DNA from: Escherichia phage tunzivis
Sequence record: MN850604.1
DNA length: 50,596 nucleotides
Reading direction: 5' to 3' (one strand)
Part shown: piece by piece, positions 1 through 50,596 of the stretch
How the letters are laid out: each line of letters starts with the position of its first letter
Position numbering within the stretch: the first letter of the stretch is position 1
Position numbers and translations under genes: made by a program
The notes under the pieces: model-generated
What the model was told of the DNA's origin: nothing
Database searches by the model: none
Seen by the model: only the letters and a program-made list of their open reading frames with translations

Positions 1-3
1 AGA

Positions 4-1119
4 ATGAAAAATGTAAAAATTACAGATGAGCAATTCAAGATCGAACGGGCGGCTGGTAAGACATATAAACAGATCGCTCAAGAGTACGGAATGAATGTGA
101 GAAGCGTCGAGCGTCGCGCGGCGCGACTTGCAAAGCAAGGCCAGGTATCCACCATTGGAGCGCCTGGTTTTGGCGTTCATGGTGAGTCAGTAATGACTGA
201 CAAAGAAGGCAACATAATCCTAAAGTGGACTAAAACCAGCAAGGATAAAGAGCAATTAGAAGCATTAATGCGCGCAGCAATGGAGGCATTTAGCGAGGAA
301 GTGCCGCGATTAGATCCGGTTCCATTACAGGAGCGAGACTATAACGAAACGCTTTCCTTGTATCCGATCTTTGACATGCACTTAGGCGCTATGGCCCATA
401 AGCACGAATGCGGCGAAAATTGGGATACTGCCACGGCAGAGCGCGTTATGAATAACTTTATCGACTATGCTTTAATGTGCGCACCGGATAGCGAAAAGGC
501 TGTCATCCTGATTGGTGGCGATATGCTGCATAGCGACGGCCTGGAGGCGGTTACACCTGCAAGCGGTCACGTACTGGATCAAGATAGTCGATATGCAAAA
601 TTGGTTTACGTTGCCATCCGTGCAATGCGACGAGCAATCAATAAAATGTTGTTAAAGCATAAACATGTTGAAGTCCAGATCGTAGAGGGCAATCATGACC
701 AATCAGGAATGATTTGGCTGCGCGCAGCAATGGCGGCAGCATATGAAAACGAGCCGCGCGTTTACGTTGATGTTTCCCCTCGCGTTGTGCACCACACGCA
801 ATACGGAAAAACTTTCCTTGCGTACCATCACGGGCACACAGTGCGTAAACCGGAGACTTTGCTAATGATGTGCGCGTCAGATTGGCGGGAGGACTTCGGA
901 AACTCAAAAACGATGTATGCGCACGTAGGGCACTGGCATCACCAGACCGTAACGGAAACGTCGCTTGGCATCGTGGAAGTACATAGCACCCTGGCGGCAA
1001 AAGACGCATACGCAGCGCGCGGTGGCTGGCGATCTCGACGCCGTGCGGCGGTTATCATTTACGACAAAGAGCATGGAGAGGTTGGGCGATTTGTTCACTA
1101 TCCAGAAATGATGAATTGA
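4..1119 (+). CDS. HTH domain fused to calcineurin-type metallophosphoesterase (Mre11/SbcD-like)
   Basis: 371-aa ORF; N-terminal helix-turn-helix-like segment (KTYKQIAQEYGMNVRSVERRAARL); ordered phosphoesterase motifs FDMHLG, GGDMLHSDG, EGNHDQ, YHHGH, GHWHH; followed by hairpin+T-run terminator. Confidence 0.6.
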   Translation: MKNVKITDEQFKIERAAGKTYKQIAQEYGMNVRSVERRAARLAKQGQVSTIGAPGFGVHGESVMTDKEGNIILKWTKTSKDKEQLEALMRAAMEAFSEEVPRLDPVPLQERDYNETLSLYPIFDMHLGAMAHKHECGENWDTATAERVMNNFIDYALMCAPDSEKAVILIGGDMLHSDGLEAVTPASGHVLDQDSRYAKLVYVAIRAMRRAINKMLLKHKHVEVQIVEGNHDQSGMIWLRAAMAAAYENEPRVYVDVSPRVVHHTQYGKTFLAYHHGHTVRKPETLLMMCASDWREDFGNSKTMYAHVGHWHHQTVTETSLGIVEVHSTLAAKDAYAARGGWRSRRRAAVIIYDKEHGEVGRFVHYPEMMN

Positions 1120-1166
1120 TGAATTTTTATTTAAATCAATGACAAATTAAATCAAAAACTTGCAAA

Positions 1167-1197
1167 GGGGCGGCGTTTGTCGCCTCTTTTTTTTTGT
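1167..1197 (+). terminator. rho-independent terminator
   Basis: GC stem (GGGGCGGCG..CGCCTC) followed by run of 9 T. Confidence 0.6.
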
Positions 1198-1265
1198 TTA
1201 ATTTTTTACCATGTACGTTTATCATGCGGTCAATATATTGACTTTAATTAATATGGAGAATAAAA

Positions 1266-1481
1266 ATGAAAGATTTTATTAACGCAGCTACCGCTGGATC
1301 TGGCGGTTCATCTATCGCAAGCGCCGCTACAGGGCAGTTAACCATTGCTATTGCCAGCTTTGTTTTAATGGCTGCATTCGGTGCATGGGGCGCTTACCTT
1401 CGCTGGCGTGATAGTAAAAAATTCCACGAAGCGATCGAAAAAGGTGATATTCAAAAAGCTATTGAAATCAGGGGCAAGTAA
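1266..1481 (+). CDS. putative holin
   Basis: 71 aa; one hydrophobic TM stretch ([21 protein letters not shown]) and charged C-terminus; stop overlaps endolysin start (TAATG); RBS GGAGA upstream. Confidence 0.5.
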
Positions 1482-1972
1482 TGAGCATAAAGAACAGGGT
1501 AGCGGCTGCTGCCTTTGGCGTTGCGGTTGCCTTGACTTCTCCACTTCTTGAAGAGATCGAAGGGGTAAGATACAAGCCATACAAAGATATTGCTGGAGTA
1601 TGGACGGTTTGCGCAGGAATCACCGGACCAGATGTTATCCTGGGGAAAACGTACACTAAAAAAGAGTGTGATGCTTTGTTGGCTAAGCATATCCAGGTTG
1701 CTAAAAAGGAAGTTGACAAGCAAGTTAAGGTTGATATTCCTGATAGTATGCGTGCAGCAATGTACTCATTCACTTACAATGCAGGTGTGGGAGCTTTCAG
1801 AAATTCAACAATGCTGAAACTCATCAACCAGGGGAAATTAAACGAGGCTTGCGATCAGCTTTATCGTTGGACTTATTACCATAACCCAAAAACAGGAAAG
1901 CGCGAGAAGTCTAAAGGCTTACTTAACAGGCGCAAGGTCGAATACAAATATTGCACAATGGATCTGAAATGA
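1481..1972 (+). CDS. SAR endolysin (phage lysozyme, R21-like)
   Basis: 163 aa; N-terminal Ala/Gly-rich signal-anchor-release segment ([14 protein letters not shown]); lysozyme E-D-T region ([28 protein letters not shown]); [16 protein letters not shown] motif typical of P21/P22-type lysozymes. Confidence 0.85.
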
Positions 1973-2364
1973 TGAAGAATTTTTTACTTACACCAATCGC
2001 AATGGCGGTGATCTTGTCTGGATGTTCAAGCGTTACGCCACTGACCGGATTAATCGGCAGTAAGCCGGAAATCACAGCACAGGCTGGAGCGGAGAACGTG
2101 AAGCAGACAGTTGGCATTACAGCAAAGCAGGACGCCAGCACAAAACAGGAAACCACAATAAAGGAATCTGCGGTTGACAAGGTGGACACGTCCAGCAAGA
2201 AGGATTTCACAACATCAACCATTCAGGCCAATACCATCAAGGCAGACAAAATTCAGGTCGTGCAGGGTAATAACGGCAGATGGTACGATCCAGTAATCAT
2301 ATGCGTGGTTGTGTTTCTTGTGCTGATTTGTCTTTACTGGAGAGAAAAGAAAAAGGAGGCTTAA
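1969..2364 (+). CDS. unimolecular spanin (u-spanin, T1 gp11-like)
   Basis: ATG at 1969 overlaps endolysin stop (ATGA); lipoprotein signal with lipobox LSGC; C-terminal TM segment ([16 protein letters not shown]); position after endolysin. Confidence 0.6.
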
Positions 2365-2381
2365 TGCCTCCTTTATTTTTA
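2354..2381. terminator. bidirectional terminator between convergent lysis and early-left operons
   Basis: AGGAGGC-ttaat-GCCTCCT hairpin flanked by A-run and T-run. Confidence 0.55.
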
Positions 2382-2603
2382 TGCGTCGGGCCACATATGA
2401 GTTTCGTTTGTTGGCTTGTTCGATTCGTCGTACTGCCTTACTTCAATGCTGCAAGTGTCGCCGTACATTTCTGAAATCTTGCGCTCATTTTCAACCGCCG
2501 ATTGCTCACTCCAGCCTGAATCCTTATCGTAAACTGTCGGAATTTCAGAAGAAGATCCATTTGCATGATTGTATACGCGAACTACTAAAAACTTGCTGGA
2601 CAT
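2379..2603 (-). CDS. hypothetical protein
   Basis: ORF 2379..2654; start chosen at internal ATG (MSSKFLVV) preceded by AAAAAGGAAAA; motif-type promoter upstream. Confidence 0.4.
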   Translation of the reverse strand: MSSKFLVVRVYNHANGSSSEIPTVYDKDSGWSEQSAVENERKISEMYGDTCSIEVRQYDESNKPTNETHMWPDA

Positions 2604-2664
2604 AATTTTTCCTTTTTGGTTGGTTCGTTTCGATGAAACAAATATACCCGACACAAGGTCTGGA

Positions 2665-2683
2665 GTTTTAACAAAAAATGCTA
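2665..2683 (-). promoter_or_regulatory. conserved motif copy (reverse strand; variant TAGCATTTTTTGTTAAAAC), upstream of 2379..2603
   Basis: 18-nt spacer then TATATT (-10-like); CATCGAAACGAACC leader follows. Confidence 0.55.
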
Positions 2684-2801
2684 TTCCATACGCTTTACTG
2701 TAACCAATAACACACCATCATCATTGCATAAAACGTGTTCAGTGGTGCTAAAAGCTCGCATATCTGAATAAAGTAGCGTAAGTAAAGCATGAATAAAATC
2801 A

Positions 2802-3197
2802 TCATGTGATATTGAATTTACGGCGCAGTGCTTCAAGATCTTGTCTATTAGCTTTTGCCTGGAACAATTCATCATCGCCCATCTCCCCTATTCTAGCTAT
2901 ATCCCTGATCCAGTCGTTGCGCATACCATCCAGGCTATACAATTCGAATCCGAAAGGCCGCTTTGACGATCCTTTGGACCAGTATTTTCCGCAGACTCCA
3001 TCTATATAACCAGCCGTCATCATTCTTGCGCAAAATTCCTTAGATGCAAGGCTGGCGAACATTCGCGGCGTAAGTCCGGCGGCCCGTGCGAGCCGCTCAC
3101 ATTCTCTATGCTGATAGATAAATTTGGCTATGTGCTGCCTGTTAAACCAATCGTATGACTCACACCATTTATACAGATCAAGCAAAAACATAATCAT
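2802..3197 (-). CDS. hypothetical protein
   Basis: 131-aa ORF; start ATG overlaps stop of upstream gene 3194..4774 (ATGA coupling). Confidence 0.45.
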   Translation of the reverse strand: MIMFLLDLYKWCESYDWFNRQHIAKFIYQHRECERLARAAGLTPRMFASLASKEFCARMMTAGYIDGVCGKYWSKGSSKRPFGFELYSLDGMRNDWIRDIARIGEMGDDELFQAKANRQDLEALRRKFNIT

Positions 3198-4774
3198 CCC
3201 AGCAGTATTGGATTGACAAAAATAACACCATTAATCACACAAACATAATTTCTTTCTTCCAGCATTGGCAGTAAGTGCCCTTCTATCCTTTTCATTACGC
3301 CAGCCTGACCAACGAAAGGTTTTACCTTTCTCGCTGATTCGTACAGGGCGCGGATATTCAGAATCCCTTTATTAGCCTTGCCGTGCCTCGTGATCAATTC
3401 AATCAATTTACCCATTTCAGCATCATCACCAGCATAACCAGAAGCATTGGCGGCGCTAATGTATGTTTTGCTCAATTCCTGAAACATGATCAACGCCTCT
3501 TGCATTGTTTCCACGTCGATCTCTTTCGACTTCTGCGGGTATCCGGCAGGATTAAACCAGTTACGGATAACATGCAGGACGGAAGCAAGCCTGATCACCT
3601 GTTTATCCATTTTACCCAGCGCACCGCGTAACATTGTATGAGAATACTTTCCTCCGTCTGCAAGATGCGGTTCCATATCCTGGCGAGCAATGTTGAGCAC
3701 TCGCATAGCTGAACGGCTTATTTTCAGCGATATATTTGATTCGCTCATGATGTTATGCACCAATTGATAATATTGGGCTTTCAATTCAGAATCCACCGCC
3801 TCATAGGTAGAATCACCATTTTCATCAATGAATGAGCGACGGCCTAAGAATGATTCCTCTCGGACCAACAAAAAACGCTCACTAACACCGATGCCTCGCG
3901 ATCCAGCGTCCATGATTCCGCTTATCGTTTCATCCTGGGCTATGACGCTCATACATCCAAGCGCGCGAAAACTCATATTATTGTCAGCATTAGCACGGGC
4001 AATTGATACGTGACCATTATCCCACGCCTTAAGCACTAACTCACTGTTAGTCTTCCTTTCGCTATTTGCATAGGTCAAGCCTAACAGACTGTTAATACTT
4101 GTTGCTTCATCAGATATTACGGCAAAGTTACCTTGCTTGTTGTTGATTTTCGCCAAGCCTTCTGGAGTTGTATCTGAAACAGGAAAAGTTATATCACACA
4201 TTTTTTCCAGCTTTTCCTCCAGATCCTCTTTTTCCTGGTATAGAGATTCCATATCAGCGCCGGATCTTTCGCTTTTCATCTCCTTTGCAAGACCTGCCAG
4301 CTTTGCCTGTATTTTCTTTCTTTCCTTGCGGCGTTGCTCGTTGATCTTCTCAACTTCCGCAATCATCGGAGCAATAGCCATGCTGTTGATCGCAGATTTA
4401 CCAGTTGACGGCGGCTGGCTTGTAACGACGTAAAGCGCAGTCGGCTGATCGGTTCCGTGATAGTCAACCGTAAAGCGTCCAAGCATAGCGGCAGAAATGC
4501 AGCCGATAAAGTGCATGTAAGCCGATGATTCAGGGAATTGAACGGATCGCGCAATGCTGCGTGATAACTTGCCGACAACATCAATATCATTACCAAGAGA
4601 AATAACGGGGTAGCGATCGTGACCGCTATTCACATCCTTTACGTCGCCCCAAAAGCTGGACGACTGGCGATAGCCGTTAGCCTGAATTGATACGCGAACT
4701 GGCGAAAGGTTCTGGCTTTCAGCCATAGCGATTATTTGTTGTGGAGTTAATTTGTTCGTTTCTAATGAAAACAT
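3194..4774 (-). CDS. P-loop NTPase, putative replication-associated helicase-like protein (DUF3987-like)
   Basis: 526 aa; Walker A-like VVTSQPPSTGKSAINS; RBS AAGGAGAAG; motif-type promoter 53 bp upstream; family assignment is from memory. Confidence 0.45.
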   Translation of the reverse strand: MFSLETNKLTPQQIIAMAESQNLSPVRVSIQANGYRQSSSFWGDVKDVNSGHDRYPVISLGNDIDVVGKLSRSIARSVQFPESSAYMHFIGCISAAMLGRFTVDYHGTDQPTALYVVTSQPPSTGKSAINSMAIAPMIAEVEKINEQRRKERKKIQAKLAGLAKEMKSERSGADMESLYQEKEDLEEKLEKMCDITFPVSDTTPEGLAKINNKQGNFAVISDEATSINSLLGLTYANSERKTNSELVLKAWDNGHVSIARANADNNMSFRALGCMSVIAQDETISGIMDAGSRGIGVSERFLLVREESFLGRRSFIDENGDSTYEAVDSELKAQYYQLVHNIMSESNISLKISRSAMRVLNIARQDMEPHLADGGKYSHTMLRGALGKMDKQVIRLASVLHVIRNWFNPAGYPQKSKEIDVETMQEALIMFQELSKTYISAANASGYAGDDAEMGKLIELITRHGKANKGILNIRALYESARKVKPFVGQAGVMKRIEGHLLPMLEERNYVCVINGVIFVNPILLG

Positions 4775-4826
4775 TCGTTAGCTTCTCCTTTGTGGGCCGT
4801 AAATTTTAACGGCCCAATACTACCCC

Positions 4827-4845
4827 GTTTTGTCAAAAAGTGCTA
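4827..4845 (-). promoter_or_regulatory. conserved motif copy (variant TAGCACTTTTTGACAAAAC), upstream of 3194..4774
   Basis: 18-nt spacer then TAAAAT inside GC hairpin GGGCCGTTAAAATTTACGGCCC. Confidence 0.5.
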
Positions 4846-5064
4846 TTTGATCCGCTCTATTGCAACCAGAAGTCGATCAGGCTGGCGGTCGCTGTAGCAT
4901 TCTCCTGTAATCCCATCCTTAAACGTAAAGTAAAGCGCCTTATGATATGAAAAACCAATCAGCCAACCTACCGCCGTTTTTTTGATGGGCCTGACTATAT
5001 CGCCAGGCTTGAAAGTCTTTGTGGTAGAATGCGTTACTTTGTAACGGTTTTCACTGTTTATCAC
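4843..5064 (-). CDS. hypothetical protein
   Basis: 73-aa ORF; GTG start overlapping stop of upstream gene (GTGA). Confidence 0.35.
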   Translation of the reverse strand: MINSENRYKVTHSTTKTFKPGDIVRPIKKTAVGWLIGFSYHKALYFTFKDGITGECYSDRQPDRLLVAIERIK

Positions 5065-5447
5065 AGATATTTGCCCTCAAACAGATAACAGCCGCCAGCA
5101 GAGAATCCGACCTCTTCACGGTACAGGTTCCAGCGGTCGCCGCACTCATCAAAAACATAACCCGCAACGCTTCCAAGCGGTCGCCCTTTCTCGATCTGGT
5201 ATCGCTTGCCCTGCTTAAAGTGCTTTTTGCACGGCATGTTATGATCTACAAACGTGCAAAGAACGGTTTTTGTGTTAATGGCGCGGTAATCATCTCGGTT
5301 TGCTGGAAGCCAGCGGCTACCCTTAACAAGCGTCTTAACCTGGAACTCTTCCACCTCGATCACATCATCACTTCCTGCAATCTTCTGATAAACCGTTTTA
5401 AAACGGCCTTTCATCAATACGTTGGTTTCATTACAGATAACATTCAT
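5061..5447 (-). CDS. hypothetical protein
   Basis: 128-aa ORF; RBS AAGGAGATCT 7 nt upstream of ATG; motif-type promoter upstream. Confidence 0.45.
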   Translation of the reverse strand: MNVICNETNVLMKGRFKTVYQKIAGSDDVIEVEEFQVKTLVKGSRWLPANRDDYRAINTKTVLCTFVDHNMPCKKHFKQGKRYQIEKGRPLGSVAGYVFDECGDRWNLYREEVGFSAGGCYLFEGKYL

Positions 5448-5500
5448 GATCAGATCTCCTTTGTTTGTTCGATGTGATTATGCCAGGTTTTTACACCTGG

Positions 5501-5519
5501 CTTTTAACAAAAAGTGCTA
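5501..5519 (-). promoter_or_regulatory. conserved motif copy upstream of 5061..5447
   Basis: reverse complement of TAGCACTTTTTGTTAAAAg; hairpin GCCAGGTG..ACCTGGC; CATAAT 18 nt downstream. Confidence 0.55.
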
Positions 5520-6233
5520 TTTTGAGTTTGACTCAAAGACGGCGCGAGCAAATCCGCGCGGAGTGAGGGAGCGGATCATCTTTGTGCGCGATGACTTGCC
5601 GCCAGTTTTGGCCCAGCCTGGATTATCTTTGTCTTCCTCTTTCGGCAGGATTAAAGCGCGCGGAGGAATAACAAAGCCGTTGCCAGTCCAGAGGCACGTT
5701 TTCTTAAAATAGCGATCACGCGCCGGAATAATATCAGGGAAGTCGGGATGTTTATCATCTTCCGGCAGATAGCCAGCGTAATCGCACGGATGGAACGTAT
5801 AATCAGGCTTACGCCATAACGTTGACAACTTGCCAACCGGATTTTCGATCATGTAAGGAACACCGAAATAATCAGCTATATCAGCCGCGATTCTGCAAGT
5901 GTCGGCGGCCTCATCCTGGAACGATGGATTCTCAAGGCGTTTTTTGGCCCAATGGCGAGATCCGCTATTTGCAAGGTCGGTGCAAGGAGGGAACGCCATA
6001 ATAAAATCAGGATTGCCCCACTCATTATTGATTGCCTTAACATAAAAAGCATCATCAATCCAGACGTTAACGTATTCGATATTCTCATGCTGTATGCGCA
6101 CTGACTGGTAATCACCGTGATCGCCGCCGTCAGCATTAAAGCAAATGCACTTATAGCCATTATCAGCCCAATCTTTAACGGCTTTACCAGATCCATCAAA
6201 TAGGGAGAATATAAAACCTTTATACATCGTCAT
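5517..6233 (-). CDS. compact DNA (cytosine-5)-methyltransferase
   Basis: ORF 5517..6296; start placed at MTMYKG with GAGG RBS; C5-MTase motifs I (FSLFDGSG), IV (FPPCTDL) and VI (ENPVG) in canonical order; unusually short, no long target-recognition region. Confidence 0.6.
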   Translation of the reverse strand: MTMYKGFIFSLFDGSGKAVKDWADNGYKCICFNADGGDHGDYQSVRIQHENIEYVNVWIDDAFYVKAINNEWGNPDFIMAFPPCTDLANSGSRHWAKKRLENPSFQDEAADTCRIAADIADYFGVPYMIENPVGKLSTLWRKPDYTFHPCDYAGYLPEDDKHPDFPDIIPARDRYFKKTCLWTGNGFVIPPRALILPKEEDKDNPGWAKTGGKSSRTKMIRSLTPRGFARAVFESNSK

Positions 6234-6237
6234 TACC

Positions 6238-6462
6238 TCAAAACGGAAAACAGCGCGGACAACCAGGATCGAAATCGCATCCACAATCATTAACAATCAT
6301 AGTTGGATCTGCAAATATTGCGCTTGATTCAAGATCCATATCCATATCACCTAAAGCCTCATCAAGAGTCTTAATTTTATATGCCACTTCAAGCGCCGCC
6401 TCTTTATTTAGTCCGGCATCTTCTGCCATTTGAAGGCGCTCAAAAAATCCGTCTTGACTCAT
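6238..6462 (-). CDS. hypothetical Cys-rich small protein
   Basis: 74 aa; C-terminal CGCDFDPGCPRC cluster; RBS AAGGGGA. Confidence 0.4.
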   Translation of the reverse strand: MSQDGFFERLQMAEDAGLNKEAALEVAYKIKTLDEALGDMDMDLESSAIFADPTMIVNDCGCDFDPGCPRCFPF

Positions 6463-6586
6463 CGCATAATCCCCTTAATAACAGCCAAGATAATAGCCAT
6501 GCCAGCAGCAGTAACCAAAAAACCAACCGCGCCAATAATCGAATAAAAAAAGAAATCAATAGCCTTATCTATCACTTTCCACCTCA
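6459..6586 (-). CDS. small hydrophobic protein (not in ORF track, <60 aa)
   Basis: 42 codons read manually (MRWKVIDKAIDFFFYSIIGAVGFLVTAAGMAIILAVIKGIMR); stop overlaps start of 6238..6462 (ATGA). Confidence 0.3.
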
Positions 6587-6617
6587 TTTAAAAGGCGGCA
6601 AAACGCCGCCAGATTAA

Positions 6618-6845
6618 TTAAAGAGCACGCCAACTTTGAATATAGAAAGAGTTTTCTTCCAGTAATTCTTTTAACTGATCTTTATTGTATTTGCGCACCT
6701 TACCGCCTGGATGGATACCAATAAGATAGCCGCCTTTGCCCTCGGTGATAGTGATTTGGCTAATTCCACAAGACTTATCAAGTTTTACAGCCACGCGGTG
6801 ATGAGCGTCAATAGTTGACATAATGTTTAAAACTTTTGCTTTCAT
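6618..6845 (-). CDS. hypothetical protein
   Basis: 75-aa ORF; RBS GAGGAT. Confidence 0.45.
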   Translation of the reverse strand: MKAKVLNIMSTIDAHHRVAVKLDKSCGISQITITEGKGGYLIGIHPGGKVRKYNKDQLKELLEENSFYIQSWRAL

Positions 6846-6953
6846 TTAAATATCCTCAATTGAAATATGAATGGCGTCGTGCTCTTTTTCCGTCGCCGCC
6901 GTAATGGTCATTTGCAACCGCTACCATCCAGGCATTTTTGAAAATAAATAGCC

Positions 6954-7166
6954 TCATTTCTTATTTTTCATCTTAAATTTATGGCCTGGAACACCAGCAC
7001 CAATATATCCATCGTTGTATTCCATTAAATAAAGGTGAAGGCCATTATCTGAAATTACATGAGGATCTTCTTTGAGATTTCCCATTAGCGGGTATTCTTT
7101 TCCGCGCGTAAATCTCCAAGTTGAGTCATAAGTTTCTACGCATTTAAGTTTTAATTGCTTTGCCAT
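6954..7166 (-). CDS. hypothetical protein
   Basis: 70-aa ORF; start overlaps stop of upstream gene (TAATG). Confidence 0.45.
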   Translation of the reverse strand: MAKQLKLKCVETYDSTWRFTRGKEYPLMGNLKEDPHVISDNGLHLYLMEYNDGYIGAGVPGHKFKMKNKK

Positions 7167-7363
7167 TAGATGATCTCCATGTATGTTTCAAAGCCATTTA
7201 ACTTGAACAGGCCGTTTTCACATTTGCGAACGTTCCAAGTTAGCCCTGAGTGGTACGCCTCCATATCATCAAGGTCAATGGTGATTTCAGCACCTTTCTT
7301 AAACAAACCTTTTTCGTGAGACTTGTCGCGCTTAACAACTTTAACATCAACCTGATTTTCCAT
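7166..7363 (-). CDS. hypothetical protein
   Basis: 65-aa ORF; RBS GAGGAT; motif-type promoter upstream. Confidence 0.45.
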   Translation of the reverse strand: MENQVDVKVVKRDKSHEKGLFKKGAEITIDLDDMEAYHSGLTWNVRKCENGLFKLNGFETYMEII

Positions 7364-7417
7364 CTTTAAATCCTCGTTTGTTGTCGATGCGCTTACTATA
7401 CCAATCAGCAGCGCATC

Positions 7418-7437
7418 GTTTTTAACAAAAAGTGCTA
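7418..7437 (-). promoter_or_regulatory. conserved motif copy upstream of 7166..7363
   Basis: motif then hairpin GATGCGCT..AGCGCATC containing TATAGT at 17-nt spacing. Confidence 0.55.
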
Positions 7438-7438
7438 T

Positions 7439-7702
7439 TTAGTCCAGAAATTCGATTTCACGCTCTCCAGTTAACGGATTCACAAGCCAGAATCCGAGTG
7501 GTTCGCCGTGAACACCGCCATAGAATCCAAGAGCCGTCAGATCTTCACCTTTAACGAATACCAGGTTTCCGCTACGGCTTACGTGAGACACGTTAACGAT
7601 AACCGGAAATGTGCGATCCTTAAATGCAGGCCGCAGGGCGTAACATCCGTTATTGAGCAAACGTGCTTTGCGCTTAACTGGAATAGGTGCATTAATTTTC
7701 AT
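7439..7702 (-). CDS. hypothetical protein
   Basis: 87-aa ORF; RBS AAGGAG. Confidence 0.45.
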   Translation of the reverse strand: MKINAPIPVKRKARLLNNGCYALRPAFKDRTFPVIVNVSHVSRSGNLVFVKGEDLTALGFYGGVHGEPLGFWLVNPLTGEREIEFLD

Positions 7703-7714
7703 GGTTATTACTCC

Positions 7715-7927
7715 TTATCGTAAAGATTTAAAGACGTATAGTTTATTGCGGTAACTATATATCCGCATTGTTATTTCTCGCAGCGCAATATATTCCTTCC
7801 TGTTTTCCGGCAGACTGGCGAGCAACAACAGGCAGTATTTATAAGCGCGGTCAAGATTCCTTTCCGTGCCCCTGCAATATCCCTTATTGCGCCTGGAGCG
7901 GTACAGCCATAACAATTTCTTGAACAT
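7715..7927 (-). CDS. hypothetical protein
   Basis: ORF 7715..8017; start moved to internal ATG (MFKKLLW) preceded by GGGAGGA. Confidence 0.4.
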   Translation of the reverse strand: MFKKLLWLYRSRRNKGYCRGTERNLDRAYKYCLLLLASLPENRKEYIALREITMRIYSYRNKLYVFKSLR

Positions 7928-7928
7928 T

Positions 7929-8138
7929 TCAGATCCTCCCATACAGATCGCAAACTTCGTTGATAAAACAGCGTTGAGACTCTTTATCCTGCTTCTCAAA
8001 AATTGCGCGGCATTCAAACTTAAGATTATGCACGATGACTACAACCATATTTTCAGGCATTGAGCGGTTATAGCGTCGCGCGTCAGTGATTAAAACATCC
8101 ATACCCATCTCATGTGCTTTCTTGATCACATCCAACAT
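7929..8138 (-). CDS. hypothetical protein
   Basis: ORF 7929..8162 begins with TTG; internal ATG (MLDVIKK) preceded by AGGAGAAG chosen. Confidence 0.4.
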   Translation of the reverse strand: MLDVIKKAHEMGMDVLITDARRYNRSMPENMVVVIVHNLKFECRAIFEKQDKESQRCFINEVCDLYGRI

Positions 8139-8392
8139 TTTTTCTTCTCCTGCAATAAGCAAACATCATTGATAAAATCAGCACGGCCCTTAATGTTGCT
8201 GATGTGGAACGTCTTTTCAGCGTACAGGCCATCACCTTCAATCACGATCATTACGCGAGTCGGTTTATTCACGGGCGCACACGAAAAGAGTGGTCGCGCC
8301 GGAAGAAATTTAGTGGTCACATCCAGGTTGGCCCTGGCGGCCCTGCAAAACGCCTCCGCCAGATCCAAATCATTTTCGGTAATCACCGCCAT
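8126..8392 (-). CDS. hypothetical protein
   Basis: 88-aa ORF; TAATG overlap with upstream gene. Confidence 0.45.
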   Translation of the reverse strand: MAVITENDLDLAEAFCRAARANLDVTTKFLPARPLFSCAPVNKPTRVMIVIEGDGLYAEKTFHISNIKGRADFINDVCLLQEKKKCWM

Positions 8393-8664
8393 TACTTCTT
8401 GATCTCCTTACTGATAAATTTCAGCACCTGGCGCAAGAAAACTTCGTTGTTGATAGTCGCTGGCAATTCTTCTTTCACTTCTTGCGGCAGATAGATATTG
8501 CCGTGCCAGGTCAAGCAATCGTAGTTGATACGATAAGAGCAAAGCCACTCGCAATCGTTATCTGCTTCCCAAATGCAGAGTTGCAGAACATCGCCAAAAT
8601 CTTCAACAGTCAGATCCAGACCGTGACGCTTAGCGAAATTGAAAGTGGTTTTGCTGATGTTCAT
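8392..8664 (-). CDS. hypothetical protein (first gene of leftward early operon)
   Basis: 90-aa ORF; RBS AGGAGAT; motif-type promoter at 8724..8742. Confidence 0.45.
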   Translation of the reverse strand: MNISKTTFNFAKRHGLDLTVEDFGDVLQLCIWEADNDCEWLCSYRINYDCLTWHGNIYLPQEVKEELPATINNEVFLRQVLKFISKEIKK

Positions 8665-8723
8665 TTACTATCTCCTGAGCGGTTCGTTTCGATGTGTGTA
8701 ATGTACCCGATCAGGCGGCCTGA

Positions 8724-8742
8724 GTTTTAACAAAAAGTGCTA
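8724..8742 (-). promoter_or_regulatory. conserved motif copy upstream of 8392..8664
   Basis: exact 19-mer; 18-nt spacer; TACATT; CATCGAAACGAACC leader. Confidence 0.55.
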
Positions 8743-8749
8743 TTTGACG

Positions 8750-9300
8750 GTTATCGCCAGGATTGCGATCGAAATAATCAAAAGTAATCATTCGTAATCA
8801 AATCACGTCAAAATGATGATTGCCTTTGCAAATTTGATGAGAAAAGCAATCACGTTTAATCATTGGTTGCAGGGGAGATAGTGAAACCTTCCCCTCTTGC
8901 CTCACTTTTCCGCTTGGCTGTCAGCGGTTGTTGTCTTTTGTTCACCCCTGTTACCGATTTCAGGCGGCGTGTTTCCGCGCGGTTTTCCGGTGTATCGAAA
9001 ACGGAAAAAACAAAAAAAATCCTTTATAATACATTGAAAATAAAGATTATTTATTTATATATATCTATAATGTTTTCTTTTTGTTCTCACTGTTACAGTG
9101 CTTTTTGTTGGGTATGGTGTGTTTGTGTGTGGGTATATATGGATAGTTGCGCGCGCGGCGGATTGCATATGTATATATACTTTTTCCGGCGGATTGCGTT
9201 AACAGCGTGAACAGAAAAATAACAGCCCTGAAATCAATAACTTGCGCATGATTTTGTAGTTTTTCGATATTGGTAACGTTTTGAATACAACAAAAACATT
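8750..9300. repeat. AT-rich divergent control region with short direct repeats (TAATCA-type), TA/TG-rich tracts and a motif-like AGTGCTTTTTGTT
   Basis: TAATCA/AATCAC repeats 8775..8870; GGTTTTCCGGTGTATCGAAAAC 8981..9002; TTATTTATTTATATATATCTATAAT 9047..9071; GTGTGTTTGTGTGTGGGTATATATGG 9118..9143. Confidence 0.5.
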
Positions 9301-9326
9301 GACACGCACAAAATAGCTTTTATAAT
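9299..9326 (+). promoter_or_regulatory. consensus sigma70 promoter (TTGACA-16 nt-TATAAT), candidate early promoter
   Basis: TTGACA at 9299..9304, TATAAT at 9321..9326; 32 bp upstream of first rightward gene. Confidence 0.65.
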
Positions 9327-9357
9327 GCGCCAACAGTCAACAACTGGAGGAAAGGAA

Positions 9358-9822
9358 ATGGAACAGAAGACCACTAAGGACTATTGCGATTGGCTTCGCG
9401 AGCTTGGTCGCCGCCTGGCTAGTGGCGATATTGAAGAGTATAAAATGTCACTAATTGACCTGGCCGGAATGTTAAGCGGTGACGACTGCTACAAGATCAC
9501 GCGCAGTTCATCCTACAGCCGGACCATTATCAACCGCGTTCCAGAAGTAAGGGCCGCAGGTCGGGTAAGCATCAAGGTAGAGGAAACGGAAGATGATAAA
9601 TTTTACGTTTTCCGCATGGTCCGCGAATCGAAAAGGAAAATCATCACACCCGAAGAATTGCCAGCCATCAAGGCAAGGGCGATCAAAAAGTTTGCCGATC
9701 GCATACTGGCAGCAATCCCGAATATCGTGGACCTGGAAGGGGATAAACTGGCTGGGGCTTGCGAGGGTGTAAGCCGCTACCAGGATATGATCCGCGAAAT
9801 CATCAAAGAGGAAGAGCAATGA
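9358..9822 (+). CDS. hypothetical early protein (first gene after consensus sigma70 promoter)
   Basis: ORF 9325..9822; ATG at 9358 preceded by GGAGGAAAGG; 154 aa; a possible DNA-binding role is speculation. Confidence 0.45.
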   Translation: MEQKTTKDYCDWLRELGRRLASGDIEEYKMSLIDLAGMLSGDDCYKITRSSSYSRTIINRVPEVRAAGRVSIKVEETEDDKFYVFRMVRESKRKIITPEELPAIKARAIKKFADRILAAIPNIVDLEGDKLAGACEGVSRYQDMIREIIKEEEQ

Positions 9823-10091
9823 AAAAGGCATTAATCAGCGTTTTGGCGGCAATGGCATTCCTGACCGGATGCAAAGAAGATGGCGCGCATGTTGGCAATG
9901 TGCAGATGGCTAACCCTGGCGATGACTACAGCGTAAGGGAGCTATTCACCGCTGACGGTTGCACCGTTTACCGATTCTATGACGATCGCACTGTTTACTT
10001 CACCAACTGCAAGGGCACTACTAGCTGGGAAGTGTCGAAAAGCAATGGCAAAGGCACGAAGACAGAACATATGACCGTCGAGACAAAATAG
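9819..10091 (+). CDS. lipoprotein (candidate superinfection-exclusion protein)
   Basis: ORF 9759..10091; ATG at 9819; signal peptide with lipobox LTGC; about 70 mature residues with two further Cys; stop TAG is part of the downstream motif. Confidence 0.5.
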   Translation: MKKALISVLAAMAFLTGCKEDGAHVGNVQMANPGDDYSVRELFTADGCTVYRFYDDRTVYFTNCKGTTSWEVSKSNGKGTKTEHMTVETK

Positions 10092-10107
10092 CACTTTTTG
10101 TTAAAAC
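10089..10107 (+). promoter_or_regulatory. conserved motif copy upstream of 10164..10349
   Basis: exact TAGCACTTTTTGTTAAAAC; hairpin GCCAGGTGCAAAGCCTGGC; CATAAT 10126..10131; leader CATCGAAACGAG. Confidence 0.6.
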
Positions 10108-10163
10108 GCCAGGTGCAAAGCCTGGCATAATAGCCTCATCGAAACGAGATTGAGGAAACAAAA

Positions 10164-10349
10164 ATGGCACGTCGCATCACCAAAGACCTTAAAGTACTGA
10201 ACAAAGAAAACGTAGTTAAAATCCTGGTTATCTGGGGCTACAACGAAGAAACAGCAAAGCAGAAGGTAGAGGCAGGTTATGACCTGGCTGTAAAAGCAAT
10301 GCCAAACGATGACGCCAAAGGCATTGCAAACTATGTAGCGTTCTTTTAA
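10164..10349 (+). CDS. hypothetical protein
   Basis: 61-aa ORF downstream of a motif-type promoter and CATCGAAACGA leader. Confidence 0.4.
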   Translation: MARRITKDLKVLNKENVVKILVIWGYNEETAKQKVEAGYDLAVKAMPNDDAKGIANYVAFF

Positions 10350-10364
10350 TTAGCAGGTGAATAG

Positions 10365-10550
10365 ATGAAAACGAAATTAGTCCATAAGTCAGAAATCAAG
10401 ATCGGCGATACTGTGATTCACAACGGCGAGCTTAGAACGGTTGGCAAGGAGTCAATAAGCCACGATGAATTTATGGGGATCTTGTTGTTCGGTGACTCTT
10501 ATCGTCTTGGTTACAAGATGGTTGAGCTTGTGGAAGATGTCAAATTCTAA
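10365..10550 (+). CDS. hypothetical protein
   Basis: 61-aa ORF; RBS AGGTGA. Confidence 0.4.
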   Translation: MKTKLVHKSEIKIGDTVIHNGELRTVGKESISHDEFMGILLFGDSYRLGYKMVELVEDVKF

Positions 10551-10551
10551 A

Positions 10552-10570
10552 TAGCACTTTTTGTTAAAAC
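10552..10570 (+). promoter_or_regulatory. conserved motif copy upstream of 10649..11542
   Basis: exact 19-mer; CATAAT 10589..10594 (18-nt spacer). Confidence 0.55.
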
Positions 10571-10648
10571 TCGAAAACGATAACCAGGCATAATAAATCA
10601 CATATGGCGGCACGGCGTCGCCCACAAAACCAATCAGGAGAAAGCACC

Positions 10649-11542
10649 ATGTTAAAACTTGCTGACATTAAATTCCCGATCACCTTCGAATCTCGCGGCA
10701 TTGGTCATTACATTTTTACCGATGAAAAAACATGCCATAAGGTTGATATGAATAGCGACAAACTAAGCCCATCAGACATGGAGATTGAACACTTTATTGA
10801 TGCGCACAATACGCAGTACAACGCACTTAAAGACTATGGCTATGCAATGCCAGGATATACCAGCTTCCACTACAAGCCATATAAAGGCCAGGTGTTGCCA
10901 GTGCGCTCACCGGAACGCGCAGAGATTCCGATGGTCGAGATGAAAACATGCGACTATAAAAAGCTGTGGTGCTTAAGTGTTGACAATATCAAGTATCCGA
11001 TCACGTTCTACACGGTTGGTAATTCAACGATTCGATTCACATCGCGCGACAATGGCGTTTATAGCGATGGTACGAAATCAGAGTTGAAAGTTGATTTCTT
11101 TGTCAACGGTCACAATAGATACAATCCGCACAACGAAGAGGATAAAGTGTACTACGTGGAAGACATTACAAAACACTTGTTTGGAGAAACTCCATTCGGC
11201 GGCGGTAAGACGTCAATTCAAAAAATCATTGGCGATGAGATCCACAAAGCGGCTGCCGAAATGAAAGCGCCTGGAGGCTGGCGTATTGACAAGAGCGCAT
11301 TTGCAAATCAAGAAATAGTAACGCAGGGAGCAATTGAAGATATGCCAGTTGCAGCCACTCTAAAAGGAGTCCGGCTTGATGACGGCACCTGGTATGAAGT
11401 AACGGCTACACCAAAGACGATCGAGATTCATGATGACGTTGTTATCCTTCTGCTTCACTACGGCGGCTATAAAAACCGGACGATTGCAGGTGAGATCAGC
11501 ATCAAGCGCGGAACGATGGTTAAGTGGAAGGTGAAGATTTGA
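10649..11542 (+). CDS. hypothetical protein
   Basis: ORF 10604..11542; ATG at 10649 preceded by AGGAG preferred over 10604 (which would be leaderless). Confidence 0.45.
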   Translation: MLKLADIKFPITFESRGIGHYIFTDEKTCHKVDMNSDKLSPSDMEIEHFIDAHNTQYNALKDYGYAMPGYTSFHYKPYKGQVLPVRSPERAEIPMVEMKTCDYKKLWCLSVDNIKYPITFYTVGNSTIRFTSRDNGVYSDGTKSELKVDFFVNGHNRYNPHNEEDKVYYVEDITKHLFGETPFGGGKTSIQKIIGDEIHKAAAEMKAPGGWRIDKSAFANQEIVTQGAIEDMPVAATLKGVRLDDGTWYEVTATPKTIEIHDDVVILLLHYGGYKNRTIAGEISIKRGTMVKWKVKI

Positions 11543-11618
11543 GTTTGTTCACTGCGGCGCACGTCGCCGCATGGATCGGATTGTTTGCCTACCTGTTTAG
11601 CTTTTATTGAGGTGAGAG

Positions 11619-11771
11619 ATGGCTACCTGGATTTTACTGATTCTTATGATTGATGGCGGCGTTGACCATATCGAAATGAATAGCCAGCAATCTTGCATTG
11701 AGGCACGAGAGCAGATCAAGAACAACAACGGGTTTTATGCGTACACTCACACGCTATGTATTAAGAAATAG
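11619..11771 (+). CDS. small hydrophobic protein, paralog of 12777..12938 (<60 aa, not in track)
   Basis: Manual read MATWILLILMIDGG...CIEAREQIKNNNGFYAYTHTLCIKK; RBS GAGGTGAGAG; stop TAG is the first triplet of the motif at 11769. Confidence 0.4.
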   Translation: MATWILLILMIDGGVDHIEMNSQQSCIEAREQIKNNNGFYAYTHTLCIKK

Positions 11772-11787
11772 CACTTTTTGTTAAAAC
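11769..11787 (+). promoter_or_regulatory. conserved motif copy upstream of 11841..12062
   Basis: exact 19-mer; TATAAT 11805..11810 embedded in GGCCA..TGGCC hairpin. Confidence 0.55.
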
Positions 11788-11840
11788 TCAAATGTGGGGC
11801 CAAGTATAATGGCCTCACTTTCAACGAAGGAGATAAAACG

Positions 11841-12062
11841 ATGTACATTAAAAAGAAGATGAAATGCATTTCCGTTAACTATGCTTGCTCTGGCATGTTC
11901 AAGCCTGGCGAAATCTATACGGCGCAAAAACTGAAATCATCAACCGGATCTTTTTACGTGAGCAATAATAAGGGGCATCGCATGTTCCTGAACGGCGGCG
12001 AAGGCACTAAGGTTATGGCGCACGCTATGGTAATTGCTGAATTTGAGGAAGTGAAAGAATGA
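11841..12062 (+). CDS. hypothetical protein
   Basis: ORF 11778..12062; ATG at 11841 preceded by AAGGAGA. Confidence 0.4.
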   Translation: MYIKKKMKCISVNYACSGMFKPGEIYTAQKLKSSTGSFYVSNNKGHRMFLNGGEGTKVMAHAMVIAEFEEVKE

Positions 12063-12244
12063 TTATCTACGTTGTGCATGGTGATATTTACTACGACGGA
12101 GAATACTTTGAGGGAGCCTTCAGCGAATTTGATAAGGCAGAACAGCACGCTGAGACGCTTCCGGATTGTTACGACGAAGTAACAATACGCGAGATAAAAC
12201 TTGATGATCCAACATATGATGGCGACAAATGGAGCGTAAAATGA
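12059..12244 (+). CDS. hypothetical protein
   Basis: 61-aa ORF overlapping neighbours by 4 nt each side. Confidence 0.4.
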   Translation: MIIYVVHGDIYYDGEYFEGAFSEFDKAEQHAETLPDCYDEVTIREIKLDDPTYDGDKWSVK

Positions 12245-12780
12245 AAAAATACACTTTCGAACTGTGGGGCAAGAAGTACGAATTAATCACCAGCAAGCCG
12301 ATTGTTATCGTTGACCTGGACGGCACACTATCGGACGGATCGCATCGTCTGCACTTGCTGCCAACTGAAAACTTGCACCTTGCCGAATCGTGGAGCGAAT
12401 TTAACAGGGCCGCCGACGGAGATTCACCGATTAAGAGCACGATCGCGGTTATTAACGGTTTGTGGGTGTCAGGATTTGCCATCGTCATCTTGACCGGACG
12501 TAGCGACGAGGTTCGCTATAAAACCTGCAAATGGTTGAATGAGAACGGTGTGAAGTTTGACGAAATCATCATGCGCCGCCAGGAGGACAACCGAAAGGAT
12601 ACGGTTATTAAAGAAGAAGCCTTGCGCGCCATTGGCCTGGACAGCATTGTTTGCGCCTTTGACGATTCGCCGAACGTTGTTAAGCACTTCCGCAGCCTGG
12701 GAATCACAACCTATCAGGTCACGGAATACGACAAGCCGCACGCTCACCTGCAATCTCACGGCGTGGAGTGTTTAAAATGA
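12241..12780 (+). CDS. HAD-superfamily phosphatase (polynucleotide 3-prime-phosphatase / nucleotidase-like)
   Basis: ORF 12229..12780; HAD motif I VIVDLDGTLSD near N-terminus; ATGA overlap with upstream gene. Confidence 0.55.
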   Translation: MKKYTFELWGKKYELITSKPIVIVDLDGTLSDGSHRLHLLPTENLHLAESWSEFNRAADGDSPIKSTIAVINGLWVSGFAIVILTGRSDEVRYKTCKWLNENGVKFDEIIMRRQEDNRKDTVIKEEALRAIGLDSIVCAFDDSPNVVKHFRSLGITTYQVTEYDKPHAHLQSHGVECLK

Positions 12781-12938
12781 CTTGGTTGCTTTTAATCTTT
12801 GTCACAAGTTACAACTCCGCAGCTATTGAGTCGCAGGAGTTCCACGGCGAATCAAGATGCCAGGAAGCGCGAAAGCAAGTTATTCTCCACATGTCAGATA
12901 GTGGGAAGGATGTAACAGCGTTATGCGTTCGTAAATAG
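12777..12938 (+). CDS. small hydrophobic protein, paralog of 11619..11771 (<60 aa, not in track)
   Basis: Manual read MTWLLLIFVTSYNSAAIESQEFHGESRCQEARKQVILHMSDSGKDVTALCVRK; ATGA overlap with phosphatase stop; stop TAG is the first triplet of the motif at 12936. Confidence 0.4.
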   Translation: MTWLLLIFVTSYNSAAIESQEFHGESRCQEARKQVILHMSDSGKDVTALCVRK

Positions 12939-12955
12939 CACTTTTTGCAAAAAAC
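12936..12955 (+). promoter_or_regulatory. conserved motif copy (variant TAGCACTTTTTGCAAAAAAC) upstream of 13011..13274
   Basis: 18-nt spacer then TATAGT 12974..12979 inside GGGCTT..AAGCCC hairpin. Confidence 0.5.
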
Positions 12956-13010
12956 AGATCATTGGGCTTGCTGTATAGTAAGCCCATCAACAACAAACGA
13001 GGATTAAATC

Positions 13011-13274
13011 ATGGCTAACAAGATCGAGTTTTTTAAAGCTGTAGACATTATCGACGGCGCGCCTAGCTTCTTTGCTATCCATTCTATTGACGGCAAGGAT
13101 ATTGGGTACAACGTTATCCGTCGAGATGGAATATCAAAAATTAGTGACCTGGTAGGCCATATTGTGTCAAACGGGAAATGCGCATGGCCCGATTCGCCAC
13201 GAGAGCCGCGCCGCCGCGACATGGTAGAGCCTGTTCTGCTTTACACTCTGGTAGTAGAGGGAGAAAATAAATGA
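13011..13274 (+). CDS. hypothetical protein
   Basis: 87-aa ORF; RBS GAGGA; downstream of motif-type promoter. Confidence 0.45.
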   Translation: MANKIEFFKAVDIIDGAPSFFAIHSIDGKDIGYNVIRRDGISKISDLVGHIVSNGKCAWPDSPREPRRRDMVEPVLLYTLVVEGENK

Positions 13275-13456
13275 TTTTGTTACTTGCTTTTTTGGTTGTT
13301 TTTCTTTACATTTCAGGCTTATTCACGTTCCGCGCGTTTGTGAAATATTCTGGCGCGACAGACAAGGACGATAAAATCGTTCTCGCTTTCTGGTTTGTTT
13401 GGGTGTGGTTAGCAATTTACGAGATCATCAGAGAAAAACAGAAATTTGAGTGGTGA
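13271..13456 (+). CDS. small membrane protein
   Basis: 61 aa, two hydrophobic segments; ATGA overlap. Confidence 0.4.
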   Translation: MILLLAFLVVFLYISGLFTFRAFVKYSGATDKDDKIVLAFWFVWVWLAIYEIIREKQKFEW

Positions 13457-13515
13457 TTCTTGCTATGGCGCATTCATGCAGTGCGCCATGTTGAGAAAAC
13501 CTAAAGGGGGAGACG

Positions 13516-13665
13516 ATGCGTAACTTTGAAAAAATCATTACCAAAAAGAAGCGTCGCGGGTACGATGAGCATGTGGAGCTTGTGAAAAAGCAACGCAAGA
13601 AGCGCAACGAAGACAAGAAGCGCGGGAAAAAATTTAATGCGATTTTTCGCTATGGAGATCATTAA
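13516..13665 (+). CDS. small basic protein (<60 aa, not in track)
   Basis: Manual read MRNFEKIITKKKRRGYDEHVELVKKQRKKRNEDKKRGKKF...; RBS AAAGGGGGAGA. Confidence 0.3.
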   Translation: MRNFEKIITKKKRRGYDEHVELVKKQRKKRNEDKKRGKKFNAIFRYGDH

Positions 13666-13667
13666 TC

Positions 13668-14258
13668 ATGAAACGAGACATTATCATTCTTAATGGGCCG
13701 CCAGGTTGCGGGAAGGACACTATTGCAGCTTACCTAACGGGCCATCGTTACCCAGCGGTTAAGGCGTCATTCAAACAGCCGATGTTCGATATTGCGTTTT
13801 CCATGCTTGGCCCGACTCGATATGATGAGTTTATTGACCTGTACAACGACCGAGAGCAAAAAGAAAAGCCTCAAGTTATCTTAGGCGGCAAGTCACCTCG
13901 ACAATTCATGATCTGGATTAGCGAGGATGTAATGAAGCCAGTCTTTGGGGATCACTATTTCGGGCGTCGCATGGTTGAAGAGATTCACGAGATGTACCGA
14001 GATTTAGCGGTTGTGATCAGTGATGGGGGATTCCCCGAAGAAGTCAAGCCGCTTGTTAAGGCAGGGCATGAGGTGCATATTTGCCGATTGCATCGCGACG
14101 GCTTCACGTTTGCTGGCGATTCGAGAGACTACATTGACCTGAGCGGTTATCACTATCGAATCCATCACTATGACTTCCACTTGCAGGACGGAAAGCCGGA
14201 ACTGGCTGTAAACGAGATCGTCAATGCTGTCAAATGGAAGCACACACAGATTAAATAG
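13668..14258 (+). CDS. P-loop kinase (dNMP kinase / polynucleotide kinase-like)
   Basis: 196 aa; Walker A LNGPPGCGKDT at N-terminus, as in phage nucleotide kinases. Confidence 0.55.
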   Translation: MKRDIIILNGPPGCGKDTIAAYLTGHRYPAVKASFKQPMFDIAFSMLGPTRYDEFIDLYNDREQKEKPQVILGGKSPRQFMIWISEDVMKPVFGDHYFGRRMVEEIHEMYRDLAVVISDGGFPEEVKPLVKAGHEVHICRLHRDGFTFAGDSRDYIDLSGYHYRIHHYDFHLQDGKPELAVNEIVNAVKWKHTQIK

Positions 14259-14273
14259 CACGAATTGCTAAAC
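14256..14273 (+). promoter_or_regulatory. conserved motif copy (variant TAGCACGAATTGCTAAAC) upstream of 14329..14730
   Basis: TATAAT at 14293..14298, 37 bp from TAGCAC; GC hairpin between. Confidence 0.5.
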
Positions 14274-14328
14274 GCGGGGCGCAATGCCTCGCTATAATGC
14301 AAACACCAATCAACGAGAGGAAACAATC

Positions 14329-14730
14329 ATGGTGGAGTTAAACGACATTCGCGTTGGAACAAAATTTCGCGTAACCTGGGCAGATAAATATTGTGGCGTT
14401 AGCAAGGGCCAGGTTGTTGCGGTGGATAGTATTTATCGTGGTGTTAGTGGTGACTTTTGCCGTCCGCGCATCAATAATGGCTATATCATTACTCGCCGTA
14501 TTGGCTTTGATAATTATTGCGTAGTGGCGACTCAAGGAGTTTTGATTGAGCTTAAGAGAATCAGCGATCATCTCGGTCGTCATGTTAAGGCAATGAAAAC
14601 ACCATTTCAGCGAGCGAGATACGATGCGCGACGTATGCGCCGACTTGCGCGAAATGCGATCAAGTTCAAAAAGCCTGGCGATGATTTTTACGGCATGTAT
14701 AAGGGGATTGCGCGCAATGCTGGGAAATAA
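14329..14730 (+). CDS. hypothetical protein
   Basis: ORF 14284..14730; ATG at 14329 preceded by GAGAGGAAACA; downstream of variant motif and TATAAT. Confidence 0.45.
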   Translation: MVELNDIRVGTKFRVTWADKYCGVSKGQVVAVDSIYRGVSGDFCRPRINNGYIITRRIGFDNYCVVATQGVLIELKRISDHLGRHVKAMKTPFQRARYDARRMRRLARNAIKFKKPGDDFYGMYKGIARNAGK

Positions 14731-14829
14731 CAATAACGCAACGAATCCTAAGCCACCTTTTGATTTTCATTCCGCAATGATTGCGGTATTATCAATGCTA
14801 CTTTTTCTTTATAGCATGAGGGCGCTACT

Positions 14830-15078
14830 ATGGTTTTTAACGCATTGAAACGACTGTTTAAGCCGGAATACCGGATCGTATTTTGCCGCGACTGTTCTAC
14901 TTATCATGTGCAGCGACGCAGCTTAGGCGGCAATTGGCACTATGTTACAGACGACTTTTTCGGCATCATTGCCACTGAATTTAAGTATTACAGCGATGCT
15001 TATATGTACGTCAAGAAGCGCCACCGCTTACGCAAGTGTCGTTTTTCCGTGCTGATTCACGTTAATGATTGTTACTGA
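14830..15078 (+). CDS. hypothetical protein
   Basis: 82-aa ORF; RBS GAGGGCG. Confidence 0.4.
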   Translation: MVFNALKRLFKPEYRIVFCRDCSTYHVQRRSLGGNWHYVTDDFFGIIATEFKYYSDAYMYVKKRHRLRKCRFSVLIHVNDCY

Positions 15079-15085
15079 GGTGAAA

Positions 15086-15268
15086 ATGAAAACTGGTATT
15101 ATTATTCTTTTCCTGATTCTTTTCGGCAGTCATTTAACCATTAACTATGAGGGCATTATGGCCTTTTGGGGCAACTTGATGATGTTTGCCGCTGGTTCAA
15201 TTGCTGGCTACTCTGACGGGAAAAAGGATGGTGTGCGCAAGATGCTGATGGGGCTTAAACAAAAATAA
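15086..15268 (+). CDS. small membrane protein
   Basis: ORF 15065..15268; ATG at 15086 after GAGGTGA; two hydrophobic segments. Confidence 0.4.
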   Translation: MKTGIIILFLILFGSHLTINYEGIMAFWGNLMMFAAGSIAGYSDGKKDGVRKMLMGLKQK

Positions 15269-15279
15269 GGGGATATGAA

Positions 15280-15570
15280 ATGGCAAACAAAACTTACCGC
15301 AAACTACTTGTTAACGCTTTTGAAAACATCGCGCAGTGTAACAAGTGGAACGACTCTAAACACTCGCCAATCACAATGAAGCGCGCCGGATTCAAAAATG
15401 CTCGTTCATGGGCGCGAGCTTTCGCAGCTTGCTATATGCCGGATGGCGGACTAGGGGTGATGAACGATTTTTTGATCAACATGATAGAGGAAGCGGCGCG
15501 AGAGGATCGACCGCTGACACAGCGAGATTTTGACGGCTTCGCGCGCGATGAGCTTTACTATCTGAGCTAA
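15280..15570 (+). CDS. hypothetical protein
   Basis: 96-aa ORF; RBS AAGGGGA. Confidence 0.45.
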   Translation: MANKTYRKLLVNAFENIAQCNKWNDSKHSPITMKRAGFKNARSWARAFAACYMPDGGLGVMNDFLINMIEEAAREDRPLTQRDFDGFARDELYYLS

Positions 15571-15589
15571 TAGCACTTTTTGTTAAAAC
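15571..15589 (+). promoter_or_regulatory. conserved motif copy upstream of 15646..15858
   Basis: exact 19-mer; hairpin AAGGGCA..TGCCCTT; TAAAGT at +37. Confidence 0.5.
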
Positions 15590-15645
15590 TTCCGCAAGGG
15601 CATTTGGTAAAGTGCCCTTATTGAAGCGAAACAGAGGAAAGCGCA

Positions 15646-15858
15646 ATGAAAATCAAAATCACCAAAATCGACACTATCAACGGCGACGGATCAATCACTC
15701 TTGAGCAATGTGGCTTGGTTGTTGGTGATGTGCTGGAAGTTGACGGACATTTCAGCGACGGATCTTATTGTGTTATTGCGCCGCGTAACAGCGAGTTTAT
15801 CAAGGCTGGCGACAATATTAGTGTTAACCATGACGAATGCGAGGTAGTAGAAGAATGA
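15646..15858 (+). CDS. hypothetical protein
   Basis: 70-aa ORF downstream of motif-type promoter; RBS AGAGGAAAG. Confidence 0.45.
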   Translation: MKIKITKIDTINGDGSITLEQCGLVVGDVLEVDGHFSDGSYCVIAPRNSEFIKAGDNISVNHDECEVVEE

Positions 15859-16118
15859 TCACGATTAACCTGTCAGAGCAGCAAGCGCGCATTATATTAG
15901 CTGCCTTTGGCTGGCGAGATGATGACGGCATCCAGGCAACGGTTAAAATTCCTGAGCCAGTGGCGCGTGAAGTTTTCATCCAGCTAGAACACGCATTTGA
16001 TCCTGCTGGCACTGAGCAAGCGGAAACTGCCGCATGGTTCGGAGAGAACGGATACAGAGATCAGCAAGTCGAAAACTGGAAGCGCATAAACGAGACTATG
16101 GAGGAATCAGGTTTATGA
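15855..16118 (+). CDS. hypothetical protein
   Basis: ORF 15837..16118; ATG at 15855 overlaps upstream stop (ATGA). Confidence 0.4.
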   Translation: MITINLSEQQARIILAAFGWRDDDGIQATVKIPEPVAREVFIQLEHAFDPAGTEQAETAAWFGENGYRDQQVENWKRINETMEESGL

Positions 16119-16429
16119 TTTACATTCACTACTACCAAATCGGAACTAACGAGAACAAGAAAGAGCATCGTTTCATCCATGATGATTTGGACAAGGCAAA
16201 GGCACAGCAACAGGTTTTAGGCGGTGTCATTAAGGCTTTTGAGCCTGTAGAAGATATTGAGTACCGCGAGCATTTAAAAGATGTTGTTATTGATGAGATC
16301 TCTTGCTTGATTGATGATATGACAAATCACGGCCCTGGTTCCCCGTGGGAAGATGCAGGATCTGTAACGTGGGATAAGGCCAAAGTTAAGACGCTAAACA
16401 ACTTTCGAGAGATTCTCGACGGTTTTTAA
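16115..16429 (+). CDS. hypothetical protein
   Basis: ORF 16034..16429; ATG at 16115 overlaps upstream stop (ATGA), preceded by GGAGGAA. Confidence 0.4.
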   Translation: MIYIHYYQIGTNENKKEHRFIHDDLDKAKAQQQVLGGVIKAFEPVEDIEYREHLKDVVIDEISCLIDDMTNHGPGSPWEDAGSVTWDKAKVKTLNNFREILDGF

Positions 16430-16499
16430 TTAAAAACGCATAGCCGTTAGAGAGCCTCAATCGCATTCTAACGAGCTATTTTTCTGGTAAGGTGATTTA

Positions 16500-16628
16500 A
16501 TGGATGAGTACAAACAACCCTCGCAATGGTGCAAAGAGAAGCAGGAGGAAGCACTTGAGCGCGGAGATGTAGAAGAAGCTATGAACTATTTCAAACTTGC
16601 GGAAGAATGGAAGGGGAGAGGATACTGA
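16500..16628 (+). CDS. small protein (<60 aa, not in track)
   Basis: Manual read MDEYKQPSQWCKEKQEEALERGDVEEAMNYFKLAEEWKGRGY; RBS AAGGTGA; stop overlaps next start (TGATG). Confidence 0.3.
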   Translation: MDEYKQPSQWCKEKQEEALERGDVEEAMNYFKLAEEWKGRGY

Positions 16629-16858
16629 TGTTCGGCATGAACGAGGCGCAATTCAACGCAGCTAAACGCCAGGCTAAAAAGTGCGGCGAGGCAATGAAAG
16701 CGGATGTGGAAAAGCGCGGGAAGTATGTTGATGAAGTAATGAAGGGCATCATTGCAGAACACTACCAGCCAATCGCGCCAATGTTGACGATCACTCAATT
16801 CATTTGGCTATGTGGTTACTTGCGCGGACGTTGGGGGAACGCTTTCGACAGGGAATGA
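16628..16858 (+). CDS. hypothetical protein
   Basis: ORF 16607..16858; ATG at 16628 (MFGMNEAQ). Confidence 0.4.
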   Translation: MFGMNEAQFNAAKRQAKKCGEAMKADVEKRGKYVDEVMKGIIAEHYQPIAPMLTITQFIWLCGYLRGRWGNAFDRE

Positions 16859-16887
16859 TTGACAACTCTTTCCTGATTGGTTAGCAT
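16859..16887 (+). promoter_or_regulatory. sigma70-like promoter (TTGACA-17 nt-TAGCAT)
   Basis: TTGACA 16859..16864 and TAGCAT 16882..16887; upstream of structured leader 16924..17006. Confidence 0.4.
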
Positions 16888-16923
16888 GGCGTCGTTTACA
16901 TAAGAGCGGCTTTGTCCGAACGC

Positions 16924-17006
16924 GTGACGCGATAGTCACACAACAACGGCGATATGCAGGAGGTTTTTGCAATGCAAAATAATCCGTAAGACGTATCGCC
17001 TTTTTT
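16924..17006 (+). other. structured leader: nested palindromes, 5-codon mini-ORF and terminator-like element upstream of 17021
   Basis: GTGACgcgataGTCAC 16924..16939; GGCGATA (16948..16954) pairs with TATCGCC (16994..17000) followed by TTTTTT; palindrome TTTTGCAaTGCAAAA 16965..16979; mini-ORF ATG CAA AAT AAT CCG TAA 16972..16989 with AGGAGG 8 nt upstream. Confidence 0.35.
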
Positions 17007-17020
17007 AATGGAGATCTAAA

Positions 17021-17254
17021 ATGATTAAATACAAATTAACCGTTTCTTTCCGTGATACCGTTATTCATCCTTTCTACAATAGCTTTGTTAACAGCTTTAC
17101 AGTAGAAGCGACAAGTGATCAGCTTGGCGGTGACGAAACTTGCATTTCTATCGGCAATGTTGCTTATCCGATTCACAACATTACCAGCATTAAGCGTGAG
17201 GTTGTCGCTGATGAATTACAAAGTGAAGATGACGATCCGGCGAATGGGGCGTAA
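17021..17254 (+). CDS. hypothetical protein
   Basis: 77-aa ORF; RBS ATGGAGAT; preceded by structured leader region. Confidence 0.45.
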   Translation: MIKYKLTVSFRDTVIHPFYNSFVNSFTVEATSDQLGGDETCISIGNVAYPIHNITSIKREVVADELQSEDDDPANGA

Positions 17255-17396
17255 CTGCCAATCATGCAAACAGGAATATGAATGCGTAGTTGATGCTCTT
17301 GATGAACTGGAAGCAGTAGCAAAAGCAAAAGAGCAATCGGGCGCTAATCCTGAAACACATCAATTTTCAATTAATCTTGTGAGGGCTTTACAATGA
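17229..17396 (+). CDS. hypothetical small Cys-containing protein
   Basis: ORF 17115..17396 in alternate frame; internal ATG 17229 (MTIRRMGRNCQSCKQEYEC); overlaps previous gene; uncertain. Confidence 0.3.
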   Translation: MTIRRMGRNCQSCKQEYECVVDALDELEAVAKAKEQSGANPETHQFSINLVRALQ

Positions 17397-17617
17397 TCGC
17401 ATTATCTTTCTGCATTGGTTTTATCATGGCTATCATTATCTTTTCCGTTGTCATGCGCTTTGCTTATAAGTTCGTGATTAATAAAGGTTGGTACGCTTCT
17501 GCCATCTGGAGCGAAAAACAAAAGAAATGGCTTGTACGTGGTCAATACCTGATGATCGGCAGCAAGATCCTAAATTCCATTCGAGCCAAAGATGGAAAAG
17601 TAAAATATACAGCTTAA
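17393..17617 (+). CDS. small membrane protein
   Basis: 74 aa; N-terminal TM segment; ATGA overlap; followed by strong terminator. Confidence 0.45.
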   Translation: MIALSFCIGFIMAIIIFSVVMRFAYKFVINKGWYASAIWSEKQKKWLVRGQYLMIGSKILNSIRAKDGKVKYTA

Positions 17618-17622
17618 AAATT

Positions 17623-17648
17623 ACCCGCCGCACGGCGGGTTTTTTATT
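17623..17648 (+). terminator. rho-independent terminator
   Basis: ACCCGCCG-cac-GGCGGGT then TTTTTTATT. Confidence 0.7.
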
Positions 17649-17658
17649 GCCCGTTGTT

Positions 17659-17667
17659 TGGTATAAT
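17659..17667 (+). promoter_or_regulatory. extended -10 element TGgTATAAT upstream of terminase small subunit
   Basis: TGGTATAAT directly after terminator 17623..17648; no clear -35. Confidence 0.35.
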
Positions 17668-17695
17668 CAGGCATCTAACCAAAGGAGGATTAACA

Positions 17696-18223
17696 ATGGC
17701 TAAAAACGTTGAGCCTGCTGTAAAGGCATTAAATTTCAAAGAGTTATATAATAAAACTTATGGCGATATTGTCACGCTAAACAACCGCCACAAGTACACG
17801 CCGGAACAGGTTTTTGATATGGCGATCCGCTATTTCACTTGGGCCGAAGAGAATCACATCCAGGCGGCTGAAACTGCTTCCTTTCAGGGTGACGTGTACG
17901 AGAGCAGAGTTTACAAGCCTCGCGTTTTCACGGTTAACGGATTCAGCTTGTATCTCGGCGTGACTGAGGCTGCCGTAAGCAAATGGCGTAAAGAGCCTGG
18001 ATTCTGCGATGTGATGGAGTTTGTTGATAAAGTAATTTACGAGCAAAAATTCCAGCTTGCGGCAAATAACATGATTAATGCTGGATTTATCGGTAAAGAG
18101 ATCGGCGTAGAGAAGCCAGCAACAGTGAGCGTTGAAGCTAGCGCGGCAGCTAATGCAAGCATTGACGCAGTAACTGCCGATGAGGTGAAAGAGGCTGTTA
18201 TTGATATTCTGGAGCAACTTTAA
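17696..18223 (+). CDS. terminase small subunit
   Basis: ORF 17654..18223; ATG at 17696 after AAAGGAGGA; immediately upstream of, and overlapping (TAATG), the large terminase. Confidence 0.6.
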   Translation: MAKNVEPAVKALNFKELYNKTYGDIVTLNNRHKYTPEQVFDMAIRYFTWAEENHIQAAETASFQGDVYESRVYKPRVFTVNGFSLYLGVTEAAVSKWRKEPGFCDVMEFVDKVIYEQKFQLAANNMINAGFIGKEIGVEKPATVSVEASAAANASIDAVTADEVKEAVIDILEQL

Positions 18224-19791
18224 TGATCATATGGGAAGATTTGACGGCGGCGCAAAAGCGAGCCATTAAAGAAATCAGTGAGCATTCATTCGAAAAGATG
18301 ATCAGAATCTGGTTTCAGTTATTGCAGGGGCAAAAATTCCAGAGCAACTGGCATTTTAGCTTATTGTGCAGTGAGGTAGAGAAGATCATCAATGGAGAGT
18401 CGCAGAATGTGATTTTCAACATTACGCCAGGTAGCGGTAAGACTGAGATTTTCTCGATCCACATGTCACCCTACGCGTCATTGAAAAGTCGGAAGGTGAG
18501 AAACCTTAACCTTTCGTTTAGTGATGGACTTGTCCAGCAAAACAGCAACAGGATAAAGGAGATTATCGGTTCTCCTGAGTGGCAAGAGCTATGGCCAGGA
18601 AAACTGGCAAAGGCGAGCGCAAAAGATCTCATAGTTACGGATGGCGGCAAGGTTAAATTGCAAGTTAACTCACGTTCTATTGGCGGACAGGTAACAGGTT
18701 TGCGTGGCGGCTATATGGATGATGGTTTTACTGGTATGCTGGTTCTGGACGATCCAGACAAGCCTGATGATATGCTTTCTAAGGTCAAGCGTGAGGCGAT
18801 CCACATGAGGTTAAAAAACACAGTGCGTTCTCGTCGAATGAAAGACACCACGCCAATTGTTATGGTGCAACAGCGACTACACGTTAATGATTCCACCTGG
18901 TTCATGCTTAATGGCGGGATGGGCGGTATTGAGTTTAAAGTTGTGAGCATTCCTGCGCTGGTTACGAAAGAATACCGCGAAACGCTTCCTGATTGGTTGA
19001 AGCCTGAATTTGATCGTGATGTGTTGTCAAGTAAGCCAGTGATGATAGATGGAGTTGCTCATTATTCATTTTGGCCTGCAAAGGAAAGCGCGGAGGAATT
19101 GCTTGCATTGCGCAATGCAGATCCTTACACGTTCGCCAGCCAATACCAACAACAACCCATCGCGCTTGGCGGCAACGTGTTTAAAACAGAGTGGTTCCAG
19201 TATTACGGCAGCGGCGAAAAATGCGCACTTCCTAAACCGGATCGCTTTGAATACACATTTATTACTGGAGATACAGCACAGAAGGCCGGAGAGCTTAACG
19301 ACTATTCAGTTTTTTGTTATTGGGGGATGTATAAAAATCGCGTTTACTTCATTGATGGCATTCGCGGCAAGTGGGAAGCGCCAGATCTTGAATTAAATTT
19401 TATTGCCTTCGTTAATCAGTGCTGGAAGCGCAATAAGGAGTGTGGCAGCTTGCGACGTATTCACATTGAGGATAAGGCCAGCGGCACGGGTTTGATTCAG
19501 GGGGCCAAAAAGAAGATCCCGATTGATATAAATCCCGTTCAGCGAAGCAATGACAAGGTAACGCGAGCAATGGACGCCGCGCCAGTAATGAGGGCAGGAC
19601 GTGTGGCACTGCCAGAAAGTCATCCCATGTTACCTGAGATACTGGCAGAGGTTGCAGCGTTCACTTTTGACGATTCTCATCCCCATGATGATATTGTCGA
19701 TAATATAGTTGATGCTGTTAACGTCGAAATGAACTTGGCAGATGATCCGGTAGCAAGGATGAAAAAGCTGGCTGGTCTACGCAATAAATAG
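18223..19791 (+). CDS. terminase large subunit
   Basis: 522 aa; P-loop-like TPGSGKTE in N-terminal ATPase half, acidic residues in C-terminal nuclease half; position TerS-TerL-portal. Confidence 0.8.
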   Translation: MIIWEDLTAAQKRAIKEISEHSFEKMIRIWFQLLQGQKFQSNWHFSLLCSEVEKIINGESQNVIFNITPGSGKTEIFSIHMSPYASLKSRKVRNLNLSFSDGLVQQNSNRIKEIIGSPEWQELWPGKLAKASAKDLIVTDGGKVKLQVNSRSIGGQVTGLRGGYMDDGFTGMLVLDDPDKPDDMLSKVKREAIHMRLKNTVRSRRMKDTTPIVMVQQRLHVNDSTWFMLNGGMGGIEFKVVSIPALVTKEYRETLPDWLKPEFDRDVLSSKPVMIDGVAHYSFWPAKESAEELLALRNADPYTFASQYQQQPIALGGNVFKTEWFQYYGSGEKCALPKPDRFEYTFITGDTAQKAGELNDYSVFCYWGMYKNRVYFIDGIRGKWEAPDLELNFIAFVNQCWKRNKECGSLRRIHIEDKASGTGLIQGAKKKIPIDINPVQRSNDKVTRAMDAAPVMRAGRVALPESHPMLPEILAEVAAFTFDDSHPHDDIVDNIVDAVNVEMNLADDPVARMKKLAGLRNK

Positions 19792-19808
19792 CACTAATTG
19801 CTAAAAAG
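19789..19808 (+). promoter_or_regulatory. conserved motif copy (variant TAGCACTAATTGCTAAAAAG) with adjacent TATAAT, between terminase and portal
   Basis: variant motif followed 4 nt later by TATAAT (19812..19817) and then a terminator hairpin; atypical spacing. Confidence 0.4.
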
Positions 19809-19818
19809 TTATATAATC

Positions 19819-19846
19819 AAGGCTGGATTTTTCCAGCCTTTTTTAT
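19819..19846 (+). terminator. rho-independent terminator after terminase
   Basis: AAGGCTGGA-ttttt-CCAGCCTT then TTTTTATT. Confidence 0.65.
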
Positions 19847-19861
19847 TATGGAGATTTGACG

Positions 19862-21154
19862 ATGAGCGAAAAAACAAGGCTAGTTAAGGCCGATGGATAC
19901 AACGAGATTTTCAAGGGTAGTAAGGGCAATGGGCGTGTAGAGTTGCCTTTCTTTATGCAGGGGTTCGAATACACCACGCACGCTGATTTTTACATTCGTG
20001 ACGGCCTAGCAAAACGAATCATCGACGTTGTTCCAGAAGAAATGGTGACGCCTGGATTTAATATTGATGGCGTGGAAGATGAGGAAAGTTTTAGATCTTT
20101 GTGGGATGAGAAGCGACTAAACGATAAAATCATTGATGCGCTTTGCTGGTCGCGTCTTTTTGGTGGCGCTGCAATCGTGGCAATCGTCCAGGATGGCAGG
20201 TCGTTAAAGTCACCTGTAGCGCCTGGTGCAATCCTTGAAGATGTTCGCGTTTACGATCGCTTTCAGGTTAGGGTAGAAAAGCGCGAAACTAATCCACGCA
20301 AGGTAAGATATGGTGAGCCATTAATTTACACCATTTCACCTGGTGCCGACTTGCCAGAATACCAGGTTCACTATTCGCGAGTCTGTATTATCGACGGTGA
20401 GCGGCTACCAAATCAGCGGCGTCAATCAAATGATGGGTGGGGTGAGTCGATCCTGAATAAGAGACTTGTTGAGGCTATTTGTGATTATAACTACTGCGAA
20501 AACTTAGCAACTCAATTGTTGCGACGTAAGCAACAGGCGGTATGGAAAGTTAAAGGTCTTGCTGATCTTTGTGATGATGATGATGGTGTTAGTGCCGCAC
20601 GTTTGCGACTTGCTCAAGTTGATGATGAGGGTGGCGTAGGCCGTGCGATCGGCATTGATGCGGAAGATGAGGAATATGATGTTTTAAATTCTGATATTTC
20701 TGCCGTCGATTCGTTCTTGGAAAAGAAGATGGATCGCATTGTATCTCTTTCCGGCATCCATGAAATCATCCTCAAAAACAAGAACGTTGGCGGTGTTAGC
20801 GCGAGCCAAAACACGGCGCTTGAAACCTTCTACAAGCTGATCGACCGAAAGCGAAAGGAAGAATACAAACCAATCCTTGAATTTCTGATCCCGTTCCTTA
20901 TTCAAGAGGAAGAATGGAGCATTCAGTTTGCGCCGTTAAGCGTTCCAAGCGAAAAGGACCAGGCCGAAATCTTGAACAAGAACATTGATTCTTTGAGTAA
21001 GGCTATTGACGGTCAATTCATGGATGCAGAAGAGGCGCGCGACACATTGCGAGCCATTGCGCCTAACGTTAAACTAAAAGACGGCAATGACATTAAATTA
21101 CCTGAGCAAGACGTAGAGCCAGAGCCAGGAACAACAGAGGGTAGCAATCAATGA
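19862..21154 (+). CDS. portal protein
   Basis: ORF 19856..21154 (TTG); ATG at 19862 with GGAG RBS; about 430 aa; acidic C-terminus; synteny after terminase. Confidence 0.7.
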   Translation: MSEKTRLVKADGYNEIFKGSKGNGRVELPFFMQGFEYTTHADFYIRDGLAKRIIDVVPEEMVTPGFNIDGVEDEESFRSLWDEKRLNDKIIDALCWSRLFGGAAIVAIVQDGRSLKSPVAPGAILEDVRVYDRFQVRVEKRETNPRKVRYGEPLIYTISPGADLPEYQVHYSRVCIIDGERLPNQRRQSNDGWGESILNKRLVEAICDYNYCENLATQLLRRKQQAVWKVKGLADLCDDDDGVSAARLRLAQVDDEGGVGRAIGIDAEDEEYDVLNSDISAVDSFLEKKMDRIVSLSGIHEIILKNKNVGGVSASQNTALETFYKLIDRKRKEEYKPILEFLIPFLIQEEEWSIQFAPLSVPSEKDQAEILNKNIDSLSKAIDGQFMDAEEARDTLRAIAPNVKLKDGNDIKLPEQDVEPEPGTTEGSNQ

Positions 21155-21906
21155 TAGTGAAAGGCGTCGTTAAACAATGGCGCTTTCCTGAAGCAAGCGA
21201 GCGGCAATTGCGCCGCTCAATTCAGGAGGCGATAAGGGATCTTGTTGTGCTGATGCGCAGCAAAACAAAGGAAATGAAATTTGACGCGGACACCGAAGAA
21301 ATCAACGCCGCAGAGGATGAGATTAGTAGCTTCGCGTTAAAGCTAATAGCTGGCATCGCCGCATCACTTCCGGCTATCGGTCTTGCTGTTTATAAATTCA
21401 ACGCGAAGCAATTTATTAACGTAGCCAAATCAACGGGAGGCAAGTCAAATTCAGCCGTTATCATCCTTATGGCTATTGGGGCCAATGCGAATGAGAGTTG
21501 GTATAGGACGCTATACGGTCAATGGCATGACATGACGATCGCGTCTCTTCAAAAGCTATTTGGAAACATCGTGTCTGACTGGTCAACCAATATTAGATTG
21601 GCAAACTTTCGCGGAATGAGAGATAGCCAGGTTAATGAATTGGCTGGTAAGAGGTTCGCAGTGTATAGCTCTTGGGGTAAGACAAGGGCGGAAAACATCA
21701 TAGGCGCTTGGAATAGTAGACTCATGCGCCAGCGTCTTTATGATTCAAAAGTAACTCATTATTTTTGGCATGGTATGCTTGATGACAGAGAGCGATTGCA
21801 GCATGTACAATGGGAAGGTAAGCGCATTGCGCTAGATTCTGAACATGATTTTCCTGGTGAGCCTTTCGGTTGTCGTTGTTGGGCCATACCAGATTGGAAC
21901 AGTTAA
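21151..21906 (+). CDS. head morphogenesis protein (Mu F / SPP1 gp7-like)
   Basis: 251 aa; ATGA overlap with portal; conserved position. Confidence 0.55.
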   Translation: MIVKGVVKQWRFPEASERQLRRSIQEAIRDLVVLMRSKTKEMKFDADTEEINAAEDEISSFALKLIAGIAASLPAIGLAVYKFNAKQFINVAKSTGGKSNSAVIILMAIGANANESWYRTLYGQWHDMTIASLQKLFGNIVSDWSTNIRLANFRGMRDSQVNELAGKRFAVYSSWGKTRAENIIGAWNSRLMRQRLYDSKVTHYFWHGMLDDRERLQHVQWEGKRIALDSEHDFPGEPFGCRCWAIPDWNS

Positions 21907-21916
21907 GAGGTATTAA

Positions 21917-23032
21917 ATGAAGGCAAAACAAAGATTTGATAGCGCCAAAGTAAAGGCGCACTTTGATGATAACGGGTTTTTAGTTGATCGCCCTATCGTG
22001 GCGCGAATTGGTTTACAAGTCTATCAGACTCCTTTCGGTGAGCGCCGAGAATTTCGCCCTGCGTCAGAAGTATTCAAGGCCGACTCGCTCGCCACCTTTG
22101 CAGGGAAGCCGGTCACGGTTGGTCACGTCACGGTAACGCCAGAAAACGCCGAAAAGGTTGTAGTTGGTTCTTGTGCTGGCGCTGGTGTGCCGAACGGGAT
22201 CGGCGTAGAGGTTCCGTTAAGCATTTACTCAAAACGAGCAATCGAAAGCGCAAAGAAGCGAGACACGGCGGAAATTTCAGTTGGTTATACATCGGTTGAT
22301 ATTGATAAACCAGGCTGGGGCAATAATAAAACTGGTGAGTACGTTTTCGATGAGGACGTTAGCGAAGACTGGAAACCTGATTCTCCTGATTGGGTTAAGT
22401 TTGATGCAATCCAGACTGAAATCAAGGTAAACCACATCGCGTTAGTTTTCCGAGGTCGAGCTGGCATTGCAAAATTAAACCTTGATAGCCAGCAAGATTT
22501 TCCGTATAGTGACGACGTTATTAACAACAAAGAGGATCAAATCATGACTGTAAAAATTAAACTGGATGGCGCTGTAGAGTTTGACGTGCCGAAAGCGGTT
22601 GCGGATCACATTGAATCACTGAAAGCTGATACCAAAGCGCAGAAAGAAAAGGCTGACAGCCTGGAAGCTGAGCGAGACGCACTGCAAACCAAAGTAGATG
22701 GCATTCAGGATCAGATTGATGCCGCAGTCAAGAAGGCCAAAGAAGATGCCGAGCAATATGCTCAATTAGTGGCAGACGCTAAAGAGTTAGGCATCAAGTG
22801 CGACGGCCTGGATGCGAAAGCAATCAAGGTTGCATACATCAAGGAAGTTATGGGCAATGACGTTTCTGATAAAACTGATGCCTATATCGAAACAGCTTTC
22901 GACATCGCCAAAAACTCTGATAAAATGGCGGCGCAGCGTAAGAGCATTAAAGGTGACTCTTTCGCGAATGAAAAGCAGGATGACGCAGGTTCTAAGCTGA
23001 ATCCTAACGCTCGTTTTGAGAAACTGAAATAA
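21917..23032 (+). CDS. scaffolding protein (possibly with N-terminal protease-like domain)
   Basis: 371 aa; C-terminal half strongly coiled-coil (KADTKAQKEKADSLEAERDALQTKVDGIQDQIDAAVKKAKEDAEQ); lies between MuF and capsid genes. Confidence 0.5.
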   Translation: MKAKQRFDSAKVKAHFDDNGFLVDRPIVARIGLQVYQTPFGERREFRPASEVFKADSLATFAGKPVTVGHVTVTPENAEKVVVGSCAGAGVPNGIGVEVPLSIYSKRAIESAKKRDTAEISVGYTSVDIDKPGWGNNKTGEYVFDEDVSEDWKPDSPDWVKFDAIQTEIKVNHIALVFRGRAGIAKLNLDSQQDFPYSDDVINNKEDQIMTVKIKLDGAVEFDVPKAVADHIESLKADTKAQKEKADSLEAERDALQTKVDGIQDQIDAAVKKAKEDAEQYAQLVADAKELGIKCDGLDAKAIKVAYIKEVMGNDVSDKTDAYIETAFDIAKNSDKMAAQRKSIKGDSFANEKQDDAGSKLNPNARFEKLK

Positions 23033-23044
23033 GGAGTAATTAAA

Positions 23045-23554
23045 ATGGCTAAAATTGGAGCAAGTTATTTTGACACTATGGCGCGTGCGCTTCCTGGTCA
23101 GGTATCCGATACTTCGGCATATAACATCGACGGCGCTTGTGTTCTTGACAAGGAAGACGGCATCCCAATCCTGGTTGGCGTGGCTGTTAAGCTAAAAGGC
23201 GTTGACTCAATGGGTAATAAGCTGATCGACGCTATTTCTGGTAGTGGTGATGTTCCTTATGGCGTTGGCATCCGTTCGCACTTTCAAACTACGGCTGATA
23301 ATGGACGAATGGTTTATGAGGCTGGCGGCGGAATCAACGTTATGACAGAGGGACGCGTTTGGATGGTTGGCGATGATACCGACAAGAGCAAAAAACCATC
23401 GTATCGTGAGCCTGTAAAAATTGATGAAAACACTGGCAAGGTGAAAAGTGCTGGCACTATCAATACCAACTGGATTTACACGGGAGATAAAACCACATTT
23501 GGAACTGGCGATGATGTGTTGACTTTGTTTGAAGTTCAGGTCTTCCCAAGCTAA
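23045..23554 (+). CDS. capsid decoration-like protein, paralog 1
   Basis: 169 aa; shares pattern YNIDG...TEGRVWM...W-YTGD with 23605..24393; followed by terminator. Confidence 0.45.
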   Translation: MAKIGASYFDTMARALPGQVSDTSAYNIDGACVLDKEDGIPILVGVAVKLKGVDSMGNKLIDAISGSGDVPYGVGIRSHFQTTADNGRMVYEAGGGINVMTEGRVWMVGDDTDKSKKPSYREPVKIDENTGKVKSAGTINTNWIYTGDKTTFGTGDDVLTLFEVQVFPS

Positions 23555-23558
23555 AATT

Positions 23559-23587
23559 AAGGCGCTCGCTTGAGCGCCTTTTTTATT
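23559..23587 (+). terminator. rho-independent terminator
   Basis: GGCGCTC-gcttg-AGCGCC then TTTTTTATT. Confidence 0.7.
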
Positions 23588-23604
23588 ATGTAAGGAGAAA
23601 TGAA

Positions 23605-24393
23605 ATGGCTAAAGATTATTCATCTGTTATGGGTCTTTCTTGCCCTGGTTGTTTGGTTGATTCTACTCGCTACAATATTGATGGAACTGGTGTTTGCGGA
23701 TCTGAGTCGATCATTGCTGGCAAGGTTGTTTTCTTCAAAGAGAGAGTAGAAGGTTATAACATATTTGTTGATCAAAAAGAGGATAATGCAGTAGTTGCTG
23801 GTATTGCGCTAAGGAGCAACATAACAACAACAGTTAACGAGGATGGCGGGTACTCTGACTGCAAAGAAGGTGATCCTATTAGCGTTGTAACTCGTGGTCG
23901 CGTGTGGGTGTTAACTGAAAGTATTGATGAAGCTCCTTCACACGGTGAAAAAGTATATGTTAATAACGATGGATTTGTTGGTAAGTCCGGCGACCAGGTT
24001 GTTGATGGGTGGATTTTTACAGGTGATTTTATGAAATTTGACAGTAGCATTAACATTGTAGGGATTCATATCAAACCTGTAATAGTACATGTTCAAAAGT
24101 TAACAGCGGCTATTATTGAAGATGTTGAAGGTAACAAGCCTGATGGAAACAGACCAAACAATGAGCCTGTTAATCTCAAGGTTACTGTAGAGCCTGAATA
24201 TGCAACAGATAAAACTGGAACATGGGAGATTTCATTAGGAGGAGAATACGCATCAATTTCGCCAAGTGGTGACACGGCGCAAGTAACGCCATCAAGCAAT
24301 GGTGATGTATATGTAAACTGGGTGGCAAATGACGGATCTGGTGTATCTGACACATTTATCATCAACTTTGTAGATCCAGAGCCTGGCCCTTAA
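23605..24393 (+). CDS. capsid decoration-like protein, paralog 2, with C-terminal Ig-like domain
   Basis: 262 aa; N-terminal about 150 aa paralogous to 23045..23554 (YNIDG...TRGRVWV...WIFTGD); C-terminal beta-rich segment (NLKVTVEPEYATDKTGTWEISLGGEYASISPSGDTAQVTPSSNGDVYVNWV) resembles bacterial Ig-like domains. Confidence 0.5.
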   Translation: MAKDYSSVMGLSCPGCLVDSTRYNIDGTGVCGSESIIAGKVVFFKERVEGYNIFVDQKEDNAVVAGIALRSNITTTVNEDGGYSDCKEGDPISVVTRGRVWVLTESIDEAPSHGEKVYVNNDGFVGKSGDQVVDGWIFTGDFMKFDSSINIVGIHIKPVIVHVQKLTAAIIEDVEGNKPDGNRPNNEPVNLKVTVEPEYATDKTGTWEISLGGEYASISPSGDTAQVTPSSNGDVYVNWVANDGSGVSDTFIINFVDPEPGP

Positions 24394-24411
24394 CATAAAA
24401 ACATCTTGCAC

Positions 24412-24429
24412 GTTTAACAAAAAGTGCTA
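24412..24429 (-). promoter_or_regulatory. inverted conserved motif copy in front of major capsid gene
   Basis: GTTTAACAAAAAGTGCTA on + strand, followed by hairpin/T-run and RBS GGAGG; no class-F -10 on either strand. Confidence 0.45.
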
Positions 24430-24436
24430 TCATCTA

Positions 24437-24461
24437 GGCCGTTACATTTAACGGCCTTTTA
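24437..24461 (+). terminator. hairpin with short T-run upstream of capsid gene
   Basis: GGCCGTTA-cattt-AACGGCC then TTTTAT. Confidence 0.45.
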
Positions 24462-24474
24462 TGGAGGAAACAAA

Positions 24475-25446
24475 ATGGCTAAAAAATATGATGAACTAGA
24501 TGCTACGATTGTAGCAAATCATTTACAGGTTCAGGGCGTTAAGGGTGATGCTTCTGATATGGGTATTTGGACCGCTCAAGAGCTACACAAGATCCGCTCT
24601 ACCGCATACGAGAAAGAGTATCCGGCAGGTTCCGCACTTCGCGTATTCCCTGTAACAAACGAGCTTTCTGATACTGATAAGACTTTTGAGTATCAGACTT
24701 TTGATAAGGTTGGCTACGCGAAAATTATCGCCGACTACACCGACGATCTGCCGACCGTGGACGCGCTGATGACTTCTGAATTTGGCAAGGTGTTCCGCCT
24801 GGGTAACGCTTTTCTGATCTCCATTGATGAGATTAAAGCAGGTCAGCGAACTGGCAAGAGCCTGTCAACTCGCAAGGCTAACGCTGCGCAAAATGCGCAT
24901 GATCAGTTGATTAACTTCCTGGTGTTCAAAGGTTCCAAGCCTCATAAGATCGTTTCCGTTTTCGATCACCCTAACCTTACGAAAATTGTTTCTAAAGGAT
25001 GGATGAGCCAGGATGGAAACACCAAGTTCCCTGATGTGGCAAGCGATGAACTGGAGGCTGCAATCGAGACTATCGAGGAAGTAACAAAAGGTCAGCACCG
25101 CGCGACTAACATCCTGATCCCGCCGTCCATGCGTAAAGTCTTGACGGTTCGAATGGAAAATACCACTGAAAGTTATCTTGAATACTTCCAGAAGCAAAAC
25201 GGCGGAATCACTATCGACTCTATCGCAGAGCTTGAGGATATTGACGGCAAAGGTACGAAAGGTTGCTTGGTTTACGAAAAAGATCCAATGAACATGAGCA
25301 TTGAGATTCCAGAAGCGTTTAACATGCTTCCGGCGCAGCCAAAAGACCTTCATTTCAAGGTTCCTTGCACTTCCAAGTGTACTGGCCTTACGATTTACCG
25401 TCCGTTTACGATGGTGCTTATTACTGGCTTGAAAAAGTCAGTTTAA
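24475..25446 (+). CDS. major capsid protein
   Basis: ORF 24424..25446; ATG at 24475 after GGAGGAAACAAA; about 320 aa; followed by strong terminator. Confidence 0.65.
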   Translation: MAKKYDELDATIVANHLQVQGVKGDASDMGIWTAQELHKIRSTAYEKEYPAGSALRVFPVTNELSDTDKTFEYQTFDKVGYAKIIADYTDDLPTVDALMTSEFGKVFRLGNAFLISIDEIKAGQRTGKSLSTRKANAAQNAHDQLINFLVFKGSKPHKIVSVFDHPNLTKIVSKGWMSQDGNTKFPDVASDELEAAIETIEEVTKGQHRATNILIPPSMRKVLTVRMENTTESYLEYFQKQNGGITIDSIAELEDIDGKGTKGCLVYEKDPMNMSIEIPEAFNMLPAQPKDLHFKVPCTSKCTGLTIYRPFTMVLITGLKKSV

Positions 25447-25456
25447 TTAGATAACA

Positions 25457-25490
25457 TGGGGAGCCTTAAGGGTTCCCCCTTTTTTTATTT
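25457..25490 (+). terminator. rho-independent terminator after major capsid gene
   Basis: GGGGAGCC..GGTTCCCC then TTTTTTTATTT. Confidence 0.7.
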
Positions 25491-25504
25491 ACGGAGTACA
25501 CAAA

Positions 25505-25771
25505 ATGAGCAAAACTTTAAAACTTAAAGTAACTGGCGTTTGCATGATTATTATGGACGGTAAGCGTTATCACCATGGTGATGAGATTGAAATTGAATCT
25601 GATCGTATTAATGATTCCGCAATTGAATACCTGATCGCTCGCGGCGATGTGGAAGTTAAAGACAATTCCGAAATTAACGAGCAAATCAAGGAGAAAGCGG
25701 AGAAGAAGCGCAAAAAAGATCCTACAGAGGGCAAGAGCCGCAAAGAGCTAGAGGATGGCGGCGAATATTAA
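25505..25771 (+). CDS. hypothetical head-associated protein
   Basis: 88 aa; Lys/Glu-rich C-terminus; between capsid and connector genes. Confidence 0.4.
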
Positions 25772-25818
25772 TAATTGGGGCGCTTATGCGCCCCTTGTCA
25801 TATCTGGAGAAAACAAAA

Positions 25819-26237
25819 TGGTAGATGAATTTTACACAGACGCTGAAATCGTTCAGCAAATCGTAAAGTTGGCCCCACCAATGCAGCAGGTTGATCCCGA
25901 TTTAATTGTGGCATGGATTGAGCTTGCTAAAGAATTTGTTTGCAAAAAACGGTTTAAAAACTCATACCCGAAAGCGGTTGCGCTTTACACTCTTCACCTT
26001 ATGACCTTAGACGGGGCAATGAAACAGGAAGGTGAAAGCGTAGAAAGCTATTCCCGCCGCGTTGCATCGTTCACTCTGACTGGTGAGTTTAGTCAGACGT
26101 TTGATCGAATTTCTTCCGATACAAGCGGAAAGCAGATCCGACAAACGCCGTGGGGCAAAATGTACGAAGTGTTAAACCGTAAGCACGGTGGCGGCTTTGG
26201 ACTTGTAACTGGATTGCGCCGGAGATGTTGCCGATGA
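25819..26237 (+). CDS. head-tail adaptor/connector protein (putative)
   Basis: ORF 25755..26237; ATG at 25819 after GGAGAAAACAAA; synteny. Confidence 0.45.
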
Positions 26238-26608
26238 ATTACAATGAGATTGCAAGAATGGCTACTGCTGGGATTAACTTTTTCAGCGACGCTAACGGTA
26301 TGTTTAAGTGCATCACGCAGCAGGGAGGGGTTGATATTATCGGCGGGGAGGAAGTTACCAAGCCTGAGATTTCAGTGATGATAAAGGGGCTTGTTAGATC
26401 TCCGAGGACTAGAGAGGTTGACGGTGAAACGATCCGAGTAACCGACAAGTTGGGGGTATTCACCAATGAAACTGAGATCAAAAATGGTTATCAGATTGAA
26501 ATTGATGGCGATCGTTATGTTGTCGTTGAAGCAAGACCAGTCAGACAGACTAACATCACGGCAGCTTATCGTCCGATATTAAGGAGGATTGCAGTGCATG
26601 GCGGATAA
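26234..26608 (+). CDS. head-tail joining protein (putative)
   Basis: ORF 26225..26608; ATGA overlap; synteny. Confidence 0.4.
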
Positions 26609-27041
26609 TTATAAGATCAGGGAATTTCACGGTGATATAAGCAGGTGGATTGATTCAGTAAGCAGCGGCCTTGTTGATTGCGTTGAAATGTTCGCGACAA
26701 ACGTCCACGAGGATCTTGTAAAGCGTTCGCCAGTTGATACGGGCCGATATAAAGCTAACTGGCAGGTAACAGCAAACAAGCCGCCGCTATATGCTCTCAA
26801 TCAATACGATCGCGATGGTAGTAAAACCATTGCAGAAGGCAAGCGAGCAATATATGCAATCATGCGGGGCGGTGGCGCGGTGCGGTCAATCTATTTTTCA
26901 AACATGCTTATTTACGCCAATGCGCTTGAATACGGGCATTCAAAACAAGCGCCGTCCGGCGTGCTGGGAATCGTGGCGGTAAAGCTGCGATCATATATGA
27001 CTAAGGCAATAAAGGATTCGAGGGCAAAAAATGCACTATGA
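26598..27041 (+). CDS. tail-head joining protein (HK97 gp10-like, putative)
   Basis: ORF 26589..27041; ATG at 26598 after AAGGAGG; synteny. Confidence 0.4.
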   Translation: MADNYKIREFHGDISRWIDSVSSGLVDCVEMFATNVHEDLVKRSPVDTGRYKANWQVTANKPPLYALNQYDRDGSKTIAEGKRAIYAIMRGGGAVRSIYFSNMLIYANALEYGHSKQAPSGVLGIVAVKLRSYMTKAIKDSRAKNAL

Positions 27042-27432
27042 TTTAATGTTAGCGGCAAGAAAGGCGCTGGCGGCGGAATATGAATCACTATTCAAGATCG
27101 CCTATGAAAACGTTGATTTTGTTCCGCCTGGTGATGGTTCGATGTGGTTAAAATTTGACTACATGGAAGCCGACACAGATCGCATATCTCTTGATAGAAA
27201 ATGCGTTTCTTATATCGGATTGGTTCAGGTTGGAATTGTTATTCCTCCTGGCGTCGGCACTGATAAAGCGCGTTTGCTGGCTAAAGAGATTGCGAGATTT
27301 TTCTATGATGGTAGAATGTTTGAAACTGGCTATATTAGCGATGGGGCAAACGTCCACGCATTACTAAAAAGTGAAACAGGTTGGTTCTTACCGATCCGTT
27401 TCAGTGTTAGGCTTGACACAAAGGAGGAATAA
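27031..27432 (+). CDS. tail terminator/completion protein (putative)
   Basis: 133 aa; immediately upstream of major tail protein. Confidence 0.4.
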   Translation: MHYDLMLAARKALAAEYESLFKIAYENVDFVPPGDGSMWLKFDYMEADTDRISLDRKCVSYIGLVQVGIVIPPGVGTDKARLLAKEIARFFYDGRMFETGYISDGANVHALLKSETGWFLPIRFSVRLDTKEE

Positions 27433-27434
27433 TC

Positions 27435-28097
27435 ATGCACTTGCCTAATGGTTCTCAAATTTTCATCGGCGTTAATATGGGTGAGCCAATTAGCGCGACT
27501 CAAATCAGCAATGCTGATAATCCTGTTTTTACAACCGAAAACACTCAAAGCATCAAAAAAGGCGCTTATGTTCTTATTGAAACATCTTCTTGGGGAAAAC
27601 TTGTTAGTCGAGTGCTTCGAGTTAAGGAAGTATCAGATAATGTAAGTGTTACTCTTGAGGGTGTTAGCACTAAAGATACAAACGTATTTCCAGAAGGACA
27701 GAACACAGCAACTTTCCGAGAAGTGAAATCTTGGGTAGAGGTTCCTTGCGTACAGGATCTTGCGCAGGACGGCGGCGAGCAACAGTATTACACTTATCAG
27801 TGTTTGGCTGATGACCAGGAGCAGCAGTTACCGACCTACAAGAGCGCGGTTTCTCTTACCTACACTTTCGCTCATGAATATGATAACCCGATTTATCCGA
27901 TCTTGCGCGAGGCTGAGGAATCCGGCGACGTAACCGCTTTGCGTATGTACGTGCCGAAAGCTAAAGAGATGCGTTGCTGGGCTGGCGTATTGTCTTTTAA
28001 TGACATTCCGCAAACAACTATGAACGAAATGGAAACTGTTTCCCTTTCTGTATCTCTGAAAGGCCGATTCACGTTCTTACCTTCCGACGTTAAGTAA
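27435..28097 (+). CDS. major tail protein
   Basis: 220 aa; RBS AAGGAGGAA; followed by strong terminator; precedes G/GT chaperone and tape measure. Confidence 0.55.
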   Translation: MHLPNGSQIFIGVNMGEPISATQISNADNPVFTTENTQSIKKGAYVLIETSSWGKLVSRVLRVKEVSDNVSVTLEGVSTKDTNVFPEGQNTATFREVKSWVEVPCVQDLAQDGGEQQYYTYQCLADDQEQQLPTYKSAVSLTYTFAHEYDNPIYPILREAEESGDVTALRMYVPKAKEMRCWAGVLSFNDIPQTTMNEMETVSLSVSLKGRFTFLPSDVK

Positions 28098-28100
28098 AAC

Positions 28101-28124
28101 AAGGGGCGTTGCGCCCCTTTTTTC
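28101..28124. terminator. terminator after major tail gene (possibly bidirectional)
   Basis: AAGGGGCG-ttgc-GCCCCTT then TTTTT; A-rich on 5-prime side. Confidence 0.65.
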
Positions 28125-28163
28125 ATTCCTGTAAAATCAATCTATCAAATAAATTAATTCCAC

Positions 28164-28181
28164 TTTTAACAAAAAGTGCTA
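28164..28181 (-). promoter_or_regulatory. inverted conserved motif copy abutting RBS of tail chaperone G
   Basis: TTTTAACAAAAAGTGCTA then TAAGGAGATCTTAAGATG; on the opposite strand a TAGATT lies at the canonical +37 distance. Confidence 0.45.
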
Positions 28182-28196
28182 TAAGGAGATCTTAAG

Positions 28197-28514
28197 ATGG
28201 CAAAGATGAAACTAACGTTAGGCCCACTGCCTGATTTTAAGCTGCCTGTTTCTTTCGTGCTTCCAAATGGTGATGAGCAAGTTATTGTTTTTACCGTGCG
28301 CCACAAGAAGGCAAGCGAAATTCACGAACGATACACGGCAGAAAAGCCGATGAGCGACGTAGAAATGATCACCTTCCTTGCTTCCGGTTGGGATCTGGAA
28401 GATGAATTTAACGAGGAAAACGTTGCTAAATTGCTGGATTATTACCCGTCTGCGTCATTATCGCTGACTGGTCATTATATGAAAGCACTTGCTGGGCAGC
28501 GGGTAAAAAACTAA
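28197..28514 (+). CDS. tail assembly chaperone G
   Basis: 105 aa; ends just after slippery heptamer A_AAA_AAC (28505..28511); precedes tape measure. Confidence 0.7.
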   Translation: MAKMKLTLGPLPDFKLPVSFVLPNGDEQVIVFTVRHKKASEIHERYTAEKPMSDVEMITFLASGWDLEDEFNEENVAKLLDYYPSASLSLTGHYMKALAGQRVKN

Positions 28515-28831
28515 AGCGGGCGGTTTACCTGTTTTACCTCAAGCCGCCAACTGACGCACAATTAGAGGCCGTCGGCCTATCCCGTTCAGACTACGAAGGG
28601 GAGGATCCGCCGGAGGTAATTTTTGATGAATCAATGTTTCAATCTTGGGATCTATTTTGCGCCATGCAGACGCAATGGAGATCGACTAGCGGCAGTGTGT
28701 ATGGGTTCGACTATAACGTTTTGCCTATGCTTTTTGACATTTACAAGATTGAGGATCGGGAGATGGCGCTAAATGATTTGCGCATCATGGAACAAAAGGC
28801 GCTAGAAATGATTCATTCAAACAAAACATAA
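28197..28831 (+). CDS. tail assembly chaperone GT (-1 programmed frameshift product)
   Basis: -1 frame stays open from 28511 to 28831 (the track ORF 28634..28831 is its distal part); lambda G/GT-like arrangement. Confidence 0.55.
28505..28511 (+). other. -1 programmed ribosomal frameshift slippery site A_AAA_AAC (G to GT)
   Basis: heptamer lies 1-2 codons before the G stop; -1 frame open for a further 107 codons. Confidence 0.6.
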
Positions 28832-28852
28832 GCGCCGAGAGGCGCTTTTTTA
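28831..28852 (+). terminator. rho-independent terminator after GT
   Basis: AGCGCC-gaga-GGCGCT then TTTTTT. Confidence 0.6.
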
Positions 28853-28870
28853 ATATCTGGAGGTTTTAAA

Positions 28871-31552
28871 ATGGCTGAAAAATACGCTGGCCTAACGCTA
28901 GGCGTTGACGTGTCGCAGGTCAACAATGCTGTTAAATCATTGCAGCAATTCAAGAAGGCAAACGACGACGCAAAAAAAAGCGTTAATGAATTTGTTGATT
29001 CTGAGGTTGTGGCGCGACAGCAAGCAAAACAGTTTGCCGAAGAACTGGCGCGCCAGAAAGCAGAATTTAAGAAAATCCAAGAGTCAATTGATCCCACCGC
29101 GTCAAAGATGGATAAGCTGCGAAAGGCAGCGACACAGCTTGATGCGCTATGGAAAAAGGGCATTGTTCCTGATGAGACTTTTTTTGAGCTTGGATCAATT
29201 CTTGAGACGCAGCAAAACAAGCTGATCGCAACAAAAAAAGCGATGACGGAGGAAGGCCGCGCGGCGCTTGAGGAATCAAAGAACAAAGCGCGTGCAGCGG
29301 AAGAGGCTAAAAAATTCGTCCAGGCTTTGCGTGAGCAGGAAGAAGCAGCCGGAAAAAGCAAGTCTGAATTGCTGGAAATGAAAGCGGCACAGCTTGGTGT
29401 TAGCCAGGAGGCAGCGCCTTACATCGCAAGGCTGAAAGAGCAGGAAAAGCAGATCCAAAAACTTGGAATTTCTACGGGCCAATACAAACAAGCAATGGCG
29501 CAATTGCCAATGCAGATCACAGACGTGGTGACTTCACTTGCTTCTGGAATGCCTGTTTGGTTGGTCGCAATCCAGCAGGGCGGACAGATTAAGGATTCTT
29601 TTGGTGGCGCATCCAATGCTTTAAAAGCGTTGCTATCTTTCCTGAATCCGGTAAACGTGGCGTTTGGCTTGCTTTCCGGTACGCTGGCAATTGCTGCATA
29701 TAATGCCTACAAAACACAGACAGAGTTTGAGGCAATTAAAAAAACCGTTCAGGAAACAACTGGCTTGACTGGTGATTTTGCCGAAAAGATTGCTACCGGA
29801 ATACAGGAGCTTTCCGACAAGACAGGCGAAAGCGCCGAAGATCTTGCAAAGGCTTACATCACTACGAAAGACGGCGCGAGCGAGGCGATTAAAAAACTGG
29901 TTGACGTTGGCATGACTTATGATGACGCAAAAAAGAAAGTCAACGAGTACAAGGGCGCGTCTAGCTTTGTCAGCTTGAATAACGAAATTGCAAACCACAA
30001 AAACAAAGTCCTTGAGTTGGGCGATTCGTGGTATGAGGTTTTGAAAGCGAAGCGTGATTACGCTTCCCCGTCCGGCGGCCTGTTAGGTAAGGAGCTTGGC
30101 TATGTTAACCCTATGCTTAAGTTTGCACTTAACACTTATGAAGACATTGGAAAGGTCGTAAAAGATGCGAATAAGGACATGGCGGAACGAGCGGAGCGAA
30201 TCGACAAAGAAAACCTGGCCTTAAACAGAGTGCGCGCAGCACAGGAGGCTTTAAACAAAGCTATTGAGGATCAGAAAAATGTGGCGCGTTCGGCTGATGA
30301 AGAACTGAAAAAGCGCGCGGCTGAAAACGTGGAGTTTAGGCGCAAAGAGCTTGAGGAAATCAAGAAGCAGGAGCAGAAAAAGAAAGAGGCTAAAGGTGGA
30401 ATAGTTCGCGGCCCGACTGAGCAGCTTGATAAAGAGTTGTACGTTTTAAAAGCGCAACTGGAGATGCTTAAAGAGCATCGCACTGTTAACGATGTTATTT
30501 CTCGCCAGCGTAAATCATTATGGAGTATCGAAAAGCAGATCGAGATCCTGGAGGAAGCGCAGAGCAAGCGTAAATTGACCGGAGCGGAACAGGCGCTACT
30601 AAACGAGCAAAAAGCCGTTCTTGAAATGGCAAGGCAAAAAGCGGAGCTAGGGGATCAGATTGTTTTACAGGAGCGCAAAAACAAGCTGGAGCAAGATAGC
30701 ATTAAGTTTATCCGTGAAACTCAGGCGGCTATTGATGTGCTTGGCCTTAAGCAACTTGGCTACACTGAAAAGCAGATCGAGCGTGAGCTAGAGTTACGCA
30801 AGCTGCGCACCGACTACGAGGCGCAAGGCGGAAGCATTAGCGATGAAGTTTTTCAGCAAATGGAGGCGAAACTTAAGCAGTATTATCAGACACAGGATGA
30901 GGTTCAAGGCAACTGGTTGGCAGGAGCAAAAAACGCATGGGAGATGTTCGCGGAAGATGCAAACAATGCCTATGGCAATGTTCAGCAGATCGCAAGCGAG
31001 GCGTTAAACGGCCTTACAAACCAATTAGCGAATTTTATCGCTACTGGCAAGGCAAACTTTAAAGACTTCTCGACGGCTATCATCAAAATGATTATTCAGA
31101 TGATTACGAAAATGGTTGTCTTTAATGCGTTATCTGGCCTGATGGGTGGTCAAACCTGGACGATGGGGAGCTTGCTTAAGAATATTGGCGGATTTGCTGG
31201 CGGTGGATACACTGGCGACGGCGGGAAGTATGAGCCAGCCGGAATTGTCCATAAAGGTGAATTTGTCATGACGAAGGAGGCGACGCAGCGTATCGGGGTA
31301 GGAAACTTGTACCGCATGATGCGAGGCTATGCTAACGGCGGCGTTGTTGGTAGTTCCGGCCATACTGGCGGTGGCGCTGTAACTGGTGGAGCACCTCAAT
31401 TTAACATCGGCGGGATTGATGTTAGCATCACTAACGGAAACGATCCGAAGGGCATCGAAACTGGTGTTAAGATGATCTTTACTGATATGATTAAACGTTC
31501 CTGTATGCAGGGCGGCGAGGTTTACGAATTTGTTATGAGCAAGCGAGGTTGA
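28871..31552 (+). CDS. tail tape measure protein
   Basis: 893 aa; highly alpha-helical Lys/Glu/Ala-rich; C-terminal Gly-rich region; canonical position. Confidence 0.85.
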   Translation: MAEKYAGLTLGVDVSQVNNAVKSLQQFKKANDDAKKSVNEFVDSEVVARQQAKQFAEELARQKAEFKKIQESIDPTASKMDKLRKAATQLDALWKKGIVPDETFFELGSILETQQNKLIATKKAMTEEGRAALEESKNKARAAEEAKKFVQALREQEEAAGKSKSELLEMKAAQLGVSQEAAPYIARLKEQEKQIQKLGISTGQYKQAMAQLPMQITDVVTSLASGMPVWLVAIQQGGQIKDSFGGASNALKALLSFLNPVNVAFGLLSGTLAIAAYNAYKTQTEFEAIKKTVQETTGLTGDFAEKIATGIQELSDKTGESAEDLAKAYITTKDGASEAIKKLVDVGMTYDDAKKKVNEYKGASSFVSLNNEIANHKNKVLELGDSWYEVLKAKRDYASPSGGLLGKELGYVNPMLKFALNTYEDIGKVVKDANKDMAERAERIDKENLALNRVRAAQEALNKAIEDQKNVARSADEELKKRAAENVEFRRKELEEIKKQEQKKKEAKGGIVRGPTEQLDKELYVLKAQLEMLKEHRTVNDVISRQRKSLWSIEKQIEILEEAQSKRKLTGAEQALLNEQKAVLEMARQKAELGDQIVLQERKNKLEQDSIKFIRETQAAIDVLGLKQLGYTEKQIERELELRKLRTDYEAQGGSISDEVFQQMEAKLKQYYQTQDEVQGNWLAGAKNAWEMFAEDANNAYGNVQQIASEALNGLTNQLANFIATGKANFKDFSTAIIKMIIQMITKMVVFNALSGLMGGQTWTMGSLLKNIGGFAGGGYTGDGGKYEPAGIVHKGEFVMTKEATQRIGVGNLYRMMRGYANGGVVGSSGHTGGGAVTGGAPQFNIGGIDVSITNGNDPKGIETGVKMIFTDMIKRSCMQGGEVYEFVMSKRG

Positions 31553-31554
31553 TA

Positions 31555-31905
31555 ATGAAGCTGGATCAGTTTAAGTGGTGCACGCAGGTTCAGAACGGTG
31601 GCGGGTCCATGACGTCATCAAATAACGATCGAGAGATTGCATTCGGTAACGGATACACACAGGTAGCATCTGGAGGCTTTAACACAATCCGGCGAGAGTT
31701 TAGCATTGTTTACGCTGGGCTTGATTACAGAGATGTTGTCAAGTTCCTAAATGAGCACAGACTAAAACCTTTCTTGTGGATCATGCCTGATGGAAGCCCT
31801 GGATTGTTCAGAGTGAAAAGCGGTAGCGTCGGCCTTACTCCATTGTCGCCAACCGTTCAGGAAGTAAAAGCCACTTTTACGGAGCAATTTACATCAATGC
31901 AGTAA
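31555..31905 (+). CDS. minor tail protein (lambda gpM-like)
   Basis: ORF 31549 (TTG); ATG 31555; about 116 aa directly after tape measure. Confidence 0.55.
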   Translation: MKLDQFKWCTQVQNGGGSMTSSNNDREIAFGNGYTQVASGGFNTIRREFSIVYAGLDYRDVVKFLNEHRLKPFLWIMPDGSPGLFRVKSGSVGLTPLSPTVQEVKATFTEQFTSMQ

Positions 31906-31908
31906 TTT

Positions 31909-31934
31909 AAAGCCGCCTTTGTGCGGCTTTTTTC
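31909..31934 (+). terminator. rho-independent terminator
   Basis: AAAGCCGC-ctttgt-GCGGCTTT then TTTTCTT. Confidence 0.6.
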
Positions 31935-31967
31935 TTGATGTTACAATGAGCAAAAAGGAGGTAGAAA

Positions 31968-32729
31968 ATGGCTAATAAAGAATCAGGTAGAGTTGAATTT
32001 GAGAACTGCCTACAAAGTTTGTACCCAGGCGAAATTATAACGCTTGTAGAGATTGACGGGACGAAGTTCGGAGCAAATATTTACCGATTTCACAATGAGA
32101 ACATCTCTTATACTGCCGAGGAATTAATGCAAGCGCAGCAAACCGGAATCTTGCCGCCGAAAGATATTATTTTTCAGGGTGATGTTTACGGAGCGCGGCC
32201 TTTCGGTGTGAGCGGGATTAACTTCACAAGTAACGGCAGGGCAGATAAGCCTCAGCTTATAGTGTCAAACCTTGACAGCAGGGTTAGCGCCATGATCAGA
32301 AATTACAATGGCATGATGCAAGCAAAGGTGACTTTCTGGATCACGGCAAAGGAATTTATAGGAGAAGGCGGAGCAATCAAAGATGGCGCTTACAGAAAAT
32401 TGGTTTATTACATTGAGCGCCCAAGCCAGTATAATAGAGAGGTGGCGAAATTTGATCTGACATCGCCTTACGATATGGATGGATTAATGATCCCGCCGCG
32501 CATCACTCAAAGCGTTTGCTATTGGGCGCAAAGGGGGTGGTACAGGAGCGGAAAGGGTTGCTCTTATAACGGATCGGCAATGTTCGATAAAGACAATAAG
32601 CCAGTAACAGATCCATCACAAGACTATTGCGCCGGAACTGTAACGGCTTGCAAATTGAGGTTCGGTCAGCAAAACGAGTTGGATTTCGGCGGTTGTGCGG
32701 TGGCATCACTGCTACGGAGGAATCAATAA
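31968..32729 (+). CDS. minor tail protein (lambda gpL-like)
   Basis: 253 aa; C-terminal Cys cluster (CYWAQ...GKGCSYNGS...CAGTVTAC); RBS AAAAAGGAGG. Confidence 0.65.
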   Translation: MANKESGRVEFENCLQSLYPGEIITLVEIDGTKFGANIYRFHNENISYTAEELMQAQQTGILPPKDIIFQGDVYGARPFGVSGINFTSNGRADKPQLIVSNLDSRVSAMIRNYNGMMQAKVTFWITAKEFIGEGGAIKDGAYRKLVYYIERPSQYNREVAKFDLTSPYDMDGLMIPPRITQSVCYWAQRGWYRSGKGCSYNGSAMFDKDNKPVTDPSQDYCAGTVTACKLRFGQQNELDFGGCAVASLLRRNQ

Positions 32730-33460
32730 TGATTAGTGCAAAAATTAAACTTGAAATAATGCAGCACGTTAAAGAGGAATACCCTAAAGAGGCTTGCGGC
32801 GTCATAACTCAAAAGTCACGGGTACAGAAATATCACCGCATAACCAACGTGCATGACGATCCAGAAAATAATTTTGAAATGGACGCCGTAGAGTACGCTG
32901 AATCGCTCGACAAAGGCGAATTAATCGCGGTGGTACATTCCCATTGCGGGGATGGTGCTAGTACGATACCGAGCGCGCACGACTCATGTATGTGCGATGA
33001 AATGGGTGTATCGTGGATTATAGTTTCATGGCCCGAAGGTGATATGAGAATTGTCGAGCCGCAGGAGAGGCCGCTTATCGGTCGCCCGTGGTCGCTGGGG
33101 TCGTTCGATTGCTGGGGTCTTATCATGGCATGGCATAAACAGCACGGAGTAGTATTGAATGACTTCCGAAAGCCTTACGAGTGGTGGAAGTCAGAATATG
33201 GTGAAAATCTTTACCAGGATAATTATTTGAAAGAGGGATTTGTTGAAACTAACGAGCCTCCAAAACCTGGTGATATGGTGATTATGCAACTATCATCACC
33301 AGTCTGGAATCATGCGGGAATTTATTTGGGTAACAACCAGCTATTACATCATGCGTTTGGAAAGCTATCTCGCATCGACTTGTATTCTGGATGGTATCAG
33401 GAGCACACTGTAAAAATTTGTCGACATAAGGATCTGAAATATGACATTGAAAGTAATTAA
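32729..33460 (+). CDS. tail assembly protein (lambda gpK-like; MPN/JAB + NlpC/P60)
   Basis: ORF 32627..33460; ATG 32729 (TAATG overlap); JAMM-like HSHCGDGASTIPSAHD and NlpC/P60-like Cys in FDCWGLIMAWH. Confidence 0.75.
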   Translation: MISAKIKLEIMQHVKEEYPKEACGVITQKSRVQKYHRITNVHDDPENNFEMDAVEYAESLDKGELIAVVHSHCGDGASTIPSAHDSCMCDEMGVSWIIVSWPEGDMRIVEPQERPLIGRPWSLGSFDCWGLIMAWHKQHGVVLNDFRKPYEWWKSEYGENLYQDNYLKEGFVETNEPPKPGDMVIMQLSSPVWNHAGIYLGNNQLLHHAFGKLSRIDLYSGWYQEHTVKICRHKDLKYDIESN

Positions 33461-34037
33461 GCTATCTGGTTCCCTGGGGCGTAGATTTGGCGTCTTTCAC
33501 AAAATGGCGGTTGACTCATACCCCGAAGCAATACGTGCGTTATCTTCCCAGGTTGAAGGGTTCAAAGACTACATGCAAAGCGAAGTAGGATCGCGCATGA
33601 AGTACGCTGTATTCGTTGACGGTAAAAACGTTGGTCAGCATGATGAAAAATCATGGAAGTGCGCGCGAGAGGTTCGAATAGTTCCCGTTCCAACTGGTTC
33701 TAAGTCCGGCGGCCTGTTTAATGTTGTTCTTGGCGCTGCAATTATGGCCACTGCGTTCTTTACTGGTGGTGCAAGTCTTGCTGCTATGGGCGCTTTTGCA
33801 TCTTCCGCATTTATGATGGGTGGTGCTATCGCGCTTGGCGGTGTCATGCAAATGATCTCGCCGCAGCAGGGAGGAATGAAACTGCAAAGCCAATCAGCAG
33901 AAAATAAGCCTTCTTACGCTTTCGGCGGTGCTGTAAATACCACGGCGGCAGGTTATCCGGTTCCTTTGCCATATGGATATAGGACAGTAGGCGGCGCAAT
34001 CTGGTCGGCTGGTAGCTACGCAGAAGATAAAGCATAA
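33441..34037 (+). CDS. tail assembly protein (lambda gpI-like)
   Basis: 198 aa; Gly/Ala-rich hydrophobic C-terminal half typical of gpI; position between K and J. Confidence 0.7.
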   Translation: MTLKVIKLSGSLGRRFGVFHKMAVDSYPEAIRALSSQVEGFKDYMQSEVGSRMKYAVFVDGKNVGQHDEKSWKCAREVRIVPVPTGSKSGGLFNVVLGAAIMATAFFTGGASLAAMGAFASSAFMMGGAIALGGVMQMISPQQGGMKLQSQSAENKPSYAFGGAVNTTAAGYPVPLPYGYRTVGGAIWSAGSYAEDKA

Positions 34038-34043
34038 AAAAAT

Positions 34044-34067
34044 ACCCGCCTTGCGCGGGTTTTTTTG
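34044..34067 (+). terminator. rho-independent terminator before J
   Basis: ACCCGC-cttgc-GCGGGT then TTTTTTT. Confidence 0.65.
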
Positions 34068-34115
34068 TGCATTTATAATGTGCAAACCAAGAAACAGCAC
34101 AAAAGGTTAAAAGTC

Positions 34116-37100
34116 ATGGCTAAATATATGATAAGCGGCAGTAAGGGCGGAAGCAAAAAGCCATACGTGCCAAAAGAGATGGAAGATAACCTGATCTCGA
34201 TAAACAAGATTAAAGTTTTGCTGGCTGTATCTGATGGCGAGTGCGATCCAGATTTCACGTTGCGCGATCTTTATCTTGATGATGTTCCGGTTATTGCCAG
34301 CGATGGCACTGTTAACTACGAGGGTGTTACTGCTGAATATCGACCAGGTACGCAGACGCAAGATTACATCCAGGGTTTTACTGACACATCAAGTGAGGTG
34401 ACAGTTGCAAGAGATATTACCGGAGACAATCCTTATGTTATTTCTGTTACAAATAAAAATCTATCTGCGGTAAGAATAAAGATCCTGATGCCAGTAGGCA
34501 TAAAACAGGAGGATAACGGCGATCTTGTTGGCGTAAGGGTTGAGTATGCCGTAGATATGGCTATTGATGGCGGTTCTTATAGCGAGGTTATGAGAGATGT
34601 AATTGACGGCAAGACAAGATCAGGATACGACCGCAGCAGAAGGATTGATCTTCCTAAGTTTGATGAGCGCGTTTTAATCCGAGTAAAGCGACTGACTCCA
34701 GACAGCACATCTTCAAAGGTAACTGATAAAATCAAGCTGCAAAGTTACGCTGAGGTTGTTGATGCAAAATTCCGTTATCCTCTGACTGGCCTTGTATTCG
34801 TAGAATTTGACAGTGAATTGTTTCCTACGCAAATCCCTAACATTTCTATAAAAAAGAAATGGAAGATTATTAATGTGCCAAGCAACTATGATCCAATATC
34901 AAGAGAATATCACGGGTCATGGGATGGGACTTTTAAAAAAGCGTGGTCAAATAATCCCGCTTGGGTTCTTTATGATCTGGTGACAAATCAGCGTTATGGA
35001 CTTGATCAGCGAGAGTTAGGAATACAGATCGACAAGTGGAGCTTATACGAGGCGGGCGTTTACTGTGATCAGAAAGTTCCAGACGGTAAGGGCGGTACTG
35101 AGCCTCGCTACCTATGCGATGTGGTGATTCAGAATCAAGTTGAGGCTTATCAGCTAATCCGTGACATTTGCTCAATCTTTCGCGGAATGAGTTTTTGGAA
35201 TGGTGAGAGCTTATCAATCGTGATTGATAAGCCACGCGATCCATCATACGTGTTTACTAATGAAAACGTCATCAACGGTGATTTTCAGTACACAACCGCA
35301 AGCGAAAAAAGCATGTACACGCAGTGTAACGTGACGTTTGACGACGAACAAAACATGTATCAGCAGGACGTAGAGGGTGTTTTTGATACTGAGGCGGCAT
35401 TACGATTTGGATACAATCCAACAAGCATTACAGCGATCGGGTGCACACGCAGGAGCGAAGCGAATCGTCGCGGTCGGTGGGTTTTGAAAACAAACCTTAG
35501 AAGCACTACTGTAAACTTTGCTACCGGACTAGAGGGGATGATTCCATCAATAGGTGATGTTATTGCTATCGCTGATAATTTTCAGAGTAGCAACCTAACG
35601 TTAAACCTATCGGGCCGAGTAATGGAAGTTTCAGGATTGCAGGTTTTCGTTCCGTTTAAGGTTGATGCTCGCCCTAGTGATTTTATTATCATCAACAAGC
35701 CGGACGGCAAGCCAGTTAAGCGCACGATCTCAAAGGTTAGCGCAGACGGAAAAACCATAGAGTTAAATATTGGATTTGGTTTTGATGTTAAGCCTGATAC
35801 TGTTTTTGCGATTGACCGTACTGATCTTGCGTTGCAGCAATACGTTGTGACAACTATCAGCAAGGGTGATGACGAAAACGAGTTTACCTATTCAATCACG
35901 GCTGTGGAGTACGATCCGAACAAATACGACGAGATTGATTATGGCGTAAACATTGATGACAGGCCGACTTCAATTGTTCAGCCTGACGTGATGGCAGCGC
36001 CTGAGAACGTTAAGATCTCATCTTATTCTCGCGTCGTGCAGGGCGTTAGCGTTGAGACTATGGTTGTTTCATGGGATAAGGTTCCTTACGCATCGCTTTA
36101 TGAAATGCAGTGGCGAAAAGGTGATGGTAACTGGCTGAATACGCCGCAGACCGCTAACAAAGAGATAGAGGTAGAAGGGATTTATTCAGGCAACTACCAA
36201 GTAAGGGTGAGATCCGTTTCTGCAAGCGGTAACACTTCCCCGTGGTCAAGGATTGCAACCGCAACCCTGACAGGTAAAGTTGGCGAGCCAGGAGCGCCGA
36301 TTAATCTTACAGCCTCTGATAATGAAGTTTTTGGCATTCGTGTTAAATGGGGTATGCCGGAAGGTTCAGGCGATACTGCCTACATTGAGCTTCACCAATC
36401 GCCAGATGGAACGGTGGAAAACTCAAGTCTTCTTACGCTGATCCCATATCCGCAATATGAGTATTGGCATAGCACTTTACCAGCGGGGCAAGTTGTATGG
36501 TATAGAATCCGCAGCGTTGACAGAATAGGCAACGTTTCAAGCTGGACTGACTTTGTTCGCGGCATGGCGTCAGATGACGTTGAATCTGTTTTGGGCGACA
36601 TTCTGGACAAGATTTTTGATACAGAAGCTGGTCAAGAAATCAAAGAGAACGCCATAGACAGTGCCAATAAAATCAAAGACCAGGCGCAATCAATCATACA
36701 GAACGCGTTGGCAAATGATGCAGATGTGAAGTGGACGCGAGTGCAAAACGGAAAGCGCAAGGCTGAATATGGTCATGCTCTTGAGCTTATCGCCAATGAA
36801 ACAGAAGCGCGCGTAACTCAAATCGAAGAGTTAAGGGCATCAATTGATGGCGAGATAACATCAAGCATCAAGACAGTGCAGGAGGCAATTGCCACTGAAT
36901 CAGAGACGCGAGCGACTCAAATTCAGCAGCTTGATTCTAAATTCACAAAAGAAATCGACGGCGTGCGCAAGGATACTTCTGCAAGCATTAGCGATGTAAG
37001 GCAGACAATCACTAACGAGTCAGAAGCGCGCGCTCAGGCCGTTCAGCAGCTTGACGCTAAGTTCACGAAAGAGATAAACGACCTTGACGGAGTTATCAAA

Positions 37101-37694
37101 ACAGAAGTCGAGGCTAACATCTCAGAAGTGAAACAGGCGATCGCCAATGAGACAGAGGCAAGGGTTCAGGCTGACCAGGCATTAACAGCACGATTTGGCG
37201 ACGTTGAATCTGCATTGGTTGAAAAGTTGGATTCTTGGGCGAGCGTTGATTCAGTTGGGGCTAAATACGCTATGAAACTTGGCCTTACTTACAAAGGCCA
37301 GCAATACAGCGCAGGAATGGTGATGCAGCTTTCGCAGGGTTCATCCGGCCTTATATCGCAAATTTTGTTTGATGCTAACAGGTTCGCCATTATGACTAGC
37401 TCTACTGGAGGGACTTTTACTTTGCCTTTCGTGGTTGAGAATAATCAGGTTTTCATTAATAGTCTTTTGGTGAAGAACGGTTCAATCACTAATGCGATGA
37501 TTGGTAATGTGATTCAGTCAAACAACTTTGTTCAAAACCAGCAAGGATGGAGGCTTGATAAAAACGGAATCTTTGAGAATTACGGATCAACGCCAGGAGA
37601 AGGAGCTACTAAATTCACCAATGAGGGATTGAAGGTAAAAGATGCAAACGGAGTATTGAGGGTTGAAGTCGGAAGGATTACCGGAAGATGGTAA
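34116..37694 (+). CDS. central tail fibre / host specificity protein (lambda gpJ-like)
   Basis: ORF 34065..37694; ATG at 34116; about 1190 aa; fibronectin-III-like segment; C-terminal tandem 35-44-aa repeats; last gene of tail operon. Confidence 0.85.
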   Translation: MAKYMISGSKGGSKKPYVPKEMEDNLISINKIKVLLAVSDGECDPDFTLRDLYLDDVPVIASDGTVNYEGVTAEYRPGTQTQDYIQGFTDTSSEVTVARDITGDNPYVISVTNKNLSAVRIKILMPVGIKQEDNGDLVGVRVEYAVDMAIDGGSYSEVMRDVIDGKTRSGYDRSRRIDLPKFDERVLIRVKRLTPDSTSSKVTDKIKLQSYAEVVDAKFRYPLTGLVFVEFDSELFPTQIPNISIKKKWKIINVPSNYDPISREYHGSWDGTFKKAWSNNPAWVLYDLVTNQRYGLDQRELGIQIDKWSLYEAGVYCDQKVPDGKGGTEPRYLCDVVIQNQVEAYQLIRDICSIFRGMSFWNGESLSIVIDKPRDPSYVFTNENVINGDFQYTTASEKSMYTQCNVTFDDEQNMYQQDVEGVFDTEAALRFGYNPTSITAIGCTRRSEANRRGRWVLKTNLRSTTVNFATGLEGMIPSIGDVIAIADNFQSSNLTLNLSGRVMEVSGLQVFVPFKVDARPSDFIIINKPDGKPVKRTISKVSADGKTIELNIGFGFDVKPDTVFAIDRTDLALQQYVVTTISKGDDENEFTYSITAVEYDPNKYDEIDYGVNIDDRPTSIVQPDVMAAPENVKISSYSRVVQGVSVETMVVSWDKVPYASLYEMQWRKGDGNWLNTPQTANKEIEVEGIYSGNYQVRVRSVSASGNTSPWSRIATATLTGKVGEPGAPINLTASDNEVFGIRVKWGMPEGSGDTAYIELHQSPDGTVENSSLLTLIPYPQYEYWHSTLPAGQVVWYRIRSVDRIGNVSSWTDFVRGMASDDVESVLGDILDKIFDTEAGQEIKENAIDSANKIKDQAQSIIQNALANDADVKWTRVQNGKRKAEYGHALELIANETEARVTQIEELRASIDGEITSSIKTVQEAIATESETRATQIQQLDSKFTKEIDGVRKDTSASISDVRQTITNESEARAQAVQQLDAKFTKEINDLDGVIKTEVEANISEVKQAIANETEARVQADQALTARFGDVESALVEKLDSWASVDSVGAKYAMKLGLTYKGQQYSAGMVMQLSQGSSGLISQILFDANRFAIMTSSTGGTFTLPFVVENNQVFINSLLVKNGSITNAMIGNVIQSNNFVQNQQGWRLDKNGIFENYGSTPGEGATKFTNEGLKVKDANGVLRVEVGRITGRW
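36788..37180 (+). repeat. in-frame tandem repeats (~105-130 bp) within J gene
   Basis: four degenerate units beginning ATCGCCAATGA(A/G)ACAGA(A/G)GC / ATCACTAACGAGTCAGAAGC, encoding I-(A/T)-N-E-(T/S)-E-A-R...QQLD(A/S)KFTKEI. Confidence 0.6.
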
Positions 37695-37724
37695 AAAAGG
37701 GGGCATAGCCCCCTTTAATTTTAA
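37695..37724. terminator. bidirectional terminator between J and the convergent leftward operon
   Basis: AAAAAAGGGGGC-ata-GCCCCCTTTAATTTT. Confidence 0.6.
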
Positions 37725-38335
37725 TCATAGTGTGATGCATTTATAACCAAAACAGATGAAGCGGTGTAAATACCAACAGGTCCAGGAGTTTGTGCAACCT
37801 GCCTAGAAAAAGAGTAGATCCCGTTACCATACGCGGCAGCTTGAGACTCAAAAATCATGAATCCACCTAAAGCCGGATTAGGAACAGAGTTTAATGCTGT
37901 CAGTGATGGCATTATGGCGCAAGGATAGCCCATGTTAACATCAAATGCGATCCCGCTTACGCCTACTTGCTTTGCATCTAGCGGCCTCATTTTTCCATGA
38001 TAAACCATTTCACCATGAGCATTATAAAACGCTATGCCGTGACTACCTGGGGGAGTAACCATATTACTAAAAGCATAAACAATAACCTCACCCTGATTAT
38101 CAGATCTATCAAGTCTTATTGCGTGCCTTCCACCATTGTTAAATTGCGTGAATGATATGTATGATTTAGCGGTCAATCTAACAAAGAAAAAACATACCCT
38201 ATCAACAGGAATTGACGAAGTAAAAACGGTTCCGGTATTAGCAGATATTACGGCCCGATCAATTAGATTAACTGGAGTGAAATCTGGACTTAACCATAAC
38301 GATCCGTCTGATTTTTTTATACTCATCCCGTACAT
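37721..38335 (-). CDS. hypothetical protein
   Basis: ORF 37721..38347 (TTG); start tentatively at ATG 38335; downstream of lipoprotein gene in same operon. Confidence 0.4.
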   Translation of the reverse strand: MYGMSIKKSDGSLWLSPDFTPVNLIDRAVISANTGTVFTSSIPVDRVCFFFVRLTAKSYISFTQFNNGGRHAIRLDRSDNQGEVIVYAFSNMVTPPGSHGIAFYNAHGEMVYHGKMRPLDAKQVGVSGIAFDVNMGYPCAIMPSLTALNSVPNPALGGFMIFESQAAAYGNGIYSFSRQVAQTPGPVGIYTASSVLVINASHYD

Positions 38336-38337
38336 TA

Positions 38338-38616
38338 TCACCCCCAAAAAGTATATATATATCTTGAATCAGATCCAGAAAGCCCACTCCATGTAACGGT
38401 GTCGCCACTCACCCCTAAGTTTGGTGCGCCAGGGTCGCCACCACGCCAGGAATTCATGCCAACATATATTGCTTTCAATGATTTACCTGGCGGCCTGTTT
38501 TGGTAAGTCTTGCTACCTGATGGCTGAGTGAATTTATCAAGGAAGAAAACAGGCGTTAAAAGTCCTGTAACTTCCCTTCCTCGATCGTCATATATTGCAT
38601 AACCATATTGCGCCAT
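38338..38616 (-). CDS. hypothetical protein
   Basis: 92-aa ORF; TAATG overlap with upstream lipoprotein gene. Confidence 0.4.
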   Translation of the reverse strand: MAQYGYAIYDDRGREVTGLLTPVFFLDKFTQPSGSKTYQNRPPGKSLKAIYVGMNSWRGGDPGAPNLGVSGDTVTWSGLSGSDSRYIYTFWG

Positions 38617-38885
38617 TAATTACACCTCAAATCAATAAATTTACTTTCATTTTGCCAACGGTTGATAAATTTAACTTCTTTATTGTCAACGCTCAACCTG
38701 TATTGCTTTTGGCTGAATCTGTTTTCGCGGACTGCATTAATTTTGACTTCATGGAATCCGTTAACAGGGAATGTTTTAACGTTAAATTTTGCCGTGCAAT
38801 CGATCTCCTTGAAGTTGCCAGTAGGCGACGCTGCGCATCCTGTCAGAGCGGCTACAGTGGCGATAACTGCGATTAACTTTTTCAT
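38616..38885 (-). CDS. lipoprotein (candidate Cor/Llp-like superinfection-exclusion protein)
   Basis: 89 aa; signal peptide with lipobox LTGC; first gene behind a motif-type promoter; near tail-fibre region as cor-type genes are in other phages. Confidence 0.5.
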   Translation of the reverse strand: MKKLIAVIATVAALTGCAASPTGNFKEIDCTAKFNVKTFPVNGFHEVKINAVRENRFSQKQYRLSVDNKEVKFINRWQNESKFIDLRCN

Positions 38886-38937
38886 CTTTATATCTCCTTA
38901 GTTGTTGTTTTCAACTATACACGATCTTGGGCATCGC

Positions 38938-38955
38938 GTTTAGCAAAAAGTGCTA
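38938..38955 (-). promoter_or_regulatory. conserved motif copy (variant TAGCACTTTTTGCTAAAC) upstream of lipoprotein operon 38885->37721
   Basis: 18-nt spacer then TATAGT; RBS AAGGAGAT. Confidence 0.5.
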
Positions 38956-39325
38956 TTTGTTATTTTTTGTTTTCCGGTGTTATCGAATTTAAGACGGCGT
39001 AAATTTAGCGCAAAATTTAGACAACATAAGATCAATAAACAATCAATAAAATAGATATATACATATAAAATCAATAGTTTATTTATTTATGTATGTATAT
39101 TTGTTTTTTCTTGTTATCTGCGTTTCTTGTGGTTTTGGTTGTTTGTGGTGATTTTTCTTTCTGAGTATCTGTATGTGCCATCATTCATGTGTATGTATAT
39201 AATCCGGCGTATCTGAGAGAACATGGTAACAAGAAAAATAACACACATTAATCATTAACTTATGAGTCAAATCTGTTTTCTTGCCATCTGAGAACGTTTA
39301 GAAAACAGAAAAAACAAAACAGCTA
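38956..39325. repeat. second AT-rich divergent control region, partly homologous to 8750..9300
   Basis: GTTTTCCGGTGTTATCGAA 38969..38987 matches 8982..8999 with one inserted T; ATCAATA repeats; TTTATTTATTTATGTATGTATAT; GT-rich TGTGGTTTTGGTTGTTTGTGGTG. Confidence 0.5.
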
Positions 39326-39353
39326 TTGACTAAATCAACCAAATGGCTACAAT
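39326..39353 (+). promoter_or_regulatory. near-consensus sigma70 promoter (TTGACT-16 nt-TACAAT), candidate early promoter for recombination operon
   Basis: TTGACT 39326..39331, TACAAT 39348..39353; 30 bp upstream of exonuclease gene. Confidence 0.6.
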
Positions 39354-39383
39354 GCACGCATAAAGCAACAAGGAGCATTAAAG

Positions 39384-40439
39384 ATGAGTGATTTTAACGC
39401 CTACACTAGCGAAGAAATGAGCAACGAGCTTTATCATGATCCTAACGCGTGGACTGCTGAATATGTCAGCGGTTCCAGCCTAGCGGAGATTTACAGCACT
39501 TGCCCGGCGTACTGGAAGTACAAGCCGCGCCAGGAAACTAAGGCACTTGTTTTCGGTACGCAGTCGCATACCAACTTTGAAAGCAAGGAGCTATTCGAAA
39601 AAACATATCGCCGCGCACCGTCGCAGGATGATTTTAAAGATCTGATCACTAGTCAAACGGCGTTAGCATCAAAGCTGAAATCTTTTGGCCTGAAAGGTAC
39701 AACGGGCAAACAATACCCTGAATTACTGGAAATGCTGTACAAGTGCGGCGAGGATCTCAATGTGTGGTGGCTTATCGAAATGATGGCAGAATGCCAGGCC
39801 GCAGCGGACGGAGTGCAGTTAATAGACGCTAAAGATTATGATGCCTGTGTAGCGATGCGGCGCGTACTTGAGGCCATACCGGAGCATAACGCTTGCATGA
39901 ACAGCCCAACCGCGCAGCGTGAAATGTCAATATTTGGGATCATCAACGGCGTAAAAGTAAAAGTGCGTCTTGATCACGTTGACGTAAACAAGGATGTAAA
40001 GGCAACAATCATTAACGGTTACGACGAAAAAGGCAGGCCGATTTATGAAGAAGTCACCTATCCAGAAGCGGTGATTATCACTGACTACAAAACAACGGTT
40101 AGCGCAAATCCGGTTGACTTCCAGCGCCTGGCTTACAATCACGGCTATTATCTTAAAATGGCTTTGCAACATGACTTATTCAAAAAGGCGTATCCAGACG
40201 AGGAAAGGCCAGTAATTGTAAGATTGCTTGCTCAAGAGAAGAAAGAGCCTTACTTGCCGCTCGCATTCCGCATGAACATTGAGCAGTTGAAGATTGGGCG
40301 TATCCAGTACATGAGCGTGATCAACAAGTTTAACGTTTGCCAGCAGTTAGATGAATGGCCTTCGTATGCAAACGGACAACCAGAAATTGATCTTGATACT
40401 CCTGATTGGGTCCGTGCTCAATTCAGGCAGTATCTGTGA
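39384..40439 (+). CDS. PD-(D/E)xK recombination exonuclease
   Basis: 351 aa; RecB-like nuclease core (LDHVDV ... VIITDYKTT); first gene after consensus sigma70 promoter; followed by Erf and SSB. Confidence 0.55.
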   Translation: MSDFNAYTSEEMSNELYHDPNAWTAEYVSGSSLAEIYSTCPAYWKYKPRQETKALVFGTQSHTNFESKELFEKTYRRAPSQDDFKDLITSQTALASKLKSFGLKGTTGKQYPELLEMLYKCGEDLNVWWLIEMMAECQAAADGVQLIDAKDYDACVAMRRVLEAIPEHNACMNSPTAQREMSIFGIINGVKVKVRLDHVDVNKDVKATIINGYDEKGRPIYEEVTYPEAVIITDYKTTVSANPVDFQRLAYNHGYYLKMALQHDLFKKAYPDEERPVIVRLLAQEKKEPYLPLAFRMNIEQLKIGRIQYMSVINKFNVCQQLDEWPSYANGQPEIDLDTPDWVRAQFRQYL

Positions 40440-40514
40440 CAAACTAAACAAATAGCTAAACTTTTATAATGGTTGGTGATATAATTCGCCAACCAGATAA
40501 CGGGAGAATGAGAA

Positions 40515-40772
40515 ATGACAGATAAAGACAATGCCACATTATTGCATTTAGAACGATTCATTGATCGAGTAACCATTGCAATGAAAGAATTTATTAAGCC
40601 GATGAACATTAAAGAGTCTGAAGAAATGAAGACTTATATCAAGGACGTGGTTGCATCCATTGACAACGTTATCCTTGTTGCAACGATGAGCAAGGGAAAC
40701 AAAGAGCGCGAGAGGTTGGTTGCTGAATCAACAGAAGAATTTATTAAAATGCTTGAAAGCGAGAAGGAATAA
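40515..40772 (+). CDS. hypothetical protein
   Basis: 85-aa ORF; RBS GGGAGAATGAGAA. Confidence 0.4.
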   Translation: MTDKDNATLLHLERFIDRVTIAMKEFIKPMNIKESEEMKTYIKDVVASIDNVILVATMSKGNKERERLVAESTEEFIKMLESEKE

Positions 40773-41429
<657 letters not shown>

Positions 41430-41434
41430 TAAAC

Positions 41435-41454
41435 GGGGCGCTTGCGCCCCTTTT
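41435..41454 (+). terminator. hairpin/T-run after erf
   Basis: GGGGCG-cttg-CGCCCC then TTTTGT. Confidence 0.5.
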
Positions 41455-41472
41455 GTCATAGGAGAAAACAAA

Positions 41473-41925
41473 ATGCACGTTATTACAGGTGAGATTCGAA
41501 AAGAGCCAAAAGTAAAGCAAATGCCTAACGGCAGCACGCTATATGTTATTGAGCTTTCCGAACGATACAAAGACCGAGAAGGAAATTGGCAGTATACAAA
41601 CTATGTGTTTTTCTTTAACGCGAAAACAGACGGCCTGAATGGTTGGTATGCTGAGGCGTTCCAGGTGGGCAAGGTTATTTCTGTTTCCTGCGATACCTTG
41701 CGAGTTGAAACGCGAGAATACAACGGAAAGATTTACAGTACCGTGCAGCCTGGCGGATTTGCAAACTTGCTATTTAGCCAGAGAGGTGAAAGCCAGCAAC
41801 AATATCAGCAGCGAACGCAAGGAGGATGGGGGCAACCACAACAGCAACAGCAACAAAATACTCAACAGCAGCCGCAGCAAAGCAATCAGCCTCCGATTGA
41901 CTTTGACGACGATATACCATTCTGA
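41473..41925 (+). CDS. ssb: single-stranded DNA-binding protein
   Basis: ORF 41422..41925; ATG 41473 after GGAGAAAACAAA; Gln-rich linker; C-terminal tip DFDDDIPF identical to the E. coli SSB acidic tail. Confidence 0.8.
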   Translation: MHVITGEIRKEPKVKQMPNGSTLYVIELSERYKDREGNWQYTNYVFFFNAKTDGLNGWYAEAFQVGKVISVSCDTLRVETREYNGKIYSTVQPGGFANLLFSQRGESQQQYQQRTQGGWGQPQQQQQQNTQQQPQQSNQPPIDFDDDIPF

Positions 41926-41930
41926 TAACA

Positions 41931-41959
41931 AAAAGCCCCGCATATGCGGGGCATTTTTT
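41931..41959. terminator. bidirectional terminator between ssb and convergent tail-fibre operon
   Basis: AAAAAGCCCCGC-atat-GCGGGGCATTTTTT. Confidence 0.65.
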
Positions 41960-42632
41960 AGTCTAACGTGGTTGGTTTGTTTACCAGTGCCGCTACAACC
42001 GCTTTTAGCTCGTCAATTTCTTTTCTCATCTCATCGTTTTCCGCTTTCAGTTTCTTAACGTGGTGAATCAGTGGAACAGTGAGGCGGTCATACATAACGC
42101 CTTCCGCCACCATGCCATTACTTGAAGCAATGGCAGGATCTTCTCCTTCTTGCAGCGGTCGCCAGTGAACGTACTCCGGCGCAATTTCTCCAACCTCTTC
42201 CGCGATTAGCCCGTACCATCCCCAATCTTTACGGTCGCTTTCACAAGTTGACCGATACCAAACAGGACGCATTTCAAGCATCAGATCCGCATATTCATCA
42301 ATAACCGATTCTACGCTGCTCTTATAACGAGAAGAGGAAGTGGAGCGTAAAACTTGCGACACTCCAGCATTTGGATCAAGCCATAAGTTTGCTGATTGAG
42401 CGGTTGTGTTAAGATTAAATAAATAAAATGCATCTTTACCAGTTAGGGGGTAAAAACTCCCACTATACCTTCCGCTACCCAACTCGGATGATAGATCAGT
42501 TTGTTTTAGATACAACTTCAACTTATTGTCAACATCAGTAGTTGATGCTTTTCCTGCAACATCCTGTTTTAGTGTTGAAACGTCATTTTTCAGCTTCGTT
42601 ATATCACTAGGTATAACAGTGACTGTAGCCAT
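41958..42632 (-). CDS. tail-fibre-associated protein (putative assembly/chaperone)
   Basis: 224 aa; coiled-coil N- and C-termini; last gene of tail-fibre operon; RBS AAGGAG. Confidence 0.35.
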   Translation of the reverse strand: MATVTVIPSDITKLKNDVSTLKQDVAGKASTTDVDNKLKLYLKQTDLSSELGSGRYSGSFYPLTGKDAFYLFNLNTTAQSANLWLDPNAGVSQVLRSTSSSRYKSSVESVIDEYADLMLEMRPVWYRSTCESDRKDWGWYGLIAEEVGEIAPEYVHWRPLQEGEDPAIASSNGMVAEGVMYDRLTVPLIHHVKKLKAENDEMRKEIDELKAVVAALVNKPTTLD

Positions 42633-42644
42633 TTTCCTAACTCC

Positions 42645-42923
42645 TTAAGCCCATTCTCTAATAGGCTGATCTAACTCAACCACGTATCCATTAAAAATTA
42701 CGGCATCAAACTTATCATCAATGATTCGCACATTAACGAAATAGCCGTCGTTCTTTCGCGCAATCTCCTCGCCATCGTCAGATCGTGCAATTACTGTATA
42801 AGTATTGCCGATTACATCGAGCAGGATTGCATCCTGAATGGATTCGTTATCATCCCAATTAATTTTTCCTAAAAAGGCCGAAAACTCGGCCTTGTCTGAA
42901 AATTTTAATGTTAAATCACGCAT
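42645..42923 (-). CDS. hypothetical protein
   Basis: ORF 42645..42968; start set to internal ATG 42923 which overlaps the tail-fibre stop (TAATG). Confidence 0.35.
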   Translation of the reverse strand: MRDLTLKFSDKAEFSAFLGKINWDDNESIQDAILLDVIGNTYTVIARSDDGEEIARKNDGYFVNVRIIDDKFDAVIFNGYVVELDQPIREWA

Positions 42924-44878
42924 TAAACAATTTCCCCCAATTGATGATCTGTTAGTGCCTTGTGCCATATACGGAAGTTTCTAACGTGCCCGAAAAGATG
43001 ACGTTCTCCCGTAGTTGTTTGTCCGCCAATCCTTATAGTAGCCGTCGATCTTATGTATCTCCATTCCGCTTTTGATTCGCTTGATATTATGGAATTACTT
43101 ACACAACAAGTATTGTAATCACTCTTTACTCTCATTCCCATGATCATCTTTTTTAGTTTCGCATTCTCGTAAACCCTTCGGTTTGAGTTACCTATGTCGC
43201 AATAAGGGAATCCGTCATTATCGCCTTCGGCAGACCCGAAAGCAAGAATTATTGCCGCTCCGGTTTGATGGCCGGATGTATCAAAAACACGTGGCGCAGC
43301 GTTTGGCGTTATACTCCAGTTTTTATGAGCTTCCACAAGCACTGTAAACGGCAAATTGTAAAGGTTGTTTTTTATTGGCAATGTAACCATATCGCTTGCC
43401 CTTGTTGTCGGACTTTCATTAGTTATAATGAATGATGAAGCGCAAGATCCAACCTCTACTTGAGGAGTTGTTAAATCCATAAAGCTATTTTCATCAAAAA
43501 CTTCTCCTTGTTTATTAACGACCTGTATTACCCCCCTAATGGAAGTTGATTCATCAGTAACTTTGTAAACTATTTCTGCAAAAATCCATTCCCCGTCTAT
43601 GGTAGCGTTCTTTAGCACTATGTTTTTTGCGTCAACTCCAGAAGTTGCCACCCCTAAGTTATCGCAATCAATAATAGCAGAAGCAACAGAAGATAAAGGA
43701 TCTCCCTTGTCAAATCTTGCTGCAAATCTTACATTTTTCCCCTTAGCCCTAAAAGATATTGTAACTCCATCACCCTTTACAACTGCAATCTTATTTGCAG
43801 CAGGTCCAGCTATAATAGTGTAAGATCCTACGCCACCTAAATATTCCCCTGGTTTAAATGTTGCATACTTAAACCCCCTTTCATCAGTCTTAGTTTCACC
43901 TCTTTCTAATCCTGGATTTGGATTCCATGATTCAGGCTTATTTGAATTTAAAAAATAGTTTGTTCTCTGCCCTTCAATCAAAAGACCATCCTTTTCAAAT
44001 CTAGGTTCATCAATAGCAGCATCAGTAAGCAACCCAGACTTATTAATGTAAGTAGCGGTTGATGCACGTTTAAACTTAACAATCTTGTCACCTGGCATCG
44101 TGATCTCATCATCACCTATGACAATCTTTTTGTATGACGGCGAGAATCCGGTGATCATATCCAGGGAATCATTAAATGGTATCCACACGTCAGGTAGAGG
44201 CTGCAATAAATCTTTGTAAGGTTCTGCGGCCTGTTTTGCGTATTCCTCCGCTTGATCTCGCGCACTTTCAGCGCCTGCCTTTGCGGTGTTCGCAGCATCA
44301 CGCGCAGTTTCAGCGCCTTTTCTTGCAGTTTCAGCGCCAGTCTTTGCAGTGTTTGCAGCGTCGCGCGCGGATTCAGCGGCAGCCTTTGCAGTATCAGCGC
44401 CTTTCTTGCTATTCGCTGCATTTGTTGCGCTTGTCTTCGCGTTATTCTCGCTGGTTTTAGCTGCCTGCTGGCTTGCTGCTGCTGCGTCAGCATTTGTCTT
44501 TACGTCTTCCTGGATCTTCTGTAGCTTATCCCAATCAAAATCCTTGATGATCTCAATAAATCCAGCAAACTCCGATTCCTTCCCCTGGTAATAACGCAAC
44601 GTTTCCGCTACGTCTTGCGCAAGACCGTCAACCGTTAACGAGTCATGAAGCAAGATCAGGTAATTTGTCTTCTGTACTACCGAGCCTCCAGTAGTAATTG
44701 CGCGAATGCTTGTATCGCTAATCACTTCTGTAATCACAGCAGCTTGCAAAGGTTGAGCAAGAAAGAAAATAGTTGCACCTGGGCGAATCAAGGTTAATTG
44801 CTCACGCCATTTTGTACCGTAACCAGTTACATAACCTTGCGCGTCCATAGACGCTTGGCCTTGTCTGTAAATCGCCAT
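42923..44878 (-). CDS. tail fibre protein with Ala-rich repeat and lectin-like (LamG-type) C-terminus
   Basis: ORF 42923..44902; ATG at 44878 after AGGAGG; degenerate Ala/Thr/Lys repeats (DTAKAAAESARDAANTAKTGAETARKGAETARDAANTAKAGAESARD); C-terminal ...HVRNFRIWHKALTDHQLGEI resembles concanavalin/LamG lectin signature. Confidence 0.65.
   Translation of the reverse strand: MAIYRQGQASMDAQGYVTGYGTKWREQLTLIRPGATIFFLAQPLQAAVITEVISDTSIRAITTGGSVVQKTNYLILLHDSLTVDGLAQDVAETLRYYQGKESEFAGFIEIIKDFDWDKLQKIQEDVKTNADAAAASQQAAKTSENNAKTSATNAANSKKGADTAKAAAESARDAANTAKTGAETARKGAETARDAANTAKAGAESARDQAEEYAKQAAEPYKDLLQPLPDVWIPFNDSLDMITGFSPSYKKIVIGDDEITMPGDKIVKFKRASTATYINKSGLLTDAAIDEPRFEKDGLLIEGQRTNYFLNSNKPESWNPNPGLERGETKTDERGFKYATFKPGEYLGGVGSYTIIAGPAANKIAVVKGDGVTISFRAKGKNVRFAARFDKGDPLSSVASAIIDCDNLGVATSGVDAKNIVLKNATIDGEWIFAEIVYKVTDESTSIRGVIQVVNKQGEVFDENSFMDLTTPQVEVGSCASSFIITNESPTTRASDMVTLPIKNNLYNLPFTVLVEAHKNWSITPNAAPRVFDTSGHQTGAAIILAFGSAEGDNDGFPYCDIGNSNRRVYENAKLKKMIMGMRVKSDYNTCCVSNSIISSESKAEWRYIRSTATIRIGGQTTTGERHLFGHVRNFRIWHKALTDHQLGEIV
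44203..44467 (-). repeat. Ala-rich degenerate repeats within tail fibre gene
   Basis: repeated GCGCCTGCCTTTGC/GCGCCAGTCTTTGC-type units encoding (A/T)AKxGAE(T/S)ARDAANTAK. Confidence 0.5.
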
Positions 44879-44896
44879 TTGTAAAATCCTCCTAAA

Positions 44897-44913
44897 TAGC
44901 ACTTTTTGCTAAT
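44897..44913 (+). promoter_or_regulatory. near-palindromic conserved motif copy abutting RBS of tail fibre gene
   Basis: TAGCACTTTTTGCTAAT; read on the gene strand gives ATTAGCAAAAAGTGCTATTTAGGAGG...ATG. Confidence 0.45.
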
Positions 44914-44943
44914 GACAATGCAGATAATAGCATTTTCAAGTGC

Positions 44944-44968
44944 AAAAAAAAACCCCGCATAAGCGGGG
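44944..44968 (-). terminator. rho-independent terminator after primase gene (leftward)
   Basis: on minus strand CCCCGC-ttat-GCGGGG followed by 9 T. Confidence 0.6.
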
Positions 44969-44984
44969 CAATACTAGCGGAGTT

Positions 44985-45914
44985 TTATAGCAGTGATTCA
45001 GGCTTGTAGAGTTTTCTTTCTACGCCCTGTTTAAAATTATCGTTAACAGGCATCATTATGTCAAGCCCTCTTTCCTCTGCCGCGATTATCACATCACGAT
45101 CATCTTTCCGGCAGACTACGCGCATTCTTCTTTCTCCTTTATATCTATGCGCAACCATTTCAAGATTTGAAGGAGTAAAACAGGCCCACACCTCTTGACC
45201 AGTTGATAAATGAACATGCTGAGAATCAACCCAATCAAGGCACAAATAGATCGTCTTATCTGTACTACCTGTTTTAACAACAGATCCGCGCGTGTAGTCG
45301 CGAGCTAAAAACCAATCCTTTCCATCCTCATCAATGAAAAGCACGTTACACATTTCATCATCCAGCCCGTCATCATGCACCAGGTGACAAGGTAGCGCGT
45401 GAATGTATCGACCATCCTTGACTCCGCAATCATAATGACAATCTTCCGGCGGATATATCCCCTCATAAACGCTTAAAGGTGTGCGATCGAATTTTAATGT
45501 TTTTTCCATCACTTTTTCGCAACATTCATGACTTGCCTGTTTCCCGAACGAGTAACCAGAAGAACGCGAAGCGCGTTTGTTTGCTCTGATCCTGTAATCT
45601 TGTGGCACTTTTCCGAGGAAGCGGCCCAAAATGTTGATGGCCTCGCTGTAAGGTTCGCCAGTTAATTTCATTAACCAACCGATCCCCGTGTCGTTGCCGC
45701 ATACGTTGCAGATCGCGCCGCCGTCGCCCTCTTCATTTAGCTTATCAGTCCACCTAAAACGATCCTTACCGCCGCAGTGTGGGCAAGGCTGATGCTTTTT
45801 GTTGAAAACATCGCTATGCAGTCCGCAAATGCTTTGTAGTGCTTCACGCCATAACCCCTTCATATATGGCAAAACATCTTCTTTCTGATAGGTCATAAAG
45901 CTTTCAGTATTCAT
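44985..45914 (-). CDS. DNA primase (zinc-ribbon type)
   Basis: ORF 44985..45992; ATG 45914 after GAGG; primase zinc ribbon CPHCGGKDRFRW...CNVCG; adjacent to helicase gene. Confidence 0.6.
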   Translation of the reverse strand: MNTESFMTYQKEDVLPYMKGLWREALQSICGLHSDVFNKKHQPCPHCGGKDRFRWTDKLNEEGDGGAICNVCGNDTGIGWLMKLTGEPYSEAINILGRFLGKVPQDYRIRANKRASRSSGYSFGKQASHECCEKVMEKTLKFDRTPLSVYEGIYPPEDCHYDCGVKDGRYIHALPCHLVHDDGLDDEMCNVLFIDEDGKDWFLARDYTRGSVVKTGSTDKTIYLCLDWVDSQHVHLSTGQEVWACFTPSNLEMVAHRYKGERRMRVVCRKDDRDVIIAAEERGLDIMMPVNDNFKQGVERKLYKPESLL

Positions 45915-45969
45915 GGCAAACCTCAATAAAAAAGCCCAGCAAATATTATCATTTCGCTGAGCCTTATCA

Positions 45970-46446
45970 TTAGCTATTTGTGCTGTTATCACCTTTGTAG
46001 AATCGTCCGCCTGGTTCGTAGTCTGAATTTTTGACTACGCGCAACATCTCGTATTTGTCGCAACGGGTAGTAAGAGGCTTACCGTTAGAATCAAACCGCA
46101 GATCTGGACGACAAAATGATGCGCGGTATCCTTTGCATCCATTATATTTGTAGTCGTTATGCACCTTTTGTGCTCCAGCGGCTGAAATCATACCACGCTT
46201 TCGCCATTGGTTAACGACTTGCTGAGATACGCGTAGACGTCGAGCCATAGCAGGAACACCGCCATAATACTCGATCAGAATATCCAGGCGAGATTTCAGG
46301 CTTGCTTTTACCTCATCTCGCAGGATAAGAAATCCGGTTCGGTGTTTTCGTGGCTTTTTGTCTTTACCTCGTCGCGTTCCGTTGTTACCGTTAATAGTGC
46401 GCTTGTCGATCTCACCCGTAGAAACTGCAATTCGTGCATCTTTCAT
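45970..46446 (-). CDS. HTH DNA-binding protein (candidate transcription regulator)
   Basis: 158 aa; helix-turn-helix-like GGVPAMARRLRVSQQVVNQWRKRG; RBS AGGTGA abuts an inverted copy of the conserved motif. Confidence 0.5.
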   Translation of the reverse strand: MKDARIAVSTGEIDKRTINGNNGTRRGKDKKPRKHRTGFLILRDEVKASLKSRLDILIEYYGGVPAMARRLRVSQQVVNQWRKRGMISAAGAQKVHNDYKYNGCKGYRASFCRPDLRFDSNGKPLTTRCDKYEMLRVVKNSDYEPGGRFYKGDNSTNS

Positions 46447-46458
46447 CTAGTCACCTCA

Positions 46459-46477
46459 TAGCATTTTTTGTTAAAAC
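46459..46477 (+). promoter_or_regulatory. conserved motif copy (TAGCATTTTTTGTTAAAAC) in divergent region between HTH gene and helicase
   Basis: forward for helicase (TATTAT at +37); on the other strand it directly abuts the RBS of the HTH gene. Confidence 0.55.
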
Positions 46478-46533
46478 AGTTTATTGTAATGAGTCTATTA
46501 TATACTCCAAATGGCATTTTTTAAAGGTTTAAG

Positions 46534-48531
46534 ATGATTCCAAATATCGAAAAACAAATATCAGCGTTAGGCGAGGCAGTAATAAAAAGCATCCAAGAGC
46601 GATTCACGGTTGGCAATATAGTGCCTTATCCTTATCAGTGCGTTGCGTATGCAGAGATCGCAAAGCGCATGAAAAACTATGAGCATCCTTTCTTTGTTAA
46701 GGCTTCTGTATCGGCTGGCAAAACATTGATGTTTGCGATGGTTGCGGCGCAATGCCGCAAAATGGGATTGAAAATGATGGTCCTTGCTCGCCAGGCTGAA
46801 ATTGTTGATCAGGATTCGGAAGAGATCAGCAATCTTGGCGTGCCAAACTCAATCTATTGCGCAGGACTGAAAACAAAAAGCGCATACTTTCCGATCGTAG
46901 TCGGTTCTGAGGGCACTGTAGTAAACGGATTGTTTAAGTCGTTAGGTGATTATGTTCCGCACGTTATCGGTATTGATGAATGTCACCAGGTGGATTGGGA
47001 GGATCTCGCGGACGCGATAGAAAATAATGAATCTTACCAGCAGATGACCACTAAGAAGGATTTGCCTGTACTGATTGGAGAAGAACAGCAATTTGATTCC
47101 AATGGCGATCCAATGTTCGGAACAGGGCGCACACAGTACACCGTAATAATCATGGAAATGATGCGTAGGTGTCGCGAGGCATACGGGCACGAATTGCGAA
47201 TATTCGGCATGACTGGATCTGAGTTTCGCGGCGTGGTTCCAATACTGGTTGAAGATAAGAACAAAAAGGGATTCTGGCGTGAGCAGGTGACTAACATAGA
47301 CACAAACTACTTAATCAAATTCGGTTCGGTAGTGCCAACAAACTTCGGCGACGTAGGCGACCTGGGTTATGACCTTTCAGAGTTCGAAGCCAGTAGCGAG
47401 GATGGCGTTTCAGACTTTGACGCTAAAACATTGCGCAAGATGGAAGAAAAGATCCATCAAGACGCAACAATGACACAGAAAATCATGGCTAAAGTCCATG
47501 AGATATGCAAAGACAGGAACGGAGTTTTAGTTACATGCGCAGGGGAAAGGCACTGCAAGGAGGCTGCCGCCGCACTGCCGCCAGGCGTTGAATACAGGAT
47601 CATAACTGGCAAGACTGGAGATAATCAGCGTAAAGAGTGGCTGAGGGAGGCATACGAGGGAAAAGTAAAATACATCTTCCAGGTACAGGCGCTTACCACT
47701 GGCGTTAACGTTCCGTTTTGGGATACTTCTGTAATACTGAGAAAGATAGGATCTCTAACATTGCTTATCCAGCTTTTGGGGCGCGGCATGCGACTGCTTA
47801 AGCAATGGCACATTGAGCAGGGATTCAAGAAAAAAGATCATCTTGTATTGGATTTTGCAGGTACTATGGATGAGTTAGGTGATTTGTATTTCGATCCAAT
47901 CCTTGAGCAAGCGCAATTCCAAAAGAGATTTACAAACGGGAAAGAGCCTAAGACTTGTCCGATATGTGGAACGCTAAACAGCTTTTACGCTCGCCGATGT
48001 ATGCACGTAGACGATAACGGGAAGCGATGTGAGCATTTTTGGACTTACAGAATTTGCGAGGACCAGGTAGATCCGAGAACGAAAAAGATAATCAAGCGCG
48101 GTTGTGGAACAAAAAACGACGTAGTGGCGAGAGTATGCCGTTGTTGCGATATTTCTCTTGTCGATCCTAACGAGAAGTTAAGCGGTAAGCACTACACCAA
48201 AAACGATTGGTGCAACGTTAAATCTTTCCGCGTTGATATGACGAAAAACCAGAAAGGAATTATTTTTTGCTATGAGCTTGAGGCCAACGGCGACACGTTC
48301 AAGGCATACGAAAGATTTTTCCCTGAGTCAGAAAGCAACATTTGCCGGACGATATGGAGAAAAATAGCATTGCAGCACATACCGGATCGCAAGATTGCTG
48401 GTATGGTGGCGAGCTATAGAAATGCTCGTAAAATAATGTCATACGCTCATCACATCATGCCGCCTGTACGCGTAACGCATCGCAAAAACGGCAAAGGTGA
48501 GGATAACATTGCAAAACGGGAGTTTGTTTAA
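46534..48531 (+). CDS. superfamily-2 DNA helicase with C-terminal zinc ribbons
   Basis: 665 aa; Walker A SVSAGKT, DExH box GIDECHQ; C-terminal CPICG...CRCC clusters; motif-type promoter upstream. Confidence 0.75.
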   Translation: MIPNIEKQISALGEAVIKSIQERFTVGNIVPYPYQCVAYAEIAKRMKNYEHPFFVKASVSAGKTLMFAMVAAQCRKMGLKMMVLARQAEIVDQDSEEISNLGVPNSIYCAGLKTKSAYFPIVVGSEGTVVNGLFKSLGDYVPHVIGIDECHQVDWEDLADAIENNESYQQMTTKKDLPVLIGEEQQFDSNGDPMFGTGRTQYTVIIMEMMRRCREAYGHELRIFGMTGSEFRGVVPILVEDKNKKGFWREQVTNIDTNYLIKFGSVVPTNFGDVGDLGYDLSEFEASSEDGVSDFDAKTLRKMEEKIHQDATMTQKIMAKVHEICKDRNGVLVTCAGERHCKEAAAALPPGVEYRIITGKTGDNQRKEWLREAYEGKVKYIFQVQALTTGVNVPFWDTSVILRKIGSLTLLIQLLGRGMRLLKQWHIEQGFKKKDHLVLDFAGTMDELGDLYFDPILEQAQFQKRFTNGKEPKTCPICGTLNSFYARRCMHVDDNGKRCEHFWTYRICEDQVDPRTKKIIKRGCGTKNDVVARVCRCCDISLVDPNEKLSGKHYTKNDWCNVKSFRVDMTKNQKGIIFCYELEANGDTFKAYERFFPESESNICRTIWRKIALQHIPDRKIAGMVASYRNARKIMSYAHHIMPPVRVTHRKNGKGEDNIAKREFV

Positions 48532-48950
48532 TGGCTATAACTGATAAAGGAGATTATCTTGAGTTTTACGAAAGAGATCCAACCGACACGAGAAAGGAAG
48601 TTAATCACCAGATAGATAGCTTTCAGTGGTTGACTTATGCTCATCCTTATTTGCTAGCGTGGCATACGGTAAACGAGAATGAGAAGTCGAAAGTAACGGC
48701 GATGATTGATCAGCAGTCCGGATTGGTTAAGGGGGTAAGCGATTTCATCATCCTGATTGGTTCAAACGGAAAATACCCCTTTGCAGCGATTGAGATCAAA
48801 CGAGTTAATAAATCAGGCAAGGGGAAAGCATCACCAGTCAGCGATGAACAAAAGGCTTTTTTGCGTCGCGTTCGCAGCTTAGGAGGATTCGCTGCGGTCG
48901 CCTACGGATTTAATCAGTTTAAGTTAGCTATTGAATACATGCTTAAATAG
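48531..48950 (+). CDS. VRR-NUC-type nuclease (putative)
   Basis: 139 aa; PD-(D/E)xK-like core VSDFIILIGSNGKYPFAAIEIKR...SDEQK; ATGA overlap with helicase. Confidence 0.45.
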   Translation: MAITDKGDYLEFYERDPTDTRKEVNHQIDSFQWLTYAHPYLLAWHTVNENEKSKVTAMIDQQSGLVKGVSDFIILIGSNGKYPFAAIEIKRVNKSGKGKASPVSDEQKAFLRRVRSLGGFAAVAYGFNQFKLAIEYMLK

Positions 48951-48966
48951 CACTTTTTGTTAAAAC
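48948..48966 (+). promoter_or_regulatory. conserved motif copy upstream of dam
   Basis: exact 19-mer; hairpin TGGCGCgatggattGCGCCA; CATAAT 48985..48990. Confidence 0.55.
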
Positions 48967-49024
48967 TGGCGCGATGGATTGCGCCATAATTCAATAACAC
49001 GAGATGGCTTTTAATAGCGGAGAA

Positions 49025-49756
49025 ATGAAAATGGCTAAAGATATTTTAGATAAAGACACCCATGACGCATTTGTTAGCTTTGAGCAGTTGGAGAGAGAAA
49101 CGTTTATAGGAAATGCTCTTGCAACTGGAGGCTATTACCAGGCAGTAAAGCCAAATCAATATTATAAGGTAAGCGGCAACCGATACGCTGGAAGCACTAC
49201 GCCGGACGTTGTGCGCGATATGTGGAGCACACCTCAAGAGATCGTTGAGTGGATGGAATCAGAATTTGGCGAATACGATCTCGACGCGGCAGCAAGCCAG
49301 GAAAACGCAGTTTGCGAGAAGTTCTATAGCAAGGAAACAAACTGCTTAAAGCGTTGGTGGGGTAGCAACAAGCACGTATGGCTTAACCCGCCGTACAGCA
49401 ACCCAACTCCATTTATCAAGAAAGCAATTGAGCAAATGGAGCACAACAACCAAATTGATGTTTTGCTGCCTGCCGACAATTCCACGGCCTGGTTTTATGA
49501 GGCGCAGAAAAACGCGGCTGAAATCATCTGGATCACTGGAGAAGTTTACGAAGAGGGGGGAGTGGAATATTCCCGCACCGGAAGAATCGCCTTTGTGTCT
49601 GGATTGACTGGCGAGCCTGTACAGGGCAACAATAAGGGGAGCGTGATTTTTGTCATGCGTAAACTTAAAGAAGGCGAAGAGCAGAAAACGCGATACGTTA
49701 AGATCAGCGATATTTGCCCTTCTGTAACCGAACGCCGCGCGCGCAAACGGAGCTAA
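49025..49756 (+). CDS. dam: DNA N6-adenine methyltransferase (phage Dam-type)
   Basis: ORF 49004..49756; start placed at ATG 49025 after GGAG; catalytic NPPY motif (WLNPPYSN). Confidence 0.7.
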   Translation: MKMAKDILDKDTHDAFVSFEQLERETFIGNALATGGYYQAVKPNQYYKVSGNRYAGSTTPDVVRDMWSTPQEIVEWMESEFGEYDLDAAASQENAVCEKFYSKETNCLKRWWGSNKHVWLNPPYSNPTPFIKKAIEQMEHNNQIDVLLPADNSTAWFYEAQKNAAEIIWITGEVYEEGGVEYSRTGRIAFVSGLTGEPVQGNNKGSVIFVMRKLKEGEEQKTRYVKISDICPSVTERRARKRS

Positions 49757-49760
49757 CACG

Positions 49761-50018
49761 ATGAAAAAAGAGAGAAGCGTTTATTTAAATGAAACTGGCG
49801 AGTGGTTGTTATTTCGCGCTATGGTGTGCGATGCACTTGATAAAAACCCTAACGTGAAAAAGATGATTGATTGCGATCCGTGGGAATTTTCAAGCGCATT
49901 AGATATGAGCTTTGAGGATACAAGAAAACTACCTCTTGAAAAATGGCACGAACAAATAAGAAATGACATGCAAGAGTTTGTCGATTCGTGGAATTTTCAG
50001 AACGGAATGATCCACTAA
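49761..50018 (+). CDS. hypothetical protein
   Basis: 85-aa ORF; stop adjacent to motif at 50019. Confidence 0.45.
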   Translation: MKKERSVYLNETGEWLLFRAMVCDALDKNPNVKKMIDCDPWEFSSALDMSFEDTRKLPLEKWHEQIRNDMQEFVDSWNFQNGMIH

Positions 50019-50037
50019 TAGCACTTTTTGTTAAAAC
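50019..50037 (+). promoter_or_regulatory. conserved motif copy upstream of 50088..50273
   Basis: exact 19-mer; hairpin GCCCGGCATTTTGTCGGGC; CATAAT 50056..50061; leader CATCGAAACGAACG. Confidence 0.6.
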
Positions 50038-50087
50038 GCCCGGCATTTTGTCGGGCATAATTATTTCATCGAAACGAACGTGAGGAA

Positions 50088-50273
50088 ATGAAAATGGTAG
50101 TATATAGCAAGAAAGCATTTGACCAGGCGCAACAAGCCGCACGCGAGGCGGTAAAAGGTGGAACGAAAAACAATATGCAGCTTGATTGGGGCGCTGCAAT
50201 GATTCTACTTCGCGTTGCATATGGTCACTACCCATTAGAATTTGCGGAGGCATATTATAAGCATGAAGGTTGA
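50088..50273 (+). CDS. hypothetical protein
   Basis: 61-aa ORF behind motif-type promoter with CATCGAAACGA leader. Confidence 0.45.
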   Translation: MKMVVYSKKAFDQAQQAAREAVKGGTKNNMQLDWGAAMILLRVAYGHYPLEFAEAYYKHEG

Positions 50274-50505
50274 ACAAGGTAGAGAGGCGGTATGGAATCA
50301 CGCTAAAGAATGCGGAATAGCCGACGATATAAAGAAGATCGCGCAATACTTTGATATTGCAGATGTGAGCATAATTAGCGGCGATAAGATGACTTTCCTC
50401 AAGGAAAGGCCGCGAAAAATGGTAAGGGTTCCAGCAGTTCCAACAAAAATTGATTTCAAAGAGGCAATGGCTAAAATCCGAGAGCCTCGCAAATATTATA
50501 AATGA
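50263..50505 (+). CDS. hypothetical protein
   Basis: ORF 50242..50505; ATG 50263 after GGAGG. Confidence 0.4.
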   Translation: MKVEQGREAVWNHAKECGIADDIKKIAQYFDIADVSIISGDKMTFLKERPRKMVRVPAVPTKIDFKEAMAKIREPRKYYK

Positions 50506-50596
50506 GGATAGTTATCATGTGGCGCTTGTTTGTTCTACCGTTACCCGTTATCATCGCTGTTACAGTTATGTACCATATAGTGATGAGATAGGTGGC

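What the first reader, a model, noticed from the sequence alone, without database searches (positions are those of the whole stretch)
11619..12938. Two paralogous small hydrophobic proteins below the ORF-track threshold, each ending exactly at a promoter motif
Manual translation reveals 50- and 53-codon ORFs (11619..11771 and 12777..12938) that the 60-aa track missed. They share an N-terminal hydrophobic segment (M-(A)TW-LL-I...) and a C-terminal CxEAR-Q...C(I/V)(K/R)K tail; each terminates with the TAG that begins the next promoter motif. Duplicated small membrane peptides in early regions are often host-takeover or lysis-timing factors.
Basis: seen in the sequence. Interest (0 to 1): 0.4.

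Follow-up and report, generated by a model that had tools for sequence, protein, structure and literature searches.

The report
Two paralogous small phage proteins
The two short reading frames are real, related genes of a T1-like coliphage, already annotated as hypothetical proteins in its relatives; they belong to a large uncharacterised phage family that is predicted to form a tiny soluble domain, not a membrane peptide.

Summary
The window is a complete T1-like phage genome (Drexlerviridae, Warwickvirus, about 97% identical to phages ityhuna and JK16). Both ORFs exist exactly as described: 11619..11771 (50 aa) and 12777..12938 (53 aa). Each has a Shine-Dalgarno site, and each uses as its stop the TAG inside a copy of AATAGCACTTTTTG. 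They are true homologues. Both match PHROG 5579 (unknown function) over their full length. A profile built only from 40 other family members picks out exactly these two of the window's 1123 ORFs. The family is large, with 1995 clusters at 50% identity. Members are 48-84 aa (median 55), and I found them only in phages of Gram-negative hosts. The family has no Pfam, NCBIfam or PDB relative. AlphaFold2 with an alignment gives a confident β-β-α-β mini-domain (pLDDT 90), in which the hydrophobic N-terminus is a strand rather than a transmembrane helix. The hydrophobic run is only 7-8 residues and has no N-terminal positive charge. Two cysteines are near-invariant. Ending at the promoter motif is not special to these ORFs: 12 of 18 motif copies abut or contain the upstream stop codon. 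Function is unknown. My best guess is a cytoplasmic, probably dimeric, early-expressed protein binder. Identical proteins are already in GenBank as hypothetical proteins, so interest is modest.

The parts
11619..11771 (+). ORF1, 50 aa (MATWILLILMIDGGVDHIEMNSQQSCIEAREQIKNNNGFYAYTHTLCIKK). It is a phrog_5579 family member and an orthologue of phage T1 ORF69. It is the last gene of the transcription unit that starts at the motif at 10550.
   Evidence: It is 100% identical to annotated proteins of phages Tuinin and tunzivis.
11609..11615 (+). Shine-Dalgarno site GAGGTGA for ORF1, 3 nt before the ATG.
   Evidence: Read from the sequence.
12777..12938 (+). ORF2, 53 aa (MTWLLLIFVTSYNSAAIESQEFHGESRCQEARKQVILHMSDSGKDVTALCVRK). 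It is a second, divergent phrog_5579 member, 31% identical to ORF1. Its ATG overlaps the TGA of the upstream HAD-phosphatase/'polynucleotide kinase' gene (ATGA at 12777-12780).
   Evidence: It is identical to a protein seen on 88 contigs and annotated in six Warwickvirus phages.
12765..12768 (+). GGAG Shine-Dalgarno-like site for ORF2, 8 nt before the ATG.
   Evidence: Read from the sequence.
11767..11810 (+). Promoter-like unit downstream of ORF1. It consists of AATAGCACTTTTTG (11767-11780), TTAAAA, and TATAAT at 11805-11810. The motif's TAG (11769-11771) is ORF1's stop. A hairpin, GTGGGGCC...GGCCTCAC (11794-11818), encloses the -10 hexamer.
12934..12986 (+). Promoter-like unit downstream of ORF2. 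It consists of AATAGCACTTTTTG (12934-12947) and TATAGT at 12974-12979. The motif's TAG (12936-12938) is ORF2's stop. A hairpin, TGGGCTT...AAGCCCA (12963-12986), encloses the -10 hexamer.

Best explanation
Shown:
- ORF1 and ORF2 are genuine protein-coding genes. They are two divergent members (31% identity) of one large family of phage proteins of about 50-60 aa, PHROG 5579, whose function is unknown.
- The family signature is M-x-[WY]-[IV]-L-I ... [VI]-T-[TS]-x-E-F-x-S-x3-C-x2-A ... C-V-x-K.
- Each ORF is the last cistron of an early-type transcription unit. ORF2 overlaps the stop codon of the upstream phosphatase gene.

Predicted:
- The protein folds as a compact β-β-α-β mini-domain. The very hydrophobic N-terminus forms the first strand, which I infer to be the central one, and it packs against the single helix.

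Inferred:
- The protein stays in the cytoplasm with its N-terminus intact.
- The second, fully hydrophobic face of the three-stranded sheet is buried by homo-dimerisation, by pairing of the two paralogues, or by binding to a target.
- The two near-invariant cysteines (helix start and last strand) lie next to each other. They either tie helix to sheet or form a shared metal site in a dimer.
- The protein acts early in infection as a small stoichiometric binder of a host or phage macromolecule, that is, as an accessory host-takeover or counter-defence factor. It is neither an enzyme nor a membrane or lysis protein.
- The two copies are old paralogues brought together by recombination, not a recent duplication. 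Phage T1 has only the ORF1 type, Tls and PMBT35 were seen with only the ORF2-like type, and phage egaa lacks ORF1.
For: Homology and coding:
- PHROG matches.
- Independent-profile test.
- 1995 cluster representatives at E<=1e-3; the 150 best listed are 48-84 aa and nearly all match from at or near their first residue.
- ORF2 dN/dS is 0.02 against pSf-1 (12 synonymous changes, 1 non-synonymous) and 0.12 against egaa.
- Both ORFs are annotated in relatives.

Fold:
- AF2 with the alignment gives mean pLDDT 90 and pTM 0.69, with strands 4-10, 15-20 and 43-49 and a helix at 23-35.
- BFVD models of family members superpose on it at TM 0.8-0.88.

N-terminus is part of the fold, not a signal peptide or membrane anchor:
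- It is conserved position by position: W/Y3, L5 in 190/191, I6.
- 184 of 191 members have no K/R before the hydrophobic run. The run is 4-11 residues, mostly 5-8. ORF1 and ORF2 have KD19 values of 1.22 and 1.05.
- Column 8 (N-terminal strand) covaries with column 35 (helix): T at 8 goes with W/Y/F at 35. G32 goes with F47. E21 covaries with K52.
- The ORF1/T1 clade has D, K or P at the would-be -3/-1 signal-peptidase positions.

Cysteines:
- C28 is present in 190/191 and C49 in 188/188. 184 of 191 members have exactly two Cys.

Accessory, autonomous character:
- No partner gene is conserved across contexts: after phrog_7116, after PNK, between nrdA and nrdB in Krischvirus, after a T7-like kinase region in an Acinetobacter phage, and after ThyX or a PD-(D/E)XK nuclease in metagenomic contigs.
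- ORF1 is absent from phage egaa.
- A single hypervariable codon (38: R/G/W/S/M) sits in an otherwise nearly invariant ORF1.
Against: - No functional evidence of any kind exists for this family. Nothing was found in the literature.
- The fold rests on one AF2 model. I could not read its coordinates, so the Cys-Cys distance and the strand order are inferred from topology and covariation.
- A single-sequence AF2 run on ORF2 gave a low-confidence model (pLDDT 59) with an N-terminal helix.
- Small residues dominate the alignment columns that would be -3 and -1 of a signal-peptidase site (G/S/A in 145/191 and A/T/G/S in 177/191).
- UniRef auto-names one ORF2 orthologue 'Secreted protein'.
- A conserved Cys pair is more typical of exported, disulfide-bonded proteins than of cytoplasmic ones.
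- All identified hosts are Gram-negative, which is compatible with a periplasmic role.
- The covariation counts are not corrected for phylogeny.
- Dimerisation was not modelled.
Confidence: 0.5

Rival explanations
1. Exported periplasmic peptide. Residues 1 to about 16 would be a short, uncharged Sec signal peptide that is cleaved before the conserved [VI]-T-T-x-E-F. This would release a peptide of about 34-37 aa (strand-helix-strand) stabilised by a DsbA-made C-C disulfide. It would act in the periplasm or at the envelope, for example in superinfection exclusion or interference with an envelope protein.
For: - The N-terminus is hydrophobic.
- Small residues sit at the would-be -3/-1 columns in most members. 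ORF2 has S-A-A before IESQEF.
- Two near-invariant cysteines.
- UniRef's automatic name for an ORF2 orthologue is 'Secreted protein'.
- Only Gram-negative hosts were identified.
- Single-sequence AF2 of ORF2 makes residues 2-19 a helix (low confidence).
Against: - 184 of 191 members have no K/R in the n-region, and 11 have D/E there.
- The strictly hydrophobic run is mostly 5-8 residues. In some members the whole pre-site segment is only about 13 residues (e.g. MIYVLILVISGHS).
- ORF1 has D at -3, and T1 ORF69 has K at -3 and P at -1, which signal peptidase I does not accept (the rule is from established knowledge).
- Invariance of L5 and near-invariance of W/Y3 and I6 is not how signal peptides evolve.
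- AF2 with the alignment places the segment confidently in the sheet.
- Column 8 covaries with helix column 35.
Confidence: 0.2
2. Small membrane-inserted peptides. The N-terminal segment would be a transmembrane or signal-anchor helix, and the proteins would act in the inner membrane as host-takeover or lysis-timing factors, like a holin, antiholin or SAR protein.
For: - The N-terminus is hydrophobic.
- 25 of 191 family members reach KD19 > 1.6.
- The low-confidence single-sequence model has an N-terminal helix.
Against: - KD19 is 1.22 for ORF1 and 1.05 for ORF2. The hydrophobic runs of 8 and 7 residues are followed by D/G/N/S, too short to span a bilayer.
- The β-strand prediction and covariation argue against a helix.
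- The genes lie in early/nucleotide-metabolism regions in the contexts examined, and no lysis gene was recognised next to them.
Confidence: 0.06
3. The resemblance, or the ORFs themselves, are by-products of the repeated DNA motif or of chance. On this view the shared C-terminal K-stop and C(I/V)(K/R)K reflect promoter-motif sequence, not protein homology.
For: - The last Lys codon and the TAG overlap the conserved AATAG of the motif.
- Other, unrelated ORFs also end K-TAG in the motif.
Against: - Homology extends over the full length and was detected with independent profiles.
- The C-V-x-K end is conserved in Aeromonas, Acinetobacter and Burkholderia phage members that end in TAA and lack the motif.
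- K52 is present in 166 of 175 members, and C49 is invariant.
- There is purifying selection.
Confidence: 0.01

Closest known systems
PHROG family phrog_5579 (unknown function). It includes phage T1 ORF69 (AAP49931), Tls gp83, RB49/Phi1 ORF231 and ORF232, and BcepF1.030.
   Same: - Full-length profile matches for both ORFs and for all 11 diverse members tested.
- Same length and same signature residues.
- Same predicted fold in BFVD.
   Different: Nothing differs; these are ordinary members. The only local peculiarity is that this phage lineage carries two divergent copies in separate transcription units. pVOG splits them into VOG8694 and VOG6395.
Small exported phage proteins with cleavable or releasable N-terminal signals (e.g. 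T4 Spackle, T4 RI antiholin). Comparison from general knowledge.
   Same: Small size, hydrophobic N-terminus, conserved cysteines, Gram-negative hosts.
   Different: - There is no positively charged n-region.
- The hydrophobic core is much shorter.
- The N-terminal segment is conserved position by position.
- The segment is predicted to be a β-strand of the fold.
- There is no sequence similarity to any solved structure.
[not shown]
   Same: Same secondary-structure order and packing of one helix on a three-stranded sheet. Several of these act as dimers or as small protein binders.
   Different: - Foldseek against the PDB finds nothing at E<1.
- No homology is implied.
Lipoprotein superinfection-exclusion factors of T1/T5-like phages (Cor, Llp). 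Comparison from general knowledge.
   Same: Small accessory proteins of related siphophages with a hydrophobic N-terminus.
   Different: There is no lipobox. The first Cys is at residue 26 (ORF1) or 28 (ORF2), inside a polar S-x3-C helix start, not after an L-x-x motif.

Membership tests
PHROG phrog_5579 (small phage proteins, unknown function) | Significant full-length match to the family profile | tested here: met
   - ORF1: E=1.1e-21, residues 1-50 against profile positions 1-52 of 52.
- ORF2: E=3.5e-9, residues 1-53 against profile positions 2-52 of 52.
- All 11 diverse relatives tested also match.
PHROG phrog_5579 (small phage proteins, unknown function) | Family signature residues as derived here from 191 members: L5, E21, F22, S24, C28, A31, C49, V/I50, K52 | tested here: met
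   ORF2 has all of them except G in place of S24. ORF1 has all except M in place of F22, a variant also seen in 6 of 191 members including T1 ORF69.
Sec-type cleavable signal peptide (secreted or periplasmic protein) | Positively charged n-region | tested here: not met
   ORF1 begins MAT and ORF2 begins MT, with no K/R. 184 of 191 family members have none.
Sec-type cleavable signal peptide (secreted or periplasmic protein) | Hydrophobic h-region of about 10-15 residues | tested here: not met
   The uninterrupted hydrophobic run is 8 residues in ORF1 and 7 in ORF2. The family mode is 5-8.
Sec-type cleavable signal peptide (secreted or periplasmic protein) | Small neutral residues at -3 and -1 of a cleavage site | tested here: inconclusive
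   - ORF2 fits (S-A-A | IESQEF).
- ORF1 has D at -3 (D-G-G | VDH), and T1 ORF69 has K at -3 and P at -1.
- Family-wide, these columns are mostly G/S/A and A/T/G/S.
- No signal-peptide predictor was available.
Single-pass membrane peptides (holin, antiholin, SAR-type or other transmembrane micro-proteins) | Hydrophobic segment long enough to span the bilayer (about 18-20 residues; KD19 > 1.6) | tested here: not met
   The best 19-residue Kyte-Doolittle mean is 1.22 for ORF1 and 1.05 for ORF2. The family median is 1.21. AF2 predicts a strand there.
Bacterial/phage lipoproteins (Cor or Llp type) | Lipobox (L-[AS]-[GA]-C) at the end of an N-terminal signal | tested here: not met
   There is no Cys in the first 25 residues of either ORF.
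Sigma-70 promoter (for the AATAGCACTTTTTG...TATAAT unit that supplies the stop codons) | -10 hexamer, plus a -35 hexamer at 17±1 bp, oriented towards a downstream gene | tested here: inconclusive
   - TATAAT-like hexamers lie a fixed 24-26 nt after the motif at most of the 18 copies.
- The copies with a recognisable downstream gene point towards it.
- The only -35-like hexamer is TTAAAA at an 18-20 nt spacing. The consensus scan reported just one of them.
- Transcription start sites cannot be tested with these tools.

The most novel reading that the evidence does not exclude
PHROG 5579 could be an unrecognised major class of phage mini-effector. It would be a dimeric β-β-α-β protein of about 50 aa with a Cys pair, possibly binding a metal at the dimer interface. 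It would be carried, often in two copies, by T1-like, RB49-like and many other Gram-negative phages, and it would neutralise a host factor or defence system, or be sensed by one. The single hypervariable surface codon of ORF1 (residue 38: R/G/W/S/M) would mark the contact or escape site. The family has about 2000 clusters at 50% identity, no Pfam entry and no solved structure.
Probability: 0.2. Interest if true: 0.55.

Novelty: already known. Interest (0 to 1): 0.28.

Why it matters
For this window, little changes. Both genes are already annotated as hypothetical proteins in dozens of Drexlerviridae genomes and are grouped in a PHROG.

The useful results are these:
- The 'membrane peptide' reading is corrected.
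- The stop-in-promoter arrangement is shown to be generic for this genome.
- The two genes are shown to belong to one very large, structurally confident but wholly uncharacterised family of phage mini-proteins that lacks a Pfam model.

Families like this one (small, early, accessory, duplicated, with a local hot-spot of variation) are where anti-defence and host-takeover factors are usually found. It is therefore a reasonable, but not urgent, candidate for functional screening.

Tried and rejected
- **Pfam and NCBIfam:** scans of both ORFs and of 11 diverse members gave no credible family.
- **PDB by sequence:** the family profile found nothing.
- **Second AF2 job:** The model was uninformative at pLDDT 59.
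- **Third paralogue:** an HMM search of all 1123 window ORFs found none.
- **Rfam:** a scan of the whole window gave no match.
- **Literature:** searches for the motif sequence, accession numbers, the PHROG id, and T1-like promoters or small early proteins found nothing relevant.
- **Context mining by the search for related loci:** the alignment was too variable for pattern scans. Narrower patterns gave only 1 bacterial locus and 3 and 7 viral loci. I could therefore establish neither a conserved-neighbour analysis nor a host range beyond the curated phage records.
- **Idea that the C-terminal similarity comes from the DNA motif:** rejected.
- **Lipoprotein (Cor/Llp-like) idea:** rejected because there is no lipobox.
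Full report
**What the window is.** A megablast of 11300-13300 hits 130 phage records. The best are Escherichia phage ityhuna and Shigella phage JK16 (Drexlerviridae, Tempevirinae, Warwickvirus) at about 97% identity, both with genomes of about 51 kb. The 50,596-base window is therefore essentially a complete T1-like phage genome. The finding lies in its early-type region of many small + strand genes.

**Checking the observation.**
- ORF1 runs 11619..11771 (50 aa). It is preceded by GAGGTGA at 11609-11615.
- ORF2 runs 12777..12938 (53 aa). It is preceded by GGAG at 12765-12768, and its ATG overlaps the TGA of the upstream HAD-phosphatase/'polynucleotide kinase' gene.
- Both stop codons are the TAG inside exact copies of AATAGCACTTTTTG.
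- Both ORFs are annotated as hypothetical proteins in relatives: ityhuna_5 and ityhuna_10, JK16 gp34 and gp39.
- Sequences identical to both are in GenBank.
- The coordinates and the description are correct.

**Is the similarity real?**
- Pairwise BLASTP gives E=3e-6 over the N-terminal 34 residues.
- Both proteins match PHROG phrog_5579 over their full length, at 1.1e-21 and 3.5e-9.
- To avoid circularity, I built a profile from 40 family members that excludes the ORF1 and ORF2 clades. I then searched all 1123 stop-to-stop ORFs of the window. Only these two were found, at E=2.4e-10 and 3.3e-14; the next best was 0.18. hhalign between the two clades gives 94% probability.
- There is no third copy in the window.
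- The shared C-terminal C-(I/V)-(K/R)-K is not a by-product of the DNA motif. Members from Aeromonas, Acinetobacter and Burkholderia phages end CVER, CVPK and CTKK followed by TAA, and have no such motif. Across 191 members, C49 is invariant and K52 is present in 166 of 175.

**Are the frames conserved?**
- tblastn finds ORF1-type genes in 151 phage records. These include phage T1 ORF69, which follows the homologue of the window's 312-aa gene. ORF2-type genes are found in 58 records.
- ORF2 against pSf-1 differs by 12 synonymous changes and 1 non-synonymous change (dN/dS 0.02). Against egaa the ratio is 0.12.
- ORF1 is too similar among close relatives for a ratio to mean much. It is saturated against T1.

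**The family.**
- A profile search of 1.84 billion cluster representatives gives 1995 proteins at E<=1e-3. The 150 best listed are 48-84 aa, and nearly all match from at or near their first residue.
- Named members come from several phage groups:
  - T1-like phages (T1, Tls, Stevie, PMBT35);
  - RB49/Phi1-type Straboviridae, where two copies sit in tandem between nrdA and nrdB;
  - Aeromonas phage avDM6, Acinetobacter phage Bhz21, Burkholderia phages BcepF1 and BcepIL02, several ~41-46 kb Salmonella phages, and Cronobacter phages.
- All identified hosts are Gram-negative.
- There is no Pfam, NCBIfam or PDB sequence match.
- The signature from 191 members is M-x-[WY]-[IV]-L-I-..., a variable G/N/S-rich turn, [VI]-T-[TS]-x-E-F-x-S-x3-C-x2-A, a variable loop, then C-V-x-K. 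Counts are L5 190/191, E21 177, F22 184, C28 190/191, A31 189/191 and C49 188/188. 184 of 191 members have exactly two cysteines.

**Structure.**
- AlphaFold2 with a 48-sequence alignment gives a confident model of ORF1 (mean pLDDT 90, pTM 0.69). It has strands at 4-10, 15-20 and 43-49 and a helix at 23-35, that is, β-β-α-β.
- BFVD models of other members superpose on it at TM 0.8-0.88.
- By my own slip, the second AF2 job was run on ORF2 without an alignment. It gave an uninformative model (pLDDT 59) with an N-terminal helix.

**Membrane peptide, secreted peptide or soluble domain?**

Against a transmembrane helix:
- The hydrophobic runs are 8 and 7 residues.
- KD19 is 1.22 and 1.05.

Against a Sec signal peptide:
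- 184 of 191 members lack any K/R at the N-terminus.
- The hydrophobic core is mostly 5-8 residues.
- ORF1 and T1 ORF69 carry D, K or P at the would-be -3/-1 positions.
- The segment is conserved position by position.

For the segment being part of the fold:
- The AF2 confidence is high in this segment.
- Column 8 of the N-terminal strand covaries with helix column 35: T at 8 goes with W/Y/F at 35.
- Helix columns 32 and 35 covary with strand column 47.
- E21 covaries with K52. These counts are not corrected for phylogeny.

In favour of export:
- Small residues dominate the -3/-1 columns.
- There is a conserved Cys pair.
- The hosts are Gram-negative.
- UniRef carries an automatic 'Secreted protein' name for one ORF2 orthologue.

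I rate the soluble domain at about 0.5 (taken together with the binder idea below), the exported peptide at about 0.2, and the membrane peptide at about 0.06.

**Likely mechanism (inferred).**
- In a β-β-α-β unit I expect the first strand to be central. Here both of its faces are hydrophobic, while only one face of the sheet is covered by the helix.
- The other face must therefore be buried. The likely ways are homo-dimerisation, pairing of the two paralogues, or binding to a target.
- The helix-to-strand covariation runs antiparallel. This places C28 (helix start) next to C49 (strand 3). That suits either a helix-to-sheet tie or a four-Cys site in a dimer.
- The genes sit in early/nucleotide-metabolism regions with no conserved neighbour.
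- They are dispensable in some relatives: egaa lacks ORF1, T1 lacks the ORF2 type, and Tls and PMBT35 were seen with only the ORF2-like type.
- ORF1 carries one hypervariable codon in an otherwise nearly invariant gene.
- This is the profile of an accessory early protein that works by stoichiometric binding, in host takeover or counter-defence. No experiment or paper bears on it.

**The promoter-motif part of the finding.**
- AATAGCACTTTTTG occurs 18 times with at most 2 mismatches, 13 of them exact. With up to 3 mismatches there are 24 matches, against 9.5 expected by chance.
- The motif is usually followed by (T/C)TAAAA. A TATAAT-like hexamer lies a fixed 24-26 nt downstream at most copies, and most copies are followed by an SD and a start codon.
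- In 8 copies the motif's TAG is the stop of the upstream ORF. In 4 more, a TAA abuts the motif.
- T1, Stevie and PMBT35 show the same arrangement for their family members.
- Ending in the motif is therefore how gene cassettes are packed in these phages. It is not a property of these two ORFs.
- The unit looks like a promoter with an UP-like A/T block and a poor -35. That is unproven.

**Verdict.** The genes are already known as annotated hypothetical proteins and as a PHROG family, with function unknown. Interest is modest. The main residual value is that the family is very large, confidently folded and entirely uncharacterised.

Noticed in passing
window 11539..11610 (+): There is an unannotated 23-codon hydrophobic ORF (TTG start after GGTGA; MSLFTAAHVAAWIGLFAYLFSFY*) between the 312-aa gene and ORF1. 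Its TGA overlaps ORF1's Shine-Dalgarno site. An ORF of the same length is present in more than 30 relatives at 78-96% aa identity. Phage egaa, which lacks ORF1, has a 52%-identical version (MSIYTLMHIAGWIGLFLYILMHY). Among close relatives I saw only non-synonymous (conservative) changes, so whether it is coding is unresolved.
   Followed up: partly
window 11730..11732 (ORF1 codon 38): Codon 38, in the loop after the helix, is hypervariable. It is AGG (R) in most relatives, GGG (G) here, TGG (W) in ityhuna and AGT (S) in JK16, and one metagenomic variant has Met there. The rest of the 153-nt gene differs by only 0-2 bases. This could be a site of diversifying selection.
   Followed up: partly
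window-wide, e.g. 10101..10126, 11794..11818, 12963..12986, 15582..15607, 48960..48979, 50031..50056: Most copies of the AATAGCACTTTTTG unit carry a stable hairpin (about -12 to -16 kcal/mol). It lies either in the spacer just before the -10 hexamer or around the hexamer. The stems differ in sequence between copies and between phages (T1, Stevie, PMBT35), but the hairpin is kept and there is no U-tract. The function is unknown. It might be RNA 3'-end protection or processing of read-through transcripts, or promoter architecture.
   Followed up: partly
window 11841..12062 (+); L003 3619..3993; L004 4705..4923: Three proteins weakly match the same PHROG, phrog_9122 (E 2e-5, 4e-5, 6e-3). They are the 73-aa gene just downstream of ORF1, T1 ORF68 (just downstream of T1 ORF69), and Krischvirus Phi1 ORF227 (near the tandem family copies). 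This may be a recurrent neighbour of the family.
   Followed up: partly
window 11619..12938 compared with L014 (Shigella phage pSf-1) and L015 (phage egaa): The region is mosaic. Against pSf-1, ORF1 has dS 0.04 but ORF2 has dS 0.48. Phage egaa lacks ORF1 altogether while keeping the flanking micro-ORF and the promoter unit.
   Followed up: partly
L010 839..982 (phage Tls gp83): The Tls family member ends ...ARAFVF*, where Stevie has ...ARAFCVLK*. This loses the invariant C-terminal Cys. It looks like a frameshift or a sequencing error just before the promoter motif.
   Followed up: no
window 19787..19850 (+): A variant motif copy (AATAGCACTAATTG) is followed by a TATAAT and then by a canonical intrinsic terminator (AAGGCTGGA-tttt-TCCAGCCTT + TTTTATTA). 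At this site the promoter-like unit and a terminator overlap.
   Followed up: no
window 12241..12780 (+): The gene that relatives annotate as 'polynucleotide kinase' is only 179 aa and shows a HAD-type DxDGT motif (VIVDLDGTLSDG). It may be only the 3'-phosphatase half. ORF2-type genes sit directly behind it, with overlapping stop and start codons, in Warwickvirus, Hanrivervirus and Salmonella phage PMBT35.
   Followed up: no

What the first reader, a model, noticed from the sequence alone, without database searches (positions are those of the whole stretch)
16859..17020. Non-coding leader with nested palindromes, a five-codon mini-ORF and a terminator-like hairpin: possible attenuator
Downstream of a TTGACA-17-TAGCAT promoter, the 160-bp leader before gene 17021 contains an inverted repeat GTGAC-gcgata-GTCAC, a perfect palindrome TTTTGCA-a-TGCAAAA, a mini-ORF (MQNNP) with a strong AGGAGG RBS, and a long-range pairing GGCGATA / TATCGCC immediately followed by TTTTTT. 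A leader peptide overlapping alternative hairpins before a T-run is the architecture of transcription attenuators; it could also be a small structured RNA or an operator.
Basis: seen in the sequence. Interest (0 to 1): 0.45.

Follow-up and report, generated by a model that had tools for sequence, protein, structure and literature searches.

The report
Conserved structured leader RNA of T1-like phages
The motifs are real, but they are not a leader-peptide attenuator: they form a previously undescribed, promoter-coupled structured non-coding RNA found once in every T1-like (Drexlerviridae) phage examined, which in this phage ends in its own transcription terminator.

Summary
The window is a T1-like coliphage (Warwickvirus, 99.8% identical to phage tonn). 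Comparison with about 40 distinct relatives shows that the TTGACA-17-TAGCAT promoter and the RNA starting at about G16894 form one conserved module. The RNA has a 13-nt 5' tail, helix H1, an AACG linker, helix H2 (the GTGAC/GTCAC repeat), and a long helix H3 (GGCGATATG/CGTATCGCC) followed by T6.

Covariation is strong. In close relatives 97.8% of cells are paired and 10 pairs show compensatory changes (0 of 500 shuffles reach this). Family-wide, 8 of 9 H1/H2 pairs covary. G.U pairs place the structure on the + strand RNA.

The core (promoter, tail, H1, H2) occurs once per genome in Tempevirinae, T1, Rtp, Vilniusvirus and Webervirus, always 2-3 small genes upstream of terS, whatever the flanking genes. 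The 3' end varies by lineage: a T-run terminator (here), a tRNA gene, or a direct RBS.

The mini-ORF is not conserved and its Shine-Dalgarno sequence is base-paired.

No match was found in Rfam, E. coli genomes, plasmids or the literature searched. The function is unknown. The most likely reading is a factor-binding leader or small RNA whose terminator gates read-through into genes 17021-17617.

The parts
16859..16887 (+). Sigma-70-type promoter: -35 TTGACA (16859-64, directly after the TGA stop of gene 16628-16858), 17-nt spacer holding the conserved CTGATTGG (16873-80), and -10 TAGCAT (16882-87)
   Evidence: Scan (10/12). TTGAC, CTGAnnGG and TAnnnT are conserved in all lineages including T1, Rtp, KP36 and TLS. 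The stretch between -10 and +1 is variable.
16894..16906 (+). Predicted +1 (G16894) and conserved single-stranded 5' tail GUUUACAUAAGAG (family consensus GUNNACNNAAGAG)
   Evidence: The conserved block starts exactly 7 nt after the -10. The start site is inferred, not mapped.
16907..16918 (+). Helix H1: 3 bp here (CGG/CCG), 4-5 bp in most relatives, with a variable loop
   Evidence: All 4 pairs show compensatory changes family-wide. Weak in this genome.
16919..16923 (+). Conserved linker AACG(N)
   Evidence: Invariant in alignment A3. KP36 has AAGUCU instead.
16924..16939 (+). Helix H2: GUGAC-GCGAUA-GUCAC, a 5-bp stem of free sequence with a conserved loop (R-C-G-...)
   Evidence: 4 of 5 pairs are compensatory and 99.2% of cells are paired. 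Pair probability 0.99.
16940..16947 (+). A/C-rich unpaired linker ACAACAAC
   Evidence: Alignment A1.
16948..17000 (+). Helix H3 (-19.7 kcal/mol): outer stem 16948-56/16992-17000, middle stem GGA/UCC 16959-61/16983-85, conserved CCGUAA motif 16984-89
   Evidence: Compensatory changes at 3 pairs and G.U pairs including the consensus U.G. Energy and pair probabilities of about 1.0. CCGUAA is conserved in nearly all lineages.
16965..16979 (+).
   Evidence: Present in 8 of 19 variants, and 4 of its 6 pairs covary. TLS and L157 have a counterpart of different sequence.
16972..16989 (+). Mini-ORF MQNNP, judged incidental
   Evidence: Start codon lost or changed in close relatives, ORF absent in most, Shine-Dalgarno sequence paired.
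17001..17006 (+). T6 run; together with H3 it forms an intrinsic-terminator signal
   Evidence: T4-T9 is kept in Warwick-, Hanriver- and Henuseptimavirus variants while the bases after it vary. Absent in T1, TLS, KP36 and Pocis76.
17010..17617 (+). RBS GGAG (17010-13) and three small genes reached only by read-through: 17021-17254, 17211-17396 (zinc-ribbon, phrog_2919), 17393-17617 (DUF7299)
   Evidence: There is no room for a promoter between the T-run and ATG 17021.
17623..17667 (+). Boundary of the unit: strong terminator (17623-40 plus a T-run), then the extended -10 promoter TGGTATAAT (17659-67) in front of terS (ATG 17696)
   Evidence: Terminator plus TGnTATAAT is conserved in all lineages.

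Best explanation
This is an autonomous module: a strong sigma-70 promoter fused to a structured non-coding RNA. It belongs to an undescribed RNA family present once in every Drexlerviridae genome examined. It always lies at the end of the rightward early gene block, 2-3 small genes upstream of the terminator and promoter that precede terS. The universal core is the promoter (with CTGAnnGG in its spacer), a 13-nt 5' tail, H1, an AACG linker and H2 with a conserved loop. Most lineages add a GC-rich hairpin carrying CCGUAA. In this phage and its close relatives that last hairpin has become a 9-bp stem followed by U6. Transcripts from P16859, and read-through from the upstream early operon, are therefore expected to stop mostly at about 17004-17006. 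That would give an RNA of about 113 nt, and only the read-through fraction would express genes 17021-17617. This is a leader terminator, but it is not ribosome-controlled. The conserved unpaired tail and loops on stems of free sequence look like a binding platform for a protein or for RNA polymerase, which would set read-through or act through the released RNA. Shown here: the motifs, the + strand RNA structure, the family distribution and synteny, and the non-conservation of the mini-ORF. Inferred: the start site, termination in vivo, and any factor binding.
For: Motifs and promoter. Structure: (compensatory changes far above the shuffled and slid controls; the consensus U.G pair fits only the + strand RNA). 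H3 is -19.7 kcal/mol with pair probabilities of about 1.0. Covariance models find exactly one copy in the window (105 and 68 bits). They also find one syntenic copy in T1 (28 / 57.5 bits), NBD2 and LF82-10 (40 / 35 bits), Rtp (26 bits), KP36 (20 bits) and TLS (50 bits), and in each of the 24 terL-anchored IMG/VR contigs that gave a hit, out of 27 searched. The module is independent of its neighbours: T1's upstream gene is unrelated (19% identity) and at least five different genes or tRNAs follow the leader. The T-run is kept in the close lineages while the flanking bases vary. H3 is the first strong + strand terminator after about 7.5 kb of early genes. The unit is closed by a conserved terminator, after which terS has its own conserved extended -10 promoter.
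Against: There is no transcript evidence of any kind; I found no RNA-seq or start-site mapping for these phages. The fold of the single sequence is not significant alone (z = -1.44). H1 is only 3 bp in this genome. H3 has an unusually large, branched 35-nt 'loop' for an intrinsic terminator, so its efficiency is uncertain. The T-run is missing in many family members, so termination cannot be the family's shared function. No binding partner was identified, and the neighbouring proteins are all of unknown function.
Confidence: 0.6

Rival explanations
1. Its main role is as a free-standing trans-acting small RNA. It would be made from its own promoter and ended by the H3/U6 terminator. It would then act on host or phage mRNAs by base pairing, or sequester a protein. 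Expression of the downstream genes would be a side effect of leakage.
For: In this lineage it has its own promoter plus a stable terminator hairpin with a U-tail, and is about 113 nt long. It has conserved unpaired segments. In NBD2, LF82-10, Rtp and L170 a tRNA follows the leader, so RNase P cleavage would release the leader as a discrete RNA (inference).
Against: T1, TLS, KP36, Pocis76 and L162-L168 have no 3'-end-forming signal between the leader and the next RBS, so there it is a 5' UTR. No antisense target is encoded opposite. There is no similarity to any host sequence. Targets were not searched systematically.
Confidence: 0.25
2. It is the loading site of a processive antitermination system, RNA-based like HK022 put or a nut/Q-like site for an unidentified phage protein. 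RNA polymerase starting at P16859 would become terminator-resistant. It would then read through H3, the terminator before terS and the many terminators inside the late operon.
For: The late operon carries at least 8 strong + strand terminators while promoter-like matches are at background level. The same is annotated in T1 and KP36. The module sits just upstream of that operon in all lineages. The promoter spacer and the initial transcribed sequence are unusually conserved, and two hairpins follow directly. A short terminated transcript from a constitutive promoter is the logic of lambda PR'-tR'.
Against: terS has its own conserved extended -10 promoter right after the boundary terminator in every lineage. 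Other extended -10 elements follow late terminators, so a single long read-through transcript is not required. There is no boxA on the RNA strand, no -10-like pause element in the initial transcript, and no Q or N homologue among the neighbours. H1 and H2 are 4-5 bp, unlike the two long put stems.
Confidence: 0.15
3. It is a ribosome-mediated (leader-peptide) transcription attenuator. Translation of MQNNP would choose between alternative hairpins and so control termination at the T-run.
For: In this genome an AGGAGG lies 8 nt before an ATG, followed by 5 codons including two Asn codons, all inside the terminator hairpin.
Against: The ORF is absent from 11 of 19 close variants. The start is ACG in SECphi27 and TTG in tonnikala. 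Changes in the 'peptide' track stem covariation. The Shine-Dalgarno sequence is paired (0.97) and the AUG lies in the apical loop. I found no conserved alternative pairing. The downstream genes are small phage proteins, not a biosynthetic operon.
Confidence: 0.03
4. The inverted repeats are DNA operators for a phage regulator, for example the conserved Cro/YdaS-like HTH protein at 45970-46446, and the RNA structure is incidental.
For: There are palindromes close to a promoter and a conserved CTGAnnGG motif inside the promoter spacer. An HTH regulator is conserved in the family.
Against: Stem sequences change freely while complementarity is kept (H2 occurs as GUGAC, GUGGC, GUAGC, GCCAG, GCGGC, GCAGC, GUGAG and GCCCC), which is the opposite of a sequence-specific operator. 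G.U pairs, including a consensus U.G, would be A.C mismatches in the DNA inverted repeat. The conserved bases lie in loops and linkers. The spacer motif could still be a protein site.
Confidence: 0.03
5. H3 plus T6 is simply the terminator of the upstream early operon, and the rest has no function of its own.
For: It is the first strong + strand terminator after about 7.5 kb of rightward early genes.
Against: This does not explain a conserved promoter placed upstream of the terminator. Nor does it explain the covarying H1 and H2 and the conserved tail in lineages that have no T-run at all. It may be true as an additional role in this lineage.
Confidence: 0.1

Closest known systems
Lambdoid late promoter PR' with its short terminated '6S' transcript at tR' (in Stx phages this transcript is the sRNA StxS); named from my own knowledge
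   Same: A strong host-type promoter is followed within about 110 nt by an intrinsic terminator. The default product is a short RNA, and downstream genes need read-through. It lies next to the packaging and structural genes.
   Different: There is no Q homologue, no recognisable -10-like pause element and no demonstrated Q-binding site. The RNA upstream of the terminator is itself conserved and covarying. The late operon has its own promoter. Many family members lack the terminator.
HK022 put RNA (RNA-only processive antitermination; PMC9378689)
   Same: A promoter-proximal nascent RNA with two hairpins in an E. coli phage, maintained by covariation, with many terminators downstream.
   Different: put is about 70 nt with two long stem-loops and a triplex in stem I, and it binds the beta' zinc-binding domain. 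Here H1 and H2 are 4-5 bp with a long unpaired 5' tail. There is no sequence similarity, and the activity is untested.
Leader-peptide attenuators of amino-acid operons (trp, his, thr, pheA)
   Same: In this one genome there is a leader, a mini-ORF and a terminator hairpin with a T-run before the first gene.
   Different: The ORF is not conserved, its Shine-Dalgarno sequence is paired, there are no alternative hairpins, and there is no biosynthetic operon.
Phage-encoded small RNAs with their own promoter and Rho-independent terminator (for example lambda OOP, DicF, StxS)
   Same: Size of about 110 nt, own promoter, terminator hairpin and U-tail in this lineage.
   Different: It is not antisense to a gene and no target is known. 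Homologues in T1, TLS and KP36 are 5' UTRs without a terminator.
T4 stable RNAs C and D ('species 1 and 2') co-transcribed with the T4 tRNA cluster; named from my own knowledge, not tested here
   Same: Structured small RNAs of unknown function in a virulent coliphage, physically linked to tRNA genes. Here, Vilniusvirus, Rtp and L170 have a tRNA directly after the leader.
   Different: Homology was not examined. In this window there is no tRNA at all.

Membership tests
Leader-peptide transcription attenuator | Short leader ORF conserved among relatives, with regulatory codons | tested here: not met
   ORF absent in 11 of 19 variants. Start codon is ACG in SECphi27 and TTG in tonnikala. MQNNP versus MQYNP tracks a stem change.
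Leader-peptide transcription attenuator | Accessible ribosome-binding site for the leader ORF | tested here: not met
   The GGA of AGGAGG is paired with probability 0.97 in the H3 middle stem, a pair that covaries (GGA/UCC versus GGU/ACC).
Leader-peptide transcription attenuator | Mutually exclusive antiterminator and terminator hairpins overlapping the ORF | tested here: not met
   The MFE, centroid and consensus folds give one structure. The candidate alternative pairing (H2 loop GCGAUA with UAUCGC) is not conserved in IsaakIselin or L155 (by inspection).
Leader-peptide transcription attenuator | Controls an amino-acid biosynthesis or related operon | tested here: not met
   The downstream genes are small phage proteins of unknown function (phrog_2919, DUF7299).
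Intrinsic (Rho-independent) terminator | GC-rich stem directly followed by a U-run | tested here: met
   A 9-bp stem (16948-56/16992-17000), -19.7 kcal/mol for the whole hairpin, then U6. The loop is atypically large (35 nt, internally structured), which is why the simple scan (loop 3-8) did not list it.
Intrinsic (Rho-independent) terminator | Termination demonstrated in vitro or in vivo | not testable with these tools
   No transcript data found.
Sigma-70 promoter | -35 and -10 hexamers at 16-18 nt spacing, conserved among relatives | tested here: met
   TTGACA-17-TAGCAT scores 10/12. TTGAC and TAnnnT are kept in all lineages, with variable sequence between -10 and +1. Activity was not measured.
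HK022 put antiterminator RNA | About 70 nt, two long stem-loops, triplex in stem I | tested here: not met
   H1 is 3-5 bp and H2 is 5 bp, with a 13-nt unpaired 5' tail, compared with the description in PMC9378689.
HK022 put antiterminator RNA | Binds the RNA polymerase beta' zinc-binding domain and suppresses downstream terminators without protein factors | not testable with these tools
   Needs in vitro transcription.
Lambda N / nut site | boxA (CGCUCUUA-like) on the RNA, followed by a boxB hairpin with a GNRA-like pentaloop | tested here: not met
   Only the reverse complement of boxA occurs (UAAGAGCG at 16901-08), and it is not kept in T1 (GACGAGGC). The H2 loop is a hexaloop GCGAUA.
Lambda Q / PR'-tR' | Q gene upstream, Q-binding element in the promoter, -10-like pause inducer in the first transcribed bases | tested here: inconclusive
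   A conserved spacer motif CTGAnnGG exists. No TAnnnT-like hexamer is conserved at +1 to +10. The upstream protein has no Pfam family and belongs to an unknown-function PHROG.
Any Rfam family (riboswitches, leaders, sRNAs, ribozymes) | Score at or near a family's gathering threshold | tested here: not met
   There are no hits at gathering cut-offs in the window. At permissive E-values nothing overlaps the leader in the window, T1, NBD2, LF82-10, Pocis76, IsaakIselin or BEK1-23. Only the genuine tRNAs score.
tRNA / tRNA-like | Cloverleaf detected by ARAGORN or the Rfam tRNA model | tested here: not met
   0 tRNAs in the window and in T1. tRNAs are found only downstream of the leader in NBD2, LF82-10, L170 and Rtp.

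The most novel reading that the evidence does not exclude
The promoter-coupled core (conserved spacer motif, 5' tail, H1, H2 loop) is a new kind of phage device that reprograms host RNA polymerase or recruits a phage factor to it at the moment of promoter escape. It would be an RNA-dependent antitermination or anti-pausing switch unrelated to put, nut or Q, and would explain how T1-type phages express a late region studded with terminators. Alternatively, the released RNA is a decoy aimed at a host factor or defence system.
Probability: 0.2. Interest if true: 0.8.

Novelty: new member of a known kind. Interest (0 to 1): 0.55.

Why it matters
T1 is one of the classical coliphages, and Drexlerviridae are among the most commonly isolated E. 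coli, Shigella and Klebsiella phages, including therapy candidates. How they time and regulate transcription is essentially unknown. A non-coding RNA with its own promoter is conserved by covariation across five subfamily- or genus-level lineages, always at the boundary between the early genes and the packaging genes. That makes it a concrete, testable handle on the question. It also corrects annotation: several Hanrivervirus records extend a CDS through this RNA, and the RefSeq Rtp record leaves 460 bp there unannotated, including a tRNA. The module could also serve as a compact promoter-leader-terminator part for phage engineering.

Tried and rejected
1. Rfam at gathering and at permissive thresholds, on the window and on six divergent relatives: nothing for the leader.
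2. tRNA-like: ARAGORN is negative for the window and for T1.
3. P16859 as the late-operon promoter, with the leader as its antitermination site. This was attractive because of the 8 late terminators. I demoted it after finding a conserved terminator plus TGnTATAAT promoter directly before terS in every lineage.
4. The TLS-type 19-nt repeats as late promoters: 20 copies, but nearly all in the early blocks and none in the leader.
5. Loop-loop contact between the H2 loop CG and CCGUAA: the CG becomes CA or UA in SECphi27, L078 and L159 with no compensating change.
6. The boxA reverse complement in the 5' tail: not conserved in T1.
7. CTGATTGG as a recurring promoter motif in the window: 60 matches with up to 1 mismatch against 40 expected, but none in another promoter context.
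8. A second copy or shared leader features at the window's other promoters: none.
9. A host or plasmid origin: no match in 5,426 E. coli genomes or in PLSDB. The 3 bacterial-genome pattern hits are chance.
10. The IMG/VR pattern scan gave 120 hits, of which only 5 are real.
11. Conserved alternative antiterminator pairing: none found by inspection.
12. Literature search for transcript maps or ncRNAs of T1-like phages: none found. The TLS paper's promoter list omits this site.

Full report
**What the window is.** The region matches T1-like coliphages. It is 99.8% identical to phages tonn and vB-Eco-KMB46 and 99.5% to swan01 over 1.3 kb (Drexlerviridae, Tempevirinae, Warwickvirus). In the annotated relative PeterMerian, the finding lies at the end of the rightward block of small early-type genes. 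Three small genes separate it from terS, terL and the structural operon.

**Checking the observation.**
- TTGACA is at 16859-64, immediately after the TGA stop of the upstream gene. A 17-nt spacer and TAGCAT (16882-87) follow. This scores 10/12, one of three such sites in the first 17 kb.
- GTGAC/GTCAC lies at 16924-39.
- The palindrome lies at 16965-79.
- AGGAGG lies at 16958-63.
- The mini-ORF spans 16972-16989.
- The long-range pairing extends to 9 bp (16948-56/16992-17000) and is followed by T6 (17001-06).
- The RBS and ATG 17021 follow.

The minimum-free-energy fold reproduces the hairpins, but it is not significant on its own (z = -1.44).

**Comparative evidence for a real RNA structure.** The leader occurs once in each of 130 phage records. 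I aligned 19 distinct variants from the predicted +1 to the T-run.
- For the structure H1, H2, H3 outer, H3 middle and inner hairpin, 97.8% of cells are paired.
- Ten pairs have changes on both sides, against 3.4 +/- 1.0 in shuffles (0/500) and 0-1 when partners are slid.
- RNAalifold finds H1, H2 and H3 by itself.
- The consensus U.G pair in H3 and further G.U pairs would be A.C mismatches on the other strand. The structure therefore belongs to the + strand RNA and not to a DNA operator.
- The bases between the -10 and +1 vary, while conservation begins exactly 7 nt after the -10. This supports a start at about G16894 (inference).

**The mini-ORF.** The inner hairpin that holds it is missing from 11 of 19 variants.
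- SECphi27 (about 96-98% identical overall) has ACG in place of the ATG, and tonnikala has TTG. Both keep the hairpin.
- The N-to-Y difference in morffagbaw and grams is one side of a compensatory stem change.
- Pocis76, L157 and TLS have an inner hairpin of different sequence and no equivalent ORF.
- In the window's RNA, the GGA of AGGAGG is paired (p = 0.97) in a covarying helix, and the AUG is formed by two loop bases plus one stem base.

Leader-peptide attenuation is therefore not supported.

**How wide the family is.** A covariance model of the whole leader (R1) and one of the core (R2) each find a single copy in the window. They also find one syntenic copy in other lineages:

| Phage or set | Lineage | Score |
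|---|---|---|
| T1 | Tunavirinae | 28 / 57.5 bits |
| NBD2 and LF82-10 | Vilniusvirus (NBD2; LF82-10 not classified in its record) | 40 / 35 bits |
| Rtp | Braunvirinae | 26 bits, inside a 460-bp unannotated gap |
| KP36 | Webervirus | 20 bits |
| TLS | Tlsvirus | 50 bits |
| terL-anchored IMG/VR contigs | various | 24 of the 27 contigs searched gave one hit each |

On a family-wide core alignment, 97.7% of H1/H2 cells are paired (68% in shuffles). Eight of nine pairs are compensatory, and 64 cells carry double changes against 23 in shuffles and at most 8 in slid controls. H2 occurs as GUGAC, GUGGC, GUAGC, GCCAG, GCGGC, GCAGC, GUGAG and GCCCC, while its loop (R-C-G...) and the flanking AACG stay constant.

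The module does not depend on its neighbours. T1's upstream gene is unrelated (19% identity), yet the stop-codon/TTGAC junction is kept. At least five different genes or tRNAs follow the leader.

Nothing similar exists in Rfam, in 5,426 E. coli genomes or PLSDB plasmids, or in bacterial genomes beyond chance matches.

**The 3' end is lineage-specific.**
- Warwick-, Hanriver- and Henuseptimaviruses have a long closing stem plus T4-T9.
- T1, TLS, Pocis76 and several metagenomic lineages have a 5-bp GC-rich hairpin with CCGUAA in its loop, followed directly by an RBS.
- KP36 has only the core.
- NBD2 and LF82-10 (tRNA-Ser GCT), and Rtp and L170 (tRNA-Arg TCT), have a tRNA after the leader.

Termination therefore cannot be the shared function. 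It is an addition in this lineage, where the T-run is kept although the bases after it differ.

**Context and mechanism.** H3/T6 is the first strong + strand terminator after about 7.5 kb of rightward early genes. There is no room for a promoter between it and ATG 17021. Genes 17021-17617, which include a zinc-ribbon protein (phrog_2919) and a DUF7299 membrane protein, can therefore be expressed only by read-through. That is a leader-terminator (attenuator-type) architecture, but one without a ribosome sensor.

I first considered that the leader might be the antitermination signal for the late operon. That operon has at least 8 strong terminators and only background promoter matches, as also annotated in T1 and KP36. 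However, in all lineages the terminator before terS is followed at once by a conserved extended -10 promoter (TGnTATAAT; window 17659-67). The leader unit is thus self-contained, and a single read-through transcript is not required. I keep antitermination as a rival at 0.15.

The known systems fail their membership tests. put needs two long stems and a triplex. nut needs a boxA on the RNA strand. For Q there is no pause element and no homologue.

**What I commit to.** This is a promoter-coupled structured non-coding RNA of a new family. In this phage it most likely yields an RNA of about 113 nt by termination at T6, and it lets a fraction of polymerases through to the three small genes. Its conserved tail and loops, set on freely varying stems, probably bind a protein or RNA polymerase. 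Whether the important product is the cis-acting leader or the released RNA cannot be decided without experiments. No transcript data for these phages were found. The TLS re-annotation lists only three promoters, none of them at this site.

**Verdict.** It is a new member of a known kind (a phage leader or small RNA) with unknown function. Interest is 0.55.

Noticed in passing
window + strand 10088-10106, 10551-10569, 11768-11786, 12935-12953, 14255-14273, 15570-15588, 19788-19806, 44896-50036; - strand 2666-2684, 4828-4846, 5502-5520, 7420-7438, 8725-8743, 24412, 28164, 38938: The 19-nt repeat ATAGCACTTTTTGTTAAAA (the TLS-type direct repeat) occurs 20 times against 2.9 expected. It is oriented with transcription and concentrated in the two divergent early gene blocks, just upstream of genes. 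Its function is unknown (PMC11447400 suggests promoters or enhancers).
   Followed up: partly
window 17623-17667 (also T1 L143 about 8322-8375 and all other lineages): A strong terminator (ACCCGCCGCACGGCGGGT plus a T-run) is followed within 20 nt by a perfect extended -10 promoter TGGTATAAT in front of terS. This terminator-then-promoter pair is conserved across all Drexlerviridae lineages examined.
   Followed up: yes
L184 (Rtp NC_007603) 4893-4969; L144 1345-1432; L145 1351-1438; L170; L143 (T1) 7689-7752: tRNA genes sit directly after the leader in some lineages. The tRNA-Arg(TCT) of Rtp is not annotated in the RefSeq record, which leaves 460 bp blank. T1 keeps the pre-tRNA domain and about 12 nt resembling the tRNA 5' end (AAGAGGATTGCA versus GGAAGGATGGCA), which now serve as the RBS of ST57. 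This suggests the tRNA was deleted.
   Followed up: partly
L005 1035-1337, L006/L007/L009 1037-1339, L010 1137-1439: Several Hanrivervirus records annotate a 303-nt CDS whose TTG start lies inside helix H2 and which runs through H3 and the T-run. The 234-nt version starting after the T-run, as annotated in other records, is far more likely. The longer CDS is probably over-extended.
   Followed up: partly
window 19819-40, 23559-80, 25458-78, 28101-19, 28830-47, 31909-30, 34044-60: The late structural operon is punctuated by strong canonical intrinsic terminators. At least one (31909) is followed by another extended -10 element (TGTTACAAT at 31939-47). How late transcription passes these terminators is unexplained.
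   Followed up: partly
window 9299-9326: A perfect consensus sigma-70 promoter (TTGACA-16-TATAAT), the only 12/12 site found in the parts of the window that were scanned (1-36999), lies on the + strand near the start of the rightward early block.
   Followed up: no
phage records MG065636, MG065640, MG065641 and about 17 others (L011, L013, L021): Twenty 'UNVERIFIED Campylobacter phage' records are T1-like Hanrivervirus genomes that carry the same leader as the coliphages. The Campylobacter host attribution looks doubtful.
   Followed up: no
window 16628-16858: The upstream gene (phrog_303, unknown function, no Pfam hit) is labelled 'ipe: inducer of pleiotropic effects' in three GenBank records (XY3, SFP17, JLBYU41). 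I did not look for a basis for that name.
   Followed up: no
L184 (Rtp) about 4700-4790: Rtp's long leader holds a second element resembling the window's H3 3' half (CUUGUAAGACCUAGCGC versus CCGUAAGACGUAUCGCC), in addition to the CCGUAA hairpin before its tRNA. This hints at a duplication or rearrangement history of the 3' domain.
   Followed up: no

Follow-up and report, generated by a model that had tools for sequence, protein, structure and literature searches.

The locus analysed here lies in Escherichia phage tunzivis (MN850604.1), a stretch of 50,596 nucleotides referred to in full as the window. The source phage is a Warwickvirus (Drexlerviridae, subfamily Tempevirinae) with 99.9% identity to phage Tuinin (OR896828). 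On the plus strand, two tandem open reading frames (gene 1 and gene 2) separate an annotated head maturation protease gene from the major capsid gene. The features of this segment are as follows:

21917..23032, + strand: head maturation protease (annotated), with DUF2213 at the N-terminus (Pfam DUF2213, E 7e-25; PHROG 530, E 7e-109)
23045..23554, + strand: gene 1, predicted bulk capsid cement protein of the beta-tulip family (169 aa; homolog of T1 gp49 and TLS HtjA)
23559-23580, with tail to 23586, + strand: predicted intrinsic terminator in the gene 1/gene 2 spacer (stem AAGGCGCTC/GAGCGCCTT, loop GCTT, T-tract)
23605..24393, + strand: gene 2, predicted minor cement paralog with a beta-tulip core and a C-terminal Ig-like domain (262 aa; counterpart of T1 gp48 and FCWL1 gp29)
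23770..24393, + strand: variable cassette exchanged between phages, spanning the distal three-quarters of gene 2 (identity drop compared with phage tuinn)
24097..24372, + strand: predicted Ig-like (Big_2) domain of gene 2, aa ~165-256 (Pfam Big_2; beta strands at 168-256, pLDDT above 90)
24406..24433, + strand: promoter-like element before the capsid gene (TTGCAC, 16 nt, (TGc)TATCAT)
24436..24457, + strand: second hairpin (AGGCCGTTA-CATT-TAACGGCCT, then TTTATGG, then the capsid-gene Shine-Dalgarno GGAGG)
24475..25446, + strand: major capsid protein, HK97 fold (323 aa; PF09950, E 3e-53; 9KMG_A/9KZJ_A, E ~1e-156)
25458..25478, + strand: predicted terminator after the capsid gene (scan: 9 pairs, then CTTTTTTTAT; folded; conserved in relatives)

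Two paralogous genes between protease and capsid

Both reading frames are present in the ORF list on the plus strand, exactly where the initial annotation had placed them. Gene 2 is one continuous ORF, so a programmed frameshift is unneeded to attach the Ig-like domain. Two antisense ORFs within gene 2 (23772..24056 and 24093..24365, - strand) are taken as incidental. The proposed paralogy of the pair is confirmed by BLASTP, which aligns the two proteins over 170 columns with 31% identity (E 1e-15), and the core motifs named as its basis are all found (AYNIDG/RYNIDG, TEGRVWM/TRGRVWV, and WIYTGD/WIFTGD in gene 1/gene 2).

In Pfam profile searches both proteins belong to PF22758 (Phage_cement), with 85.4 bits for gene 1 (E 5.6e-24) and 78.1 bits for gene 2 (E 9.7e-22) against a gathering cut-off of 27 bits, and both are also far over the gathering cut-off of PF23982 (XM1_gp53). 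The shared core, for which a non-structural family had been considered as the alternative, thus aligns to a structural one. The first of these families includes gp24 of Pseudomonas phage E217 and gp6 of cyanophage Pam3, and the second includes gp53 of Vibrio phage XM1. Neither protein matches the lambda gpD family in a Pfam search with E values up to 1. There is a sub-threshold match to PF09956 (Phage_cement_2; 16.9 bits vs. a cut-off of 24) and, for gene 2, a weak match to PHROG 122 (“head decoration”). The pair resembles lambda gpD in fold and function without belonging to its family. Moreover, the beta-tulip decoration trimers of lambda gpD, TW1 gp56, and P74-26 gp87 are single-gene and exclusively homotrimeric, unlike the two-paralog pair described here. 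The Shigella siphophage Sf11 was set aside as a close relative; its only decoration protein, gp40 (155 aa), is homotrimeric and resembles TW1 gp56 most.

The order of the genes (protease, cement, cement-Ig, capsid) is common to T1 and the source phage. Two tandem cement paralogs between the protease and major capsid genes are found in T1 and in seven other Drexlerviridae, and Rtp has a single cement gene. The pair had been described as lying between the scaffold and major capsid genes. Its place is correct, but “scaffold” is only partly right for the 21917..23032 product, whose C-terminal half gives weak, sub-threshold coiled-coil Pfam matches at aa ~220-300.

The Ig-like domain and the variability of gene 2

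The extra C-terminal ~100 aa of gene 2 are indeed Ig-like: Big_2 (PF02368) is detected at aa 189-248 with 25.3 bits, a small margin over the cut-off of 22.8 bits, and the region is predicted to be all-beta. AlphaFold2 (AF2) modelling covered gene 2, while the fold of gene 1 was assigned by sequence match to a solved chain. The gene 2 model has an overall pLDDT of 88.9, and its Ig-like region is all-beta. Its top Foldseek matches are the cement chains of phages FCWL1 and T1 (9KMG_a/b, 9KMH_ak, and 9KZJ_H/I), with target-normalised TM-scores of 0.77-0.81 and E values of about 1e-9. Capsid chains of XM1 (7KMX_a) and Pam3 (8HDT_G) are also matched. These chains of ~160 residues align with the core of gene 2 only, not with the Ig-like domain, and they are remote from it (13-19% identity in the structural alignment). 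On its own, the Ig-like domain matches that of lambda gpV (2L04, TM 0.72 to target) and the Big_2-CBM56 structures 7QUZ/7R3T (rmsd 2.0-2.6 A over 91-101 columns, 27% identity) in Foldseek searches.

By analogy with its homologs, the Ig-like domain of gene 2 is predicted to be exposed on the capsid surface. It would thereby resemble the Ig-like domains displayed on the virion by T4 Hoc, T5 pb10, lambda gpV, and T5 pb6, and the predicted domain does match those of gpV and pb6 as well as PHROGs of Ig-bearing structural proteins. T4 Hoc and T5 pb10 are dispensable, and a role in weak adhesion has been proposed for them. However, they are monomers at the hexon centres, anchored by unrelated capsid-binding domains, whereas gene 2 joins its Ig-like domain to a cement subunit, which would itself be part of a trimer. 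To our knowledge, no ligand has been described for the Ig-like domain of any Drexlerviridae phage.

Gene 2 varies among close relatives in an unusual pattern. Between the source phage and phage tuinn, DNA identity is 99-100% on both flanks and 42-75% within the cassette at 23770..24393. The cassette allele carried by the source phage (98% identity or more) occurs in only 11 phage records, and the proximal 725 nt are covered to at least 80% in 44. The cassette alleles are discrete, and the similarities between phages are incongruent between cassette and flanks. From these comparisons, distal gene 2 is evidently a cassette that is swapped horizontally among phages that are otherwise 99-100% identical.

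The Ig-like domain can also be absent or interrupted. In phage ityhuna, isolated on MG1655, a 4-bp duplication at 24194 causes a frameshift that truncates the domain, although this could in principle be an assembly error. TLS, slyngel, and Samwise retain a second paralog of 144-153 aa that has no Ig-like domain, which suggests that the core has a role independent of it. Between genera, the cores of gene 2 are 23-66% identical vs. 47-78% for those of gene 1 (Rtp left out). The N-termini of gene 2 are consistently 3-4 aa shorter than those of gene 1, the difference being 3 aa in the source phage.

Predicted transcription signals around gene 2

The initial annotation gave each of the two genes its own terminator and deduced graded high expression from this. 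The first hairpin bears this out. Its 9-bp stem has six G-C pairs and is followed by TTTTATTATG, it is found by the terminator scan, and its folding energy is -15.4 kcal/mol. All eight relatives with the gene pair have a hairpin and a T-rich tail at this place, with differing stem sequences, and the GenBank record of T1 annotates a rho-independent terminator at the counterpart. The element at 23559-23586 is therefore a canonical rho-independent terminator, with predicted activity. A 9/12 sigma-70 match at 23529-23557, adjoining this terminator, was dropped as a gene 2 promoter because it has no supporting evidence. An Rfam scan of both strands of 22800-24700 reveals no known RNA family, and the sub-threshold matches on the two hairpins (RyhB, 20.6 bits vs. 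55; mmgR, 19.2 vs. 41) are taken as chance. An identical strong AAGGAG ribosome-binding site precedes gene 1 and gene 2, so any ratio between their products would have to be set before translation.

The second hairpin is less clear, since the -10 hexamer of a promoter-like element ends 2 nt before it. The 28 nt of this element, a unique full match within the window, are near-invariant in nine Drexlerviridae, even though the adjoining gene 2 is only 23-66% identical between genera. The spacer and -10 correspond to one copy of a 21-nt Drexlerviridae repeat, and the T1 record has a promoter annotated at the equivalent place. The generic sigma-70 consensus scan makes no call at 24406..24433, where the -35 matches at only three of six positions, and with 19 sites vs. 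18.8 expected it supports no promoter at all. The hairpin itself folds with -13.0 kcal/mol (z = -3.8), and none of 200 shuffles folds as well. In seven of nine lineages, a hairpin of varying sequence lies 0-2 nt past the -10, while in TLS and PHB07 the best fold at this place reaches back over the hexamer. The terminator scan makes no call at 24436-24457, and the T-tract is short: the tail has four T in eight positions in the source phage, 0-6 across relatives, and 0-1 in TLS, PHB07, and Samwise. Samwise and slyngel have a weak stem of about -6 kcal/mol. As judged from sequence, the second hairpin may terminate weakly or else serve as an element at the 5' end of the capsid mRNA. A terminator of its own thus holds for gene 1 but is doubtful for gene 2, and the idea of graded expression is solid only as far as the first hairpin is concerned.

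One can still ask whether both hairpins are terminators that lower expression in steps after each cement gene, the upstream promoter-like match being non-functional. The stability of the second hairpin and the TTTTAT after it would fit, as would the longer T-tracts of its versions in tuinn, T1, and K50, the rho-independent terminator annotated at its counterpart in the T1 GenBank record, and the poor -35 together with a promoter scan at chance level. We nevertheless find this doubtful. Besides the missing scan call and the weak stems of Samwise and slyngel, BananaBelafonte and Samwise have hardly any T-tract (TTTAAGG and TAAGG, respectively), and the upstream element is near-invariant across subfamilies despite the highly diverged coding sequence beside it. 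A transcript started at the -10 would lose part or all of the 5' arm of the hairpin. The capsid gene, of whose product about 415 copies are needed, should not rely on read-through of two terminators. In Rtp, the single cement gene is followed by a terminator, TTGCGT-N16-TATAAT, and the capsid gene. The terminator and promoter readings are in fact compatible: transcripts arriving from upstream may end at the hairpin, and those begun at the promoter may escape it. The late genes of T1 have been described as terminator-bounded modules that carry promoters (PMC11447400).

A probable cement system of the T1 type

The T1 capsid provides the closest framework for understanding the gene pair. In the report of its structure, the T=7 shell has its threefold and quasi-threefold sites occupied by 80 gp49 homotrimers and 60 gp48(gp49)2 heterotrimers (PDB 9KZJ; Chen et al., Viruses 2025, PMC11945409). 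The same report describes gp49 (158 aa) and gp48 (255 aa, with a BIG2 domain) as beta-tulip cement proteins on the capsid. These numbers make a ratio of plain to Ig-bearing subunits of 360:60, with gp49 as the bulk component. A figure legend assigns four homotrimers and two heterotrimers to each hexon (PMC11945409). The N-arm of gp49 is lodged in the capsid's inner surface, a reach that its authors contrast with lambda, while gp48 attaches outside only. The C-terminus of gp48 protrudes and is seen as weak density, and a role in assisting adsorption is proposed for gp48 (PMC11945409). The T1 homologs of gene 1 and gene 2 are thus present in virions. In FCWL1, a phage known here from its PDB entries, the same cement pair is modelled in 9KMG and 9KMH (decoration protein and gp29), and the portal-vertex entry 9KMH has five chains of the Ig-bearing protein.

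The resemblance to this pair is extensive. A PDB sequence search pairs gene 1 with the T1 gp49 chain (9KMG/9KZJ, “decoration protein / cement protein II”; E 1.9e-37); identity to T1 gp49 is 48%, and the N-terminal arm of gene 1, MAKIGASYFDTMARALPG, aligns to T1 MAQINASYQRDMAIALPG. Gene 2 matches T1 gp48 (9KZJ_H, “BIG2 domain-containing protein”) over aa 10-252, the motifs of the Ig domain included, with E 3.2e-22. With T1 gp47, the major capsid protein shares 76% identity; its match to 9KMG_A has E 1.5e-156. T1, FCWL1, and the source phage share their family, Drexlerviridae, their Pfam families, a two-domain second protein, and this capsid protein. In T1 as here, protease, cement, terminator, cement-Ig, promoter/hairpin, capsid gene, and terminator succeed one another, and the first paralog has the longer N-terminal arm.

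There are also differences. T1 belongs to the Tunavirinae and the source phage to the Tempevirinae. Gene 2 is only 32% identical to its T1 counterpart, and the source paralogs are 31% identical to each other vs. 43% for the T1 pair. Gene 1 and T1 gp48 are 40% identical over 103 aa. In a distance tree, gene 1 groups with T1 gp49, while T1 gp48 lies closer to the gene-1 clade than to the gene-2 clade of the Tempevirinae. Because of this grouping and the low identity of gene 2, strict orthology is uncertain, and gene conversion or separate duplications in the cement paralogs are possible. Architecture and synteny argue for one common origin of gene 2 and T1 gp48.

That gene 1 and gene 2 together make up a capsid cement system of the T1 type has, in our estimate, a probability of about 0.8. 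To read them as two cement or decoration proteins, one of which has a surface Ig-like domain, is right: it agrees with the cryo-EM of the homologous, syntenic T1 pair, for which it is already published (Chen et al. 2025). As a refinement, the two probably do not decorate the capsid separately, as in T1 the Ig-bearing paralog sits in mixed trimers.

Two other identities can be weighed against this. Gene 2 might be an independent decoration protein, either similar to Hoc/pb10 or forming homotrimers on its own sites, and not a subunit of mixed trimers. The T1 arrangement would then be non-transferable, and the second paralog of the Tempevirinae would have arisen or diverged separately. The limited identity to T1 gp48, the clustering of the latter nearer the gene-1 clade, and the much faster evolution of gene-2 cores than of gene-1 cores are all in keeping with this. 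It is nonetheless unlikely, since the two-domain build, the synteny, and the Ig motifs (ATDKTGxW, WxANDxS) are common to T1 gp48 and FCWL1 gp29, while the core of gene 2, a cement beta-tulip and no anchoring domain of the Hoc/pb10 kind, retains the motifs shared with gene 1 (YNIDG, GRVW, W-x-TGD). Furthermore, with a capsid lattice so close to that of T1, the same sites are on offer. Hardly credible at all is a non-structural or otherwise different function. All that speaks for it is the set of product names under which GenBank lists the genes in close relatives (“zonula occludens toxin”, “SbcC-like scaffolding protein”, “preneck appendage protein HtjA”, and “capsid fiber protein”). No Pfam, PHROG, or PDB match backs any of them, and a literature search for “HtjA” gave no functional evidence behind this label. 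The idea is already refuted by the solved T1 and FCWL1 homologs, which sit on the capsid surface as cement, and capsid decoration protein is the name used both in the BASEL phage records and in the T1 record as re-annotated.

Returning to the T1-type cement system, an assembly model can be proposed by analogy with T1 and FCWL1. After expansion of the T=7 HK97-fold shell, beta-tulip trimers would bind at its threefold and quasi-threefold sites, 140 in all, and clamp adjacent capsomers together. Gene 1 would provide the bulk subunit, in about 360 copies and as homotrimers, with an N-terminal arm that inserts towards the shell's inner face. Gene 2 would be the specialised paralog, in about 60 copies, replacing one subunit in 60 trimers. 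From the chain and trimer counts, the geometry suggests that these 60 trimers adjoin the fivefold vertices: the T1 counts, with four homotrimers and two heterotrimers per hexon, fit heterotrimers filling the 60 penton-adjacent sites, and the five Ig-bearing chains at the FCWL1 portal vertex point the same way. In Rtp, homotrimers of the one cement protein presumably occupy these positions. The linker of gene 2 would hold the Big_2 Ig-like domain away from the capsid, where its most likely role would be an accessory one, as a weak adhesin that binds surface glycans or polymers in the environment. Particles would form without the domain, and it would be traded between phages as a cassette.

Expression may be matched to this architecture. 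The terminator after gene 1 would pass only read-through transcripts to gene 2, fitting the 6:1 need, and the conserved promoter would restart transcription for the capsid gene. The second hairpin may then act as a one-way insulator: it would halt transcripts coming from upstream, and those initiated at the promoter would lack its 5' arm. Alternatively, assembly by itself could limit gene 2 to 60 copies, through the number of available sites, and transcription would play no part. Taken as a whole, the proposal that the Ig-bearing subunit is vertex-specific, that its exposed part is traded as an adaptive adhesin cassette, that the terminator sets the ~6:1 ratio, and that the hairpin is a one-way insulator is a tentative one.

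The identification of this pair has immediate uses. Dozens of GenBank records of close relatives mislabel the genes or leave them “hypothetical”, and the solved T1 and FCWL1 homologs make it possible to rename their products capsid cement protein and Ig-domain cement protein. Engineers of a T1-like capsid would have an obvious display position in the exposed C-terminus, which is present at about 60 defined sites. Handles on the purpose of Ig-like domains on phage capsids are provided by the allele swaps in otherwise isogenic backgrounds, the natural truncation in ityhuna, and the genera with an Ig-less second paralog. If the proposal is true, a capsid-borne determinant of sticking to host surface glycans, mucus, or particles would be evolving under diversifying selection in these phages.

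The cement gene pair and its known counterpart in T1

Nucleotide similarity places the window in Warwickvirus (Drexlerviridae, Tempevirinae), and across the 3.6 kb around the gene pair it shares 99.9% identity with Escherichia phage Tuinin and 98-99.7% with other Warwickvirus phages. The pair lies among head genes:

18223-19791, + strand, large terminase
19856-21154, + strand, portal
21151-21906, + strand, Mu F-like head morphogenesis protein
21917-23032, + strand, upstream neighbour of gene 1, matching DUF2213 and the PHROG "head maturation protease"
23045-23554, + strand, gene 1, plain cement paralog (169 aa)
23559-23580, first hairpin
23605-24393, + strand, gene 2, Ig-bearing cement paralog (262 aa)
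24436-24457, second hairpin
24475-25446, + strand, major capsid protein
3' of the capsid gene, + strand, small DUF7444 protein, then connector and tail genes

The DUF7444 protein (25505-25771, 88 aa, PHROG 2716) directly follows the capsid gene and is conserved in every relative examined, its T1 counterpart being gp46. In the relatives' GenBank records, misleading product names have spread for the cement genes ("zonula occludens toxin", "SbcC-like scaffolding protein", "preneck appendage protein", "HtjA", "beta-galactosidase"). A neighbouring gene is labelled "ribonucleoside-triphosphate reductase" in relatives, and head-closure or connector protein in other records.

Both open reading frames are present where the initial annotation placed them, and they are paralogs as it proposed (31% identity over 170 columns, E 1e-15), with all three of its quoted motifs found. 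In Pfam, both proteins match PF22758, "Structural cement protein (E217 gp24/Pam3 gp6)", at 85 bits for gene 1 and 78 bits for gene 2 (cut-off 27), as well as PF23982, "XM1 gp53 minor capsid protein". The Ig-like character claimed for the C-terminal ~100 residues of gene 2 holds, as they score 25.3 bits against Big_2, barely over the 22.8 threshold, and have further matches among PHROGs for structural proteins with Ig domains. An AlphaFold2 model of gene 2, built from 24 sequences (pLDDT 88.9), separates a beta-rich core at aa ~24-156 from an all-beta domain at aa ~168-256. In Foldseek, the core resembles the cement chains of FCWL1 and T1 (TM 0.77-0.81 to target) and, at a greater distance, those of XM1 and Pam3, and the C-terminal domain resembles the lambda gpV Ig-like domain and Big_2-CBM56 domains. 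Codon 86 of gene 2 (window 23861) is TGC (Cys86) in the window and TAC (Tyr) in KMB46, ityhuna, and tuinn; a CPGC motif (aa 13-16) and Cys31 are also present in gene 2.

Among PDB sequences, gene 1 matches the 158-aa "decoration protein / cement protein II" (E 1.9e-37), a chain common to 9KMG and 9KMH (phage FCWL1) and 9KZJ (phage T1). Gene 2 matches the 255-aa "BIG2 domain-containing protein" of 9KZJ (E 3.2e-22) and "decoration protein gp29" of 9KMH, in an alignment spanning both domains. The window's capsid protein matches the same entries (E ~1e-156), with 76% identity to T1 gp47. The T1 capsid is a T=7 shell of 415 gp47 copies that carries, as decoration, 80 homotrimers of gp49 along with 60 heterotrimers, each built from one gp48 and two gp49 (Chen et al., Viruses 2025, PMC11945409). 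Both decoration proteins have a beta-tulip fold, as do lambda gpD and TW1 gp56; the N-terminus of gp49 lies embedded in the inner face of the capsid, and gp48 is restricted to the outside. The C-terminal part of gp48 is a weak protruding density, modelled with AlphaFold3, and the authors suggest that it may aid adsorption (PMC11945409). The re-annotated T1 GenBank record reads "capsid decoration protein", terminator, "IgG-domain-containing decoration protein", promoter, terminator, major capsid protein, and the Rtp record mentions T1's "abundant capsid-related proteins gp48 and gp49". Since the T1 and FCWL1 homologs have been solved as capsid cement and the T1 record is so annotated, the initial reading of two cement proteins is correct and already published. 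The gene pair is a system known from the family's type phage; the observation is confirmed, with one reservation on the second hairpin, and its interpretation is supported. What is new is modest and entirely computational: the cassette exchange, the putative natural truncation, the second paralogs lacking an Ig-like domain, and the promoter/hairpin geometry.

Exchange and truncation of the Ig-bearing part

Compared with tuinn, the window's DNA is 99-100% identical from 20900 to ~23700 and again from ~24480, with a stepwise fall to 42-50% across 23700-24385. The first 56 residues of the two gene 2 proteins are identical, with 66% identity overall. The cassette takes up the distal three-quarters of gene 2 (23770-24393; 2870-3488 in the tuinn locus, L002) and is 42-75% identical between flanks at 99-100%. 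The phage collection was searched separately with the proximal 725 nt (gene 1 to 23769) and the distal 624 nt. At least 80% of the proximal query is covered in 44 records, with 84-99.9% identity among the matches listed. The distal query is carried by just 11 records of the collection, each at 98% or more, and by none at intermediate identity. Orkinos, brachmannus, and JLBYU26 share 94-95% identity with the window proximally and 98-99% distally, while Tunus (99.4%) and tuinn (99.3%) match proximally with no detectable distal match. This incongruence is the signature of cassette exchange, and distal gene 2 is a discrete, horizontally exchanged allele. The window's allele occurs in 11 of ~44 close relatives.

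In phage ityhuna (L001, MN850582), a 4-bp tandem duplication of TGAA at window 24194 causes a frameshift within the Ig-like domain, which explains the 198-aa annotation of its gene 2. This viable phage was isolated on E. coli MG1655 and propagated. As read in its record, the duplication would be a naturally occurring knock-out of that exposed domain, and may need re-sequencing. The Ig-bearing part looks mobile and dispensable.

Transcription signals around the pair

Each gene had been proposed to have its own terminator. The first hairpin is a textbook intrinsic terminator, but the second, while stable, is not called by the terminator scan, which found 20 sites in the window versus 11.2 expected. 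In all eight relatives with the pair, the spacer between the genes folds into a hairpin (-13 to -17 kcal/mol) that leads into a T-rich tail; stem sequences differ among them, and Rtp has the same arrangement 3' of its single cement gene. Genes 1 and 2 share the same AAGGAG ribosome-binding site. No promoter can be recognised for gene 2 itself, so read-through of the first terminator would be the simplest route to less minor subunit.

The spacer before the capsid gene holds a promoter-like element at 24406-24433, TTGCAC-N16-(TGc)TATCAT (in T1, TTGACG-N16-TATTAT), nearly invariant from T1 to Warwickvirus beside a highly diverged gene. The second hairpin varies in sequence, and its T-tract is weak or missing in several lineages; in seven of the nine it starts 0-2 nt past the -10. 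As a start at the usual distance from the -10 lies inside its 5' arm, this hairpin could stop upstream transcripts and spare those of the capsid gene, or it could make up the 5' end of the capsid-gene mRNA. T1 late genes were earlier described as terminator-bounded modules with promoters inside (PMC11447400). Further strong terminator-like hairpins follow the terminase (19819-19840), capsid (25458-25478), major tail (28101-28119), and tail chaperone (28830-28847) genes, and the one at 19819 has exactly the same tail as the gene 1 terminator, TTTTATTATG.

A repeat with the core TTTAACAAAAAGTGC, mostly followed by TATTTA, has 11 exact copies, and 19 copies with up to three mismatches (3.8 expected by chance):

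+ strand: 2667, 4829, 5503, 7421, 8726, 24413, 28165, 38939
Minus strand: 5708, 10105, 10568, 11785, 12952, 15587, 19805, 44913, 46475, 48964, 50035

It is the reverse complement of a 21-nt direct repeat described for phage TLS (PMC11447400). Four sense-oriented copies (24413, 28165, 44913, 46475) lie just 5' of a start codon and resemble an extended -10 promoter. Several others were checked against the ORF map, and those at 2667, 5503, and 10105 are antisense to adjoining ORFs. A small hairpin (ttatgccagg...cctggc) comes before some copies.

The second paralog across Drexlerviridae

The locus was compared in nine other Drexlerviridae, where cement gene number and build differ (L008, L009, L010, and L011 among the loci compared).

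Second cement paralog by phage
With Ig-like domain, 255-268 aa: T1, BananaBelafonte, Klebsiella K50, Salmonella PHB07, Warwickvirus
Without Ig-like domain, 144-153 aa: TLS, slyngel, Samwise
Absent: Rtp (single cement gene, 2498-2977 in L010)

That a second paralog is kept without the domain argues that the core job of gene 2 is structural, the Ig-like domain being a probable add-on. Between genera, gene-1 proteins are 47-78% identical (Rtp left out) and gene-2 cores just 23-66%, and gene-2 N-termini are 3-4 residues shorter than gene-1 N-termini in every case. T1 gp48 is more similar to the gene-1 clade than it is to the gene-2 clade of Tempevirinae, which complicates its orthology and hints either at gene conversion between paralogs in T1 or at independent or repeated duplications in the two subfamilies. 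In the T1 locus (L004, 1933-3238), the gp48 core is 43% identical to T1 gp49, 40% to the window's gene 1 over 103 aa, and 32% to its gene 2.

Of the 140 trimer sites in a T=7 shell, 20 are at the icosahedral threefolds, 60 lie among three hexons, and 60 at two hexons and a penton, so that each hexon touches one, three, and two sites of these classes, respectively. Around one T1 hexon there are four homotrimers and two heterotrimers (figure legend, PMC11945409), and the FCWL1 portal-vertex model has five gp29 chains. As both counts fit the penton-adjacent class, we infer from this geometry that the heterotrimers occupy these sites. Gene 2 would then encode a vertex-adapted cement subunit present in 60 copies, and gene 1 the general subunit, in 360.

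Follow-up and report, generated by a model that had tools for sequence, protein, structure and literature searches.

The DNA analysed here is a 50,596-nucleotide stretch of Escherichia phage tunzivis (sequence record MN850604.1; hereafter the window), a T1-like coliphage (Drexlerviridae, Warwickvirus). It carries 20 copies of the element ATAGCACnnnTTGyTAA, against a chance expectation of about 0.7. Copies were counted at a score of at least 10 bits on a weight matrix trained on other genomes only, with which shuffled sequences gave about 0.7. A search with the consensus, allowing up to three mismatches, returned 18 matches in the window versus 0.30 expected. A sequence-only reading had described four copies as reversed relative to the gene that follows them, in front of the major capsid, tail chaperone, tail fibre and HTH regulator genes. 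All four were present, displaced by 1-2 nt, and are of consensus or near-consensus sequence, the 17-nt core being perfect or having one mismatch at each site. The capsid, chaperone and fibre copies scored 28.3-28.7 bits, equal to the best copies anywhere, and the copy at the HTH gene scored 24.8 bits. At the inverted copies the match to the AAAAC flank is poorer. The inverted copies are real and are conserved across the phage family.

The element has a 17-bp dyad outline, TAGCA-N5-TGyTA, with complementary pairs at positions 2/16, 3/15, 4/14, 5/13 and 6/12. In 71 forward copies from four genomes A3-G4-C5-A6 and G13 are invariant; the central triplet of the element varies freely (TTT, GAA, AAA). 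A 5-bp dyad around a variable centre is the pattern expected of a site for an HTH dimer, and the variable triplet is more easily explained as an uncontacted operator centre than by base pairing. No match at the gathering score was found in Rfam for the whole window. The σ54 consensus is TGGCAC-N5-TTGCW, in which GG and GC are exactly 10 bp apart; the element was rejected as a σ54 promoter because TAGCAC-N3-TTGC is 2 bp short and has AG instead of GG.

Sixteen copies in the window are followed by a −10 box after 21±1 nt, a gap that was also found in the 71 forward copies of the four genomes and that places the element centre at about −42. No −35 was present at 16-19 nt from the −10 at forward copies. 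The fixed 21-nt coupling to the −10 indicates a function in initiation. The class II layout, in which a site near −41.5 accompanies a weak or absent −35, was found at forward copies only; the copies that are not of the forward type are centred at about −28, −18, +13, +24 and +31 relative to predicted σ70 promoters, all transcription starts in this analysis being predicted from sequence. The element is a well-known repeat of 17-21 bases: direct repeats of 21-22 nt have already been published for T1-like phages, and their function was left unassigned (PMC11447400, PMC4319613). The repeats DR1-18 of TLS (PMC11447400) and those of Stevie and T1 (PMC4319613) have the same sequence, aaATAGCACnnnTTGnTAAAA, and the forward copies in the window are those repeats. 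The published repeats are all described as running with transcription and lying some 76 nt ahead of the start codon; the four copies considered here are reversed and closer. Neither paper discusses inverted or late-gene copies or the relation to σ70 promoters (PMC11447400, PMC4319613), although Table S1 of the TLS paper lists the capsid copy as DR7 on the negative strand (PMC11447400).

The capsid copy (24414..24430, minus strand, where it reads ATAGCACTTTTTGTTAA) reads TTAACAAAAAGTGCTAT on the gene strand. It lies inside a predicted σ70 promoter of the major capsid gene (24406..24433, plus strand, TTGCAC-N16-TGcTATCAT), which consists of a −35 hexamer TTGCAC (24406-11), a 16-nt spacer and an extended −10, TGc plus TATCAT (24425-33). 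The copy covers about −26 to −10, with its centre at −18, so that it occupies the spacer and provides the start of the −10. The annotators of KP36 put a promoter at the equivalent position. In nearly all of 79 related loci the copy is kept with its orientation unchanged, 58-79 nt ahead of the ATG (61 nt in the window), which makes it the most widely conserved of the purely inverted copies. The promoter positions TTG, TG and TAT..T are invariant in 46 of 46 distinct relatives; the half-site TTA.C, invariant in the same number of distinct sequences, is kept in the spacer although σ70 does not need it. Counted from the element's TAT, the hexamer has T as its last base in all 44 capsid copies. The same reading, TATnnT, was found in none of 18 chaperone copies, none of 20 HTH copies and one of 12 fibre copies, and these three copies are therefore not −10 boxes.

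A GC hairpin with a T-run (24437..24462, plus strand; −13.1 kcal/mol, z −2.7) begins 3 nt past the capsid −10, and the predicted transcription start, near 24440, falls within its 5′ arm. Hairpin loops often contain −10-like hexamers (such as TACATT, CATAAT and TATTAT). The capsid Shine-Dalgarno (SD) sequence (24463-67; ATG 24475; plus strand) is separated from the element by 32 nt, with the hairpin and T-run between them. No −10 was found on the opposite strand at the canonical gap from the capsid copy, the −7 T being missing.

The chaperone copy (28166..28182, minus strand) has the same sequence as the capsid copy, ATAGCACTTTTTGTTAA, and directly adjoins the SD (28183-88, 0 nt; ATG 28197; plus strand). 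It covers about +23 to +39, centre +31, of a transcript from a predicted sense promoter at 28109..28137 (plus strand), composed of TTGCGC, a 17-nt spacer and TAAAAT (28132-37). The −35 sits in the terminator hairpin that follows the major tail gene (28101..28119), within its loop and 3′ arm, and TTGC is kept in the loop; the −10, TA.AAT, is invariant and varies at position 3 only. The copy is kept in 18 distinct relatives, T1 included, and is absent from Tlsvirus and Webervirus. Beside the sense −10 lies the TAGATT on the opposite strand (28139..28144, minus strand) that the sequence-only reading had noticed, exactly 21 nt from the element; this is the canonical forward-type geometry, directed away from the chaperone gene. 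All 18 distinct relatives have TAnnnT at this distance without gaps, and the intervening 21 nt vary. The tail-gene terminator, suspected in the same reading of being bidirectional, is so in the window, with a minus-strand fold of z −3.5. Its minus-strand T-run is not kept in T1 and is weak elsewhere. Since conservation of the antisense terminator does not extend to T1, there is reason to doubt a functional short antisense RNA.

The fibre copy (44896..44912, plus strand, ATAGCACTTTTTGCTAA) is inverted relative to the minus-strand fibre gene (ATG 44878, SD 44888-93) and stands 2 nt from the SD. It covers about +5 to +21, centre +13, of the transcript predicted from an extended −10 promoter, TGcTATTAT (44924..44932, minus strand), just past the primase terminator (44953-68). 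The copy was found in 12 distinct relatives, with a GAA-class variant in T1, and some lineages have lost it or have a degenerate form. In most of the 12, the −10 consensus tgcTAt.AT is fixed 11 nt from the element; the distance is 6 nt in T1. An opposite-strand −10 at the canonical gap was absent at the fibre copy as well, where the −7 T is missing.

The fourth copy (46458..46474, plus strand, ATAGCATTTTTTGTTAA) is dual, as had been claimed: the helicase gene (ATG 46534) has it in the forward orientation and the divergent HTH gene in the inverted one. Relative to the helicase promoter it occupies −50 to −34; in the predicted HTH transcript it lies at about +16 to +32, centre +24. The two −10 boxes overlap (46496..46502), with TATTAT for the helicase gene on the plus strand (46496-501) and TATAAT for the HTH gene on the minus strand (46497-502); the HTH promoter has a −35-like TTAAAA (46519-24, minus strand). 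Both boxes are kept in relatives, as TATAAT, TATACT or TATCAT on one strand and TATTAT, TAGTAT or TATGAT on the other. The TLS authors had predicted the same promoter of the HTH/helicase region as P57. The copy adjoins the HTH gene's SD (46452-57, minus strand; 0 nt), and in 20 of 20 distinct relatives, T1 and KP36 among them, the distance is 0-1 nt. It is kept at the loci of all relatives except one truncated locus. Retention of the inverted copies in relatives, for which the sequence-only reading had proposed a check at the capsid, chaperone and fibre genes, was observed for nearly all capsid loci and for all but this one HTH locus, and for subsets of relatives at the chaperone and fibre genes.

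The chaperone, fibre and HTH copies have features in common. Each lies 14-28 nt before the ATG and downstream of its own conserved −10, and each is 0-3 nt from the SD and is predicted to be transcribed. The predicted leaders fold no better than shuffled sequences (z −0.2 to −0.7). The abutment on the SD that had been described for all four copies holds for these three and fails at the capsid gene.

Reversal of the element is not a general rule of late genes. The portal gene copy (19788..19840, plus strand) is forward, with the element at 19788-804, a 7-nt gap, TATAAT at 19812-17 and a hairpin with T-run at 19819-40. It covers about −36 to −20; it is kept in Tempevirinae relatives and absent in T1, Stevie and KP36. 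A degenerate forward copy is found at a J-like tail gene (34094..34110, plus strand, ACAGCACAAAAGGTTAA); it is the counterpart of TLS repeat DR8 and falls short of 10 bits with the weight matrix. It overlaps the SD and lies downstream of a TTGCGC-17-TATAAT promoter (34051-79). In T1 a forward copy adjoins the SD of the terminase small-subunit gene (TerS). Orientation is therefore not the common factor. Given these forward late copies and the centres at −42 versus elsewhere, it is the position relative to the core promoter that separates the classes.

The proposed binder of the element is the product of the HTH gene itself (45970..46446, minus strand), a putative Cro-like regulator of 158 aa homologous to Orf23/Pir of T1. 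The protein appears to match Cro/cI-type folds and is present across T1-like phages, and all sampled matches come from T1-sized genomes. T1 Pir acts in reporter assays as an activator of Pdam and Phol and as a repressor of PrecE and of its own promoter, and full Pdam activity requires Pir (Laganenka et al. 2019, PMC6737242). That study defined no binding site, made no link to the repeats and did not extend to late structural promoters (PMC6737242). In the T1 genome, Pdam carries a forward copy at 38953 and the pir promoter the dual copy at 36444; a site at the SD of the HTH gene in every relative examined is typical of an autoregulatory layout. Some observations speak against Pir as the binder. 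Phol and PrecE, both Pir-responsive, have a half-site at most. The T1 orf65 promoter has a canonical GAA-class forward copy, and Porf65 has been reported to be Pir-independent despite it. Vibrio phage Vc1 has the same element, yet its putative recognition helix is very different.

We infer that Pir binds the element and represses late genes. The basis from this analysis is sequence geometry, conservation and the apparent protein fold, and the dual activity of Pir comes from the literature. We consider it somewhat probable that all copies are one Pir operator, which activates when placed at −42 and represses when it lies within a promoter or downstream of it. Among the possibilities raised by the sequence-only reading, a regulator site gives the best fit and matches the T1 Pir reporter data (PMC6737242), without the dependence on orientation supposed there. 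A dimer of the regulator would bind the 17-bp pseudo-palindromic operator. At about 16 early/middle promoters without a −35, the regulator at −42 would recruit the host RNA polymerase in the class II manner. At the capsid gene, bound regulator would lie across the spacer and −10 (centre −18) and block the polymerase; at the fibre (+13), HTH (+24) and chaperone (+31) genes it would block in the early transcribed region. The chaperone and HTH sites would in addition serve a forward-type promoter on the opposite strand as its −42 element. Since the −10 of that promoter abuts or overlaps the sense −10, its activation should keep polymerase off the sense promoter. Overall, one protein would switch on replication and early genes, curb its own synthesis and restrain virion genes. 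We know of no mechanism for lifting the late-gene repression. It is a tentative and rather doubtful extension that the Pir-like protein is the whole early/late switch of T1-like phages, in that it fires about 16 promoters without a −35 from −42 and silences virion promoters, which would be strong σ70 promoters in its absence, by occupancy together with activator-driven promoter occlusion through divergent promoters with a shared −10 region. If it were, loss, titration or inactivation of the regulator would flip both gene classes together.

Other explanations can be weighed against the operator. The host polymerase or a host factor might read the element as an UP-like or −35-substitute module with no phage protein involved, the late copies being cases in which its TGCTAT end happens to serve as an extended −10, or relics of cassette shuffling. 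TTTTTGTTAAAA resembles the UP-element outline, the capsid copy supplies TGnTAT, and Porf65 is reported to be independent of Pir. The T4-like phage KP15, moreover, has acquired one complete forward-type module, and no Pir homologue of KP15 was found among the sampled matches, so that polymerase alone may use such promoters. The element, however, lies at −50 to −34 and not at the UP position, its invariant AGCA/G13 dyad is unlike A/T tracts, and Pdam is not fully active without Pir; nor are the copies at the chaperone, fibre and HTH genes −10 boxes, and they are nevertheless (near-)consensus and conserved. This explanation seems unlikely to us. It is quite unlikely that the inverted copies are forward-type promoters facing away, with antisense or divergent RNAs acting on the neighbouring late messages. 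The geometry that had led the sequence-only reading to consider antisense RNAs is kept at the chaperone locus, where a transcript would stop at the bidirectional terminator after about 35-40 nt in the window, and at the HTH locus, where the copy is a genuine forward promoter element for the helicase gene; it is lacking at the capsid and fibre genes. The missing T-run in T1, weak elsewhere, also speaks against this, and the conserved TA at the chaperone gene can equally be read as −1/+1 of a sense start.

If the element acted in RNA, the SD-side leader would be bound by a protein or paired with forward copies on read-through early transcripts. Three copies lie close to the SD and would be transcribed, and their exact complement would be present on early polycistronic RNAs. 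The leaders, however, lack significant structure and an Rfam family, the capsid copy is promoter spacer and predicted not to be transcribed, the forward portal, J and TerS copies could not pair, and the central triplet varies freely. We therefore set aside the 5′-UTR or RNA-processing element proposed earlier; an action in RNA is very unlikely, and an effect of it on translation or stability equally so. Polar roadblocks of the stoperator kind, with orientation setting which direction of transcription stops, were put forward in the Stevie and TLS papers (PMC4319613, PMC11447400). The large number of intergenic copies and their marked orientation bias are in line with them, and copies at +13 to +31 could block elongation; but the fixed coupling to the −10 points to initiation, and the site core is dyad-symmetric and occurs in both orientations at late genes, which renders roadblocks highly improbable. 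The loading site of lambda Q lies between −35 and −10. The capsid copy occupies such a site, a hairpin and T-run follow immediately, hairpin loops often carry −10-like hexamers, and almost every late-region unit has a terminator, so the late sites might act positively, for instance by loading the regulator on polymerase at the capsid promoter for terminator read-through. We regard this as extremely doubtful: the protein looks Cro-like and shows nothing of a Q fold, the half-site lies over the TG and the −12/−11 bases, contacts that σ70 requires, and the remaining copies are downstream of promoters, self-repression being documented at one of them. As the position fits the capsid promoter only and the candidate protein appears to be Cro-like, a lambda Q binding element was rejected.

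The Pir operator proposed here resembles the sites of lambda cI and of restriction-modification controller C proteins. At OR, lambda cI bound to OR2 at −42 activates PRM, and cI represses PR. The likeness would extend to a Cro/cI-fold dimer, a pseudo-palindrome of about 17 bp, activation from about −42, repression by overlap with the core promoter (such overlap is seen at the capsid promoter) and autoregulation at a divergent promoter pair. The differences are that the sites are single and not cooperative arrays, that about 20 are spread over a lytic genome, that there is no lysogeny switch and that the divergent promoters share a −10 region. Mor and C of phage Mu also act at −35-less promoters, from a dyad site near −43, and switch gene classes via the host polymerase. 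They belong to a different protein family, Pfam Mor giving no match for the window regulator, and they are not known to act as repressors at other promoters as well. Stoperators of mycobacteriophage L5 are likewise many short intergenic sites for one phage regulator and can block transcription; they are asymmetric and serve prophage silencing, whereas the element has a dyad core, mostly a fixed distance to the −10 and both orientations. An L5-type stoperator was rejected, since an asymmetric site in a single orientation was not what was found at the late genes.

For T1-like phages, a family with more than 800 sequenced genomes and many therapy candidates, the role of the 21-nt repeat was still listed as an open question in 2024. 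What is new here is the joining of two published facts, the repeat and the dual activity of Pir. The resulting map can be tested: copies at −42 should activate and those at −28, −18 and +13 to +31 should repress, and promoters are predicted for the capsid, chaperone, fibre and regulator genes. If true, it would explain how a small lytic phage without a polymerase or sigma factor of its own programs the host polymerase, and would offer engineers a compact set of activator/repressor parts.

Copies of the element, a 17-bp pseudo-palindromic repeat, that are reversed relative to the gene were confirmed before the major capsid gene (24414-24430, minus strand), the tail chaperone gene (28166-28182, minus strand), the tail fibre gene (44896-44912, plus strand) and the regulator gene, where the copy (46458-46474, plus strand) is shared with the divergent helicase gene. 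All four lie 1-2 nt from the positions assigned to them in the sequence-only reading. The 17-mer ATAGCACTTTTTGTTAA gave 18 matches with at most three mismatches in the window, where 0.30 were expected. A weight matrix built from T1, Stevie, KP36 and Vc1 alone gave 20 window copies of at least 10 bits, compared with about 0.7 in shuffled sequences. The capsid, chaperone and fibre copies scored 28.3-28.7 bits, equal to the best of all copies, and the dual copy scored 24.8 bits. The inverted copies are thus real and, as described below, conserved. Both the element and the dual activity of the regulator had been published before. New here are the position of the non-canonical copies, within σ70 promoters or a short way downstream of them, and the proposed link of the repeat to the regulator.

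Two details of the earlier reading were corrected. The distance of 1-20 nt to the ribosome-binding site (SD) does not apply to the capsid copy, which lies 32 nt away. Forward-oriented copies also exist at late genes, at the portal gene (19788-19804), the J gene (34094-34110, degenerate) and the TerS gene of T1. Gene names were taken from the annotations of ExeQuayColi, T1, Stevie and KP36. Escherichia phages Tuinin and ExeQuayColi (the latter classified in Drexlerviridae, Tempevirinae, Warwickvirus) share 99.4% identity with the segment 24000-29000, and SECphi27 shares 98.4%; the capsid-region DNA has matches in 818 records. A literature search with the exact element sequence returned unrelated matches only, and a search for transcriptome or transcription-start data sets for T1-like phages found none.

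The forward copies define the canonical geometry. In four genomes, 71 forward copies lie 21±1 nt 5' of a TAnnnT or CAnnnT hexamer, so that the element spans −50 to −34 and is centred at −42. The −35 is absent from these promoters; TTGyTA was rejected as a −35 since its spacer to the −10 is 22 nt. Positions A3, G4, C5, A6 and G13 are invariant in the 71 copies, and positions 8-10 are variable (TTT, GAA, AAA). This outlines a dyad core, TAGCA-N5-TGyTA, which fits an HTH dimer. A σ54-like reading of the element was rejected, the spacing being 2 bp too short. Webervirus KP36 has the same consensus, and its sole degraded copy is that of the capsid gene (ATATCACGAATCGTTAA).

For the capsid copy, 46 distinct relatives, with capsid proteins 54-98% identical to that of the window, were aligned on the element. 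The invariant columns (AAAA, TTG, TTA.C and TG.TAT..T) indicate a predicted σ70 promoter on the gene strand, with the −35 TTGCAC at 24406-24411, a 16-nt spacer and TGc TATCAT at 24425-24433. Of the 16 spacer bases, 14 belong to the element, as do the first three of the −10. In 44 of 44 capsid sequences, the hexamer starting with the element's TAT has T as its final base, and TGCTAT is accepted as a predicted extended −10 at this copy alone. It was rejected at the fibre, chaperone and regulator copies, where T is found at −7 in 1 of 12, 0 of 18 and 0 of 20 sequences, respectively. Since TTA.C is invariant in the spacer though σ70 does not require it, the alignment points to selection for the operator itself. 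Three relatives have a decayed element end (GTGCTTATCAT) and retain TATCAT. A hairpin with a T-run begins 3 nt past the −10 (z −2.7 against shuffles), so that the predicted start (about 24440, plus strand) falls inside the 5′ arm of the hairpin.

Composite promoter/terminator units of two types were observed in the late region. In one type, a GC hairpin with a T-run begins 0-3 nt past the −10, with the predicted start in the 5′ arm; in the other, a TTGCGC −35 lies in the terminator loop and 3′ arm, and the −10 comes after the T-run. Such units occur at 19812-19840, 23529-23580, 24406-24456 and 25429-25478, and at 28101-28137 and 34044-34079; for those at 19812-19840 and 34044-34079, transcription is predicted to start at about 19824 and 34086 (plus strand), respectively. 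To judge from their layout, they would stop upstream read-through and let the transcripts of each unit escape.

At the chaperone locus, the 62 nt 5' of the element can be aligned gap-free in 18 distinct relatives, T1 among them. TTGC in the terminator loop and, after 17 nt, TA.AAT are invariant, and this conservation defines a predicted sense promoter at 28109-28137. Its transcript would start at about 28144; the element would occupy +23 to +39 and abut the SD. A −10 on the opposite strand at the canonical distance had also been proposed, and it withstood the comparison: A...TA, which is TAnnnT on the opposite strand, lies exactly 21 nt off and is invariant in the 18 relatives, in which the 21 nt separating it from the element are freely variable. 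Transcription from this promoter would start at about 28132 and proceed away from the gene. Because the sense and opposite −10 boxes are 1 nt apart, one polymerase would exclude the other. The nearby minus-strand terminator is good in the window (z −3.5), and that of T1 has no T-run. Apparent hits near the chaperone gene in Tlsvirus and Webervirus were rejected as element copies, being coding-sequence look-alikes.

The fibre gene has an extended −10, TGcTATTAT in the window and TATAAT or TAGAAT in relatives. The element follows at a distance of 11 nt in most relatives and of 6 nt in T1, and would span about +5 to +21 of a transcript with its predicted start near 44917 (minus strand). The opposite strand has no −10 at the canonical gap from this copy. 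Some lineages have a lost or degenerate copy, and that of T1 belongs to the GAA class, named after the central triplet.

In all examined relatives with an intact regulator gene (20 distinct sequences, including T1 and KP36), the element lies 0-1 nt from the SD of this gene; it does not at one further locus, where the regulator match is truncated. A σ70 promoter is found upstream on the regulator strand. Its T1 version is TTGAAT-17-TATAAT, and its TLS version, TTGACT-17-TATCAT, was predicted as P57 by the TLS authors (PMC11447400). The regulator −10 (46497-46502, minus strand) and the helicase −10 (46496-46501, plus strand) overlap with a 1-nt offset. Counted from the predicted helicase start (about 46508, plus strand), the shared element is therefore centred at −42, and counted from the predicted regulator start (about 46490, minus strand), at about +24.

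No regulator other than the 158-aa product of 45970-46446 is annotated in these genomes. The protein has a match to PHROG 2856, and its Pfam matches to YdaS and P22 Cro are below threshold. Among phage records, 849 contain a homologue; the 25 that were sampled are all T1-like genomes of 44-52 kb. The T1 homologue, Pir (Orf23), activates Pdam and Phol and represses its own promoter and PrecE in reporter assays (PMC6737242); no motif was defined in that study, and the function of the repeat was still listed as an open question in the 2024 TLS paper (PMC11447400). When mapped on T1, the Pdam fragment carries a canonical forward copy (38953) and the Ppir fragment the dual copy (36444), a consistent pattern. 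The best-conserved part of the regulator is its N-terminal basic arm DKRTINGNNGTRRGKDKKPRK (residues 10-35), not the HTH; ten residues of the arm are invariant, and disorder is predicted for it (pLDDT about 55). The putative recognition helix differs among genera. No homologue of the second T1 regulator, Orf65, was found in the window; the ORF 14284-14730 is of the same length and unrelated.

The system is probably a position-dependent dual regulator, with the Pir-like protein as the predicted binder. The geometry and conservation of the sites and the predicted fold of the protein come from this analysis, and dual regulation by Pir at two of the model's promoters is taken from the literature (PMC6737242). 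We infer that the regulator binds the element and represses the virion genes. The same operator would act according to its position, activating at −42 and repressing at −28 (portal), −18 (capsid), +13 (fibre), +24 (regulator gene) and +31 (chaperone). At the regulator and chaperone genes, competition from the activated divergent promoter would reinforce the repression. As a caveat to this model, we know of no route by which the late-gene repression is relieved.

Action of the element at the RNA level, as part of a conserved leader, is unlikely: the leaders have no structure (z −0.2 to −0.7), no Rfam match was found, and the copy at the capsid gene is in a spacer that is not transcribed. Rival explanations by antisense RNA, a host factor, Q-like loading or a stoperator were also considered. 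Against the single-operator model, a co-variation comparison showed that the putative recognition helix of Vibrio phage Vc1 is divergent and its element unchanged, which counts mildly against it. T1 Porf65, which carries a GAA-class forward copy, was reported to be Pir-independent (PMC6737242), and Phol and PrecE have a half-site at most. At 1150-1265, the holin gene has a terminator and then a plain, promoter-like stretch ahead of it; this region carries no element copy, although Pir activation was reported for the T1 hol promoter (PMC6737242).

A further caveat to the single-operator model is a complete T1-type promoter module near dexA in Klebsiella phage KP15 (174 kb, T4-like; 10019-10086), in the order element, hairpin, TATAGT, CATCGAAAC leader and SD. 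About 140 related phage records contain the surrounding 3-kb segment at an identity of at least 95%, and no Pir homologue from KP15 was seen among the sampled matches. The module points to a possible cassette transfer between phage families.

Stable hairpins were seen at 11-12 of the window's 16 forward promoters, either in the gap that separates element and −10 or with the −10 enclosed (mean z −2.8); stem sequences vary between copies and pairing is maintained. The 16 promoters include those at 10105-10125, 5475-5500, 15590-15620 and 45940-45968. The hairpin of the primase promoter forms a full terminator, and its loop contains the −10. The forward-promoter leaders of the window, T1, Stevie, KP36 and Vc1 were compared. 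Two short motifs recur between the −10 and the start codon: CATCGAAACGA(AC), with four occurrences in the window, and CCAATCAGGAG, which takes in the SD and is present 2-5 times in each genome. The copy at 14255-14271 is the sole GAA-class (fully palindromic) copy of the forward promoter type in the window, and the 148-aa ORF 14284-14730 downstream of it has no Pfam match. The portal copy is a TAA variant related to the GAA class.
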